From Eledone cirrhosa (lineage: Eukaryota): DNA of 64,000 nt. The notes beneath the pieces are model-generated. The model ran no database searches, was not told where the DNA came from, and worked only from the letters and a program-made list of their open reading frames with translations. The stretch's first letter is position 1. Each line of letters starts with the position of its first letter. Where the stretch lies: NCBI GenBank assembly GCA_964016885.1, contig OZ024748.1, positions 32,240,001 through 32,304,000 of the forward strand, written 5' to 3'. The position numbers were made by a program, and so were the translations under genes. Below, in pieces: positions 1 through 64,000 of this stretch.

Positions 1-3000
1 TTGCAAAATACATTATATATACATCTATATATATATTGCTATTTCAGAGCTCCAATACTAATTTTTAATTTCTGCCTGACCAACAATCGCTCTGTATAAT
101 CAGCTCCTGATTATTTACAAGAATTCTATAAGAATATAACATCAGTAATCTCAGTAGACAGGAGGGTTAGTTAGCCTTGATAAGCTTCAACAAAACGAAA
201 CAAGGCCCTTGTCGGCTTATCTCCCCTGTTTGCTGAGATTAAAGTAAGTGAATTTGTCACTACTCTAAAACAATAGCATACGGTCTTCAAAATGCTTTTA
301 ATTAAGCATAAAGTCTATTGCAAAATACATTATATCTACATCTATATATATATTGCTATTTCAGAGCTCCAATTCTAATTTTTAATTTCTGCCTGACCAA
401 CAATCGCTCTGTATAATCAGCTCCTGATTATTTACTAGAATTCTATAAGAATATAACATCAGTTATCTCAGTAGACAGGAGGGTTAGTTAGCCTTGATAA
501 GCTTCAACAAAAGCGAAACAAGGCCCTTGTCGGCTTATCTCCCCTGTTTGCTGAGATTAAAGTAAGTGAATTTGTCACTACTCTAAAACAATAGCCTACG
601 GTCTTCAAAATGTTTTTAAATAAGCATAAAGTGTATTGCAAAATACATTATACAGACATCCATATTTATATTGCTATTTCATAGCTCCAATTTTAATTTG
701 TAATTTCTGCCTGACCAACAATCGTTCTGTATAATCAGCTCCTGATTATTTACTAGAATTCTATAAGAATATAACATCAGTAATCTCAGTAGACAGGAGG
801 GTTAGTTAGCCTTGATAAGCTTCAACAAAAGCGAAACAAGGCCCTTGTCGGCTTATCTCCCCTGTGTGCTGAGATTAAAGTAAGTGAATTTGTCACTACT
901 CTAAAACTATAGCATACGGTCTTCAAAATGCTTTTAATTAAGCATAAAGTCTATTGCAAAATACATTATATATACATCCATATATATATTGCTATTTCAG
1001 ATCTCCAATACTAATTTTTAATTTCTGCCTGACCAACAATCGCTCTGTATAATCAGCTCCTGATTATTTACTAGAATTCTATAAGAATATAACATAAGTA
1101 ATCTCAGTAGAAAGGAGGGTTAGTTAGCCTTGATAAGCTTCAACAAAAGCGAAACAAGGCCCTTGTCGGCTTATCTCCCCTGTTTGCTGAGATTAAAGTA
1201 AGTGAATTTGTCACTACTCTAAAACAATAGCATACGGTCTTCAAAATGCTTTTTATTAAGCATAAAGTCTATTGCAAAATACATTATATATACATCCATA
1301 TTTATATTGCTATTTCAGAGCTCCAATTCTAATTTTTAATTTCTGCCTGACCAACAATCGCTCTGTATAATCAGCTCCTGATTATTTACTAGAATTCTAT
1401 AAGAATATAACATAAGTAATCTCAGTAGACAGGAGGGTTAGTTAGCTTTCATAAGCTTCAACAAAAGCTAAACAAGGTCCTTGTTGGCTTATCTGCTCTG
1501 TTTGCTGAGATTAAAGTAAGTGAATTTGTAACTACTCTAAAACAATAGCATACGGTCTACAAAATGCTTTTAATTAAGCACAAAGTGTATTGCAAAATAC
1601 ATTATATATACATCCATATATATATTGCTATTTCAGAGCTCCAATTCTAATTTGTAATTTCTGCCTGACCAACAATCGCTCTGTATAATCAGCTCCTGAT
1701 TATTTACTAGAATTCTATAAGAATATAACATAAGTAATCTCAGTAGACAGGAGGGTTAGTTAGCCTTGATAAGCTTCAACAAAAGCGAAACAAGGCCCTT
1801 GTCGGCTTATCTCCCCTGTTTGCTGAGATTAAAGTAAGTGAATTTGTCACTACTCTAAAACAATAGCATACGGTCTTCAAAATGCTTTTTATTAAGCATA
1901 AAGTCTATTGCAAAATACATTATATATACATCCATATTTATATTGCTATTTCAGAGCTCCAATTCTAATTTTTAATTTCTGCCTGACCAACAATCGCTCT
2001 GTATAATCAGCTCCTGATTATTTACTAGAATTCTATAAGAATATAACATAAGTAATCTCAGTAGACAGGAGGGTTAGTTAGCTTTCATAAGCTTCAACAA
2101 AAGCTAAACAAGGCCCTTGTCGGCTTATCTGCTCTGTTTGCTGAGATTAAAGTAAGTGAATTTGTAACTACTCTAAAACAATAGCATACGGTCTACAAAA
2201 TGCTTTTAATTAAGCACAAAGTGTATTGCAAAATACATTATATATACATCCATATATATATTGCTATTTCAGAGCTCCAATTCTAATTTGTAATTTCTGC
2301 CTGACCAACAATCGCTCTGTATAATCAGCTCCTGATTATTTACTAGAATTCTATAAGAATATAACATAAGTAATCTCAGTAGACAGGAGGGTTAGTTAGC
2401 CTTGATAAGCTTCAACAAAAGCGAAACAAGGCCCTTGTCGGCTTATCTGCTCTGTTTGCTGAGATTAAAGTAAGTGAATTTGTAACTACTCTAAAACAAT
2501 AGCATACGGTCTACAAAATGCTTTTAATTAAGCACAAAGTGTATTGCAAAATACATTATATATACATCCATATATATATTGCTATTTCAGAGCTCCAATT
2601 CTAATTTTTAATTTCTGCCTGACCAACAATCGCTCTGTATAATCAGCTCCTGATTATTTACTAGAATTCTATAAGAATATAACATCAGTAATCTCAGTAG
2701 ACAGGAGGGGTAGTTAGCCTTGATAAGCTTCAACAAAAGCGAAACAAGGCCCTTGTCGGCTTATCTCCCCTGTGTGCTGAGATTAAAGTAAGTGAATTTG
2801 TCACTACTCTAAAACAATAGCATAAGGTCTTCAAAATGCTTTTAATTAAGCATAAAGTCTATTGCAAAATACATTATATCTACATCTATATATATATTGC
2901 TATTTCAGAGCTCCAATTCTAATTTATAATTTCTGCCTGACCAACAATCGCTCTGTATAATCAGCTCCTGATTATTTACTAGAATTCTATAAGAATATAA

Positions 3001-6000
3001 CATCAGTAATCTAAAGTAGACAGGAGGTGTAGTTAGCCTTGATAAGCTTCAACAAAAGCGAAACAAGGCCCTTGTCGGCTTATCTCCCCTGTTTGCTGAG
3101 ATTAAAGTAAGTGAATTTGTCACTACTCTAAAACAATAGCATACGGTCTTCAAAATGCTTTTAATTAATCATAAAGTGTATTGCAAAATACATTATATAT
3201 ACATCCATATATATATTGCTATTTCAGAGCTCCAATACTAATTTTTAATTTCTGCCTGACCAACAATCGCTCTGTATAATCAGCTCCTGATTATTTACTA
3301 GAATTCTATAAGAATATAACATCAGTAATCTCAGTAGACAGGACGTGTAGTTAGCCTTGATAAGCTTCAACAAAAGCGAAACAAGGCCCTTGTCGGCTTA
3401 TCTCCCCTGTTTGCTGAGATTAAAATAAGTGAATTTATCACTACTCTAAAACAATAGCATACGGTCTTCAAAATGCTTTTTATTAAGCATAAAGTCTATT
3501 GCAAAATACATTATACAGACATCCATATTTATATTGCTATTTCAAAGCTCCAATTCTAATTTTTAATTTCTGCCTGACCAACAATCGCTCTGTATAATCA
3601 GCTCCTGATTATTTACTAGAATTCTATAAGAATATAACATCAGTAATCTCAGTAGACAGGACGTGTAGTTAGCCTTGATAAGCTTCAACAAAAGCGAAAC
3701 AAGGCCCTTGTCGGCTTATCTCCCCTGTTTGCTGAGATTAAAATAAGTGAATTTATCACTACTCTAAAACAATAGCATACGGTCTTCAAAATGCTTTTTA
3801 TTAAGCATAAAGTCTATTGCAAAATACATTATACAGACATCCATATTTATATTGCTATTTCATAGCTCCAATTCTAATTTTTAATTTCTGCCTGACCAAC
3901 AATCGCTCTGTATAATCAGCTCCTGATTATTTACTAGAATTCTATTAGAATATAACATCAGTAATCTCAGTAGACAGGAGGGGTAGTTAGCCTTGATAAG
4001 CTTCAACAAAAGCGAAACAAGGCCCTTGTCGGCCTATCTCCCCTGTTTGCTGAGATTAAAGTAAGTGAATTTGTTACTACTCTAAAACAATAGCATACGG
4101 TCTTCAAAATGCTTTTAATTAATCATAAAGTGTATTGCAAAATACATTATATATACATCCATATATATATTGCTAGTTCAGAGCTCCAATTCTAATTTTT
4201 AATTTCTGCCTGACCAACAATCGCTCTGTAAAATCAGCACCTGATTATTTACTAGAATTCTATAAGAATATAACATCCGTAATGTCAGTAGACAGGAGGG
4301 TTAGTTAGCCTTGATAAGCTTCAACAAAAGCGAAACAAGGCCCTTGTCGGCTTATCTCCCCTGTGTTCTGAGATTAAAGTAAGTGAATTTGTCACTACTC
4401 TAAAACAATAGCATACGGTCTTCAAAATGCTTTTAATTAAGCATAAAGTCTATTGCAAAATACATTATATATACATCCATATATATATTGCTATTTCAGA
4501 GCTCCAATTCTTATTTTTAATTTCTGCCTGACCAACAATCGCTCTGTATAATCAGCTCCTGATTATTTACTAGAATTCTATAAGAATATAACATCAGTAA
4601 TCTCAGTAGACAGGAGGGTTAGTTAGCCTTGATAAGCTTCAACAAAAGTGAAACAAGGCCCTTGTCGGCTTATCTCCCCTGTTTGCTGAGATTAAAGTAA
4701 GTGAATTTGTAACTACTCTAAAACAATAGCATACGGTCTTCAAAATGCTTTTAATTAAGCACAAAGTGTATTGCAAAATACATTACATATACATCCATAT
4801 ATATATATTGCTATTTCAGAGCTCCAATTCTAATTTTTAATTTCTGCCTGACCAACAATCGTTCTGTATAATCAGCTCCTGATTATTTACTAGAATTCTA
4901 TAAGAATATAACATCAGTAATCTCAGTAGACAGGACGGGTAGTTAGCCTTGATAAGCTTCAACGAAAGCGAAACAAGGCCCTTGTCGGCTTATCTCACCT
5001 GTTTGCTGAGATTAAAGTAAGTGAATTTGTCACTACTCTAAAAGAATAGCATACCGTCTTCAAAATGCTTTTAATTAAGCACAAAGTGTATTGCAAAATA
5101 CATTATATATACATCCATATATATATTGCTATTTCAGAGCTCCAATTCTAATTTTTAATTTCTGCCTGACCAACAATCGCTCTGTAAAATCAGCTCCTGA
5201 TTATTTACTAGAATTCTATAAGAATATAACATCAGTAATCTCAGTACACAGGAGGGTTAGTTAGCCTTGATAAGCTTCAACAAAAGCGAAACAAGGCCCT
5301 TGTCGGCTTATCTCCCCTGTTTGCTGAGATTAAAGTAAGTGAATTTGTCACTACTCTAAAACAATAGCATACGGTCTTCAAAATGCTTTTAATTAAGCAT
5401 AAAGTGTATTGCAAAATACATTATATATACATCCATATATATATTGCTATTTCAGAGCTCCAATTCTTATTTTTAATTTCTGCCTGACCAACAATCGCTC
5501 TGTATAATCAGCTCCTGATTATTTACTAGAATTCTATAAGAATATAACATCAGTAATCTCAGTAGACAGGAGGGGTAGTTAGCCTTGATAAGCTTCAACA
5601 AAAGCGAAACAAGGCCCTTGTCGGCTTATCTGCTCTGTTTGCTGAGATTAAAGTAAGTGAATTTGTAACTACTCTAAAACAATAGCATACGGTCTTCAAA
5701 ATGCTTTTAATTAAGCACAAAGTGTATTGCAAAATACATTATATATACATCCATATATATATTGCTATTTCAGAGCTCCAATTCTAATTTTTAATTTCTG
5801 CCTGACCAACAATCGCTCTGTATAATCAGCTCCTGATTATTTACTAGAATTCTATAAGAATATAACATCAGTAATCTCAGTAAACAGGAGGGTTAGTTAG
5901 CCTTGATAAGCTTCAACAAAAGCGAAACAAGGCCCTTGTCGGCTTATCTCCCCTGTTTGCTGAGATTAAAGTAAGTGAATTTGTCACTACTCTAAAACAA

Positions 6001-9000
6001 TAGCATACGGTCTTCAAAATGCTTTTAATTAAGCATAAAGTCTATTGCAAAATACATTATATCTACATCTATATATATATTGCTATTTCAGAGCTCCAAT
6101 TCTAATTTTTAATTTCTGCCTGACCAACAATCGCTCTGTATAATCAGCTCCTGATTATTTACTAGAATTCTATAAGAATATAACATCAGTAATCTAAAGT
6201 AGACAGGAGGTGTAGTTAGCCTTGATAAGCTTCAACAAAAGCGAAACAAGGCCCTTGTCGGCTTATCTCCCCTGTTTGCTGAGATTAAAGTAAGTGAATT
6301 TGTCACTACTCTAAAACAATAGCATACGGTCTTCAAAATGCTTTTAATTAATCATAAAGTGTATTGCAAAATACATTATATATACATCCATATATATATT
6401 GCTATTTCAGAGCTCCAATACTAATTTTTAATTTCTGCCTGACCAACAATCGCTCTGTATAATCAGCTCCTGATTATTTACTAGAATTCTATAAGAATAT
6501 AACATCAGTAATCTCAGTAGACAGGAGGGTTAGTTAGCCTTGATAAGCTTCAACAAAAGCGAAACAAGGTCCTTGTCGGCTTATCTCCCCTGTTTGCTGA
6601 GATTAAAGTAAGTGAATTTGTCACTACTCTAAAACAATAGCATACGGTCTTCAAAATGCTTTTTATTAAGCATAAAGTATATTGCAAAATACATTATATA
6701 TACATCCATATTTATATTGCTATTTCAGAGCTCCAATTCTAATTTTTAATTTCTGCCTGACCAACAATCGCTCTGTATAATCAGCTCCTGATTATTTACT
6801 AGAATTCTATAAGAATATAACATAAGTAATCTCAGTAGCCAGGAGGGTTAGTTAGCCTTCATAAGCTTCAGCAAAAGCTAAACAAGGCCCTTGTCGGCTT
6901 ATATGCTCTGTTTGCTGAGATTAAAGTAAGTGAATTTGTAACTACTCTAAAACAATAGCATACGGTCTACAAAATGCTTTTAATTAAGCACAAAGTGTAT
7001 TGCAAAATACATTATATATACATCCATATATATATTGCTATTTCAGAGCTCCAATTCTAATTTTTAATTTCTGCCTGACCAACAATCGCTCTGTATAATC
7101 AGCTCCTGATTATTTACTAGAATTCTATAAGAATATAACATCAGTAATCTCAGTAGACAGGACGTGTAGTTAGCCTTGATAAGCTTCAACAAAAGCGAAA
7201 CAAGGCCCTTGTCGGCTTATCTCCCCTGTTTGCTGAGATTAAAATAAGTGAATTTATCACTACTCTAAAACAATAGCATACGGTCTTCAAAATGCTTTTT
7301 ATTAAGCATAAAGTCTATTGCAAAATACATTATACAGACATCCATATTTATATTGCTATTTCAAAGCTCCAATTCTAATTTTTAATTTCTGCCTGACCAA
7401 CAATCGCTCTGTATAATCAGCTCCTGATTATTTACTAGAATTCTATAAGAATATAACATCAGTAATCTCAGTAGACAGGACGTGTAGTTAGCCTTGATAA
7501 GCTTCAACAAAAGCGAAACAAGGCCTTTGTCGGCTTATCTCCCCTGTTTGCTGAGATTAAAATAAGTGAATTTATCACTACTCTAAAACAATAGCATACG
7601 GTCTTCAAAATGCTTTTTATTAAGCATAAAGTCTATTGCAAAATACATTATACAGACATCCATATTTATATTGCTATTTCATAGCTCCAATTCTAATTTG
7701 TAATTTCTGCCTGACCAACAATCGCTCTGTATAATCAGCTCCTGATTATTTACTAGAATTCTATTAGAATATAACATCAGTAATCTCAGTAGACAGGAGG
7801 GGTAGTTAGCCTTGATAAGCTTCAACAAAAGCGAAACAAGGCCCTTGTCGGCTTATCTCCCCTGTTTGCTGAGATTAAAGTAAGTGAATTTGTTACTACT
7901 CTAAAACAATAGCATACGGTCTTCAAAATGCTTTTAATTAATCATAAAGTGTATTGCAAAATACATTATATATACATCCATATATATATTGCTAGTTCAG
8001 AGCTCCAATTCTAATTTTTAATTTCTGCCTGACCAACAATCGCTCTGTAAAATCAGCACCTGATTATTTACTAGAATTCTATAAGAATATAACATCCGTA
8101 ATGTCAGTAGACAGGAGGGTTAGTTAGCCTTGATAAGCTTCAACAAAAGCGAAACAAGGCCCTTGTCGGCTTATCTCCCCTGTGTTCTGAGATTAAAGTA
8201 AGTGAATTTGTCACTACTCTAAAACAATAGCATACGGTCTTCAAAATGCTTTTAATTAAGCATAAAGTCTATTGCAAAATACATTATATATACATCCATA
8301 TATATATTGCTATTTCAGAGCTCCAATTCTTATTTTTAATTTCTGCCTGACCAACAATCGCTCTGTATAATCAGCTCCTGATTATTTACTAGAATTCTAT
8401 AAAAATATAACATCAGTAATCTCAGTAGACAGGAGGGTTAGTTAGCCTTGATAAGCTTCAACAAAAGCGAAACAAGGCCCTTGTCGGCTTATCTGCTCTG
8501 TTTGCTGAGATTAAAGTAAGTGAATTTGTCACTACTCTAAAACAATAGCATACGGTCTTCAAAATGCTTTTAATTAAGCATAAAGTGTATTGCAAAATAC
8601 ATTATATATACATCCATATATATATTGCTATTTCAGAGCTCCAATTCTAATTTTTAATTTCTGCCTGACCAACAATCGCTCTGTAAAATCAGCTCCTGAT
8701 TATTTACTAGAATTCTATAAGAATATAACATCAGTAATCTCAGTAGACAGGAGGGTTAGTTAGCCTTGATAAGCTTCAACAAAAGCGAAACAAGGCCCTT
8801 GTCGGCTTATCTCCCCTGTTTGCTGAGATTAAAGTAAGTGAATTTGTCACTACTCTAAAACAATAGCATACGGTCTTCAAAATGCTTTTAATTAAGCATA
8901 AAGTGTATTGCAAAATACATTATATATACATCCATATATATATTGCTATTTCAGAGCTCCAATTCTTATTTTTAATTTCTGCCTGACCAACAATCGCTCT

Positions 9001-12000
9001 GTATAATCAGCTCCTGATTATTTACTAGAATTCTATAAGAATATAACATCAGTAATCTCAGTAGACAGGAGGGGTAGTTAGCCTTGATAAGCTTCAATAA
9101 AAGCGAAACAAGGCCCTTGTCGGTTTTTCTCCCCTGTTTGATGAGATTAAAGTAATTGAATTTGTCACTACTCTAAAACAATAGCATACGGTCTTCAAAA
9201 TGCTTTTTATTAAGCATAAAGTCTATTGCAAAATACATTATATATACATCCATATATATATTGCTATTTCAGAGCTCCAATTCTAATTTTTAATTTCTGC
9301 CTGACCAACAATCGCTCTGTATAATCAGCTCCTGATTATTTACTAGAATTCTATAAGAATATAACATCAGTAATCTCAGTAGACAGGAGGGTTAGTTAGC
9401 CTTGATAAGCTTCAACAAAAGCGAAACAAGGCCCTTGTCGGCTTATCTCCCCTGTTTGCTGAGATTAAAGTAAGTGAATTCATCACTACTCTAAAACAAT
9501 AGCATACGGTCTTCAAAATGTTTTTAAATAAGCATAAAGTGTATTGCAAAATACATTATACAGACATCCATATTTATATTGCTATTTCATAGCTCCAATT
9601 CTAATTTGTAATTTCTGCCTGACCAACAATCGTTCTGTATAATCAGCTCCTGATTATTTACTAGAATTCTATAAGAATATAACATCAGTAATCTCAGTAG
9701 ACAGGAGGGTTAGTTAGCCTTGATAAGCTTCAACAAAAGCGAAACAAGGCCCTTGTCGGCTTATCTCCCCTGTGTGCTGAGATTAAAGTAAGTGAATTTG
9801 TCACTACTCTAAAACTATAGCATACGGTCTTCAAAATGCTTTTAATTAAGCATAAAGTCTATTGCAAAATACATTATATATACATCCATATATATATATG
9901 TTGCTATTTCAGAGCTCCAATTCTAATTTTTAATTTCTGCCTGACCAACAATCGCTCTGTATAATCAGCTCCTGATTATTTACTAGAATTCTATAAGAAT
10001 ATAACATCAGTAATCTCAGTAGACAGGAGGGTTAGTTAGCCTTGATAAGCTTCAACAAAAGCGAAACAAGGCCCTTGTCGGCTTATCTCCCCTGTGTGCT
10101 GAGATTAAAGTAAGTGAATTTGTCACTACTCTAAAACTATAGCATACGGTCTTCAAAATGCTTTTAATTAAGCATAAAGTCTATTGCAAAATACATTATA
10201 TATACATCCATATATATATATGTTGCTATTTCAGAGCTCCAATACTAATTTTTAATTTCTGCCTGACCAACAATCGCTCTGTATAATCAGCTCCTGATTA
10301 TTTACTAGAATTCTATAAGAATATAACATAAGTAATCTCAGTAGACAGGAGGGTTAGTTAGCCTTCATAAGCTTCAACAAAAGCGAAACAAGGCCCTTGT
10401 CGGCTTATCTGCTCTGTTTGCTGAGATTAAAGTAAGTGAATTTGTAACTACTCTAAAACAATAGCATACGGTCTTCAAAATGCTTTTAATTAAGCACAAA
10501 GTGTATTGCAAAATACATTATATATACATCCATATATATATTGCTATTTCAGAGCTCCAATTCTAATTTTTAATTTCTGCCTGACCAACAATCGCTCTGT
10601 ATAATCAGCTCCTGATTATTTACTAGAATTCTATAAGAATATAACATCAGTAATCTCAGTAGACAGGAGGGTTAGTTAGCCTTGATAAGCTTCAACAAAA
10701 GCGAGACAAGGCCCTTGTCGGCTTATCTCCCCTGTTTGCTGAGATTAAAGTAAGTGAATTTGTCACTACTCTAAAAGAATAGCATACGGTCTTCAAAATG
10801 CTTTTAATTAAGCATAAAGTCTATTGCAAAATACATTATATCTACATCTATATATATATTGCTATTTCAGAGCTCCAATTCTAATTTTGAATTTCTGCCT
10901 GACCAACAATCGCTCTGTATAATCAGCTCCTGATTATTTACTAGAATTCTATAAGAATATAACATCAGTAATCTCAGTAGACAGGACGTGTAGTTAGCCT
11001 TGATAAGCTTCAACAAAAGCGAAACAAGGCCCTTGTCGGTTTATCTCCCCTGTTTCATGAGATTAAAGTAATTGAATTTGTCACTACTCTAAAACAATAG
11101 CATACGGTCTTCAAAATGCTTTTAAATAAGCATAAAGTGTATTGCAAAATACATTATATAGACATCCATATATATATTGCTATTTCATAGCTCCAATTCT
11201 AATTTTTAATTTCTGCCTGACCAACAATCGCTCTGTATAATCAGCTCCTGATTATTTACTAGAATTCTATAAGAATATAACATCAGTAATCTAAAGTAGA
11301 CAGGTGTAGTTAGCCTTGATAAGCTTCAACAAAAGCGAAACAAGGCCCTTGTCGGCTTATCTCCCCTGTTTGCTGAGATTAAAGTAAGTGAATTTGTCAC
11401 TACTCTAAAACAATAGCATACGGTCTTCAAAATGCTTTTAATTAATCATAAAGTGTATTGCAAAATACATTATATATACATCCATATATATATTGCTATT
11501 TCAGAGCTCCAATACTAATTTTTAATTTCTACCTGACCAACAATCGCTCTGTATAATCAGCTCCTGATTATTTACTAGAATTCTATAAGAATATAACATC
11601 AGTAATCTCAGTAGACAGGAGGGTTAGTTAGCCTTGATAAGCTTCAACAAAAGCGAAACAAGGCCCTTGTCGGCTTATCTCCCCTGTTTGCTGAGATTAA
11701 AGTAAGTGAATTTGTCACTACTCTAAAACAATAGCATACGGTCTTCAAAATGCTTTTTATTAAGCATAAAGTCTATTGCAAAATACATTATATATACATC
11801 CATATTTATATTGCTATTTCAGAGCTCCAATTCTAATTTTTAATTTCTGCCTGACCAACAATCGCTCTCTATAATCAGCTCCTGATTATTTACTAGAATT
11901 CTATAAGAATATAACATAAGTAATCTCAGTAGACAGGAGGGTTAGTTAGCCTTCATAAGCTTCAACAAAAGCTAAACAAGGCCCTTGTCGGCTTATCTGC

Positions 12001-15000
12001 TCTGTTTGCTGAGATTAAAGTAAGTGAATTTGTAACTACTCTAAAACAATAGCATACGGTCTACAAAATGCTTTTAATTAAGCACAAAGTGTATTGCAAA
12101 ATACATTATATATACATCCATATATATATTGCTATTTCAGAGCTCCAATTCTAATTTGTAATTTCTGACTGACCAACAATCGCTCTGTATAATCAGCTCC
12201 TGATTATTTACTAGAATTCTATAAGAATATAACATAAGTAATCTCAGTAGACAGGAGGGTTAGTTAGCCTTGATAAGCTTCAACAAAAGCGAAACAAGGC
12301 CCTTGTCGGCTTATCTGCTCTGTTTGCTGAGATTAAAGTAAGTGAATTTGTAACTACTCTAAAACAATAGCATACGGTCTACAAAATGCTTTTAATTAAG
12401 CACAAAGTGTATTGCAAAATACATTATATATACATCCATATATATATTGCTATTTCAGAGCTCCAATTCTAATTTTTAATTTCTGCCTGACCAACAATCT
12501 CTCTGTATAATCAGCACCTGATTATTTACTAGAATTCTATAAGAATATAACATCAGTAATGTCAGTAGTCAGGAGGGTTAGTTAGCCTTGATAAGCTTCA
12601 ACAAAAGCGAAACAAGGCCCTTGTCGGCTTATCTCCCCTGTGTTCTGAGATTAAAGTAAGTGAATTTGTCACTACTCTAAAAGAATAGCATACGGTCTTC
12701 AAAATGCTTTTAATTAAGCATAAAGTCTATTGCAAAATACATTATATCTACATCTATATATATATTGCTATTTCAGAGCTCCAATTCTAATTTTGAATTT
12801 CTGCCTGACCAACAATCGCTCTGTATAATCAGCTCCTGATTATTTACTAGAATTCTATAAGAATATAACATCAGTAATCTCAGTAGACAGGACGTGTAGT
12901 TAGCCTTGATAAGCTTCAACAAAAGCGAAACAAGGCCCTTGTCGGTTTATCTCCCCTGTTTCATGAGATTAAAGTAATTGAATTTGTCACTACTCTAAAA
13001 CAATAGCATACGGTCTTCAAAATGCTTTTAAATAAGCATAAAGTGTATTGCAAAATACATTATATAGACATCCATATATATATTGCTATTTCATAGCTCC
13101 AATTCTAATTTTTAATTTCTGCCTGACCAACAATCGCTCTGTATAATCAGCTCCTGATTATTTACTAGAATTCTATAAGAATATAACATCAGTAATCTAA
13201 AGTAGACAGGTGTAGTTAGCCTTGATAAGCTTCAACAAAAGCGAAACAAGGCCCTTGTCGGCTTATCTCCCCTGTTTGCTGAGATTAAAGTAAGTGAATT
13301 TGTCACTACTCTAAAACAATAGCATACGGTCTTCAAAATGCTTTTAATTAATCATAAAGTGTATTGCAAAATACATTATATATACATCCATATATATATT
13401 GCTATTTCAGAGCTCCAATACTAATTTTTAATTTCTACCTGACCAACAATCGCTCTGTATAATCAGCTCCTGATTATTTACTAGAATTCTATAAGAATAT
13501 AACATCAGTAATCTCAGTAGACAGGAGGGTTAGTTAGCCTTGATAAGCTTCAACAAAAGCGAAACAAGGCCCTTGTCGGCTTATCTCCCCTGTTTGCTGA
13601 GATTAAAGTAAGTGAATTTGTCACTACTCTAAAACAATAGCATACGGTCTTCAAAATGCTTTTTATTAAGCATAAAGTCTATTGCAAAATACATTATATA
13701 TACATCCATATTTATATTGCTATTTCAGAGCTCCAATTCTAATTTTTAATTTCTGCCTGACCAACAATCGCTCTCTATAATCAGCTCCTGATTATTTACT
13801 AGAATTCTATAAGAATATAACATAAGTAATCTCAGTAGACAGGAGGGTTAGTTAGCCTTCATAAGCTTCAACAAAAGCTAAACAAGGCCCTTGTCGGCTT
13901 ATCTGCTCTGTTTGCTGAGATTAAAGTAAGTGAATTTGTAACTACTCTAAAACAATAGCATACGGTCTACAAAATGCTTTTAATTAAGCACAAAGTGTAT
14001 TGCAAAATACATTATATATACATCCATATATATATTGCTATTTCAGAGCTCCAATTCTAATTTGTAATTTCTGACTGACCAACAATCGCTCTGTATAATC
14101 AGCTCCTGATTATTTACTAGAATTCTATAAGAATATAACATAAGTAATCTCAGTAGACAGGAGGGTTAGTTAGCCTTGATAAGCTTCAACAAAAGCGAAA
14201 CAAGGCCCTTGTCGGCTTATCTGCTCTGTTTGCTGAGATTAAAGTAAGTGAATTTGTAACTACTCTAAAACAATAGCATACGGTCTACAAAATGCTTTTA
14301 ATTAAGCACAAAGTGTATTGCAAAATACATTATATATACATCCATATATATATTGCTATTTCAGAGCTCCAATTCTAATTTTTAATTTCTGCCTGACCAA
14401 CAATCTCTCTGTATAATCAGCACCTGATTATTTACTAGAATTCTATAAGAATATAACATCAGTAATGTCAGTAGTCAGGAGGGTTAGTTAGCCTTGATAA
14501 GCTTCAACAAAAGCGAAACAAGGCCCTTGTCGGCTTATCTCCCCTGTGTTCTGAGATTAAAGTAAGTGAATTTGTCACTACTCTAAAACAATAGCATACG
14601 GTCTTCAAAATGCTTTTAATTCAGCATAAAGTGTATTGCAAAATACATTATATATACATCCATATATATATTGCTATTTCAGAGCTCCAATACTAATTTT
14701 TAATTTCTGCCTGACCAACAATCGCTCTGTATAATCAGCTCCTGATTATTTACTAGAATTCTATAAGAATATAACATCAGTAATCTCAGTAGACAGGAGG
14801 GGTAGTTAGCCTTGATAAGCTTCAACAAAAGCGAAACAAGGCCCTTGTCGGTTTTTCTCCCCTGTTTGATGAGATTAAAGTAATTGAATTTGTCACTACT
14901 CTAAAACAATAGCATACGGTCTTCAAAATGCTTTTTATTAAGCATAAAGTCTATTGCAAAATACATTATATATACATCCATATATATATTGCTATTTCAG

Positions 15001-18000
15001 AGCTCCAATTCTAATTTTTAATTTCTGCCTGACCAACAATCGCTCTGTATAATCAGCTCCTGATTATTTACTAGAATTCTATAAGAATATAACATCAGTA
15101 ATCTCAGTAGACAGGACGTGTAGTTAGCCTTGATAAGCTTCAACAAAAGCGAAACAAGGCCCTTGTCGGCTTATCTCCCCTGTTTGCTGAGATTAAAGTA
15201 AGTGAATTCATCACTACTCTAAAACAATAGCATACGGTCTTCAAAATGTTTTTAAATAAGCATAAAGTGTATTGCAAAATACATTATACAGACATCCATA
15301 TTTATATTGCTATTTCATAGCTCAAATTCTAATTTGTAATTTCTGCCTGACCAACAATATTCTGTATAATCAGCTCCTGATTATTTACTAGAATTCTATA
15401 AGAATATAACATCAGTAATCTCAGTAGACAGGAGGGTTAGTTAGCCTTGATAAGCTTCAACAAAAGCGAAACAAGGCCCTTGTCGGCTTATCTCCCCTGT
15501 GTGCTGAGATTAAAGTAAGTGAATTTGTCACTACTCTAAAACTATAGCATACGGTCTTCAAAATGCTTTTAATTAAGCATAAAGTCTATTGCAAAATACA
15601 TTATATATACATCCATATATATATATGTTGCTATTTCAGAGCTCCAATTCTAATTTTTAATTTCTGCCTGACCAACAATCGCTCTGTATAATCAGCTCCT
15701 GATTATTTACTAGAATTCTATAAGAATATAACATCAGTAATCTCAGTAGACAGGACGTGTAGTTAGCCTTGATAAGCTTCAACAAAAGCGAAACAAGGCC
15801 CTTGTCGGTTTATCTCCCCTGTTTCATGAGATTAAAGTAATTGAATTTGTCACTACTCTAAAACAATAGCATACGGTCTTCAAAATGCTTTTAAATAAGC
15901 ATAAAGTGTATTGCAAAATACATTATATAGACATCCATATATATATTGCTATTTCATAGCTCCAATTCTAATTTTTAATTTCTGCCTGACCAACAATCGC
16001 TCTGTATAATCAGCTCCTGATTATTTACTAGAATTCTATAAGAATATAACATCAGTAATCTCAGTAGACAGGACGGGTAGTTAGCCTTGATAAGCTTCAA
16101 CGAAAGCGAAACAAGGCCCTTGTCGGCTTATCTCCCCTGTTTGCTGAGATTAAAGTAAGTGAATTTGTCACTACTCTAAAAGAATAGCATACGGTCTTCA
16201 AAATGCTTTTAATTAAGCATAAAGTGTATTGCAAAATACATTATATATACATCCATATATATATTGCTATTTCAGAGCTCCAATTCTAATTTTTAATTTC
16301 TGCCTGACCAACAATCGCTCTGTAAAATCAGCTCCTGATTATTTACTAGAATTCTATAAGAATATAACATCAGTAATCTCAGTAGACAGGAGGGTTAGTT
16401 AGCCTTGATAAGCTTCAACAAAAGCGAAACAAGGCCTTTGTCGGCTTATCTCCCCTGTTTGCTGAGATTAAAGTAAGTGAATTTGTCACTACTCTAAATC
16501 AATAGCATACGGTCTTCAAAATGCTTTTAATTAAGCATAAAGTGTATTGCAAAATACATTATATATACATCCATATATATATTGCTATTTCAGAGCTCCA
16601 ATTCTTATTTTTAATTTCTGCCTGACCAACAATCGCTCTGTATAATCAGCTCCTGATTATTTACTAGAATTCTATAAGAATATAACATCAGTAATCTCAG
16701 TAGACAGGAGGGGTAGTTAGCCTTGATAGGCTTCAACAAAAGCGAAACAAGGCCCTTGTCGGTTTTTCTCCCCTGTTTGATGAGATTTAATTAATTGAAT
16801 TTGTCACTACTCTAAAACAATAGCATACGGTCTTCAAAATGCTTTTAATTAAGCATAAAGTCTATTGCAAAATACATTATATATACATCCATATATATAT
16901 ATTGCTATTTCAGAGCTCCAATTCTAATTTTTAATTTCTGCCTGACCAACAATCGCTCTGTATAATCAGCTCCTGATTATTTACTAGAATTCTATAAGAA
17001 TATAACATCAGTAATCTCAGTAGACAGGACGGGTAGTTAGCCTTGATAAGCTTCAACGAAAGCGAAACAAGGCCCTTGTCGGCTTATCTCCCCTGTTTGC
17101 TGAGATTAAAGTAAGTGAATTTGTCACTACTCTAAAAGAATAGCATACGGTCTTCAAAATGCTTTTAATTAAGCATAAAGTGTATTGCAAAATACATTAT
17201 ATATACATCCATATATATATTGCTATTTCAGAGCTCCAATTCTAATTTTTAATTTCTGCCTGACCAACAATCGCTCTGTAAAATCAGCTCCTGATTATTT
17301 ACTAGAATTCTATAAGAATATAACATCAGTAATCTCAGTAGACAGGGGGGTTAGTTAGCCTTGATAAGCTTCAACAAAAGCGAAACAAGGTCCTTGTCGG
17401 CTTATCTCCCCTGTTTGCTGAGATTAAAGTAAGTGAATTTGTCACTACTCTAAAACAATAGCATACGGTCTTCAAAATGCTTTTAATTAAGCATAAAGTG
17501 TATTGCAAAATACATTATATATACATCCATATATATATTGCTATTTCAGAGCTCCAATTCTTATTTTTAATTTCTGCCTGACCAACAATCGCTCTGTATA
17601 ATCAGCTCCTGATTATTTACTAGAATTCTATAAGAATATAACATCAGTAATCTCAGTAGACAGGAGGGTTAGTTAGCCTTGATAAGCTTCAACAAAAGCG
17701 AAACAAGGCCCTTGTCGGCTTATCTCCCCTGTGTGCTGAGATTAAAGTAAGTGAATTTGTCACTACTCTAAAACTATAGCATACGGTCTTCAAAATGCTT
17801 TTAATTAAGCATAAAGTCTATTGCAAAATACATTATATATACATCCATATATATATATGTTGCTATTTCAGAGCTCCAATTCTAATTTTTAATTTCTGCC
17901 TGACCAAAAATCGCTCTGTATAATCAGCTCCTGATTATTTACTAGAATTCTATAAGAATATAACATCAGTAATCTCAGTAGACAGGACGTGTAGTTAGCC

Positions 18001-21000
18001 TTGATAAGCTTCAACAAAAGCGAAACAAGGCCCTTGTCGGTTTATCTCCCCTGTTTCATGAGATTAAAGTAATTGAATTTGTCACTACTCTAAAACAATA
18101 GCATACGGTCTTCAAAATGCTTTTAAATAAGCATAAAGTGTATTGCAAAATACATTATATAGACATCCATATATATATTGCTATTTCATAGCTCCAATTC
18201 TAATTTTTAATTTCTGCCTGACCAACAATCGCTCTGTATAATCAGCTCCTGATTATTTACTAGAATTCTATAAGAATATAACATCAGTAATCTCAGTAGA
18301 CAGGACGGGTAGTTAGCCTTGATAAGCTTCAACGAAAGCGAAACAAGGCCCTTGTCGGCTTATCTCCCCTGTTTGCTGAGATTAAAGTAAGTGAATTTGT
18401 CACTACTCTAAAACTATAGCATACGGTCTTCAAAATGCTTTTAATTAAGCACAAAGTGTATTGCAAAATACATTATATATACATCCATATATATATATTG
18501 CTATTTCAGAGCTCCAATTCTAATTTTTAATTTCTGCCTGACCAACAATCGCTCTGTATAATCAGCTCCTGATTATTTACTAGAATTCTATAAGAATATA
18601 ACATCAGTAATCTCAGTAGACAGGAGGGTTAGTTAGCCTTGATAAGCTTCAACAAAAGCGAAACAAGGCCCTTGTCGGCTTATCTCCCCTGTTTGCTGAG
18701 ATTAAAGTAAGTGAATTTGTCACTACTCTAAAACAATAGCATACGGTCTTCAAAATGCTTTTAATTAAGCATAAAGTCTATTGCAAAATACATTATATCT
18801 ACATCTATATATATATTGCTATTTCAGAGCTCCAATTCTAATTTTTAATTTCTGCCTGACCAACAATCGCTCTGTATAATCAGCTCCTGATTATTTACTA
18901 GAATTCTATAAGAATATAACATCAGTAATCTCAGTAGACAGGAGGGTTAGTTAGCCTTGATAAGCTTCAACAAAAGCGAAACAAGGCCCTTGTCGGCTTA
19001 TCTCCCCTGTTTGCTGAGATTAAAGTAAGTGAATTTGTCACTACTCTAAAACAATAGCATACGGTCTTCAAAATGCTTTTAATTAATCATAAAGTGTATT
19101 GCAAAATACATTATATATACATCCATATATATATTGCTATTTCAGAGCTCCAATACTAATTTTTAATTTCTGCCTGACCAACAATCGCTCTGTATAATCA
19201 GCTCCTGATTATTTACTAGAATTCTATAAGAATATAACATCAGTAATCTCAGTAGACAGGAGGGTTAGTTAGCCTTGATAAGCTTCAACAAAAGCGAAAC
19301 AAGGCCCTTGTCGGCTTATCTCCCCTGTTTGCTGAGATTAAAGTAAGTGAATTTGTCACTACTCTAAAACAATAGCATACGGTCTTCAAAATGCTTTTTA
19401 TTAAGCATAAAGTCTATTGCAAAATACATTATATATACATCCATATTTATATTGCTATTTCAGAGCTCCAATTCTAATTTTTAATTTCTGCCTGACCAAC
19501 AATCGCTCTGTATAATCAGCTCCTGATTATTTACTAGAATTCTATAAGAATATAACATCAGTAATCTCAGTAGACAGGAGGGGTAGTTAGCCTTGATAGG
19601 CTTCAACAAAAGCGAAACAAGGCCCTTGTCGGTTTTTCTCCCCTGTTTGATGAGATTTAATTAATTGAATTTGTCACTACTCTAAAACAATAGCATACGG
19701 TCTTCAAAATGCTTTTAATTAAGCATAAAGTCTATTGCAAAATACATTATATATACATCCATATATATATATTGCTATTTCAGAGCTCCAATTCTAATTT
19801 TTAATTTCTGCCTGACCAACAATCGCTCTGTATAATCAGCTCCTGATTATTTACTAGAATTCTATAAGAATATAACATCAGTAATCTCAGTAGACAGGAC
19901 GGGTAGTTAGCCTTGATAAGCTTCAACGAAAGCGAAACAAGGCCCTTGTCGGCTTATCTCCCCTGTTTGCTGAGATTAAAGTAAGTGAATTTGTCACTAC
20001 TCTAAAAGAATAGCATACGGTCTTCAAAATGCTTTTAATTAAGCATAAAGTGTATTGCAAAATACATTATATATACATCCATATATATATTGCTATTTCA
20101 GAGCTCCAATTCTAATTTTTAATTTCTGCCTGACCAACAATCGCTCTGTAAAATCAGCTCCTGATTATTTACTAGAATTCTATAAGAATATAACATCAGT
20201 AATCTCAGTAGACAGGGGGGTTAGTTAGCCTTGATAAGCTTCAACAAAAGCGAAACAAGGTCCTTGTCGGCTTATCTCCCCTGTTTGCTGAGATTAAAGT
20301 AAGTGAATTTGTCACTACTCTAAAACAATAGCATACGGTCTTCAAAATGCTTTTAATTAAGCATAAAGTGTATTGCAAAATACATTATATATACATCCAT
20401 ATATATATTGCTATTTCAGAGCTCCAATTCTTATTTTTAATTTGTGCCTGACCAACAATCGCTCTGTATAATCAGCTCCTGATTATTTACTAGAATTCTA
20501 TAAGAATATAACATCAGTAATCTCAGTAGACAGGAGGGTTAGTTAGCCTTGATAAGCTTCAACAAAAGCGAAACAAGGCCCTTGTCGGCTTATCTCCCCT
20601 GTGTGCTGAGATTAAAGTAAGTGAATTTGTCACTACTCTAAAACTATAGCATACGGTCTTCAAAATGCTTTTAATTAAGCATAAAGTCTATTGCAAAATA
20701 CATTATATATACATCCATATATATATATGTTGCTATTTCAGAGCTCCAATTCTAATTTTTAATTTCTGCCTGACCAACAATCGCTCTGTATAATCAGCTC
20801 CTGATTATTTACTAGAATTCTATAAGAATATAACATCAGTAATCTCAGTAGACAGGACGTGTAGTTAGCCTTGATAAGCTTCAACAAAAGCGAAACAAGG
20901 CCCTTGTCGGTTTATCTCCCCTGTTTCATGAGATTAAAGTAATTGAATTTGTCACTACTCTAAAACAATAGCATACGGTCTTCAAAATGCTTTTAAATAA

Positions 21001-24000
21001 GCATAAAGTGTATTGCAAAATACATTATATAGACATCCATATATATATTGCTATTTCATAGCTCCAATTCTAATTTTTAATTTCTGCCTGACCAACAATC
21101 GCTCTGTATAATCAGCTCCTGATTATTTACTAGAATTCTATAAGAATATAACATCAGTAATCTCAGTAGACAGGACGGGTAGTTAGCCTTGATAAGCTTC
21201 AACAAAAGCGAAACAAGGTCCTTGTCGGCTTATCTCCCCTGTTTGCTGAGATTAAAGTAAGTGAATTTGTCACTACTCTAAAACAATAGCATACGGTCTT
21301 CAAAATGCTTTTAATTAAGCATAAAGTGTATTGCAAAATACATTATATATACATCCATATATATATTGCTATTTCAGAGCTCCAATTCTTATTTTTAATT
21401 TCTGCCTGACCAACAATCGCTCTGTATAATCAGCTCCTGATTATTTACTAGAATTCTATAAGAATATAACATCAGTAATCTCAGTAGACAGGAGGGTTAG
21501 TTAGCCTTGATAAGCTTCAACAAAAGCGAAACAAGGCCCTTGTCGGCTTATCTCCCCTGTGTGCTGAGATTAAAGTAAGTGAATTTGTCACTACTCTAAA
21601 ACTATAGCATACGGTCTTCAAAATGCTTTTAATTAAGCATAAAGTCTATTGCAAAATACATTATATATACATCCATATATATATATGTTGCTATTTCAGA
21701 GCTCCAATTCTAATTTTTAATTTCTGCCTGACCAAAAATCGCTCTGTATAATCAGCTCCTGATTATTTACTAGAATTCTATAAGAATATAACATCAGTAA
21801 TCTCAGTAGACAGGACGTGTAGTTAGCCTTGATAAGCTTCAACAAAAGCGAAACAAGGCCCTTGTCGGTTTATCTCCCCTGTTTCATGAGATTAAAGTAA
21901 TTGAATTTGTCACTACTCTAAAACAATAGCATACGGTCTTCAAAATGCTTTTAAATAAGCATAAAGTGTATTGCAAAATACATTATATAGACATCCATAT
22001 ATATATTGCTATTTCATAGCTCCAATTCTAATTTTTAATTTCTGCCTGACCAACAATCGCTCTGTATAATCAGCTCCTGATTATTTACTAGAATTCTATA
22101 AGAATATAACATCAGTAATCTCAGTAGACAGGACGGGTAGTTAGCCTTGATAAGCTTCAACGAAAGCGAAACAAGGCCCTTGTCGGCTTATCTCCCCTGT
22201 TTGCTGAGATTAAAGTAAGTGAATTTGTCACTACTCTAAAACTATAGCATACGGTCTTCAAAATGCTTTTAATTAAGCACAAAGTGTATTGCAAAATACA
22301 TTATATATACATCCATATATATATATTGCTATTTCAGAGCTCCAATTCTAATTTTTAATTTCTGCCTGACCAACAATCGCTCTGTATAATCAGCTCCTGA
22401 TTATTTACTAGAATTCTATAAGAATATAACATCAGTAATCTCAGTAGACAGGAGGGTTAGTTAGCCTTGATAAGCTTCAACAAAAGCGAAACAAGGCCCT
22501 TGTCGGCTTATCTCCCCTGTTTGCTGAGATTAAAGTAAGTGAATTTGTCACTACTCTAAAACAATAGCATACGGTCTTCAAAATGCTTTTAATTAAGCAT
22601 AAAGTCTATTGCAAAATACATTATATCTACATCTATATATATATTGCTATTTCAGAGCTCCAATTCTAATTTTTAATTTCTGCCTGACCAACAATCGCTC
22701 TGTATAATCAGCTCCTGATTATTTACTAGAATTCTATAAGAATATAACATCAGTAATCTCAGTAGACAGGAGGGTTAGTTAGCCTTGATAAGCTTCAACA
22801 AAAGCGAAACAAGGCCCTTGTCGGCTTATCTCCCCTGTTTGCTGAGATTAAAGTAAGTGAATTTGTCACTACTCTAAAACAATAGCATACGGTCTTCAAA
22901 ATGCTTTTAATTAATCATAAAGTGTATTGCAAAATACATTATATATACATCCATATATATATTGCTATTTCAGAGCTCCAATACTAATTTTTAATTTCTG
23001 CCTGACCAACAATCGCTCTGTATAATCAGCTCCTGATTATTTACTAGAATTCTATAAGAATATAACATCAGTAATCTCAGTAGACAGGAGGGTTAGTTAG
23101 CCTTGATAAGCTTCAACAAAAGCGAAACAAGGCCCTTGTCGGCTTATCTCCCCTGTTTGCTGAGATTAAAGTAAGTGAATTTGTCACTACTCTAAAACAA
23201 TAGCATACGGTCTTCAAAATGCTTTTTATTAAGCATAAAGTCTATTGCAAAATACATTATATATACATCCATATTTATATTGCTATTTCAGAGCTCCAAT
23301 TCTAATTTTTAATTTCTGCCTGACCAACAATCGCTCTGTATAATCAGCTCCTGATTATTTACTAGAATTCTATAAGAATATAACATCAGTAATCTCAGTA
23401 GACAGGAGGGGTAGTTAGCCTTGATAGGCTTCAACAAAAGCGAAACAAGGCCCTTGTCGGTTTTTCTCCCCTGTTTGATGAGATTTAATTAATTGAATTT
23501 GTCACTACTCTAAAACAATAGCATACGGTCTTCAAAATGCTTTTAATTAAGCATAAAGTCTATTGCAAAATACATTATATATACATCCATATATATATAT
23601 TGCTATTTCAGAGCTCCAATTCTAATTTTTAATTTCTGCCTGACCAACAATCGCTCTGTATAATCAGCTCCTGATTATTTACTAGAATTCTATAAGAATA
23701 TAACATCAGTAATCTCAGTAGACAGGACGGGTAGTTAGCCTTGATAAGCTTCAACGAAAGCGAAACAAGGCCCTTGTCGGCTTATCTCCCCTGTTTGCTG
23801 AGATTAAAGTAAGTGAATTTGTCACTACTCTAAAAGAATAGCATACGGTCTTCAAAATGCTTTTAATTAAGCATAAAGTGTATTGCAAAATACATTATAT
23901 ATACATCCATATATATATTGCTATTTCAGAGCTCCAATTCTAATTTTTAATTTCTGCCTGACCAACAATCGCTCTGTAAAATCAGCTCCTGATTATTTAC

Positions 24001-27000
24001 TAGAATTCTATAAGAATATAACATCAGTAATCTCAGTAGACAGGGGGGTTAGTTAGCCTTGATAAGCTTCAACAAAAGCGAAACAAGGTCCTTGTCGGCT
24101 TATCTCCCCTGTTTGCTGAGATTAAAGTAAGTGAATTTGTCACTACTCTAAAACAATAGCATACGGTCTTCAAAATGCTTTTAATTAAGCATAAAGTGTA
24201 TTGCAAAATACATTATATATACATCCATATATATATTGCTATTTCAGAGCTCCAATTCTTATTTTTAATTTGTGCCTGACCAACAATCGCTCTGTATAAT
24301 CAGCTCCTGATTATTTACTAGAATTCTATAAGAATATAACATCAGTAATCTCAGTAGACAGGAGGGTTAGTTAGCCTTGATAAGCTTCAACAAAAGCGAA
24401 ACAAGGCCCTTGTCGGCTTATCTCCCCTGTGTGCTGAGATTAAAGTAAGTGAATTTGTCACTACTCTAAAACTATAGCATACGGTCTTCAAAATGCTTTT
24501 AATTAAGCATAAAGTCTATTGCAAAATACATTATATATACATCCATATATATATATGTTGCTATTTCAGAGCTCCAATTCTAATTTTTAATTTCTGCCTG
24601 ACCAACAATCGCTCTGTATAATCAGCTCCTGATTATTTACTAGAATTCTATAAGAATATAACATCAGTAATCTCAGTAGACAGGACGTGTAGTTAGCCTT
24701 GATAAGCTTCAACAAAAGCGAAACAAGGCCCTTGTCGGTTTATCTCCCCTGTTTCATGAGATTAAAGTAATTGAATTTGTCACTACTCTAAAACAATAGC
24801 ATACGGTCTTCAAAATGCTTTTAAATAAGCATAAAGTGTATTGCAAAATACATTATATAGACATCCATATATATATTGCTATTTCATAGCTCCAATTCTA
24901 ATTTTTAATTTCTGCCTGACCAACAATCGCTCTGTATAATCAGCTCCTGATTATTTACTAGAATTCTATAAGAATATAACATCAGTAATCTCAGTAGACA
25001 GGACGGGTAGTTAGCCTTGATAAGCTTCAACGAAAGCGAAACAAGGCCCTTGTCGGCTTATCTCCCCTGTTTGCTGAGATTAAAGTAAGTGAATTTGTCA
25101 CTACTCTAAAACTATAGCATACGGTCTTCAAAATGCTTTTAATTAAGCACAAAGTGTATTGCAAAATACATTATATATACATCCATATATATATATTGCT
25201 ATTTCAGAGCTCCAATTCTAATTTTTAATTTCTGCCTGACCAACAATCGCTCTGTATAATCAGCTCCTGATTATTTACTAGAATTCTATAAGAATATAAC
25301 ATCAGTAATCTCAGTAGACAGGAGGGTTAGTTAGCCTTGATAAGCTTCAACAAAAGCGAAACAAGGCCCTTGTCGGCTTATCTCCCCTGTTTGCTGAGAT
25401 TAAAGTAAGTGAATTTGTCACTACTCTAAAACAATAGCATACGGTCTTCAAAATGCTTTTAATTAAGCATAAAGTCTATTGCAAAATACATTATATCTAC
25501 ATCTATATATATATTGCTATTTCAGAGCTCCAATTCTAATTTTTAATTTCTGCCTGACCAACAATCGCTCTGTATAATCAGCTCCTGATTATTTACTAGA
25601 ATTCTATAAGAATATAACATCAGTAATCTCAGTAGACAGGAGGGTTAGTTAGCCTTGATAAGCTTCAACAAAAGCGAAACAAGGCCCTTGTCGGCTTATC
25701 TCCCCTGTTTGCTGAGATTAAAGTAAGTGAATTTGTCACTACTCTAAAACAATAGCATACGGTCTTCAAAATGCTTTTAATTAATCATAAAGTGTATTGC
25801 AAAATACATTATATATACATCCATATATATATTGCTATTTCAGAGCTCCAATACTAATTTTTAATTTCTGCCTGACCAACAATCGCTCTGTATAATCAGC
25901 TCCTGATTATTTACTAGAATTCTATAAGAATATAACATCAGTAATCTCAGTAGACAGGAGGGTTAGTTAGCCTTGATAAGCTTCAACAAAAGCGAAACAA
26001 GGCCCTTGTCGGCTTATCTCCCCTGTTTGCTGAGATTAAAGTAAGTGAATTTGTCACTACTCTAAAACAATAGCATACGGTCTTCAAAATGCTTTTTATT
26101 AAGCATAAAGTCTATTGCAAAATACATTATATATACATCCATATTTATATTGCTATTTCAGAGCTCCAATTCTAATTTTTAATTTCTGCCTGACCAACAA
26201 TCGCTCTGTATAATCAGCTCCTGATTATTTACTAGAATTCTATAAGAATATAACATAAGTAATCTCAGTAGACAGGAGGGTTAGTTAGCCTTGATAAGCT
26301 TCAACAAAAGCGAAACAAGGCCCTTGTCGGCTTATCTGCTCTGTTTGCTGAGATTAAAGTAAGTGAATTTGTAACTACTCTAAAACAATAGCATACGGTC
26401 TACAAAATGCTTTTAATTAAGCACAAAGTGTATTGCAAAATACATTATATATACATCCATATATATATATTGCTATTTCAGAGCTCCAATTCTAATTTTT
26501 AATTTCTGCCTGACCAACAATCGCTCTGTATAATCAGCTCCTGATTATTTACTAGAATTCTATAAGAATATAACATCAGTAATCTCAGTAGACAGGAAGG
26601 GTAGTTAGCCTTGATATGCTTCAACAAAAGCGAAACAAGGCCCTTGTCGGCTTATCTCCCCTGTTTGCTGAGATTAAAGTAAGTGAACTTGTCACTACTC
26701 TAAAACAATAGCATACGGTCTTCAAAATGCTTTTAATTAAGCACAAAGTGTATTGCAAAATACATTATATATACATCCATATATATATTGCTATTTCAGA
26801 GCTCCAATTCTAATTTTTAATTTCTGCCTGACCAACAATCGCTCTGTATAATCAGCTCCTGCTTATTTACTAGAATTCTATAAGAATATAACATCAGTAA
26901 TGTTAGTAGACAGGAGGGGTAGTTAGCCTTGATAAGCTTCAACAAAAGCGAAACAAGGCCCTTGTCGGCTTATCTCCCCTGTTTGCTGAGATTAAAGTAA

Positions 27001-27134
27001 GTGAATTTGTCACTACTCTAAAACAATAGCATACGGTCTTCAAAATGCTTTTAATTAAGCATAAAGTGTATTGCAAAATACATTATATATACATCCATAT
27101 ATATATATTGCTATTTCAGAGCTCCAATTCTAAT
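1..27134 (+). repeat. Tandem array of ~318-bp units (about 85 copies), each containing a hammerhead ribozyme; non-LTR retrozyme-like satellite
   Basis: The motif ttgcaaaatacatt recurs at 1, 318, ..., 3181, 4771 (period 318, with small indels in the (AT)n tract). Units are near-identical. The array runs off the left edge and ends at ...gctccaattctaat (27134) against a (TA)n tract. Confidence 0.97.
1735..1831 (+). ncRNA. Type I hammerhead ribozyme (representative copy; one per 318-bp unit)
   Basis: Stem I: taatctcagtagacagg..agcc pairs with ggct..cctgtttgctgagatta (two G-U pairs, one internal loop). Core U3UGAUA8A at 1766-1772. Stem II: gctt-caacaa-aagc. GAAA at 1787-1790. Stem III: acaag-gcc-cttgt. 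The GUC triplet predicts cleavage after C1803. Confidence 0.88.
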
Positions 27135-27192
27135 ATAAATATATATATATATATATAAATATATATATATAAATATAAATATATATATATAT
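27135..27192. repeat. (TA)n microsatellite at the array boundary
   Basis: Directly visible AT dinucleotide run. Confidence 0.9.
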
Positions 27193-27369
27193 GGTACGGT
27201 CTGTCTATTTCAGAGAGATGAAATAGTTATTGGTACGGTCTGTATAAAAAAATGTTATATCTTACGTATGATTCAGGTTAAATAGAAAAAACAAATGTGG
27301 TATTCCTACCCTCGTAATTTTAGACACACTGTGTTTATTTCTACATATATTAGTATATATATATACAAT

Positions 27370-27676
27370 GATATTAAATAAATGGAAACTATATTTATAA
27401 AACCATATTTATTCTATTATATATATTTCAAGGGTACCAAAAATTTTGGTAAGCTATCATCAGATAAAATACAAAATGTTTTATAAATATTTGACATGAC
27501 CAAGGATCCCTGGAAAGTGATAACTTGACTTTCCAGGGATCCTTGGTCATGTCAAATATTTATAAAACATTTTGTATTTTATCTGATGATAGCGTACCAA
27601 AATTGTTGGTACCCTTGAAATATATATAATAGAATGAATATGGTTTTATAAATATAGTTTCCATTTATTTAATATC
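27370..27676. mobile_element. Inverted-repeat PLE terminal fragment (about 149-bp arms, 9-nt spacer) with a hammerhead motif in each arm
   Basis: 27370-27518 is the near-perfect reverse complement of 27528-27676. CTGATGA(27583)...gtaccaa/ttggtac...GAAA tatata TA is flanked by attttat/atagaat. A related single arm lies at about 47745-47880. Confidence 0.75.
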
Positions 27677-27769
27677 TTGAATACTTACTCCAGAAATCTG
27701 TCAAGTGCTGTGAATCAGTTATAAACATCTATATTTTTGAATTTCCAACAAATTAAATATCTCTTCTAC

Positions 27770-27833
27770 ATTATATATATATATATATATATAAATATAT
27801 ATAAATATATATATATAAATATATATATATATA

Positions 27834-27862
<29 letters not shown>
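27770..27862. repeat. (TA)n/(TATAAA)n microsatellite
   Basis: Directly visible; flanks the PLE 3' end. Confidence 0.9.
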
Positions 27863-27864
<2 letters not shown>

Positions 27865-30800
27865 TGTTATACTTGGGGAGGGTCATATTTGTGTAATATT
27901 GCCAGAATTAATAACAGAACACACTCACTGTTTGGTTGGTTTTCGCTTCTGTGTCTTTTATATCGGTAATCTAATTTATTCGGTCCTCAATGTTGCCATT
28001 GACTGACCGACGGTCAAAAATAAGACAGATACAATATAGACACAAACACATATATATAGTTTATCAAAGTTCTTTCGTTGCACATCTGCAACATTGTCAG
28101 TGGTGCTATTGTTTCCTCCCGTTACATTGTATGTCTATGCCATTTTTATTTAGTCAGTCTATATATTTATTTGTTTGTTTGTTTGTTTATTTTATTTTGT
28201 CTTCTTTGCGCATGCGTTTGCGTGTGTGTATAGTGTTTTGTTTGATGTGTGTTTGTGATTGTATTCTATCTTTACTAGTGTGTGTTTATATGTGTTTGTT
28301 GTTATTGTGCTTGTGTATGTATTTATTTATCTTAGGTCAGTGTTGTTTGTTTGGGTGTTGTTGTTATTCCATTCATTCTTTCTGTTTAGTCTTGGCCTTC
28401 TAAGTTCTATTTCACTGGCCTCTCTGATTTGCCTATCTGCTGGGTCATTTCTATGTTTAGATATTATTCTAATTTCTATGTTGTCTATGTTACCGTCGTG
28501 TTGTTGTCTGGCATGTTCGTATAGTACTGACCCGTTTTTTCGTCCTTTTAGTTCCCCCCAGTGTTGGTCTATCCTTTCACCTATGCTACGAGCTGTCTCG
28601 CCTATGTATGTTGTTGTCATCTTTCTGCAAGTACCCTCTGTACATCTTATACTATAGACTACGTTTCTAGTTTTACAGTTTATCCGGGGGTTTACTTTAC
28701 ATATGATACATTTCCTATTAGTACAGTGGGTTTTCTTAAAAGGGTAGGTTTTGCTGATCAGGAATTTTATGGTGGTTCCTGGCTTTTCTACCGCCTTAAT
28801 CTTTAAGTGGGTCTTTCTCAGGGCCTTTCTACACTGGTTAGCTAATTCCCCTCCAGGGGTAGCGTCCACAAACATGACACTTTGGTATCTCTGGTTGTCG
28901 TACCATGAGGTGGCTTTCCCTATCTTATGTCTAGCCCTATCTAACCTATTCCATGATTTGCTCCTGTATAATGGGCAAATTCCTTTCATGTCCAGTTCTA
29001 TGGGGGTCTTATACTTCTCCATGGCTCCTTCGTATACTCTGACTGTCTCTTTGGTTGTAGCCAGAGAACTGCATGCAGTTGATGAAGTGTTGGATGTGTC
29101 TTTCCATTTCTGTTGGGTCGCAGATGCGAGACACATTCTTCATCACTCGTACCAAATCTGCGATCAGAATATTAAACTTAGCACTACTGGACATTGCTGA
29201 GTTTTTGAGTATCAGGTATTTGGAGGCCCTGGGTTTAGCATAGTGTGAGTGGAGAATTTGGGCTCTCTCGTCTATAGTGTTAATCCAGAGTTCCGTGTCT
29301 AATACAGGTAGTCTATTCTTAGGGTGTTTGGAAGGGAAGTCGATAGTTACAGTTATACTCTGGTGTATGGAATTAGCTATCTGCTGGATGCTTTCTATTG
29401 TGCTACGTTCTAAATCAAACTTGTTAGTGCTCTCTAATGGGGATGTTCTTATAACTATATTGATATCGTTTACGTAACGAGAGTACATGATGAGGTCTAT
29501 GGAGCTCTCATTAAGGAGATCTTTAAGTCTCCTTTCCCACCATACCATGAAAAGGTTGGCAACATCACCAGCTATGCTGACGCCAATGGCTGCTCCCTCA
29601 TTTTGGGTGTAGATCTTCTCGTTGAACTTGAATATGTGGCCCTTTAGGGTAGTTTTGATACTAGCCCCTATTGCATGTGCGACCATTTTTCTTACCTGAT
29701 CATTGTTTTGGGGGGTCCGTATAGCTTTGGTTCACCCAATCCACCTTCCCATGGGAGTCTTTTTTCCCATGGAGGTTATGGTGGGGGGTCTACCTCTTAT
29801 GGGTCTACTAGGGCAGAAACGTCTAAGGTCATGGCGGTCTAGGTAGTCAGTGTCGTAGGTAAGTCTAAGTAGGAGGCCCAGTTCGTCTGTGTCGACGTCG
29901 CAGAACTCCACCTCACTCTCAATGATCATCTCCACACATTTTTCCACAGCAAAATCAATGTTAATGGATGGGTACAGTGATACCACATCCATGCTGCCTA
30001 TTATGCAGTTGGATAGGTTCCTGTTTTTGTTGCACTCACTGATTCTGCTGAGGAGGTCCTCTGTACTGTCACATACATCTGGGAACATCTTGATTATGGG
30101 GCATATAACCATTGAGAGGAAGTAGGAGATCCTGTAGTTGCTAGCTATATTAGCTCCGCATACGGGTCTTGTTGGTGGTCCTGTTGTCGGGTCGTCGACT
30201 GTCTTGTGGTCTTTGCGGAGCCCACACAAGGGTGGTATGCCATTGTTAGACGCCTGGAAGTTGTTGGCAGTGCGTCTGCTTGGCTTTAGGATGTCAGTCC
30301 ACAGCATCATGTGAGCGTTGAGGATTTTCTCTCTCCCATCATGTGTTTGCTGTGCAATTTCGCTCGTGTTGGTGATGTGGGGTTGCATAGCCTTGATGTA
30401 GTTCGGCATGCTATCTTCTGACATCCTACCAGACTTATCCGTGGGTAGACATACTACCTCACCATCCCTTTTGCGCTGCTTGAGGCTAACCAAGTCTTCT
30501 ACAGGTTTCCTCCCAAGCTGTTGGGCCTCTGGTCTGCTGTCTCTTAGTATACCAGTCTACTATTTGTCTAATCTTATTTCTAGCTATGGTGAACTGTGCC
30601 TCTGTCTCATCTATTTGTTGCGGTATGCAAACTCTTTTATTAAAGGGTAACCTCGTAGGATAGATATTACCCATCTTATATGTTTTGTCAGCTGGGTTGA
30701 AAAATAGTTTCTCTAAGGGGTTGTCATTATATCTAACGTCATAGTTGTGTGTGTTGCTATTGTTGTTATCATGGTGGTTGTTGTTGTTCCTATCATTAGC

Positions 30801-30932
30801 ATTATTATTATTGTTATGATTGCTAGATGTATTGTTGTTTACTTCACCATTATTGTTGTTAGTTATTTCTACCATTGTGGTTGTTACTTTTATTATGTTT
30901 CTTGTTTTTGTTGCTACATGTATTATTTCCAT
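27863..30932 (-). mobile_element. Penelope-like retroelement (RT + GIY-YIG endonuclease), decayed; possibly Naiad-related clade
   Basis: ORF pieces 30486-30932, 29732-30493, 29009-29686 and 28327-29136. RT motifs PTDKSG, TRPVC, SMDVVSLYPSI, QNEGAAIG, and RYVND (catalytic DD altered). Cys-rich linker, then VYSIRC..YIGETARS..R..QH (GIY-YIG). Two frameshifts and one in-frame TGA. Flanked by TA tracts. The clade assignment is tentative. Confidence 0.9.
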
Positions 30933-31484
30933 TATATATATATAAATAAATATATATAAATATATATATATATAAATAAATAAATATATATATAAATAAA
31001 TATAAATATTTTAAAATATATTTTGTTATGCTGGCTAAATTATGCCCCAAATTCGAGGACTTTATTTAAACTCTTAACCTCTGCTCCCTCCTACCTTCAC
31101 CCCTTCCTCTATATCATGCTGGTTCGCCGCCAATCCCTTCCCCTCTCTCCAAATATAAAATAAATCCTGCAAGTACAAAACCTCAAAAATCGCCAACCCT
31201 ATTCAGGATAGGCTGCTATCATGGTGTAATGTAACGTACAAATATTTCTTCACTCTTCTCACCATTTTAATTCCTTAGTCCATTCATCATTCTGTATCAT
31301 TTCTCCCCGAATCCAATCTTTGCTTTTCTATTCGATAATTCTAGCGTATTTTTCAAAACAAATCTTTTATTATTGTTTTATGCTTGTTAAATTATGCCCA
31401 AAATACGGGGATCTTATTTAAACCTTAACCTTCTCGCTAACTACCCAATATCCCTCCCACCCGCCCCCATGCACCACCATTATT

Positions 31485-34400
31485 ATGTGGGCCAATCATA
31501 AGTCAGCGGCCTATGCTATCGCTTACTTGGTTGCCTTTCGATATGATGGATGGACTACGGAATTCTGGAGAGTTGAAAAGAAAAAATCTGGACGCTCAGT
31601 GACAATGCCAAAGATAAAGACAAATTCACCTCATGGACGAGAATGCAAGGACTCCTCCTCTTTGTTTCGGCCGTGGATGGCTAACATACCCCCCCCCCCC
31701 TGCGCCCCACCGCTCCCACCCTCCAAACGCAATCCAAAACTTCAGAGTTGGTACCATGAATGTAGGCACCTAGGTCGCTCTAACGAGGTTGTAGAAATGC
31801 TTGAACGTAAGGAGATCAATGTTTATTGTATTCAAGAGACCAAGTGGAGGGGTGGGTCTGCTAGATTCATCGTGGGTAAAGAATGATGCTATAAGCTTTT
31901 CTGGGTGGGAAATGACAATGGGCTGGGTGGAGTAGGAATCATGGTAGCAGAAAAGTGGGCAGATAAGATAATAGACGTAAATAGAGTGAACGACAGAATA
32001 ATTAAAATAAGACTTGTCCTCAATAGAACTACGGTGACAGTAATATCTGCGTACGCACCCCAATTCGGACTGCCCGGCACTATAAAAGACAGATTCTATG
32101 AGACACTGATGCTCACTACCTCCCAAATAACCGACAGTGACTATATAATTATTGCTGGCAACCTAAATGGTCACGTTGAACAACATTGTGACGGCTATGA
32201 CGGAATCCATGGAGGTTATGGGTTTGGTACGAGAAATGAGGAAGGCTCCAGAATCCTGGAATTCTGTGACACAAATAACCTAACTATCTGTAATACTAAC
32301 TTCAAAAAACGAGACAATCACTTGATCACCTATAGATCGGGGGAACACACAAGCCAGGTAGATTATATCCTTACCAGGAGACGTGACAGAGTGTCTGTTG
32401 TAAACACTAAATCCCTCCCCCATGAAGAATGCACGTCTCAACATGGACTCATAATTAGCGACCTCATAGTCAGGACGAGACGTATTCGACAACAGAAGAG
32501 GACTATCCTCAGGAGAAAAATATGGAAATTAAAGGACCCCACAGCCAGTCATAATTTTAAAAGCATATTACTTGATGTTTTTGATAGTAAGGAAGAGCAA
32601 TTAGAGTTGTACAATATAGAGGAACAGTGGGAATTCCTGAAAGCTAACCTGCTGAAGGCGACAGATGAAACCTGTGGCTGGAGCAGGCCTATAGGCAGGA
32701 GGAGAGTAACTTGGTGGTGGAACAGTAAGGTGGAGAGGTCAATCAAGGCTAAAAAGCAGGCTTGGAAAGCATGGCGGGATGGGGGAAGTAGAGAAGACTA
32801 TCAAGTGGCCAGGAGGGAAGCTAGGAGACAAGTGTACTTCGCAAGAAGGGAAGCAGAGGAAAGAAAGTTCAAGCATGTTCTACAACGCGAGGACCAAAAA
32901 CGCGAGGTGTTCAGGATTGCTAGGCAATGTGTCAAGGAAAACAGTGATATTGTCGGGGAGAAGTGTGTCCTAAATGATGATGGTGTATTTGTCATCACTG
33001 ACACTGATAAGAAGATAGCTTGGAAGTGTCACTACGAAAGGCTACTAAATGAGGGGAATAATTGGGAGAAAGACAGTCTCCCCCACATCGACCCAATAGA
33101 GGGACCAGCAGTGCAAGTTGAAGGTAGTATAATAAGTAAGGCGATCAAAGACATGAAGACGGGCAAGGTGGTTGGGCCTTCGTAAATAGTTGCCGAAATG
33201 CTGAAAGCTTCTGGAACGGTGGGACACACTATGGTCACCCGGATAGTCAACCAAGTCATACAGAATGGGGTCATTCCGAAGGACTGGCGCAGCAGCATCC
33301 TCATTAACTGCTACAAGGGTAAACTATAGAGGTATTAATATAGATAGGGGAAACTATAGAGGTATTAAATTAATTGACCAGGTCATGAAGGTCACAGAAA
33401 AAGTAATAGCGCAGCTAATCAGAGAGCGAATTGATCTAGACAAAATGCAGTTCGGGTTTGTGTCAGGTAAAGGTACAACAGACGCTCTTTTCATTGTACG
33501 ACAACTACAGGAGAAGTACCTAGCTAAAAGTAAACCCCTATACTTAGCTTTTGTTGACTTGGAGAAAGCCTTTGACAGAGTACCCCGTTCGATTATCTGG
33601 TGGGCCCTTAGAAAACTAGGTGTTGATGAATGGCTTGTGAGAGCTATACAAGCCATGTATAAAGAAACAGTCAGCAAGGTTAGAATTAACAACGAATATA
33701 GTGAAGAGTTTAGCGTAAAAGTTGGTGTTCATCAGGGCTCCGTCCTTAGCCCCCTACTATTTATTATTGCCCTTCAGGCTATAACAGAGGAGTTCAAGAC
33801 TGGCTGCCCATGGGAACTTCTATATGTAGATGATCTAACGCTCATAGCTGAATCAATGGCTGAACTAGAGAAGAAATTCCAAACATGGAAGCATGGCCTA
33901 GAATCAAAAGGCCTTAAAGTTAACTTGTCTAAGACTAAAGTTCTAGTTTGTAGGAAGGAAAATAGGGCATCGGTCCCATCTGGGAAATGGCCATGCTCAG
34001 TGTGTAGGAAAGGAGTAGGTAGAAACTCCATTTTATGTCCCAAATGCAAAGTATGGGTACATAAAAGATGTAGTGGGATCACAGGTAAGCTAACTAAGAA
34101 GATAGATTTTATATGTGGCCGGTGATCTGGTGCAATAAGTAGCAGCAAGTACCCACAGAATACTAACTCATTCTATTGCACAGATGGTTCTATAGAAATA
34201 GTGGACAGCTTCCGTTACCTGGGTGACAAAATCAGCAGTGGGGGAGGGTGCTCTGAAAGTACAGTAGCTAGAGTCAGAACGGGATGGAGAAAGTTCAGAG
34301 AGCTTATACCACTATTGGCCGCTAAAGGGTTCTCTCTAAAAATGAAAGGCAGGCTGTATGATGCCTGCATACGAACAGCAATGTTACTGGCAGGGAGACC

Positions 34401-35169
34401 TAGGCATTGTGTGCAGAGGATATACGCAGACTGGAGAGAAACGAAGCTTGCATGCTCCACTGGATGTGTAATAGTAATATACGTGAACGGCAAAGCATAG
34501 ACACACTAAGGGAGAAATTAGAAATAAGAGGGATCAGATGTTGTTTACTCGAGAGAACACTACGTTGGTATGGTCACGTGATGCACATGAAAGACGACAG
34601 CTGTATAAAAAAGTGCAGGGCAATAAAAATAGACGGTAGCCACGGAGTAGGCACACCCAGAAAAACCTGGGACAACTTGATAAATTCCGACCTCACACAC
34701 TTACACCTCTCCAAGACAATGTCACTGGACCGAGATCTTTGGCGCTACACAGTAATACAGAAGACCTGCCTTACCTAAGTGCAAAGTGAAACCTACTACA
34801 GTCAGTAGGCACTTCTAACAAAATACACCCCCGTCCCACTACCCCCACCCCATCCACACCACCCCTTTCAATGTAAAGTTATATTGGTACCACAACATCC
34901 AGCCCGAAACAAACGAGGTCGTGTAGGTGTCACGACAAAAAAACACACAGTCCACGCTGTAATGTGACTGTGTAGGTAACACGGTAAAAACCTCCCAGTT
35001 CCACACTGTAAATATGGTTGGTGTTAGGAAGGGCATCCAGCCGTAGAAAACCCGCCAGACAGTCCTATACGAGCAAAACAACCACTCTTGCCTCAAGTGG
35101 GAAAACTCCCGTCCAAACCCATGCGAGCGTGGAATATGGACGTTAAACGATGATGATGATGATGATGAT
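31485..35169 (+). mobile_element. Near full-length RTE-clade LINE (APE endonuclease + RT + Cys/His finger), disrupted
   Basis: CIQETKW, ISAYAPQ, GNLNGHV and SQVDYIL (APE); FVDLEKAFDRVP, GVHQGSVLSPLLF and LLYVDDL (RT); LRWYGHV..R; 3' UTR ending in (GAT)n. Stops and frameshifts near 31886, 33185, 34125 and 34400. The 5' boundary is approximate. Confidence 0.93.
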
Positions 35170-35271
35170 ATATATATATAAATAAATATATATAAATATA
35201 TATATATATATAAATAAATATATATATAAATAAATATATATATATATAAATAAATATATATATATATATAA

Positions 35272-37103
35272 AAGTGTCCGGAATGATGGCGGTGTACTTA
35301 GTGTCACGAATGATCAGAAAAAGGAGGCCTGGAAATGTCATTATGAGAGACTGATGAATGTGGAGAATGAATGGGAGAGAGAGAAATTACCCTCACTAGA
35401 TCCGACAGAGGGACCAGCTATTGAGATTGACGAATATAGGGTTCAAGAGGCGATTAAGGAAATGAGAAATGGTAAGGCTGCTGGACCGTCGGGGATAGTT
35501 GCTGAGATGCTGAAGGTATCAGGGTATGTAGGCACTAAACTGGTTGTACGCATCATCAATCAGGCTAGATATGGTGGTGGCATACCCAAAGACTGGTGCA
35601 GCAGTATTCTCATAACTTGCTACAAAGGTAAAGGGGATGCTCTGGAAAGGAGCAAATATAGGGGTATAACACTGATGGATCAGGTTATGAAAGTGGCAGA
35701 AAGAATATTAGCACAACTAATCAGAGAAATGGTCAAACTAGATGAGATGCTGTTTGGTTATGTGCCTGGGAAGAGTACAACATATGCCCTTTTCTTGGTG
35801 AGACAATTGCAAGAGAGGTTCTTAGAGAAAAATAAGCCACTATACTTAACCTTTGTTGACCTAGAGAAGGCCTTTGATAGGGTACCCCGATCTGTCATCT
35901 GGTGGTCCCTAAGGAAACTAGGTGTTGTGGAATGGCTTGTGAGGACAGTGCAAACTTTGTACAGAGGTGGTGTCAGTAAAGTCAGTGTAGGAATGGAGTT
36001 TAATGAGGAATTCCAGATAAAAGTAGAAGTACATCAAGGTTCGATCCTCAGCCTGCTCTTGTTCATTATAGTCCTCCAAGCCATAACAGAGGAGTGTAAG
36101 ACTGGCTGTCCATGGGAACTTCTCTATGCTGACGATCTGGTTCTTATAGCAGAATCAGTACAGGAACTAGAGAATAAATTCTGGCTATGGAAACAGTAGT
36201 TGGAACCAAGAGGCCTAAGAGTGAACATAGCTAAAACAAAAGTGTTGATAAGTAGAAGAGAGAACAATACTCTGATTCCGTCAGGGAAATGGCCATGTTC
36301 GATATGTAGGAAAGGAACTGTCATAAATTCCATAAAATATACGCATTGCAGATCTTGGGTGCACAAGCGATGTAGTGGGATAGCAGGCAAACTAACAGGT
36401 AGGGAAAACTACGTATGCAGTAGATGTACAGGGAAAGTTGTCAGTAGTAATCGCAGTGATAGACACATTTTTTTAAATACAGGTGGGTTCTATAGAAGTG
36501 GGTGATAGCTTCCGGTACCTAGGTGATCAGATTAGCATGGGAGGGGGTGTTCCGAGGCCATAGTATCCAGAATAAGGACAGGTTGGAAGAAGTTTAGGGA
36601 GCTGCTTTCTCTGTTGACAAAGAAGGGTTTCTCCCTGCATACGAAAGGACGGTTATATGATGCCTGTGTGAGATGCCTGCGTGAGACATGGGTAGCAACT
36701 GCAAAGGATATGTGACGGTTGGAGAGAAATGAAGCAAGCATGCTCCGTTGGATGTGCAATGTCAATGTGCGTGAATGACCAGGCATAGACGAGTTGAGAA
36801 AGAAACTGGGTATAAGAGGGATAAGTTGTGGTGTGCAGGAGAGAAGACTGAGATGGTATGGACATGTGATGCGCATGGAGGATGACCGCTGGTTAAAGAA
36901 TTGCCAAGAAATCCCAGTTGAAGGAAGAGACAGTAGAGGAAGACCACGAAAAAGATGGGCGGAGGTGGTGAGAGCAGACCTCAGATCGCTGAAACTCACC
37001 GAGGAGATGACGGAGGATTGTGACAAGTGGAGAGATGCTGTGCTGAATAGGACCTGTCCCCCCTTGCAAGCAGGGAAAAGCAGACGTAAAATGATGATGA
37101 TGA
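35272..37103 (+). mobile_element. 5'-truncated RTE LINE (second subfamily), disrupted
   Basis: ORFs 35354-36199, 36200-36505 and 36794-37150 with DLEKAFD, HQGSILS, LLYADDL, LRWYGHVMR and GRPRKRW; (GAT)n tail. Confidence 0.92.
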
Positions 37104-37736
37104 TATATATATATATACTAGTATTCAAGTGTTTAGGGAGAGACCAATAACATTGTTAGAACTCATTGCAGCCTTGAAGAGATGGTTTCAACAACATTGG
37201 ATGGTGAAAGTTATAGTTTTTGTAGTAGGATCTCATCACATAAGGTTCCTTCAAAGATTTTTCTAGAGTTACAGAGTCATTTATATATATGTGTGTTTTG
37301 AACAATGAACATAAAACTAGAGACAAAGATATGTTCTTAATTAGTTCATTGTTTTACAATCATTTCAAAGGTTTGATTGATCATGATAGATTGATATATT
37401 GACAAACAGGTAGTTGTCATGTCAATAACTATTTCTAGTCTCAAAATCCCTGATGAGTCCCACCATATCAATATATTGATTTTCCATGATCAATCAACCC
37501 TCTGAAACTATCATAAAACAATGAACCATATCTCAGACTTTTGTTTTATTTTCAATGTTCAATACCCACAAGCACACATGTATAATTGACAATTTCTTTG
37601 GAATAATTGATAAGACTTGTGGCTGGAACAAAGTACTAGCCAGACAGAGGGTGACCTAGTGGTGAAACAGCACAGTAGATAGAGCTTTTAACCCTGTAAC
37701 ATTTACATTACTCTATATTTACTATTATATTTTCAC

Positions 37737-37925
37737 GGCGGTGAATTGGCAGTATCGGTAGAGGGTCGGACGCCATGCTTTGACACATAGAGTTACGGCC
37801 CTTGCTATTCTGAGTTCAAATCGCGCCGAGGTTAACTTTGCCTTTCATCCTTACGGGGTCGATAAAATAAAGTACCAGTAATACACTGGGAAATTGCTGG
37901 CCTTGTGCCAAAAGTAGAAACAATT
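37737..37925 (+). mobile_element. tRNA-derived SINE with Meta-like domain
   Basis: A-box tggcagtatcgg, B-box gagttcaaatc, then gcctttcatccttacggggtcgataaaataaagtaccag. Four copies in the window. Confidence 0.75.
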
Positions 37926-38019
37926 ATATTTTCATGGTAAAGTCTCTATCTCATATAATATTGACTCTATGAGACTTTGATATTACTTATTTTGAGGACA
38001 ATACATTAACATCAATATG

Positions 38020-39472
38020 AGCAGCGAGTTACAGCCGGTTTGAACAGAAAGAAGTGAGAGAATTCTGGCTGGATATGACCAGTTTAAATGATAAAGGGTT
38101 AAAGATAAGTGACAGGCATGGAAAGACTGGAAAAATAGGGGTGTCAGACCAGGACCAGGTAGCTAAGAGAGAAGCTAGAAGACAGGTGCACATAACACAG
38201 AGAGAGGCTGAAAAAAGAAAGTTTGCCAATATCTTGAGACGTGTGAAGTGTTCCACATTGCAAGACAGGGAAAGGTGTATTAGAAATGACACTGGTACAC
38301 TTAGCACCACTGATGCTCAAAAGAAAGAGGCCTGGAAATGTTACTATGAGAGATTGATGAATGTAGAGAATGAATTAAGAAGCAATCTTAGACTTTTGCT
38401 TTATGTTCATTGTTCAACACACATACACATATAATTGACATTCTCTTTGGAATTACTGATGAAACTTCTTAGTGACAACTACAAGAGAGGTTCCTAGCCA
38501 AGATTAAGCTGCAATATTTAGCTTTTATAGATCTAGAAAAGGCCTTTGGCAGAGTACCTTACTCTGTTATCTGGTGGTCCTTCAGAAAATTAGGTGAAGA
38601 ATGGCTTGTGAGAGCAGTGCAAGCCATGTACAGAGGAGCTGTCAGTAAAGTGAGAGTAGGAAGGAGTTTATTGAGTAATTCAATGTACAGGTAGGTGTTC
38701 ATCATGGTTCAGTTCACAACCCACTGCTGTTCATCATATTTCTCCAGGCCATGACCAATGGGTTTAAGACTGGCTGTTCACGGGAAACAGTCTATGTGAA
38801 TGATCTGGTCCTTATAGCTGAATCCATAAAAGAACTAGAGAATAAGTGACCCTACTGCATATGTATAAAAGGAGTAAGCAAAAACTGTACACAATGATAG
38901 CTTCCGCAATCTAGGTAACCTAATTAGCAGCGAAGGACGGTGCTTTGTTAGAGAGCTACTTCCACTGTCGGCAAATAAAAGTTTCTCCTACGTACAAAAA
39001 TTTTGGCTGTACAATGCCTGTGTGTAAAGTGCAATACTGCAAGGAAGTGAAACATGGGCAGTAACTGCAGAAGATATGCATAAGCTGGAGAGAAATAGAG
39101 CAACCATGCTTCGTCGGATGTGCAACGTAAATGTGAGAGGAAGGCAGAGCTTGGATAAATTGAGGAAGAAATTGGATTTCAGAGGAAACCGAAGTGGTGT
39201 GCAAGAGAGAAGACTGCTTTGGTACGGATATGTGATATGCATGGATGGTGATCACTGGTTAAAGAGGTGCCACGGAATACCAGAAGAGGGAAGCCATACT
39301 AGAGGTAGACCAAGGAAGACCAGGGTAGATGTGGTGAGAGCTGATCTCAAATTGCTGAGACTCACAGAGAAAATGATGAAGGAACAAGCGAATGGGGAGA
39401 TGTTGTGCTTAAAAAAACCCATCCAGCCCATGCCAGGATTGAAAAACGGACGTCAAGCTATGATGATGTAGA
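38020..39472 (+). mobile_element. Degraded RTE LINE fragments
   Basis: KREARRQV, KKEAWKCYYERLMNVEN, DLEKAF, ERRLLWYG and GRPRK; heavily deleted. Confidence 0.8.
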
Positions 39473-40565
39473 TGAAGTAAATTAAATCAAAATAGATTTA
39501 GACTAAAACGAACAAAACTTCCCAGAAACAACAAGGTACAGCTAAATATAAAATATATTTTATAATCTAAGGTAGTGAACCGCATAATTAAATAGACGGA
39601 GGTAATTTAAATAATAAAGATATCTTTAATTTACTTAAAGCAATAACAAGGTACAGCTAAATATAAACTATATTTTATAATGTCAGGTAGTGAACAAGAT
39701 AATTAAATAGACAGAGGTAGTTTAAATAATAAAGACAGTCATGATAATATATTTTATATCACATATAACAGTGGAATCTGGTTAATTACTGGATCGTTGT
39801 AGGGTTCACGTAATTATATTATTTACACACATTAATATAGACATTAAGTATATCTTTGTCAACTTACCTCCTTCAAATATAATCAATGTGTTGTGTTGTT
39901 AGGTTTTACTAAACAACCAAAGAAATAATATCTTTGTTATCAAATTATAAGTTTCAAAGATGTTATCTGCTTTATTTCACGATATTAACGTTGGTGTATC
40001 TTCTTCATCTTTAGTCATAAATTGCTATCTTGTCAAAATGAAGTAGTGAGGCTGACTTTATGTCTTTAGCTACAGATTTGATGGGAAATATATATTTATT
40101 AGGTTGATATGTGGTCTAAAATATATATATATATTGTCTATAAATGACTGAAAGCAGATGCTCTGGTGAAATAGTAGTTTTACTACTACAGATTGTAATG
40201 GAACTCTTAGTAGACACAATTGTAAAGTAAGAATAGATATGACAATGTAAGACTGATGTCAGGGAATTAAAATTGTGTATATATATATATATATATATAA
40301 TTGTTACATAATATATAATTAGATTAATTAAAGTTATAATGAAGACAGCAGGTACTCGGTGTCGTTGACAATGTTTCAACTCTTGTACCGGTGTCATACG
40401 TTAAAAGTACCTGATATAATTTAATACCTTCAGACACAGTTCCACTCGTATTTAATTGATTGTAAATCAGAAAGTATCACTCAGTAAAATATCAATTATA
40501 TATCAATAATAAAACCTCTACGTAGTCTCTCTAACTGCTAGAAATAGCAGTGATATTATCCATTG
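38393..40565 (+). repeat. ~2.1-kb segmental duplication, copy 1 (copy 2 at about 59350-61405)
   Basis: Colinear match from ttttgctttatgttcattgttca through the same deleted RTE remnant and the AT-rich flank to ctagaaatagcag..atattatccatt. Confidence 0.85.
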
Positions 40566-40801
40566 CAACTTTTGTTTAAAATCTCCAAAATTTAGTTATA
40601 CAATCAACAGCAAATCTTTTGTATAGACTTCGGAATAAACTGGAAGACCGTCAAAATATCATTCTCCCTCTTGTATATATATATATACATTTAGGTTTGT
40701 TGGTTCACCATTCCGTATAGTCAACCTTGATGTAATATTAGGGAGAGCACTCGACATAATCCTATATTTCAGGTTATTGTTATCATGACTGTCTTTATTA
40801 T

Positions 40802-40975
40802 TTGGCATATCGGTAGAGAGTTGGATGCCATGTTTTCCAGCAGAGTTACGTCCCTTTACGGTGTGAGTTCAAATCCCGTTGAGGTTAACTTTGCCTTTCA
40901 TCCTTACGGTGTCGACAAAATAAAGTACCAGTAATGCAGTAATTGCTGGCCTTATGCCAAAAGTAAAAACAATTA
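40802..40975 (+). mobile_element. Meta-like SINE copy
   Basis: Same head, B-box and gcctttcatccttacgg core as the copy at 37737. Confidence 0.7.
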
Positions 40976-40988
40976 TTTAAAATACCAC

Positions 40989-41125
40989 GGGCGATGGATT
41001 GGCAGTATTGGTAGAGGGTCGGACGCCATGTTTTGAAGTATAGAGTTACCTCCCTTTATGATCCGAGTTGAAATCCCGCCGAGGTTAACTTTGCCCTTCA
41101 TCCTTACGGGATTGATGACACCAGT
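40989..41125 (+). mobile_element. Meta-like SINE copy, 3'-truncated
   Basis: ggcgatggattggcagtattggtagagggtcggacg...gccgaggttaactttgcccttcatcc. Confidence 0.7.
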
Positions 41126-41265
41126 ACGAGTGTTGAATCGTTCTCAACGACACCGAGTACCTGCTGTCTTCATTATAACTTTAATTAATCTAATTATATC
41201 TCTTGAGTAACAATTATATATATATATATAATATAAGATCAAAAGATGGTTAAAAGAGTTCCAAG

Positions 41266-41336
41266 TATTTTATTATGCGCATTTCAAAAACAAATATCAT
41301 CATGAGATGACATTTGCGTTTTCATCAGATATAATA
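41266..41336 (-). ncRNA. PLE-type hammerhead ribozyme motif inside a short inverted-repeat insertion (41228-41437)
   Basis: Minus strand reads tattatat CTGATGA aaa cg caaatgtcatc-tcat-gatgatatttg tt ttt GAAA tgcgca TA ataaaata, with a palindromic stem III. Flanked by 33-bp inverted arms at 41228-41260 and 41405-41437. Confidence 0.7.
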
Positions 41337-41699
41337 GGGATACATGATATGAGGGTTAAAAAACACTTGTGAATAGTGAAGTTTTAAATCAACATATTTT
41401 AATCAACTCTTTTAACCATCTTTTGATCTTATATTATTTATACTCCAGTCCTACAAACTGTAGAGTGCTACTTATCCGATATTTGCATTGCTTTATTGTA
41501 CTACAATAAAACTCACCTCCTACATATATATATATATACACAATTTTCTCTCCCCTACATCAGTCTTACACTGTCATATCTATTCTTACTTTACAATTGT
41601 GTCTACTAAGAGTTCCATTACAATCTGCAGTAGTAAAACTACTATTTCACCAGAACATCTGCTATCAGTCATATATGTATATACATATATATATGTATA

Positions 41700-41890
41700 T
41701 AAAAGCTAAACAGAAATGACAACACAATCGATACAGTATATGGAAGGGATATATTAGGTTAACACTTGATATAACAGGAAGAGGGTCTTAACGTTTTGGA
41801 TACTAGTCCTTCATCAGAGGAAAGAATGAGAAATAAAATAGATTGAGGGGACGGGCGGGTTGGAAATGGAAAAAATGTCTTTAGATAAAA
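41700..41890 (-). mobile_element. PLE terminal fragment with a minimal hammerhead motif (GAAA mutated); second copy at about 47510-47700
   Basis: Direct repeat of 47510-47700. Minus strand reads CTGATGA aggactagtatcc AAAA cgtt aaga. Confidence 0.55.
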
Positions 41891-42357
41891 GTATCTATGT
41901 AATGTAATTTAATACAGCCAAAAGGGCACATAATGGGAAAAAACTTTGAAAGGAAGTTGACCCTGAAATGGGAATACAGTTGGAATAAAACAAGTTTCGA
42001 GTAAATCGGAGCAGGTGTTCCCGAGATATGGGGTTTCTGGAGTACCTTCATAAATAGAGAGAGAGATAGAGAGGAAGAGAGAGTGGTTGTGAGAGAATAG
42101 ATTGAAAGAGAGACATAGAGAGAGACAAAGAGAGAGGGAGAGAGAGCTGGTGGTGTTACTCTTTTACTCTTTTACCTGTTTCAGCCATCCGGCTGAGGCC
42201 ATGCTGGGGCACCGCCCTTGGGTTGTGTATATATATATATATATGAGTGTGTGTTTATATATATGTATGTGTGTCTATGACCAGTATATATAGATCACAA
42301 ACACCCATATATATATATATATACATACACATACATATGTATATACACACACACATT

Positions 42358-42388
<31 letters not shown>

Positions 42389-42508
42389 GTATATATATAT
42401 ATATATATATATATATGGGCCTTCCAGGTTCACATTATATACATGTTTGTGTAAAATTATTTTGAGGTGAACGTTACCCAACGGGTCACAGGTGGTCTAC
42501 ATACGTAC

Positions 42509-42541
<33 letters not shown>

Positions 42542-43182
42542 AAAGAGTTAAACAAGATTCAATGAGTACATCAGAGAATGAGTTTTACAGTAGATTGGAA
42601 GCACCCTACGGAAAAAAATAATTTTCCAGAGTTATTAATATTAAAATACAAATATTAATAAAATAGATGTTCTTTTGATCAATTACATTTTATTATACAT
42701 ATTTCGGAGGTACAACAGTACATCCTCATCAGACAAAATATAACTGTTATAATTCATGAGAAGTTTGCCTAGATAAACATAACTTGTACTATCCTACATT
42801 TTAAAATCTCTATAGCTGTCACATTAACCAACGTTTTTTCTTACTCACACATTCTCTATTGAATTTATTACGTTTTCGCATTTTCTCATTATTAGGGTAT
42901 AAATGTTGAATTTTCTCTTGGGTTAATCACTTGCTTGATTAAATCTTAACCATTAAACATCTCAGGGTATGTCATGTATCATTATGTTTTGTCTGATGAG
43001 GATGTACTGTTGTACCTCCGAAATATGTATAATAAAATGTAATTGATCAAAAGAACATCTATTTTATTAATATTTGTATTTAAATATTAATAACTCTGGA
43101 AAATAATTTTTTCCGTAGGGTGCTTCCAATCTACTGTAAAACTCATTCTCTGATATACTCATTGAATCTTGTTTAACTCTTT
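42542..43182. mobile_element. Inverted-repeat PLE terminal structure (about 200-bp arms, about 240-bp spacer) with two hammerheads
   Basis: 42542-42742 is the reverse complement of 42982-43182. Plus-strand hammerhead at 42985-43039: tgttttgt CTGATGA gga t gtac-tgtt-gtac c tcc GAAA tatgta TA ataaaatg. Mirror copy at 42686-42740. Flanked by (TA)n on both sides. Confidence 0.8.
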
Positions 43183-43202
43183 AATATATATATATATATA
43201 TG

Positions 43203-43695
43203 TGGAGGCACGTGTCCCAGTGGTAAGGGTGTTGGACTTACGATCATAATGTCGTGGGCTCGATTCCTCAGTTGCGTGTTGTGTTCTTGAGCAAAACACT
43301 TCATTTCACGTTGCTCCAGTATACTCAGGTGAAAAAGAGTACCAATAACTGGAGGTTTAACCCTGCGATGGACTGGTGTCCTGTCCAGAGGGGGAGTCTT
43401 GTACTCTCAGTTGCTTAATATATACTTTACATAACCCTGCAATGGACTGGTGTCCTGTCCAGAGGGGAGTCTTGTACTCTCAGTTGCTTAATATATAATT
43501 TACATAACTCTGCAATGGACTGGTGTCCTGTCCAGGGGGAGTCTTGTACTCTCAGTCACTTAATATATACTTTACATAACCCTGCGATGGAGTGGTGTCC
43601 TGTCCAGGGGGGAGTCTTGTACTCTCAGTCGCTTCATGCCATGAAACCGGGATAAGCACTGGCCAAATGAGCCTTCTGGCTTAAGACAGACTTTA
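43203..43695 (+). mobile_element. tRNA-derived SINE with CORE-like and V-like domains; V-like segment present four times
   Basis: tRNA-like head, gttgtgttcttgagcaaaacactt, then aaccctgcgatggactggtgtcctgtcc at about 43359, 43433, 43506 and 43578. Confidence 0.7.
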
Positions 43696-43829
43696 GATAT
43701 ATATACATATATTTATATCAAGCAAGAATTTGTTGGTGATTCCTCTCTTCCACAGAATCTCTGTATTGGACAACAAGACTCAGTACAGTGTCTCCTTCAT
43801 ATGTTGCACTACCTCAACACCAACGATCC

Positions 43830-44020
43830 TCTCACAGGTAAGTACATATCCATCAAAGCTGGAGGTGAACTAATTATCAAAGTACTTCAACATCCTTTTA
43901 ACTGATTTATCACTACAGGAAAAAAGCCCAGACATGTTCAAGAAAGCATTGATAGTTGTATTCTACAAAAAAGGTCACATACTTGATTGTGAGAACTATT
44001 GTCCTATCAGCCTATTAACC
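43830..44020 (+). mobile_element. Old LINE RT N-terminal fragment
   Basis: Translates to PDMFKKALIVVFYKKGHILDCENYCPISLL, resembling the KKG..NYRPISLL motif of non-LTR RTs. Confidence 0.55.
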
Positions 44021-44144
44021 CTTTAATGTTCAAACCGACCATAATTTTTTACCTTTTTGTGTTGAAACTAGCTGTAACTGGTCGCTCAAACTGATGTTAT
44101 GGTATTGTTCTCAAAATAAATACTTTCAAAATCTCATAGATTCG

Positions 44145-45472
44145 ATATTATGTAAGATAAAGCCTTAACTGTGAAAATACAATAGTATATATAGAGTAAT
44201 GTAAATGTTATGTGAGATATTATCTGAGGTAAAGCCTTTACTGTGAAAACACAATATTATATATATAGTGTAAATGTTATGTGAGATATTATGTGAGGTA
44301 AAGCCTTTACTGTGAAAACACAATATTATATATAGAGTAGTGTAAATGTTATGTGAGATATTATGTGAAGTAAAGCCTTTACTGTGAAAATACAATGGTA
44401 TATATAGAGTAATGTAAATGTTATGTGAGATATTATGTAAGATAAAGCCTTTACTGTGAAAATACAATAGTATATATAAAGTAATGTAAATGTTATGTGA
44501 AATATGTGAGGTAAAGCCTTTACTGTGAAAATACAATAGTATATATAGAGTAATGTAAATGTTATGTGAGATATTATGTGAGGTAAAGCCTTTACTGTGA
44601 AAATACAATAGTATATATAGAGTAATGTAAATGTTATGTGAGATATTATGTGAGGTCAAGCCTTTACTGTGAAACTACAATAGTATCATCATCATCATCA
44701 TCGTTTAACATCTATCTTCCATGGTAGCATGGGTTAGACGAAGGTTGTCACACTTGAGGCAAGGTTGGTCGGGTGACCATGTCTCGCTCATATAGGACTA
44801 TCTGGCAAGCTTTCTACGGCTGGATGCCCTTCCTAACACCAACCTCATTTACAGTGTGGAACTGGGAACTTTTTACCGTGTTACCTACACGGCCACATTA
44901 CAGCGTGGACTGTGTTTTTTTGTTGTGACACCTACACGATCTCGATCTCATTTATTTGGACTGGATGTTGTGGTACCAACTTTACAGAGAGAGGGTGGTG
45001 TTGGTGGGAGAGGGAGGATAGGGTAGGGGTAGTGGATTGGGGTGTATATTTGGTTAGGAGGTGCCTACTGACTGTAGGTTCGCTTTGTACATAGGCAAGG
45101 CATATATATAGTGTAATGTAATTGTAATGTGAGATATTATGTGAGGTAAAGACTTTACTGTGAAAATACAATAGTATATATAGAGTAATGTAAATGTTAT
45201 GTGAGATATGTGAGGTAAAGAGTTTACTGTGAAAATACAATAGTATATATAGAGTAATGTAAATGTTATGCGAGGTAAAGCCTTTACTGTGAAAATACAA
45301 TAGTATATATAGAATAATGTAAATGTTATGTGAGATATTGTGAGGTAAAGACTTTACTGTGAAAATACAATAGTATATATAGAATAATGTAAATGTTATG
45401 TGAGGTAAAGCCTTTACTGTGAAAATACAATAGTATATATAGAGTAATGTAAATGTTATGTGAGGTAAAGCT
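44145..45472. repeat. ~72-bp AT-rich minisatellite, split by an RTE 3' fragment
   Basis: Unit aagcctttactgtgaaaatacaatagtatatatagagtaatgtaaatgttatgtgagatattatgtgaggta at 44145-44685 and 45102-45472. Confidence 0.92.
44685..45100 (-). mobile_element. RTE 3' UTR fragment
   Basis: Reverse complement of about 34770-35169, including ttggtgttaggaagggcatccagccgtaga and the (GAT)n tail. Confidence 0.85.
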
Positions 45473-45767
45473 TCTTCTCTCTCACACTCACACTCTTCCT
45501 CTAGAAAACCAGATCCTTTCTCAACCATGGAACCATGTATTACTTGATGTTTAGGGGTCACAAGCTGTCAGATTTCTCTGAACCTATACTTTCCCTCATT
45601 ATCAAGGTAAAGTCTCCCTTTATTTATATGCTTGCTTTGTGTGGTTGGTGGAGGCCCTCCTCCAGCTATAAAATACCCAACAGTCCTCAGTGGAACAAAG
45701 CGCAATGGGGCCAACTATGGCCAGACTTGACCCAGACTGCCTCCTTCACTGTGTTTATCACCAGAAC

Positions 45768-46030
45768 TATCATCATCATCATCATTTTACGTCCGCTTTT
45801 CCCTGCTTGCAAGGGTGGGATGGGAACTGATTCTGACTTGATTTCTACAGCTGGATGCCCTTCCTAACACCAACCTCATTTACAGTGAGTGTTGGGTGCC
45901 TTTTTGCCGTGGCACCTCCACGACCACTTTACAGTGTGTGCTGAGTGCTTTTTTGTCGTGGCGCCTCCATGACCACTTTACAGTGAGAGGTGGGTGCTTT
46001 TTTGCCGTGGCACCTGCACGACCACTTTGC
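45768..46030 (-). mobile_element. RTE-related 3' end or SINE with a short internal ~57-bp tandem repeat
   Basis: (ATC)n, ctacagctggatgcccttcctaacaccaacc, then three copies of gtgc..tttt..gtggcacctccacgaccacttt. Confidence 0.6.
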
Positions 46031-46071
46031 AGTGGAATGATAGGGACCCCAGTCCTATTATCTCATTTCTA

Positions 46072-46172
46072 CAGCTGAGTAAACTGGAGCAATGTGAAAT
46101 AAAGTGTCTTGCTCAAGGAAACAACACATCACCCGGTCTGAAAATTGAACTCACAACCTTTCGATTGCAAGG
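46072..46172 (-). mobile_element. CORE-like SINE fragment
   Basis: Reverse complement resembles 43240-43330 (gttgtttccttgagcaagacactttatttcacattgctccagtttactcag). Confidence 0.6.
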
Positions 46173-46297
46173 TGTATATATATATGTGTATATGTGTGTC
46201 TCTGTGTGTGTATATGTGTGTCTCTGTGTATATATATGTGTGTATATATATATATGTGTGTGTCTGTGTATATATATATATAGTTAGAGAGGTGTGT

Positions 46298-47330
46298 ATC
46301 ATCATCATCATCATCGTTTAACGTCCATGTTCCACGCTTGCATGGGTTTGGATGGGAGTTTTCCCACTTGAGGCAAGAGTGGTTGTTTTGCTCGCATAGG
46401 ACTGTCTGGCGGGTTTTCTACAGCTGGATGCCCTTCCTAACACCAACCACATTTACAGTGTGGGACTGGGAGGTTTTTACCGTGTTGCCTACACGGCCAC
46501 ATTACAGCGTGGACTGTGTGTTTTTTTTGTCGTGACACCTACACGATCTCATTTGTTTCGGCCTGGATGTTGTGGCACCAACATAACTTTACATTGAAAG
46601 GGGTGGCGTGGATGGGGTGGGGGTGGTGGGACGGGGGTGTATTTTGTTAGAGATGCCTACTGACTATAGTAGGTTTTACTTTGTATTTAAGTAGGCGGGT
46701 CTTCTCTATTACTGAGTACCGCCAAAGATCTCGGTCCAGTGACATTGTCTTGGAGAGGTGTAAGTGTGTGAGGTCGGAATTTATCAGGTCATCCCAGGTT
46801 TTTCTGGGTCTGCCTACTCCGTGGCTACCGTCTATCTTTATTTCCCTGCACTTTTTTATACAGCTGTCGTCTTTCATGCGCATCACGTGACCATACCAAC
46901 GTAGCCTTCTCTCGAGTAAACAACATCTGATCCCTCTTATTTCTAATTTTTCCCTTAGTTTGTTTATGCTTTGCCGTTCGCGTATATTACTATTAAACAT
47001 CCAGCGGAGCATGCAAGCTTCGTTCCTCTCTAGTCTGCGTATATCCTCTGCACACAATGCCCAGGTCTCACTGCCATGCAACATTGCTGTTCGTATGCAG
47101 GCATCATACAACCTGCCTTTCATTTTTAGGGAGAACCCTTTAGTGGCTAATAATGGTATAAGCTCTCTGAACTTTTTCCATCCAGTTCTGACTCTAGCTA
47201 CTGTACTTTCAGAGCACCCTCCCCCACTGCTGATTTTGTCACCCAGGTAACGGAAGCTGTCCACTATTTCTATAGAACCCTCTACGCAATTGAAAGAGCT
47301 AGTATTTTGTGGGCACTTGCTGCTACTAAT
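46298..47330 (-). mobile_element. 5'-truncated RTE LINE, same subfamily as 31485-35169
   Basis: VDSFRYLGD, LHGSETWAL, LRWYGHVMR and GRPRKTW, plus the 3' UTR and (GAT)n tail. Confidence 0.92.
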
Positions 47331-47595
47331 AAATAATGTATATAATCTACGCCTAATCGTGATTAAAACTTCTACTTTGCAGTTTACAACTGTAGCTGGC
47401 AGCTGTGATGTTGACAAGAATGTAGTACTCAATAAAGGGTGCATGATCGAGAGTAGCATTGAGGAAGGGAAAATACATAATGAAAAACACACCAATATAT
47501 ATATATATATAAAAGGTAAACAGAAATAACAACACAATCGGTACAGTATACGGAAGGGATATATTAGGTTAACGATTGATATAGCAGGAAGTGGG

Positions 47596-47631
47596 TCTTA
47601 ACGTTTCCGACGCTAGTCCTTCATCAGAAGA
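47596..47631 (-). ncRNA. Minimal PLE-type hammerhead motif
   Basis: Minus strand reads tctt CTGATGA ag gac-tagc-gtc g GAAA cg TT aaga. Stem III is minimal and palindromic, as in dimer-acting PLE hammerheads. Confidence 0.55.
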
Positions 47632-47791
47632 AAGAATAAGAAATAAAATAGATTGAGAGGACGGGCAGGGTGAAATTGGAAAAAATATCTTTAGATAAAA
47701 ATAGGTCCTTTCATGTTGACATCTCTTGCAAAACTATATATATATATCAATGATATTAATAAATGGAAACTATATTTATGAAACCATATTT

Positions 47792-47850
47792 ATTCTATTA
47801 TATATATTTCAAGGGTGCCAAAACTTTGGTACGCACTCATCAGATAAAAT
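47792..47850 (-). ncRNA. PLE-type hammerhead motif, same family as 27576-27635
   Basis: Minus strand reads attttat CTGATGA gtgc gtaccaa-agtt-ttggcac cctt GAAA tatata TA atagaat. The base of stem II is imperfect. Confidence 0.55.
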
Positions 47851-48180
47851 ACAAAATTTGTTTTATAAATAGTGACATACCCAGGAACGATACCTTAATG
47901 GTTCAAGTTTCTCCTGGATAGTGAAAAGAAAGAGAGAAAAAGGGAAGAAAGGAAAAAACAAATATTTCAAATTATTTTGATGAATATGCAGATGATAATT
48001 TACCACAAATATTACAGTGATATGGCTTTTCTCCAGTATATATATATGTTTCTATGTAGTTAATGTAGCAATGAAAGAGAATAATTTCTCCCCAATATCA
48101 CAGTGGTATGTCTTCTCACTCATATAAATGTATTTGTGTTTAATTAATTCACCATTTTGAGATAATGAGATATGACTTTG

Positions 48181-49344
<1,164 letters not shown>

Positions 49345-49628
49345 CTAAAAATATTTCTTCTATATTTCCCTCAACTTTGATTTCAGTTAATATCTGAAGA
49401 TAATACAAACTTATGTTTCACCCAAGTTTAGTTAAAATACAAAACCATCTTATAGTGATGAAAATAAACTCAGTTCTGAGGAAATATTTCACAGTAATTG
49501 AACTATAGATTTATATAAACAGTGTTATATAAGTTCTATTTAAAATGTTTTTGTCTTAAAATTATGATAAATAGAGGTGATGTATCCAAGATTGAAAATA
49601 ATAATTTATCCCAATGTCATCTGGTATT

Positions 49629-49648
49629 CTGAAATGAAAAAGAAACAG
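49629..49648 (-). promoter_or_regulatory. Candidate splice acceptor for the zinc-finger exon
   Basis: Minus strand ctgtttctttttcatttcag|aatacc: polypyrimidine tract plus AG, about 345 nt upstream of the ATG. Confidence 0.4.
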
Positions 49649-49949
49649 TATGAGATAATACAGAATACTTTAGAAGCAGAGACAGATTTAACAGTGGAAA
49701 TTTTATATTTCTATATTGGTAAACTGTAGATATCAACTTTCCTGTCCAGAGTAATTCTCTCCAATGGAAGCTCTATAAATTATATCCTTCTATCACTTAG
49801 GTCTGCTCTATGGCAGTTTAGTGAAAAATTTATTCTGCTAGGACTTTCTAACGTAGCTATCATCTCCTCTCCTGGTGACATGTCAACACTGGTTTAACAT
49901 ATACATATATAAATATATATACACACACATACACACACATATACATATA

Positions 49950-50923
49950 CAGTCGAGTCCACTTAAGAGTATACCCTCGGGAATGGAAAATAGTATACTC
50001 TTAACCGGACTATACTCTTATCCGGACTAAGTAAAAATATTCCATAGTATTATTATTTTGAGTCTTTCAATGATTAAAAATCGCTTTATTATCTTTTAAA
50101 ATGTATTTATAAGTAACAAAAATGAAAGTTATACCAAAAAATTCAACAAGAATTATTGCAAATTATAGATAAATTAAGCAATATTTCAACATATTAGTAT
50201 GCAATTTTTATTTCCTAAAAATAGTCCAAAATGCTTTTTTGCACTCGATTGTTCGCAATTTTTTTTCAATCAATTCCTCGATCTCAGACAGAGTATAACT
50301 TTCAAAACTTTTAAACGATTGCATCGTATAGGACCGTACAGTGAACAAAGCATTTATTCCTTCTTTTCCAGAGATCTAAAATATTTGTTTTTTATATAGG
50401 CACAAGGCCAGCAATTTTGGGGGGAGGGGAAAGTCGATTAAATCGACCCCAGTGCGTGACTGCTACTTTATTTTATCGACCTCGTAAGGATGAAAGGCAA
50501 AGTTAACCTCGGCGGGATTTGAACTCAGATCATAAAGGACCGTAACTATGCATCAAAGCATGGCGTTCGGTCCTCTACCGATACTGCTAATCCACCGCCC
50601 TCCCTGAGATCTAAAATATTGATAAATGATTAACATTATGTTAGGTACCTATGCACATTCATATTATAAATATAAAAATAATACATACTAACTTTTCTAG
50701 TTAATTCGGTTTCAATATAATCTTCTTCTTCCTCCTCTTCTATTATCATTTTGAATTGTTTTAAAATGGTTATGTTACATTATAAGCCCAGTTTACTTTA
50801 TCGTATTAATTATACTCTTATTCGGACTAAATTATATAGAACATATATAAACGGGAATTAATTATGCTATACTCTTATGCGAACTATACTCTTATCCGAT
50901 ATACTCTTAAGCAGACTCGACTA
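49950..50923. mobile_element. Non-autonomous Tc1/mariner (pogo/Tigger-like) MITE
   Basis: TIRs cagtcgagtccacttaagagtata and tatactcttaagcagactcgacta, TA flanks, and subterminal tatactcttatccg repeats at both ends. Confidence 0.75.
50386..50605 (-). mobile_element. Full-length Meta-like SINE nested in the MITE, with a 15-bp target-site duplication
   Basis: gagatctaaaatatt at 50371-50385 and 50606-50620 flanks the reverse complement of the 37737 SINE. Confidence 0.85.
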
Positions 50924-50984
50924 TATATATATGTATATACATATATATATGTATATATATATATATATATGCAACTTTTACAAA

Positions 50985-52082
50985 CAACCGCAATGACAGG
51001 ACGGAGACATCGTTATGCTAGCAGGGGACTTCAATGGTCATGTTGGACAGCTCCAGGATGGTTACACTAGGGTACATGGTGGGCACGGTTACAGCTCAAG
51101 AAATGAAAGAGTGAGACTTCTTGAATTTTGTGATGCAAGTACACTGACTATTTGCAACACTAACTTCCAGAAACCTGCCAACCACCTAATAACCTACAAA
51201 TCAGGCGAGCACATAAGCCAGATTGACTTCTTACTAGATCGGCAGCGGGACAGGCAGATGGTATCAAATACCAAGGCATACCCTGGGGAAGAATGTACCC
51301 CACAGCATAGGTTAGTCGTTAGTGATATCTCATTAAGCAAGAAATGGAATGAGACATACAGGAAGGTGTGTAAAAGAAAGGTCTGGAAGCTAAAAGATCT
51401 TTCACTAAAATACAAATTTAGGAAAGCCCTTTAAGATGTGTATGACGAAAAAGAAGACAACTTACTGCAGACTACTGATGAAACTTGTGGCTGGAGCAGA
51501 GCTCCAACAGACAGAGAGTGACCTGGTGGTGGAACAGCACAGTAGATAAGGCCATTAGAGACAAAAGTCTAGCATGGAAAGCTTGGATAAAGGGTGGGAG
51601 TAGAGAAGGATATACAGCCGCTAAGAGAGAAGCTAGACGTCAGGTGTACTTAGCACGCAGGGAGGCTGGCCAATGTTCTGCGACGGGAAGATCAGAGGTG
51701 TGCGGTGTTCCACATTGCAAGGCAGTGTGTCAATGCAAATCAGGATGTTGTTGGAGATAAATGTGTCCGGAATGATGCCTGTGTGCTTAGTGTCACGAAT
51801 GATCAGAAAAAGGAGGCCTGGAAATGTCATTATGAGAGACTGATGAATGTGGAGAACGAACGGGAGAGAGAGAAATTACCCTCACTAGATCCGACAGAGG
51901 GACCAGCTATTGAGATTGACGAATATAGGGTCCAAGAGGCGATTAAGGAAATGAAAAATGGTAAGGCTGCTTGACTGTCGCGGATAGTTGCTGAGATGCT
52001 GAAGGCATCAGGGGACGTAGGCACTAAACTGGTTGCACGCATCATCAATCAGGCTATGTATGGTGGTGTCATACCCAAATAC
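50985..52082 (+). mobile_element. RTE LINE internal fragment (APE and tether), subfamily of 35272-37103
   Basis: AGDFNGHVG, SQIDFLL, WWWN and KKEAWKCHYERLMNVEN; frameshifted. Confidence 0.88.
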
Positions 52083-52089
52083 TGCCTTC

Positions 52090-52585
52090 TTCCAACTGTT
52101 AAACATGGAGGAGGATGTGATGATCTGGGGGCTATATCTTAGAAATCCGCCGGCCCAATGGTTTCCCTTCATGGCAGAATTAATAGTCAAGACTATTTAA
52201 AGCATTTTATCTGATCAAATTCATCCCATGGTTGCGGAACTGTTTCCAGAGGGAAACACAATCTTTCAGGAAGATAACGCACCAATTCACATAGCTAAAG
52301 TTGTTATTGAATGGCATGAGGAACATTCTGGTGAAGTTGAACATCTTATCTGGCCACCATAGTCCCCAGATCTCAATATTATTGAACATTTATGGTGCAT
52401 TTTAGAAAAACAAGTAAGGAGACTGAAGAATGGACAAAAATTCCTTTGGAAACAATTCAAACTTTGTACGAGTCCATACCTCGTAGAATTCAAGCTGTAA
52501 TTACTGCCAAAGGCGGTCCTACCCCATAGTAAAATAAATTTGTTTGAAATTTTAAGGTGTTTCTATTATTTTGTCCAACCCCTGT
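52090..52585 (+). mobile_element. Tc1-like transposase 3' fragment with the right end
   Basis: Translates to TVKHGGG, VMIWG, FQEDNAPIH, WPP*SPDLNIIEHLW and SIPRRIQAVITAKGGPTP; ends ...ttgtccaacccctg. Confidence 0.85.
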
Positions 52586-52625
52586 GCATATATATACACA
52601 TATATATATATATATATATATACAT

Positions 52626-55600
52626 ATATTTATTAAAATAACAGATTAAAGTTTAAGCAAATAATTGCTGCTTTCACCCTTAATGGGATCTTCTGAAACT
52701 AAAAAAATCAATCTGTGAATGCAGAAGTAAGTATTTCGAAAAACGTTGCAACCGAAGGAAGACAGGAAAACGATACTTTGGTTCGTGGAAACGTTCCCTG
52801 GCAAAGAACGGAAAAAACAAAGATAATACGTCATTATTTGGAGCAGTGAAAACACATACATGCAAAGACAAAACCACGTTTATGGTATAAATGGAGTCAT
52901 AGACTAATATTCTATTAGGTGGTTCGTGGAGACGTTCTCTGGCAATGAACGGAAAAAACGAAGATAATACTTCATTATGTGGAGCGGCGAGAACAATTAC
53001 ACGCAAAGACAAAACCACGTATATGGTATAACTGAAGTCGTAGACTAAAATTCTATTTAGGAAACCGAATGATTCTCGGCTTCAGAGTTAAGAATAAAGT
53101 AAATAAATTACAGAGGTAATTGAAATATATACAAGCACGCATCTATATATGTACATACACAAGTATACACGAAAACACTCGCCGTGGGTATGCTAATTCA
53201 AGCACGTACACAAAAAATATGCACGCCCATACAGAACCCACGCAACGCCAGACCCGCACACATACAAACGTATACACCAAATACACATAAAAATATATAT
53301 AAAGAAAATATATACATATAAGTGTGTGTGTGCGTGTATACATATAATTATATAAACGTATATAAATATACACACATAAATACGTATATAACGCGCACAC
53401 TCATACCTACATGTAAATACACATATGTTCGCAGACGTACATCAACCAAAACACAGAGTACATACACCCTACATACGTACGAACCCGCATACTCACACAG
53501 ACGCAAAACTCATGTAAACATATAACCAGTATAATATATACGCCATAACATATACAAGCAAATATACGTACGAGAAAGTATACGTACCTTCACAAGACAT
53601 ACAGGTAATATATACTTACCTATACAAATAAGTAATGGTATAAACATAACATATACTTAGCTACCACATCAAGACGTAAAATATCCGCGTAATGTTCGTA
53701 CTATCCGTTAGGGTATAACGTGGGGCTGTAATACAGGAAAGTTTTGTGCAATTTATGTTTACAAGCCGAAATTGCCTTAGATTTTTTGTTTAAGATGTGG
53801 TCTTTGGCGTAGAGTATTTCCAGGGCCTCAGCGGCGCAGAGGTCACCCGGTCTTTTATTTCCGTTATACGATCTAACCTTAACTAGGATTTCCCAATTTA
53901 ACTTATATTGGGTGTGGTTTTCTTTTAGACTCCAGATATAAACTGAAAAGTGATGTCATATTCCTTCTTGAAGGGTTAAGAAAAGAATGGGTATGCATGT
54001 AAAGACGCTGCTTGAATCTATTGGCGGTTAACCCTATGTAGGCCCTATGGGACGAGGGTGTTTCAACCTTACATTTGTAGACAATGTTACTAGAGAGGCA
54101 TTTCCCGGATAGGTGGCAGTCAACCCGATTCCTATAATTACAGTTAGTACTAGCTACAGGGTTGCACATGTTCCTACGGCTAGGTAATTTAGCTAAATTT
54201 GAAGCTGTGATGTTATGTGCAAGGTTAGGAGTCGTAGAGTAAGAAATTCTAATGGTATTCCTATTAAAAATGTTACTATATTTATGTGCTGGGGGGAAAT
54301 GCTTCATAATAAGGGAGAGAAAGATCTTTGCTAATGGTGTGGCCACCTCCATATTATATGGTGGGTTATACCATATAATGCATCAGGATCTATTTCTTCT
54401 AGGTCTATTCTCGTACTCTGTATATCCTACTTTATTGACAAATCCACTCCGAGCAAGAGCTTCATTGTAATATGTGGAATGGTCGGTGAAAATATGCTCG
54501 TTTGTAGATAGACGGGAAAGCCTCAAAGAAACGTTTCTTACCAGGTTCTTGGTTATGCTGGCAGGATGGTTAGAATGCTTACTTATGTAATTAAGCATAT
54601 CATTCGGCTTTCTATACGGGTAGTGCAAGCCATTCGACAAATTGCGGGTAACGTCGAGGTAATTAACGACCGAGAGGTTGGCCTCAACCTGTATGGAGAG
54701 GTTGAAGCCTTTAAAGAAGACTGAGTTCTTTTCTGAACCTGTCGCAAGCACGTGCACCGCACTTTGTCATGGTCAAAGACCATCATCACGGTACAAACCA
54801 CCGCCCATGTAAGGGAATTCTTCCTTGATAGAGAAAAGAAGGAAAAGGCCGATAAGATCAGTAATCTCCGCAGAATCGCTGGCGCCCATACTCACGTCGA
54901 ATGGGGTACTACTAGATTTTATATCCAAATAGAGTCGTCGAAATTAATCACCGACTTACAGGCATTGAGAATGACATCAACTTCGAAATCCTTAACCACT
55001 GTGAGTGTTTTAGCGAAATTGATAGCTCTAAGGAGAAGTGGTAAAGTGATGGAGGAGTAGTAATTATTGATGTCGAATTGTATAAAATGGCAATGTTCCT
55101 TGTTGCATATGCCGTTGAACCAATCAATCACCGTGAAAGAATTGTTCCAGGGTGCAAGAGGGGCCAAACTTCTAATTTCAGGTATAATTCTATCTAAAAT
55201 CCTTTTACTAAGTCTACCTAAATCGGACTTCATAGGGTTAATAAGCCGAATAGAGGGCTTGTTCAGGAAATTGGATTTGTGATCCTTCAGGGTAAAGTGG
55301 GGAGAAATAGGGTCCAAAGGTTCAGTCCGGTTCAAGATGTTGGGGTCAGAGGTGATTTTAAACCCAGCATCATTGATTTCATTAATGACGCTCCGATTAG
55401 TTTTACGGTAATCCTTAGTTACACCATTATAGCAGTTGATGGTAAGTACTGCGTTCCACTTGATATAGTTTGCCAGTTTTGTCGGAATGGACGTACACGG
55501 CAATAGAACAAATCCTATTCTTCAGGTCCTGCTGGAAGGAATTGCTCCTATTCCAAAATTTGATACTCTGTATGAGTTCCAAGACATCATTTTCGAAGGG

Positions 55601-57008
55601 TAGCAATGTTGGGTTACTCGGAGAGTTATTATAGGTTTTAAACCCAAATTTATCCTTTTTGTTGTCTGCTTTTCCCTGATTATCGGAATTAAAAGCACGC
55701 CAACGCAACCTTTTAATGAACGCATCTGTTTTCTGTATCAGGAGTTTTAGGTATGTTTTACTGCTTGGTACGGGTATGTTCTTTGTAGAAATATTCAGAT
55801 GTTGTTTCTGCATGATGAATATAAGTCAATAGAGTGCTCAACCGAGGAAACCAAATAGTAATAATAATAAATTTGAAGATTAAAATCCAAAGAGGGCTCG
55901 ATAAGGATAAATATATATCAAATATATAAGAACAGGAGAGCAAATATTTATTAAAATAACAGATTAAAGTTTAAGCAAAGAAATCACTGCTTTCACCCTT
56001 AACGGGATCTTCTGAAACTAACAAAGTCAATCTGTGAACGCAGAAGTAAATATTTCAAAAAACGTTGCAACCGAAGGAAAACAGGAAGATGATACTTTGG
56101 TTCGTGGAGACGTTCTCTAGCAATAAACGGAAAAAACGAAGATAATATTTCATTATGTGGAGCGGCGAGAACAATTACACGCAAAGACAAAACCACGTAT
56201 ATGGTATAACTGAAGTCGTAGACTAAAATTCTATTTAGGAAACCGAATGATTCTCAGCTTCAGATTTAAGAATAAAGTAAATAAATTACAGAGGTAATTG
56301 AATTATATACAAGCACGCATCTATATACGTACATATGCAAGCATACGCGAAAACACCCGCCGTGGGTATGCTAATTCAAGCACGTACACAAAAAAACATG
56401 CACGTACATTCAGAACCCACACACATACGAACGTATACACCAAATACACATAAAAATATATATAAAGAAAATATATACATATAAGTGTGTGTGCGTGTGT
56501 GTATACATATAATTATATAAATGTATATAAATATACACACATAAATACGTATATATCGCACGCACACACATACCTACATGTAAATACACATGTTCGCAGA
56601 CGTATGTCAACCAAAACACAAAGTACACATATACACACACCCTATATACGTACGAACACGCATACTCAGACAGACGCAAAACTCACATATACATATAACC
56701 ATATACACATGTACCAGTATATATAATATAATATATACGCCATAACATATACAAGCAAATATACGTACAAGAAAGTATACGTACCTTCACAAAACATACA
56801 GTTAATATATACTTACCTATACAAATAGGTAATGGTATAAACATACCATATACTTAGCTACCACATCAAGACGTAAAATAACCTCGTAATGTTTGTACTA
56901 TCCTTAGGGTATAATGTGGCGCTGTAATACAGGAAAGTTTTCTGCAATTTATGTTTACAAGCCAAAATCTTTTGTTTAAGATGTGGTCTTTGGCGTAGAG
57001 TATTTCCA
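52626..57008 (-). mobile_element. Penelope-like element in partial-tandem (pseudo-LTR) arrangement, frameshifted
   Basis: ORF pieces from 55813 to about 53700 with SDKTG, RLINP, FDINNYYSSI, GLYRDDGL, HPASI, WYNPP and VYKC..YIGLT..F..R...H. Direct repeats 52626-53822 and 55944-57008 carry the ORF 3' end and 3' UTR. Confidence 0.9.
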
Positions 57009-57009
57009 A

Positions 57010-57178
57010 CGTGGTCCACACTGTAAACGTGGTTGGTGTTAGGAAGGGCATCCAGCCATAGAAAACCCGCCAGACAGTCCTATACGAGCAAGACAACGAA
57101 TCTTGCCTCGCGTGGGACAATTCCTGTCTAAACCCATGCTAGCATGGAAGATAGATGTTAAACGACGATGATGATGAC
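57010..57178 (+). mobile_element. RTE 3' tail fragment
   Basis: Matches 35000-35169 and ends in (GAT)n. Confidence 0.8.
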
Positions 57179-57209
57179 ATACATATATATATATATACCA
57201 TACATATAA

Positions 57210-57256
<47 letters not shown>

Positions 57257-57258
<2 letters not shown>

Positions 57259-59350
57259 AGTTAACTTTAAGGCCTTTTGATTCTAGGCCATGCTTCCATG
57301 TTTGGAATTTCTTCTCTAGTTCAGCCATAGACTCAGCTATGAGCGTTAGATCATCTGCGTATAGGAGTTCCCATGGGCAGCCAATCTTGAACTCCTGTTA
57401 TAGCCTGAAGGGCTATAATAAATAGGACGGGGCTAAGGACAGAGCCTTGATGAACACCAACTTTTCCATTACTTTCTTCACTATATTCATTGTTAATTCT
57501 AACCTTGCTGACTGTTTCTTTATACATGGCTTGTATAGCTCTCACAAGCCATTCATCAACACCTAGTTTTCTAAGAGCCCACCAGATAATGGTGTGGGGG
57601 ACTCTTTCAAAGGCTTTCTTCAAGTCTACAAAAGCTAAGTAAGGGGTTTATTTTTAGCTAGGTACTTCTCCTGTAGTTGTTGTACAAGGAAAAGAGCGTC
57701 TGTGGTAATTTTTTAACAAAGGGTATGATAAGTGATTTATGTAGAATAGTTATATGTGGCTATTAGTTGGTATCATCATCATCATCATCACCGTTTTGGT
57801 AATAACAAAGCTGTTAGAGGAAATAACATGAATAATAAGAATAAATGTAATAATGAGAATAAAAAGAATGATTTGGTTTATATATATGAGTTTACTTCCT
57901 GTGAATCAATTAAAAAGTACATATAAAACAGTTACCAAGAGTTGTTAATTCTGTTATTGTTGTTGATGTGAAAACAGCGAGCGACAGATAATGTTGTTGT
58001 TATTTGGAGTCCGTGGTAATAGTTGAGACCATAGTGAGTGAGAGAGAGTAATGGTTTGTATATCCCTGAATGGTCTGTAATTGTTTGTAGACCACTGTGG
58101 CTTGTACATGGTCTGTAGTAGTAGGGCTCCAATCTCTCTGTGTATCTATAGACCTCATGGTATCTGTTGATAGTGGTGAATCTTTCACATAGCTAGTTCT
58201 GTAGTGGGGTGCTCCGATGTCTATATTTCTGTAGACAACTAGGGTCTGTTGTTAGCAGTGAAATTCTTACATAGTTAGTTGCTAGCGTAATGCTCCGATG
58301 TTTCTGGCTAAAGTAGGATGGTACAGGCTCTATATATAGCTGTCACTTCCTGTCACCTACCTTGAGGGGATAGCCAACACATCAACCTGTCTACAACAAA
58401 AGGGTGTTGACCTAGAATTTGACCTTTAGGTGTCACCCAAGGTTCAAGGTGCAGATAGATTATGCTACACTTTTACCTGACACAAACTCAAACTGCATTT
58501 CATCTAGATCAATTCGCTTTCTGTGACCTTCATGACCTGGTAAACTAACTTAATGTCTCTATAGTTTCCCCTATCTAGAGCATCCCCTTTACCCTTGTAG
58601 CAGTTAATGATGATGCTGCTACGCCAGTCCTTTGGTATGAGACCATTCTGTATTACATGGTTTACTATCTGAGTGACCATAGTATGTCCCACCATTCCAG
58701 ATGCTTTCAACATCTCAGCAGCTATCTCCGAAGGCCCAGCTTGCCTGTCTTCATATCTTTGATTGACTTACTTATTATACTACCTTTAACTTGCACTAAT
58801 GATCCCTCTATTGGATCGATGTGGGGCTGACTATCTTTTTCCCATTTATTCTACTCATTTAGTAGCCTCTCGTAGTGACACTTCCAAGCTATCTTCTTAT
58901 CAGTAAAAGTGAGGGCAAGTACACCATTAGCATTACAGATTCACTTCTCCTCGACAATATCACGATTTTCCTTGACACATTGTCTAGCAATCCTGAACAC
59001 CTCACGTTTTTGGTCCTCTTGTTGTAGGACATGCTTGATCTTTCTATCCTCTGCTTCCCTTTTTGCAAGGTACACTTGTCTCTTAGCTTCTCTCCTGGCC
59101 ACTTGATAGTGTTCTCTACTTCCCCATCCTGCTTTTTGGCCTTGATTGTCTCTTCCACCTTACAGTTCCACCACGAAGTTACTCTCCTCCTGCCTATAGG
59201 TCTGCTCCAGCCACAGATTTCATCCGTCGCTTTCAGCAGGTTCACTTTCAAGAATTCCCACTGTTCCTCTATATTGTACGTCTCTAATTGCTCTACCTTA
59301 CTGGCTGTGGGGTCCTTCAACTTCCATATTCTTCTCCTCAAGGTAGTCTT
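57257..59350 (-). mobile_element. RTE LINE internal fragment interrupted by an ~760-bp insertion
   Basis: Reverse complement of about 32490-33930 (LLKATDE.CGW, CYKGKGDALDRGNYR, GVHQGSVLSP), broken between about 57700 and 58469. Confidence 0.88.
57701..58468 (-). mobile_element. Possible solo LTR inserted in the RTE
   Basis: Non-RTE block whose minus strand starts tgtagc and ends attaccaca (TG..CA), with a TATA-like tatatatag. No clean target-site duplication. Confidence 0.35.
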
Positions 59351-61405
59351 TTGTTTTATGTTCATTGTTCATCACACACACACATAATTGATATTCTCTT
59401 TGGAATTACTGATGAAACTTGTTAGTGACACAATACAAGAGAAGTTCATACCCAAGATTAAGTTGCTTTATTTAGCTTTTGTAGATCTAGAAAAGGCCTT
59501 TGACAGAGTACCTCACTCTGTTATCTGGTAGTCCTTCAGAAAATTAGGTGGAGAATGGCCTGTGAGAGCAGTGCAAGCCATGTACAGAGGAGCTGTCAGT
59601 AAAGTGAGAGTACGAAGGGAGTGTATTGAATTACTCATTAAACTCATGGTTCAGTTCACAACCCACTGCTGTTCATCATAGTTCTCCAGGCCATAAACAA
59701 TGGGTTTAAGACTGGCTGTTCACGGGAAACAGTCTCTGTGAATGATGTGGTCCTTATAGCTGACTCCATAAAAGAACTAGAGAATAAGTGACCCTACTGC
59801 ATATGTAGAAAAGGAGTAGGCATAAACTGTACTGTGTACACAATGATAGTTTCCGCTATCTAGGTGGAGAGAAATGGAGTGACCAAGCTTCGTTGGATGT
59901 CCAACGTAAATGTGAGAGGAAGGCAGAGCTTGCATAAAATGAGGAAGAAATTGGACTTCAGAGGAAACGGAAGTGGTGTGCTAGAGAGAAGACTGCTTTG
60001 GTACGGATATGTGATATGCATGGATCATGATGATCACTGGTTAAAGAAGCGACAGGGAATATCAGAGGAGGGAAGCCATAGTAGAGGTAGACCAAGGAAG
60101 ACCAGGGTAGATGTGATGAGAGCTGAAACTCACAGAGGATTTGACGAAGGAACAAGCGAGTGGGGAGATGTTGTGCTTAAAAGGACCCATCCAACCCATG
60201 CCAGGATTGAAAGACGGACGTAAAATTATGATGATGTAGATGAAGTAAATTAAATCTAAACAGATTTCGACTAAAACTTCCCTGAAACAACAAGGTACAG
60301 CTAAATATAAAATATATTTTATAATGTAAGGTAGTGAACCACATAATTAAATAGACGGAGGTAATTTAAATAATAAAGATATCTTTAATTTACTTAAAGC
60401 AATAACAAGGTACGGCTAAATATGAACTATATTTTATAATAATTAAATAGACGGAGGTATTTTAAATAATAAAGACAGTCATGATAACGATATATTTTAT
60501 ATCACATGTAAACAGTGGAATCTGGTGATTGAAAAATATCACATTAACATTTCAGTTTGGATGTTTTTTTTTCTATATATAAAAGTGGAGGAAGAAATAT
60601 ATTTTTCCAATGTTGTTATATATTTTTTCACTTGTATATAATTATTGGATCGTTGTAGGGTTCACATAATTATATTATTTACACACATTAATATAGACAT
60701 TAAGTAAATCTTTGTCAACTTACCTCCTTCTGATATAATCAATGTGTTGTGTTGTTAGTTTTTACTAAACAACCAAAGAAATAATATCTTTGTTATCAAA
60801 TTAGAAGTTTCAAAGATGTTATCTGCTTTATTTCATGACATTAACGTTGGTGTAACTTCTTCATCTTAAATTGATATCTTGTCAGAATGAAGTAGTGAGG
60901 CTGACTTTATGTCTTTAGCTACAGATTTGATAGGAAATATATATATATATATATTAGGTTGATATGTGGTCTAAAATATATATATTGTCTATAAATGGCT
61001 GATAGCAGATGTTCTGGTGAAATAATAGTTTTACTACTACAGTTTGTAATGGAACTCTTAGTAGACACAATTGTAAAGTAAGAATAGATATGACAGTGTA
61101 AGACTGATGCCGGGAAATTAAAATTGTGTATATATATATAATTGTTACACAAGATATAATTAGATTAATTAAAGTTATAATGAAGACAGCAGGTACTCGG
61201 TGTCGTTGACAATGTTTCAACTCTTATGCCGGTGTCATACGTTAAAAGTCCCTGATATAATTTAATACCTTCAGACACAGTTCCAATCGTATTTAATTTA
61301 TTGTAAATCAAAAATTATCACTCAATAAAATATCAATTATATATCAATAAGAAAACCTCTACGTAGTCTTTCTAACTACTAGAAATAGCAGCGATATTAT
61401 CCATT
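59350..61405 (+). repeat. ~2.1-kb segmental duplication, copy 2
   Basis: Colinear with 38393-40565, with an extra ~120 bp near 60525-60640. Confidence 0.85.
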
Positions 61406-61421
61406 ACAAGTGCTCTCTCTC

Positions 61422-61469
<48 letters not shown>

Positions 61470-61479
61470 TATATGTATG

Positions 61480-61968
61480 TATATATGGGTATGTATGAGT
61501 GTGTATATGTGTAATTAGGGTTTTGGTATATGTACGTTTGGTGAACATATGTGTATTTACCTGTAGGTATGTGTGAGTGTCCGTTCTCCACGCATTTATG
61601 CGTGTATATTTATATATGTATATATAATTATATGTATATACACACACACAAACATATATTTATATGCGTATTTGGTGTATACGTTCGTACGTGTGCGGGT
61701 ATATGTGTCGCACCGGTTTACGTCCGTGTGCGCCTGTTTATGTGTAAATACATGTATATGCATGCATGGTGTGTGTTTTCGCATATGCACGTGTGTACAT
61801 GTGTGTATGTATATAGTTAATTATTATTACTTTTATGATTTTAATAACCTCTGTCATTTTCGTTCAACTAATTTATTTACATTATTCTGAACTCCAAAGC
61901 CGAGAATCATTCAGTTTCCTAAATAGTATATTAGTCTACGACTCCATTTATACCATAAACGTGGTTTT
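61480..61968 (+). mobile_element. PLE 3' UTR/pLTR copy, inverted relative to 52626-53822
   Basis: gccgagaatcattcagtttcctaaatag..tagtctacgactccatttataccataaacgtggtttt is the reverse complement of sequence at about 52870-53100, preceded by the same (TG/TA)-rich tract. Confidence 0.7.
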
Positions 61969-61969
61969 A

Positions 61970-63152
61970 GTGCTAAAATAGTTAACTTTCTAGACGTGAC
62001 GCTTAACCTAAATACGGGACTTATAAGCCCTTTTCACAAGATTAATGAAAACTTAGCATACATCAACTGTAACTCAAACCACCCACTATCCATAATTAAA
62101 TCCATTCCACGCAGCCTATCCCTTAGGATCTCCCGCCTCTCGTCTAACCGACAAATCTTCGAAGAACATGCAGAATACTACAATACTGCATTAGACAAGG
62201 CAGACCACTTAGATAGAGTAGAATATCAGATGAAAGCCTCCGTAAAACGCACACGAACACGCATAACACAAACTCCGGTAACACACGCACTTACGCATAG
62301 AACTACAAAGTATACGGCAAATAGAAATACAACATCGAAATCAAACAAGTCACGCAGTAGAAAATGTATTTGGTATAACCCCATATTTAACACCTCTATT
62401 AGTACTAACCTACCCTCTACCCTCTTTAGAATAATAAATAAGCACTTTCCAGATTCACATAGATACAGCAAAATCCTTAGCACTAAATATATTAGACTAT
62501 CTTACTCCACGGCACCAAATATAGAGGCACACATTAAGATGCTTAACGCTAAAAAGATACATAACAACACCAAAACACAAATTTACAACAATAACAATAC
62601 AATCACCACCGAACACAACAGAATATCTAATACACAACCACCCGCTAATAGGCAAACAAAACGTAACACACTTGTACAGGCATCGCAGCACACAAATAAT
62701 GCCAAAGTTGCTCACGACAAGAACTGTAACTGCCACCTACCTGAAACCTGTCCATTACATAATGAATGTATGCAGTCTAACCTGGTTTACCAATGCACAG
62801 TGGAATCAGACAACCAGAAATGGTATTACATCGGAGCGACTGGGAATACATTTAAAGCCCGTTGGTATACACACCGTTACGCAATGAAACATTCCCAGCA
62901 CCGTTATGTAACTACGCTTGCAAACAAGACCTGGCAACTGAAGGAAAGAAACCATCAATACACCCTGAAGTGGAAAAAATTATGGAACGCGCCCCATATC
63001 GGAGTGGTATGAGAAGCTGTCGATTATGCGACCTTGAGCTGTTCCACATTTTAAGTTCGAAGAATAAGTTACTCAACAATAAAATCGAAAGATCAATTTA
63101 TTATAAACATAGACTCAAAGAGAAGTTTTCGCACTACAAATCGAACCCTTAA
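61970..63152 (+). mobile_element. 5'-truncated Penelope-like element (RT thumb + GIY-YIG), frameshifted near the end
   Basis: VNFLDVTLNL, SNHPLSI, WYNP, LSYSTAPN, CNC..CPL..EC, VYQC..YIGAT..FKAR...H and CRLC.LE. Confidence 0.88.
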
Positions 63153-64000
63153 CCTCTTACTACCAACTGACAAACTGCATATACTTAGACTTTATACCCT
63201 CTTGTTGTATCTAAACCCTTTTAATTACCCACAAAACCAATACCTATATCCCCCTCTTCTCCCTCATTCCTCTTCTATTTCTTCGTTTTCTTCCTTCCTT
63301 CCCTCCCCTTCTTGGCTATCTTTTCTTTTCTTCTTTCTCACCCCCTTCTTTGCTTTTATTTTTGTCATTATCATCTTTATCTTTATTTTATATATATATA
63401 TATATACATAAACTGGAAACAATCTCCTAATTTGTAGAAAACTTATAATGAAACAATTGTTTGGAAAGAGAGATATATTATAACTTTAATTATATCTCAT
63501 AAAATAATACAACTGGCTTTCCACAAAATACATATAGTTAGCACTCCAAACACTTAAATTGGGTTTATACTAACATATAACCTAATGTTTGTTGAGTGAG
63601 ATGGTTACCAGTCAGAGTTTAGCTTTAAGCTATCTCTGTTATTGTATTAAATATTTTACTCTTGATTGGCCAGAGGTATTTATTTCCAGGTACCTTATAA
63701 ATATGACTTTCCGTATTTATTACTGTTGTGCGATATGATGGTTTTTTGGTTGTTACTTCTCTGTTTTTAGCCTAAGAATATATATATATGCCTGTGTAAA
63801 TAATTACATGCATATTTTTATTTTTTTAAATTAATTGAGTTCTTAACACGTGGAATTGATATTAGTTTTGAAATAACTAATTAGCCCGCGTATATTTAAT
63901 ATTTTACTCTTAATTCGGCCAGAGATTTACATTCCCGATTGCCCTTTAAAGCGTAACTTTCCGTATTTCTACGGTTATGAGTTGCGGTTTGTTATTCAGG

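Follow-up and report, generated by a model that had tools for sequence, protein, structure and literature searches.

The 318-bp hammerhead unit (family A) that fills positions 1..27134 of the window, the 64,000-nucleotide stretch of Eledone cirrhosa DNA analysed here, is very probably a non-autonomous hammerhead non-LTR retrozyme that depends on a Penelope-like element (PLE) for mobilisation in trans, and its array would be one insertion of an older subfamily grown by block duplication. The argument draws on unit sequence, covariation, insertion geometry and array structure. Taken alone, the array adds one more example of something already known, and its value lies in the family to which it belongs.

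The array and its hammerhead motif

Tandem repeat analysis (TRF) gives a period of 318, 85.2 copies and 96% matches, and together with unit alignment identifies positions 1..27134 (+ strand) as the head-to-tail, right-hand part of a longer array, which extends upstream beyond the window to G000:C8:32194239 and amounts to 72.9 kb and about 229 units, the window holding 85 of them. The earlier note had placed the predicted sites 318 nt apart, which stands as the period, whereas the actual spacing from unit to unit varies between 316 and 322 bp. Judged from its sequence, the unit (GC 0.33) is non-coding: it lacks an LTR, PBS and PPT, has a GC content below 50% and, at 318 bp, is too short for a reverse transcriptase (RT), and its dispersed copies consist of unit sequence only.

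Regarding the hammerhead, the order of parts given in the earlier note is confirmed in the unit whose position 1 is window position 1734. The domain and its long closing stem, in which unit positions 3-18 pair with 82-97, occupy 1736..1830 (+ strand, as are all parts named here) according to folding and covariation. The 5' arm of stem I (1760..1765; Rfam HH9 match and covariation analysis) has six positions, including one U.U, and pairs with the 3' arm (1804-1809); it is followed by the core U3-U4-G5-A6-U7-A8-A9 (UUGAUAA; 1766..1772), a U3-A8 variant of C3-G8 that occurs naturally in the PLE hammerheads of Schistosoma (PMC4209133). Stem II (1773..1786) has 4 bp and the 6-nt loop CAACAA, with covariation at pair 42/51, and the segment 1787..1803 comprises GAAA (1787-1790), the 5-bp stem III (1790-1802; covariation at 60/66), U16.1 and C17 (1803), with a predicted cut after 1803. 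The motif was said to be intact in every unit, but only 72 of the 85 window units keep core and stems: among the 84 anchored units the core is changed in 11 and a stem broken in 1, and the 85th (at 145) lacks one base in stem II. Across the whole array core and stems are kept in 201 of 225 units.

The Rfam model HH9 matches at 16 places in the first 6 kb, but all matches (E 0.004-0.27, 20-26 bits) lie below the gathering score of 52, which counts against the assignment; within these sub-threshold matches the HH9 consensus aligns with CAACAA of loop 2 and UUA of loop 1, candidate elements of a tertiary contact between the two loops. The 111-nt region has a fold z of -5.9, owed mostly to the long closing stem, and its minimum free energy (MFE) structure differs from the hammerhead fold. 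In array units the active fold lies a median of 4-6 kcal/mol above the ensemble, and this test does not discriminate because the canonical hammerhead of a sister family, family B, lies 8-10 above.

The dispersed subfamilies have compensatory changes at 42/51, 60/66 and 3/97, that is in stems II and III and the closing stem, and these represent a few evolutionary events rather than independent counts: among 92 dispersed insertions pair 42/51 reads U-A in 68 and A-U in 20, and among 95 pair 60/66 reads A-U in 84 and U-A in 10, with G-C in some copies. All 11 subfamily alleles at paired positions preserve pairing, and none of 29 subfamily alleles falls in the core. A Watson-Crick 3-8 pair is present in both families, as U3-A8 in family A and as C3-G8 in family B, which is 69% identical and has CUGAUGA, the canonical core, at the aligned place. 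The unit is thus, as the earlier note had proposed, a type I hammerhead by its three helices with helix I open, its YUGANRA / GAAA / UH core and its compensatory changes, and self-cleavage is predicted. That the array is instead a plain satellite whose hammerhead-like sequence arose by chance or is long dead would agree with the low Rfam scores, the different MFE fold and the non-canonical U3-A8 core, but is made extremely improbable by compensatory changes in three helices, by the C3-G8/U3-A8 exchange, by a distance from cut to insertion end that is fixed in both families and by the hundreds of dispersed insertions.

Dispersed copies and the origin of the array

Searching the genome for the unit, as the earlier note had advised, recovers hundreds of dispersed copies, which that note had overlooked; exact junction matches number 386 and 324 genome-wide, and controls 0. 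The dispersed copies are pairs of 5'-truncated arms joined head to head in (TA)n. Such pairs are found at 85 of 108 loci, and in 75 of the 85 a long end is paired with a short one. The two 3' ends, one per side, lie 26 nt apart: in the example unit the 'short' end is at 1943 (unit 210, +140 from the predicted cut) and the 'long' end at 1969 (unit 236, +166), both on the + strand, and from the junctions they are the putative reverse-transcription start sites 1 and 2. The 26-nt tail between them corresponds to unit positions 211-236 (+ strand). PLE insertions are described as inverted 5'-truncated copies with a tail at one end in microsatellite targets (PMC8557442), with two internal RT starts bounding the tail (PMC11167929); by its inverted 5'-truncated copy, one-sided tail and microsatellite target, the insertion geometry of family A carries this Penelope-like signature. 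Among sequencing data, the family with its subfamily variants is present in runs X1 and X4, whereas X5 and X6 give only 3 and 2 contigs, respectively; the four runs are of unrecorded kind and uninformative on expression. A protein search (Atlas) with the zinc-finger ORF returned generic C2H2 clusters, which are uninformative on the cephalopod origin suggested in the earlier note.

The array ends exactly at unit 236, the junction used by the dispersed copies. The tail of its last unit (27109..27134, + strand) adjoins a (TA)n tract (27135..27192) which, from its sequence and the dispersed junctions, would be the target of the seed copy. The left end of the array has no inverted arm, which counts against the preferred explanation. 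Array units differ by 2.1% from the array majority and include 121 haplotypes among 225 units; blocks of 6, 7, 9, 12, 15, 19 and 28 units recur. The long head-to-tail array has the properties of satellite DNA and has grown by DNA-level block duplication. The earlier note's view of a retrozyme turned satellite is supported by the block duplication (6-28 units) and by the assignment to the class of non-LTR retrozymes, which holds for family A in that its tandem units, at 316-322 bp, lie within the 150-450 bp or so of the class and contain one type I hammerhead per unit, with two or more intact in succession, and that it has dispersed copies.

It is very unlikely that the array serves as an active master locus, transcribed and self-processed to about 318-nt monomers or circles that seed the dispersed copies. 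The preservation of core and stems in 201 of 225 units would fit such a role, as would the array allele 23T in two dispersed copies and the abundant circRNA from retrozyme arrays in coral, mussel and axolotl, as reported in PMC7229834, but 34 of 35 common array alleles are seen in just 0-2 dispersed insertions each, with 10-106 insertions covering a given site. For 23T, 81 of 83 genome matches are inside the array, and L174, the only dispersed 23T copy that aligns cleanly (the poorly aligned L175 was left out of the comparison), has no other common array-derived allele. Dispersed copies are mostly of other subfamilies, at a median of 4.9% from the array majority, and the core-breaking alleles G5C with G12U (13 units) have spread inside the array and are absent from the dispersed subfamilies. 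With its common alleles almost lacking among dispersed copies, the array would contribute little or nothing to new insertions; it looks like a dead-end DNA expansion, an offshoot hardly feeding the mobile family, and may be transcribed without retrotransposition.

Template, mobilising enzyme and significance

In the scheme favoured here, the type I hammerhead would cleave transcripts of tandem copies, probably slowly given its U3-A8 core, and of the resulting monomers and oligomers some would be ligated into circles. A PLE RT/endonuclease would then nick a (TA)n tract on both strands, and priming at the two fixed internal sites, usually one per strand, would leave two 5'-truncated arms joined head to head. 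A single such insertion of the older subfamily in (TA)n would have seeded the array, which would have reached about 229 units by block duplication and would now evolve as satellite DNA. Cleavage, circles, the PLE enzyme and the order of events are what we infer from the patterns described.

Regarding the template, it is somewhat more probable than not that monomer circles made by the ribozyme are rolling-circle copied by a Penelope-type RT from both (TA)n strands, with starts at +140/+166 and one site per strand. The cut site is passed by 145 of 188 arms, and because RT runs through it the template would be a circle or an uncut multimer. Haplotype purity within insertions is a prediction of rolling-circle copying from a monomer circle, and in family B all 12 multi-unit insertions are pure, with 9 haplotypes, 95 of 99 units matching the haplotype of their own insertion and arms of up to 3 kb. 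All 13 complete pairs of family B have their 3' ends at +139 and at +163-170 (+139/+165 in summary form).

The multimeric arms could alternatively derive only from linear read-through transcripts whose tandem sources are homogeneous, or from template jumping end to end, with no circle and with the ribozyme serving another step. This alternative bears on the template alone and does not conflict with PLE mobilisation. It gains from insertion L153, in which the same heterogeneity is mirrored across both arms and points to a multimer template there, and from L047, L121 and L042, which are likewise mirrored; rare alleles in family A are common to only some copies of an insertion in 20 cases and to all copies in 11. 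Unprocessed RNA is, moreover, the main substrate of an anole PLE in vitro (PMC11167929). The absence of a 5' pile-up at the cut in dispersed arms (3 of 170 ends at 69-71) also speaks for it and against the preferred explanation, and the 5' ends at the cleavage site that would have suggested cutting in vivo were thus not seen; instead, 21 of the 170 ends form a broad bump at unit 81-100, as would fit a stall of RT at the long stem. The family B insertions weigh in the other direction, since linear copying would only shorten arms and should mix haplotypes, and a new allele in all units of both arms would require a monomer bottleneck followed by re-amplification. This alternative as a whole is judged rather unlikely.

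Two further published results count against the preferred explanation of PLE-mobilised retrozymes: of nine Xenopus retrozyme dimers only one was cleaved in vitro (bioRxiv 10.64898/2026.07.22.740005), and insertion in vitro did not require the hammerhead of one PLE (PMC11167929). So does the search for a partner, as no autonomous PLE sharing the unit was detected in the 3' regions of 40 loci of two PLE families, these loci having been found with protein queries from two PLEs in the window. First-look PLE candidates in the genome number 21,185 and 65,919, and include many more PLE families than the two sampled. The resemblance of a 14-nt AT-rich stretch (TTGCAAAA..ATT, preceding the TA tract) to PLE-like ends in L227/L228 was considered too weak, and family A as an autonomous PLE was rejected, its arms holding only the 318-bp unit, without an RT plus GIY-YIG ORF between pLTRs. 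Family B, with 16,693 pattern matches, is very young and implies a recently active partner in the genome of Eledone cirrhosa.

In animals, the retrozyme-PLE link has so far consisted of co-occurrence and pLTR similarity, with rolling-circle RT as a hypothesis (PMC7229834, PMC7761336, PMC4209133 and bioRxiv 10.64898/2026.07.22.740005). Insertion ends and haplotype-pure concatemers lead to exact predictions of cut site, two start sites, target and strand rule, which are suited to the in vitro PLE assay of PMC11167929. A search of titles and abstracts returned no publication on this family or on these insertion signatures for retrozymes; a prior annotation is possible. If the scheme is correct, the spacing of +140/+166 from the cut would be held across families only 69% identical, a 26-nt recognition element would be defined for a PLE RT acting in trans, and genomic support would be given to a cycle so far only proposed, with the full path traced from circRNA to dispersed concatemer to 73-kb satellite. 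The locus also illustrates how a retroelement can seed a satellite.

Comparison with known systems

Schistosome Sm-alpha and cricket pDo500 are hammerhead-bearing satellites of similar unit length, likened here by description only. Newt satellite 2, also likened by description, is likewise hammerhead-bearing satellite DNA of similar unit length, whereas amphibian hammerhead motifs differ in having a weak stem III and cleaving as dimers (PMC7229834). The array size, which the earlier note held to be large for such elements, has published counterparts, with 62-mers in coral (PMC7229834) and arrays of 180 and 300 units (bioRxiv 10.64898/2026.07.22.740005).

Metazoan non-LTR retrozymes, as described in Cervera and de la Pena 2020 (PMC7229834) and Li, Clavereau and Pollet (bioRxiv 10.64898/2026.07.22.740005), likewise have a low-GC tandem unit of 150-450 bp with one type I hammerhead each and no ORF, range from monomers to long multimers, and share a rod-like predicted RNA and a proposed PLE dependence. 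Family A differs from them in its U3-A8 core and stable 5-bp stem III, and head-to-head arms, two 3' ends, a (TA)n target and haplotype-pure concatemers are, in the parts of these papers covered, unreported for retrozymes. Non-autonomous Chlamys PLEs such as MRC1 are similarly non-coding and PLE-dependent with multicopy head-to-tail insertions, but are algal, mostly lack canonical hammerheads and have a 3' end like that of their autonomous partners (PMC8557442).

Compared with EN+ PLEs, family A has no RT or GIY-YIG ORF, a tail of 26 nt rather than 30-40, and, in place of the minimal PLE motif, a full hammerhead of canonical type. In common with EN+ PLEs showing Neptune/Naiad-type microsatellite targeting, it has the inverted 5'-truncated copy, the tail at one end and the (TA)n targets (PMC8557442, PMC11167929 and PMC4209133), as well as two adjacent RT starts downstream of the hammerhead, a hammerhead in the repeat and, as in Schistosoma, U3-A8 (PMC11167929, PMC4209133).

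Array, unit anatomy and hammerhead conservation

Tandem repeat analysis (TRF) of the window revealed a single array at 1-27134 with a period of 318, 85.2 copies and 96% matches, whose upstream continuation in the genome assembly reaches G000:C8:32194239, giving a full length of 72.9 kb (225 anchored units and 4 skipped). With units numbered from window position 1734 as position 1, the plus strand carries the core UUGAUAA at 33-39, stem II at 40-53, GAAA at 54-57, stem III at 57-69 and C17, the nucleotide 5' of the predicted cut, at 70, placing that cut between 70 and 71. The hammerhead parts listed per unit in the earlier note were thus present at its coordinates, while its statement that every 318-bp unit carries the motif was too broad, as only 72 of 84 window units are intact and the 85th lacks one base in stem II. 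Over the whole array, core and stems are intact in 201/225 units, with a core change in 20 and a broken stem in 4. The proposed search with a hammerhead covariance model did match the array with Rfam HH9, yet far under the gathering score (16 matches in the first 6 kb, E 0.004-0.27, 20-26 bits against 52).

Comparison of dispersed insertions, sampled as one haplotype each, shows that family A, comprising the array and its dispersed relatives, keeps the hammerhead under selection. Where subfamily-level alleles affect a paired position, pairing is preserved in 11 of 11. Alternative pairs occur at 42/51 of stem II (U-A 68/92, A-U 20/92), at 60/66 of stem III (A-U 84/95, U-A 10/95, and G-C in some further copies) and at 3/97 of the closing stem (G-C 55/87, G-U 24/87, A-U 8/87), these counts reflecting few events passed down to many copies. 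None of 29 subfamily-level alleles lies in the core, which is weak by itself with about 1 expected; private changes hit the core equally often (2.0% versus 1.3% elsewhere). The 69%-identical sister family B has the canonical CUGAUGA at the place aligned with UUGAUAA, and the families therefore differ by a C3-G8/U3-A8 exchange; the U3-A8 core is known from hammerheads of Schistosoma Penelope-like elements (PLEs; PMC4209133). Minimum free energy prediction gives a different fold. The active one has a median cost of 4-6 kcal/mol for units of the array, 8 for the 125 dispersed copies folded and 8-10 for family B; because canonical family B has the worst values, this cost is neutral on ribozyme activity, and self-cleavage is predicted for both families.

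Dispersed insertions and the fate of the array

Exact matches to the family A hammerhead pattern number 2,071 in the genome, 199 of them within the array, so that most matches in the genome-wide copy check suggested earlier lie beyond it; the unit is a mobile element with dispersed copies. By strand, 1,241 matches are forward and 830 reverse, the array's 199 leaving about 200 surplus forward matches, which may reflect another long array, made of a different subfamily. Dispersed copies have two 3' ends, long (unit position 236) and short (210). Patterns joining these ends to AT repeats had 386 and 324 matches, respectively, a few of the 324 possibly being internal units that carry an extended AT tract, and reversed control patterns had 0. 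Among 108 loci (120 fetched from the matches listed first, less 12 duplicates), 85 hold a head-to-head pair of arms joined at most 30 nt apart, 3 more slightly exceed this limit and 20 have one arm. Since loci were chosen by one end only, the other end is the test: 75 of the 85 pairs combine a long end (230-245) with a short one (205-223), the remainder being long plus irregular (8), two short (1) or two long (1). Most outer ends are bordered by (TA)n (15 further loci), and arms are 5'-truncated (median 320 nt, maximum 1,803).

Family B, first found in locus L011, has a 310/311-bp unit and 16,693 pattern matches in the genome. Measured from the cut, one arm of each complete pair stops at +139 and its partner at +163 to +170 (13/13 pairs), the family A equivalents being +140 and +166. 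Its head-to-head concatemers (L011:1-2877, L176-L191) consist of near-identical units in arms of up to ~3 kb, with a minimal stem III and, at L176:2843-3020, an additional short inverted duplication where the arms meet. Family B is likely the youngest family and the best experimental target.

The array ends on the right, at 27134, with the long junction at position 236 into (TA)n and therefore started as an ordinary insertion. On the left it begins mid-unit without an inverted arm, ~2 kb from an assembly gap; the gap region immediately left of the array start (L030:2091-4238), an N-run plus sequence which we take to resemble a Tigger/pogo DNA transposon, may account for the absent arm. Array units differ by 3.6% on average and only 1/224 neighbours are identical, while identical units reappear at lags of 6, 7, 9, 12, 15, 19 and 28, which indicates DNA block duplication. 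The older subfamily to which the array belongs has 291 matches, 187 of them inside the array, so that about 100 hammerhead copies are dispersed; the nearest sampled insertions differ from the array majority by 0.7%. Among the 35 alleles common in the array (at least 11 units), 34 are present in 0-2 of the dispersed insertions that span the position, and the remaining one, 172G, is the state of dispersed copies; 81/83 genome matches of allele 23T lie inside the array. The core-breaking changes G5C and G12U occur together in 13 units, such alleles having spread within the array. By these allele distributions the array is a sink, and the sharing of alleles makes it an improbable source of the dispersed copies.

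Templates, mobilisation and neighbouring sequences

Family A arms extend past the cut site in 145/188 cases, and a 5'-end pile-up at the cut was absent, with only 3/170 ends at positions 69-71; the template was therefore a circle or an uncut multimer. Under linear copying, arms would shorten and a new allele would sit in a single unit; passage through a monomer bottleneck and then rolling-circle copying would instead place it in all units. Family B was sampled at 16 places hand-picked among the first 100 listed, favouring clusters, plus L011. In the 12 insertions with at least two full units, representing 9 haplotypes, 99/99 units fell in the haplotype class of the insertion they belong to, 95 of them as exact matches, in both arms where two were covered; shuffled units gave a mean of 0.26 and a maximum of 3 pure insertions in 20,000 shuffles, which demonstrates non-mixing only. 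This pattern, opposite to the block duplication of the array, favours circular templates, although such purity could also come from numerous homogeneous source arrays or from repeated jumping onto one molecule.

The picture for family A is mixed, with uniformity in 703/743 diagnostic site-by-insertion cases, and its rare alleles occur in all copies of an insertion (11) or in some copies only (20), several of the latter looking like later local duplication. In L153, unit-to-unit differences, core change included, are mirrored across both arms, an indication of a multimer template. Slower cleavage by a ribozyme with the U3-A8 core would permit such templates.

Regarding mobilisation, PLE insertions are described, in the portions of the reports consulted, as lying in microsatellite targets and carrying an inverted copy with 5' truncation and a tail of 30-40 bp that is often one-ended (PMC8557442), and in anole, reverse transcription starts at two adjacent internal sites bounding the tail and both target strands are extended (PMC11167929). 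Because insertion ends and geometry resemble these, both families were probably mobilised by a PLE. A broken PLE (~27870-30900, minus strand; reverse transcriptase, then a GIY-YIG-like region) lies between TA tracts; its relatives include many copies 94-97% identical, some with open frames of >1,200 codons, and the family has two alternative 3' ends, with no hammerhead found in its 3' region. Fragments of a second PLE family (65,919 genomic candidates) occur at 53903-55825 (minus) and 61927-63012 (plus). No similarity to the unit was found in the 3' regions of both families across 40 loci.

Other hammerhead-like sequences were also detected. L206:3505-3560 (minus) holds a further U3-A8 hammerhead with a longer stem II and short stem III; the unrelated sequence around it ends in a TA tract ~150 nt downstream and may represent a third family. 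Two inverted minimal motifs ~260 bp apart (~42980-43040, plus; ~42690-42750, minus) have CUGAUGA, a long stem II and an AT-palindromic stem III; comparable motifs occur in L032, L033, L203, L213 and L229, and a long fold-back inverted repeat at 27340-27690, between the array and the adjoining PLE, looks like these elements. The window also contains broken, presumably RTE-like LINE copies (31887-34778, 35234-37150, 38021-39471, 46647-47597, 50997-51434, 58889-59368) with endonuclease, reverse transcriptase and a PHD-like finger, an open frame of 11 tandem C2H2 zinc fingers (48181-49344, minus, 84-bp repeat) and smaller 72-bp repeats (44144-45464). The zinc-finger array and the TA-rich DNA beside the satellite have a possibly octopod-like character.

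Comparison with known retrozymes

Metazoan non-LTR retrozymes were defined by Cervera and de la Pena, whose report includes, in the sections consulted, arrays up to 62-mers, circRNA in coral, mussel and axolotl, and PLEs as candidate helpers (PMC7229834). The available part of Li et al. (bioRxiv 10.64898/2026.07.22.740005) describes arrays of 180 and 300 units, against the earlier view that the present array is large for such elements, homology of Xenopus retrozymes to PLE terminal repeats with 1/9 dimers cleaved, and a mechanism called unresolved; its list of 35 species has no molluscs. The circle-to-concatemer idea appears as a model in the consulted parts of PMC4209133 and PMC7761336. Insertion geometry or haplotype purity of retrozymes was not found in the literature searched, and may be held in supplements or repeat databases. 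The suggested retrozyme turned satellite is thus a genuine satellite built on a hammerhead, of an ordinary class: the element belongs to the known non-LTR retrozymes, its array does not exceed the sizes already reported for them, and the dispersed copies and family B add value because they turn the proposed retrozyme mechanism into exact, testable predictions.
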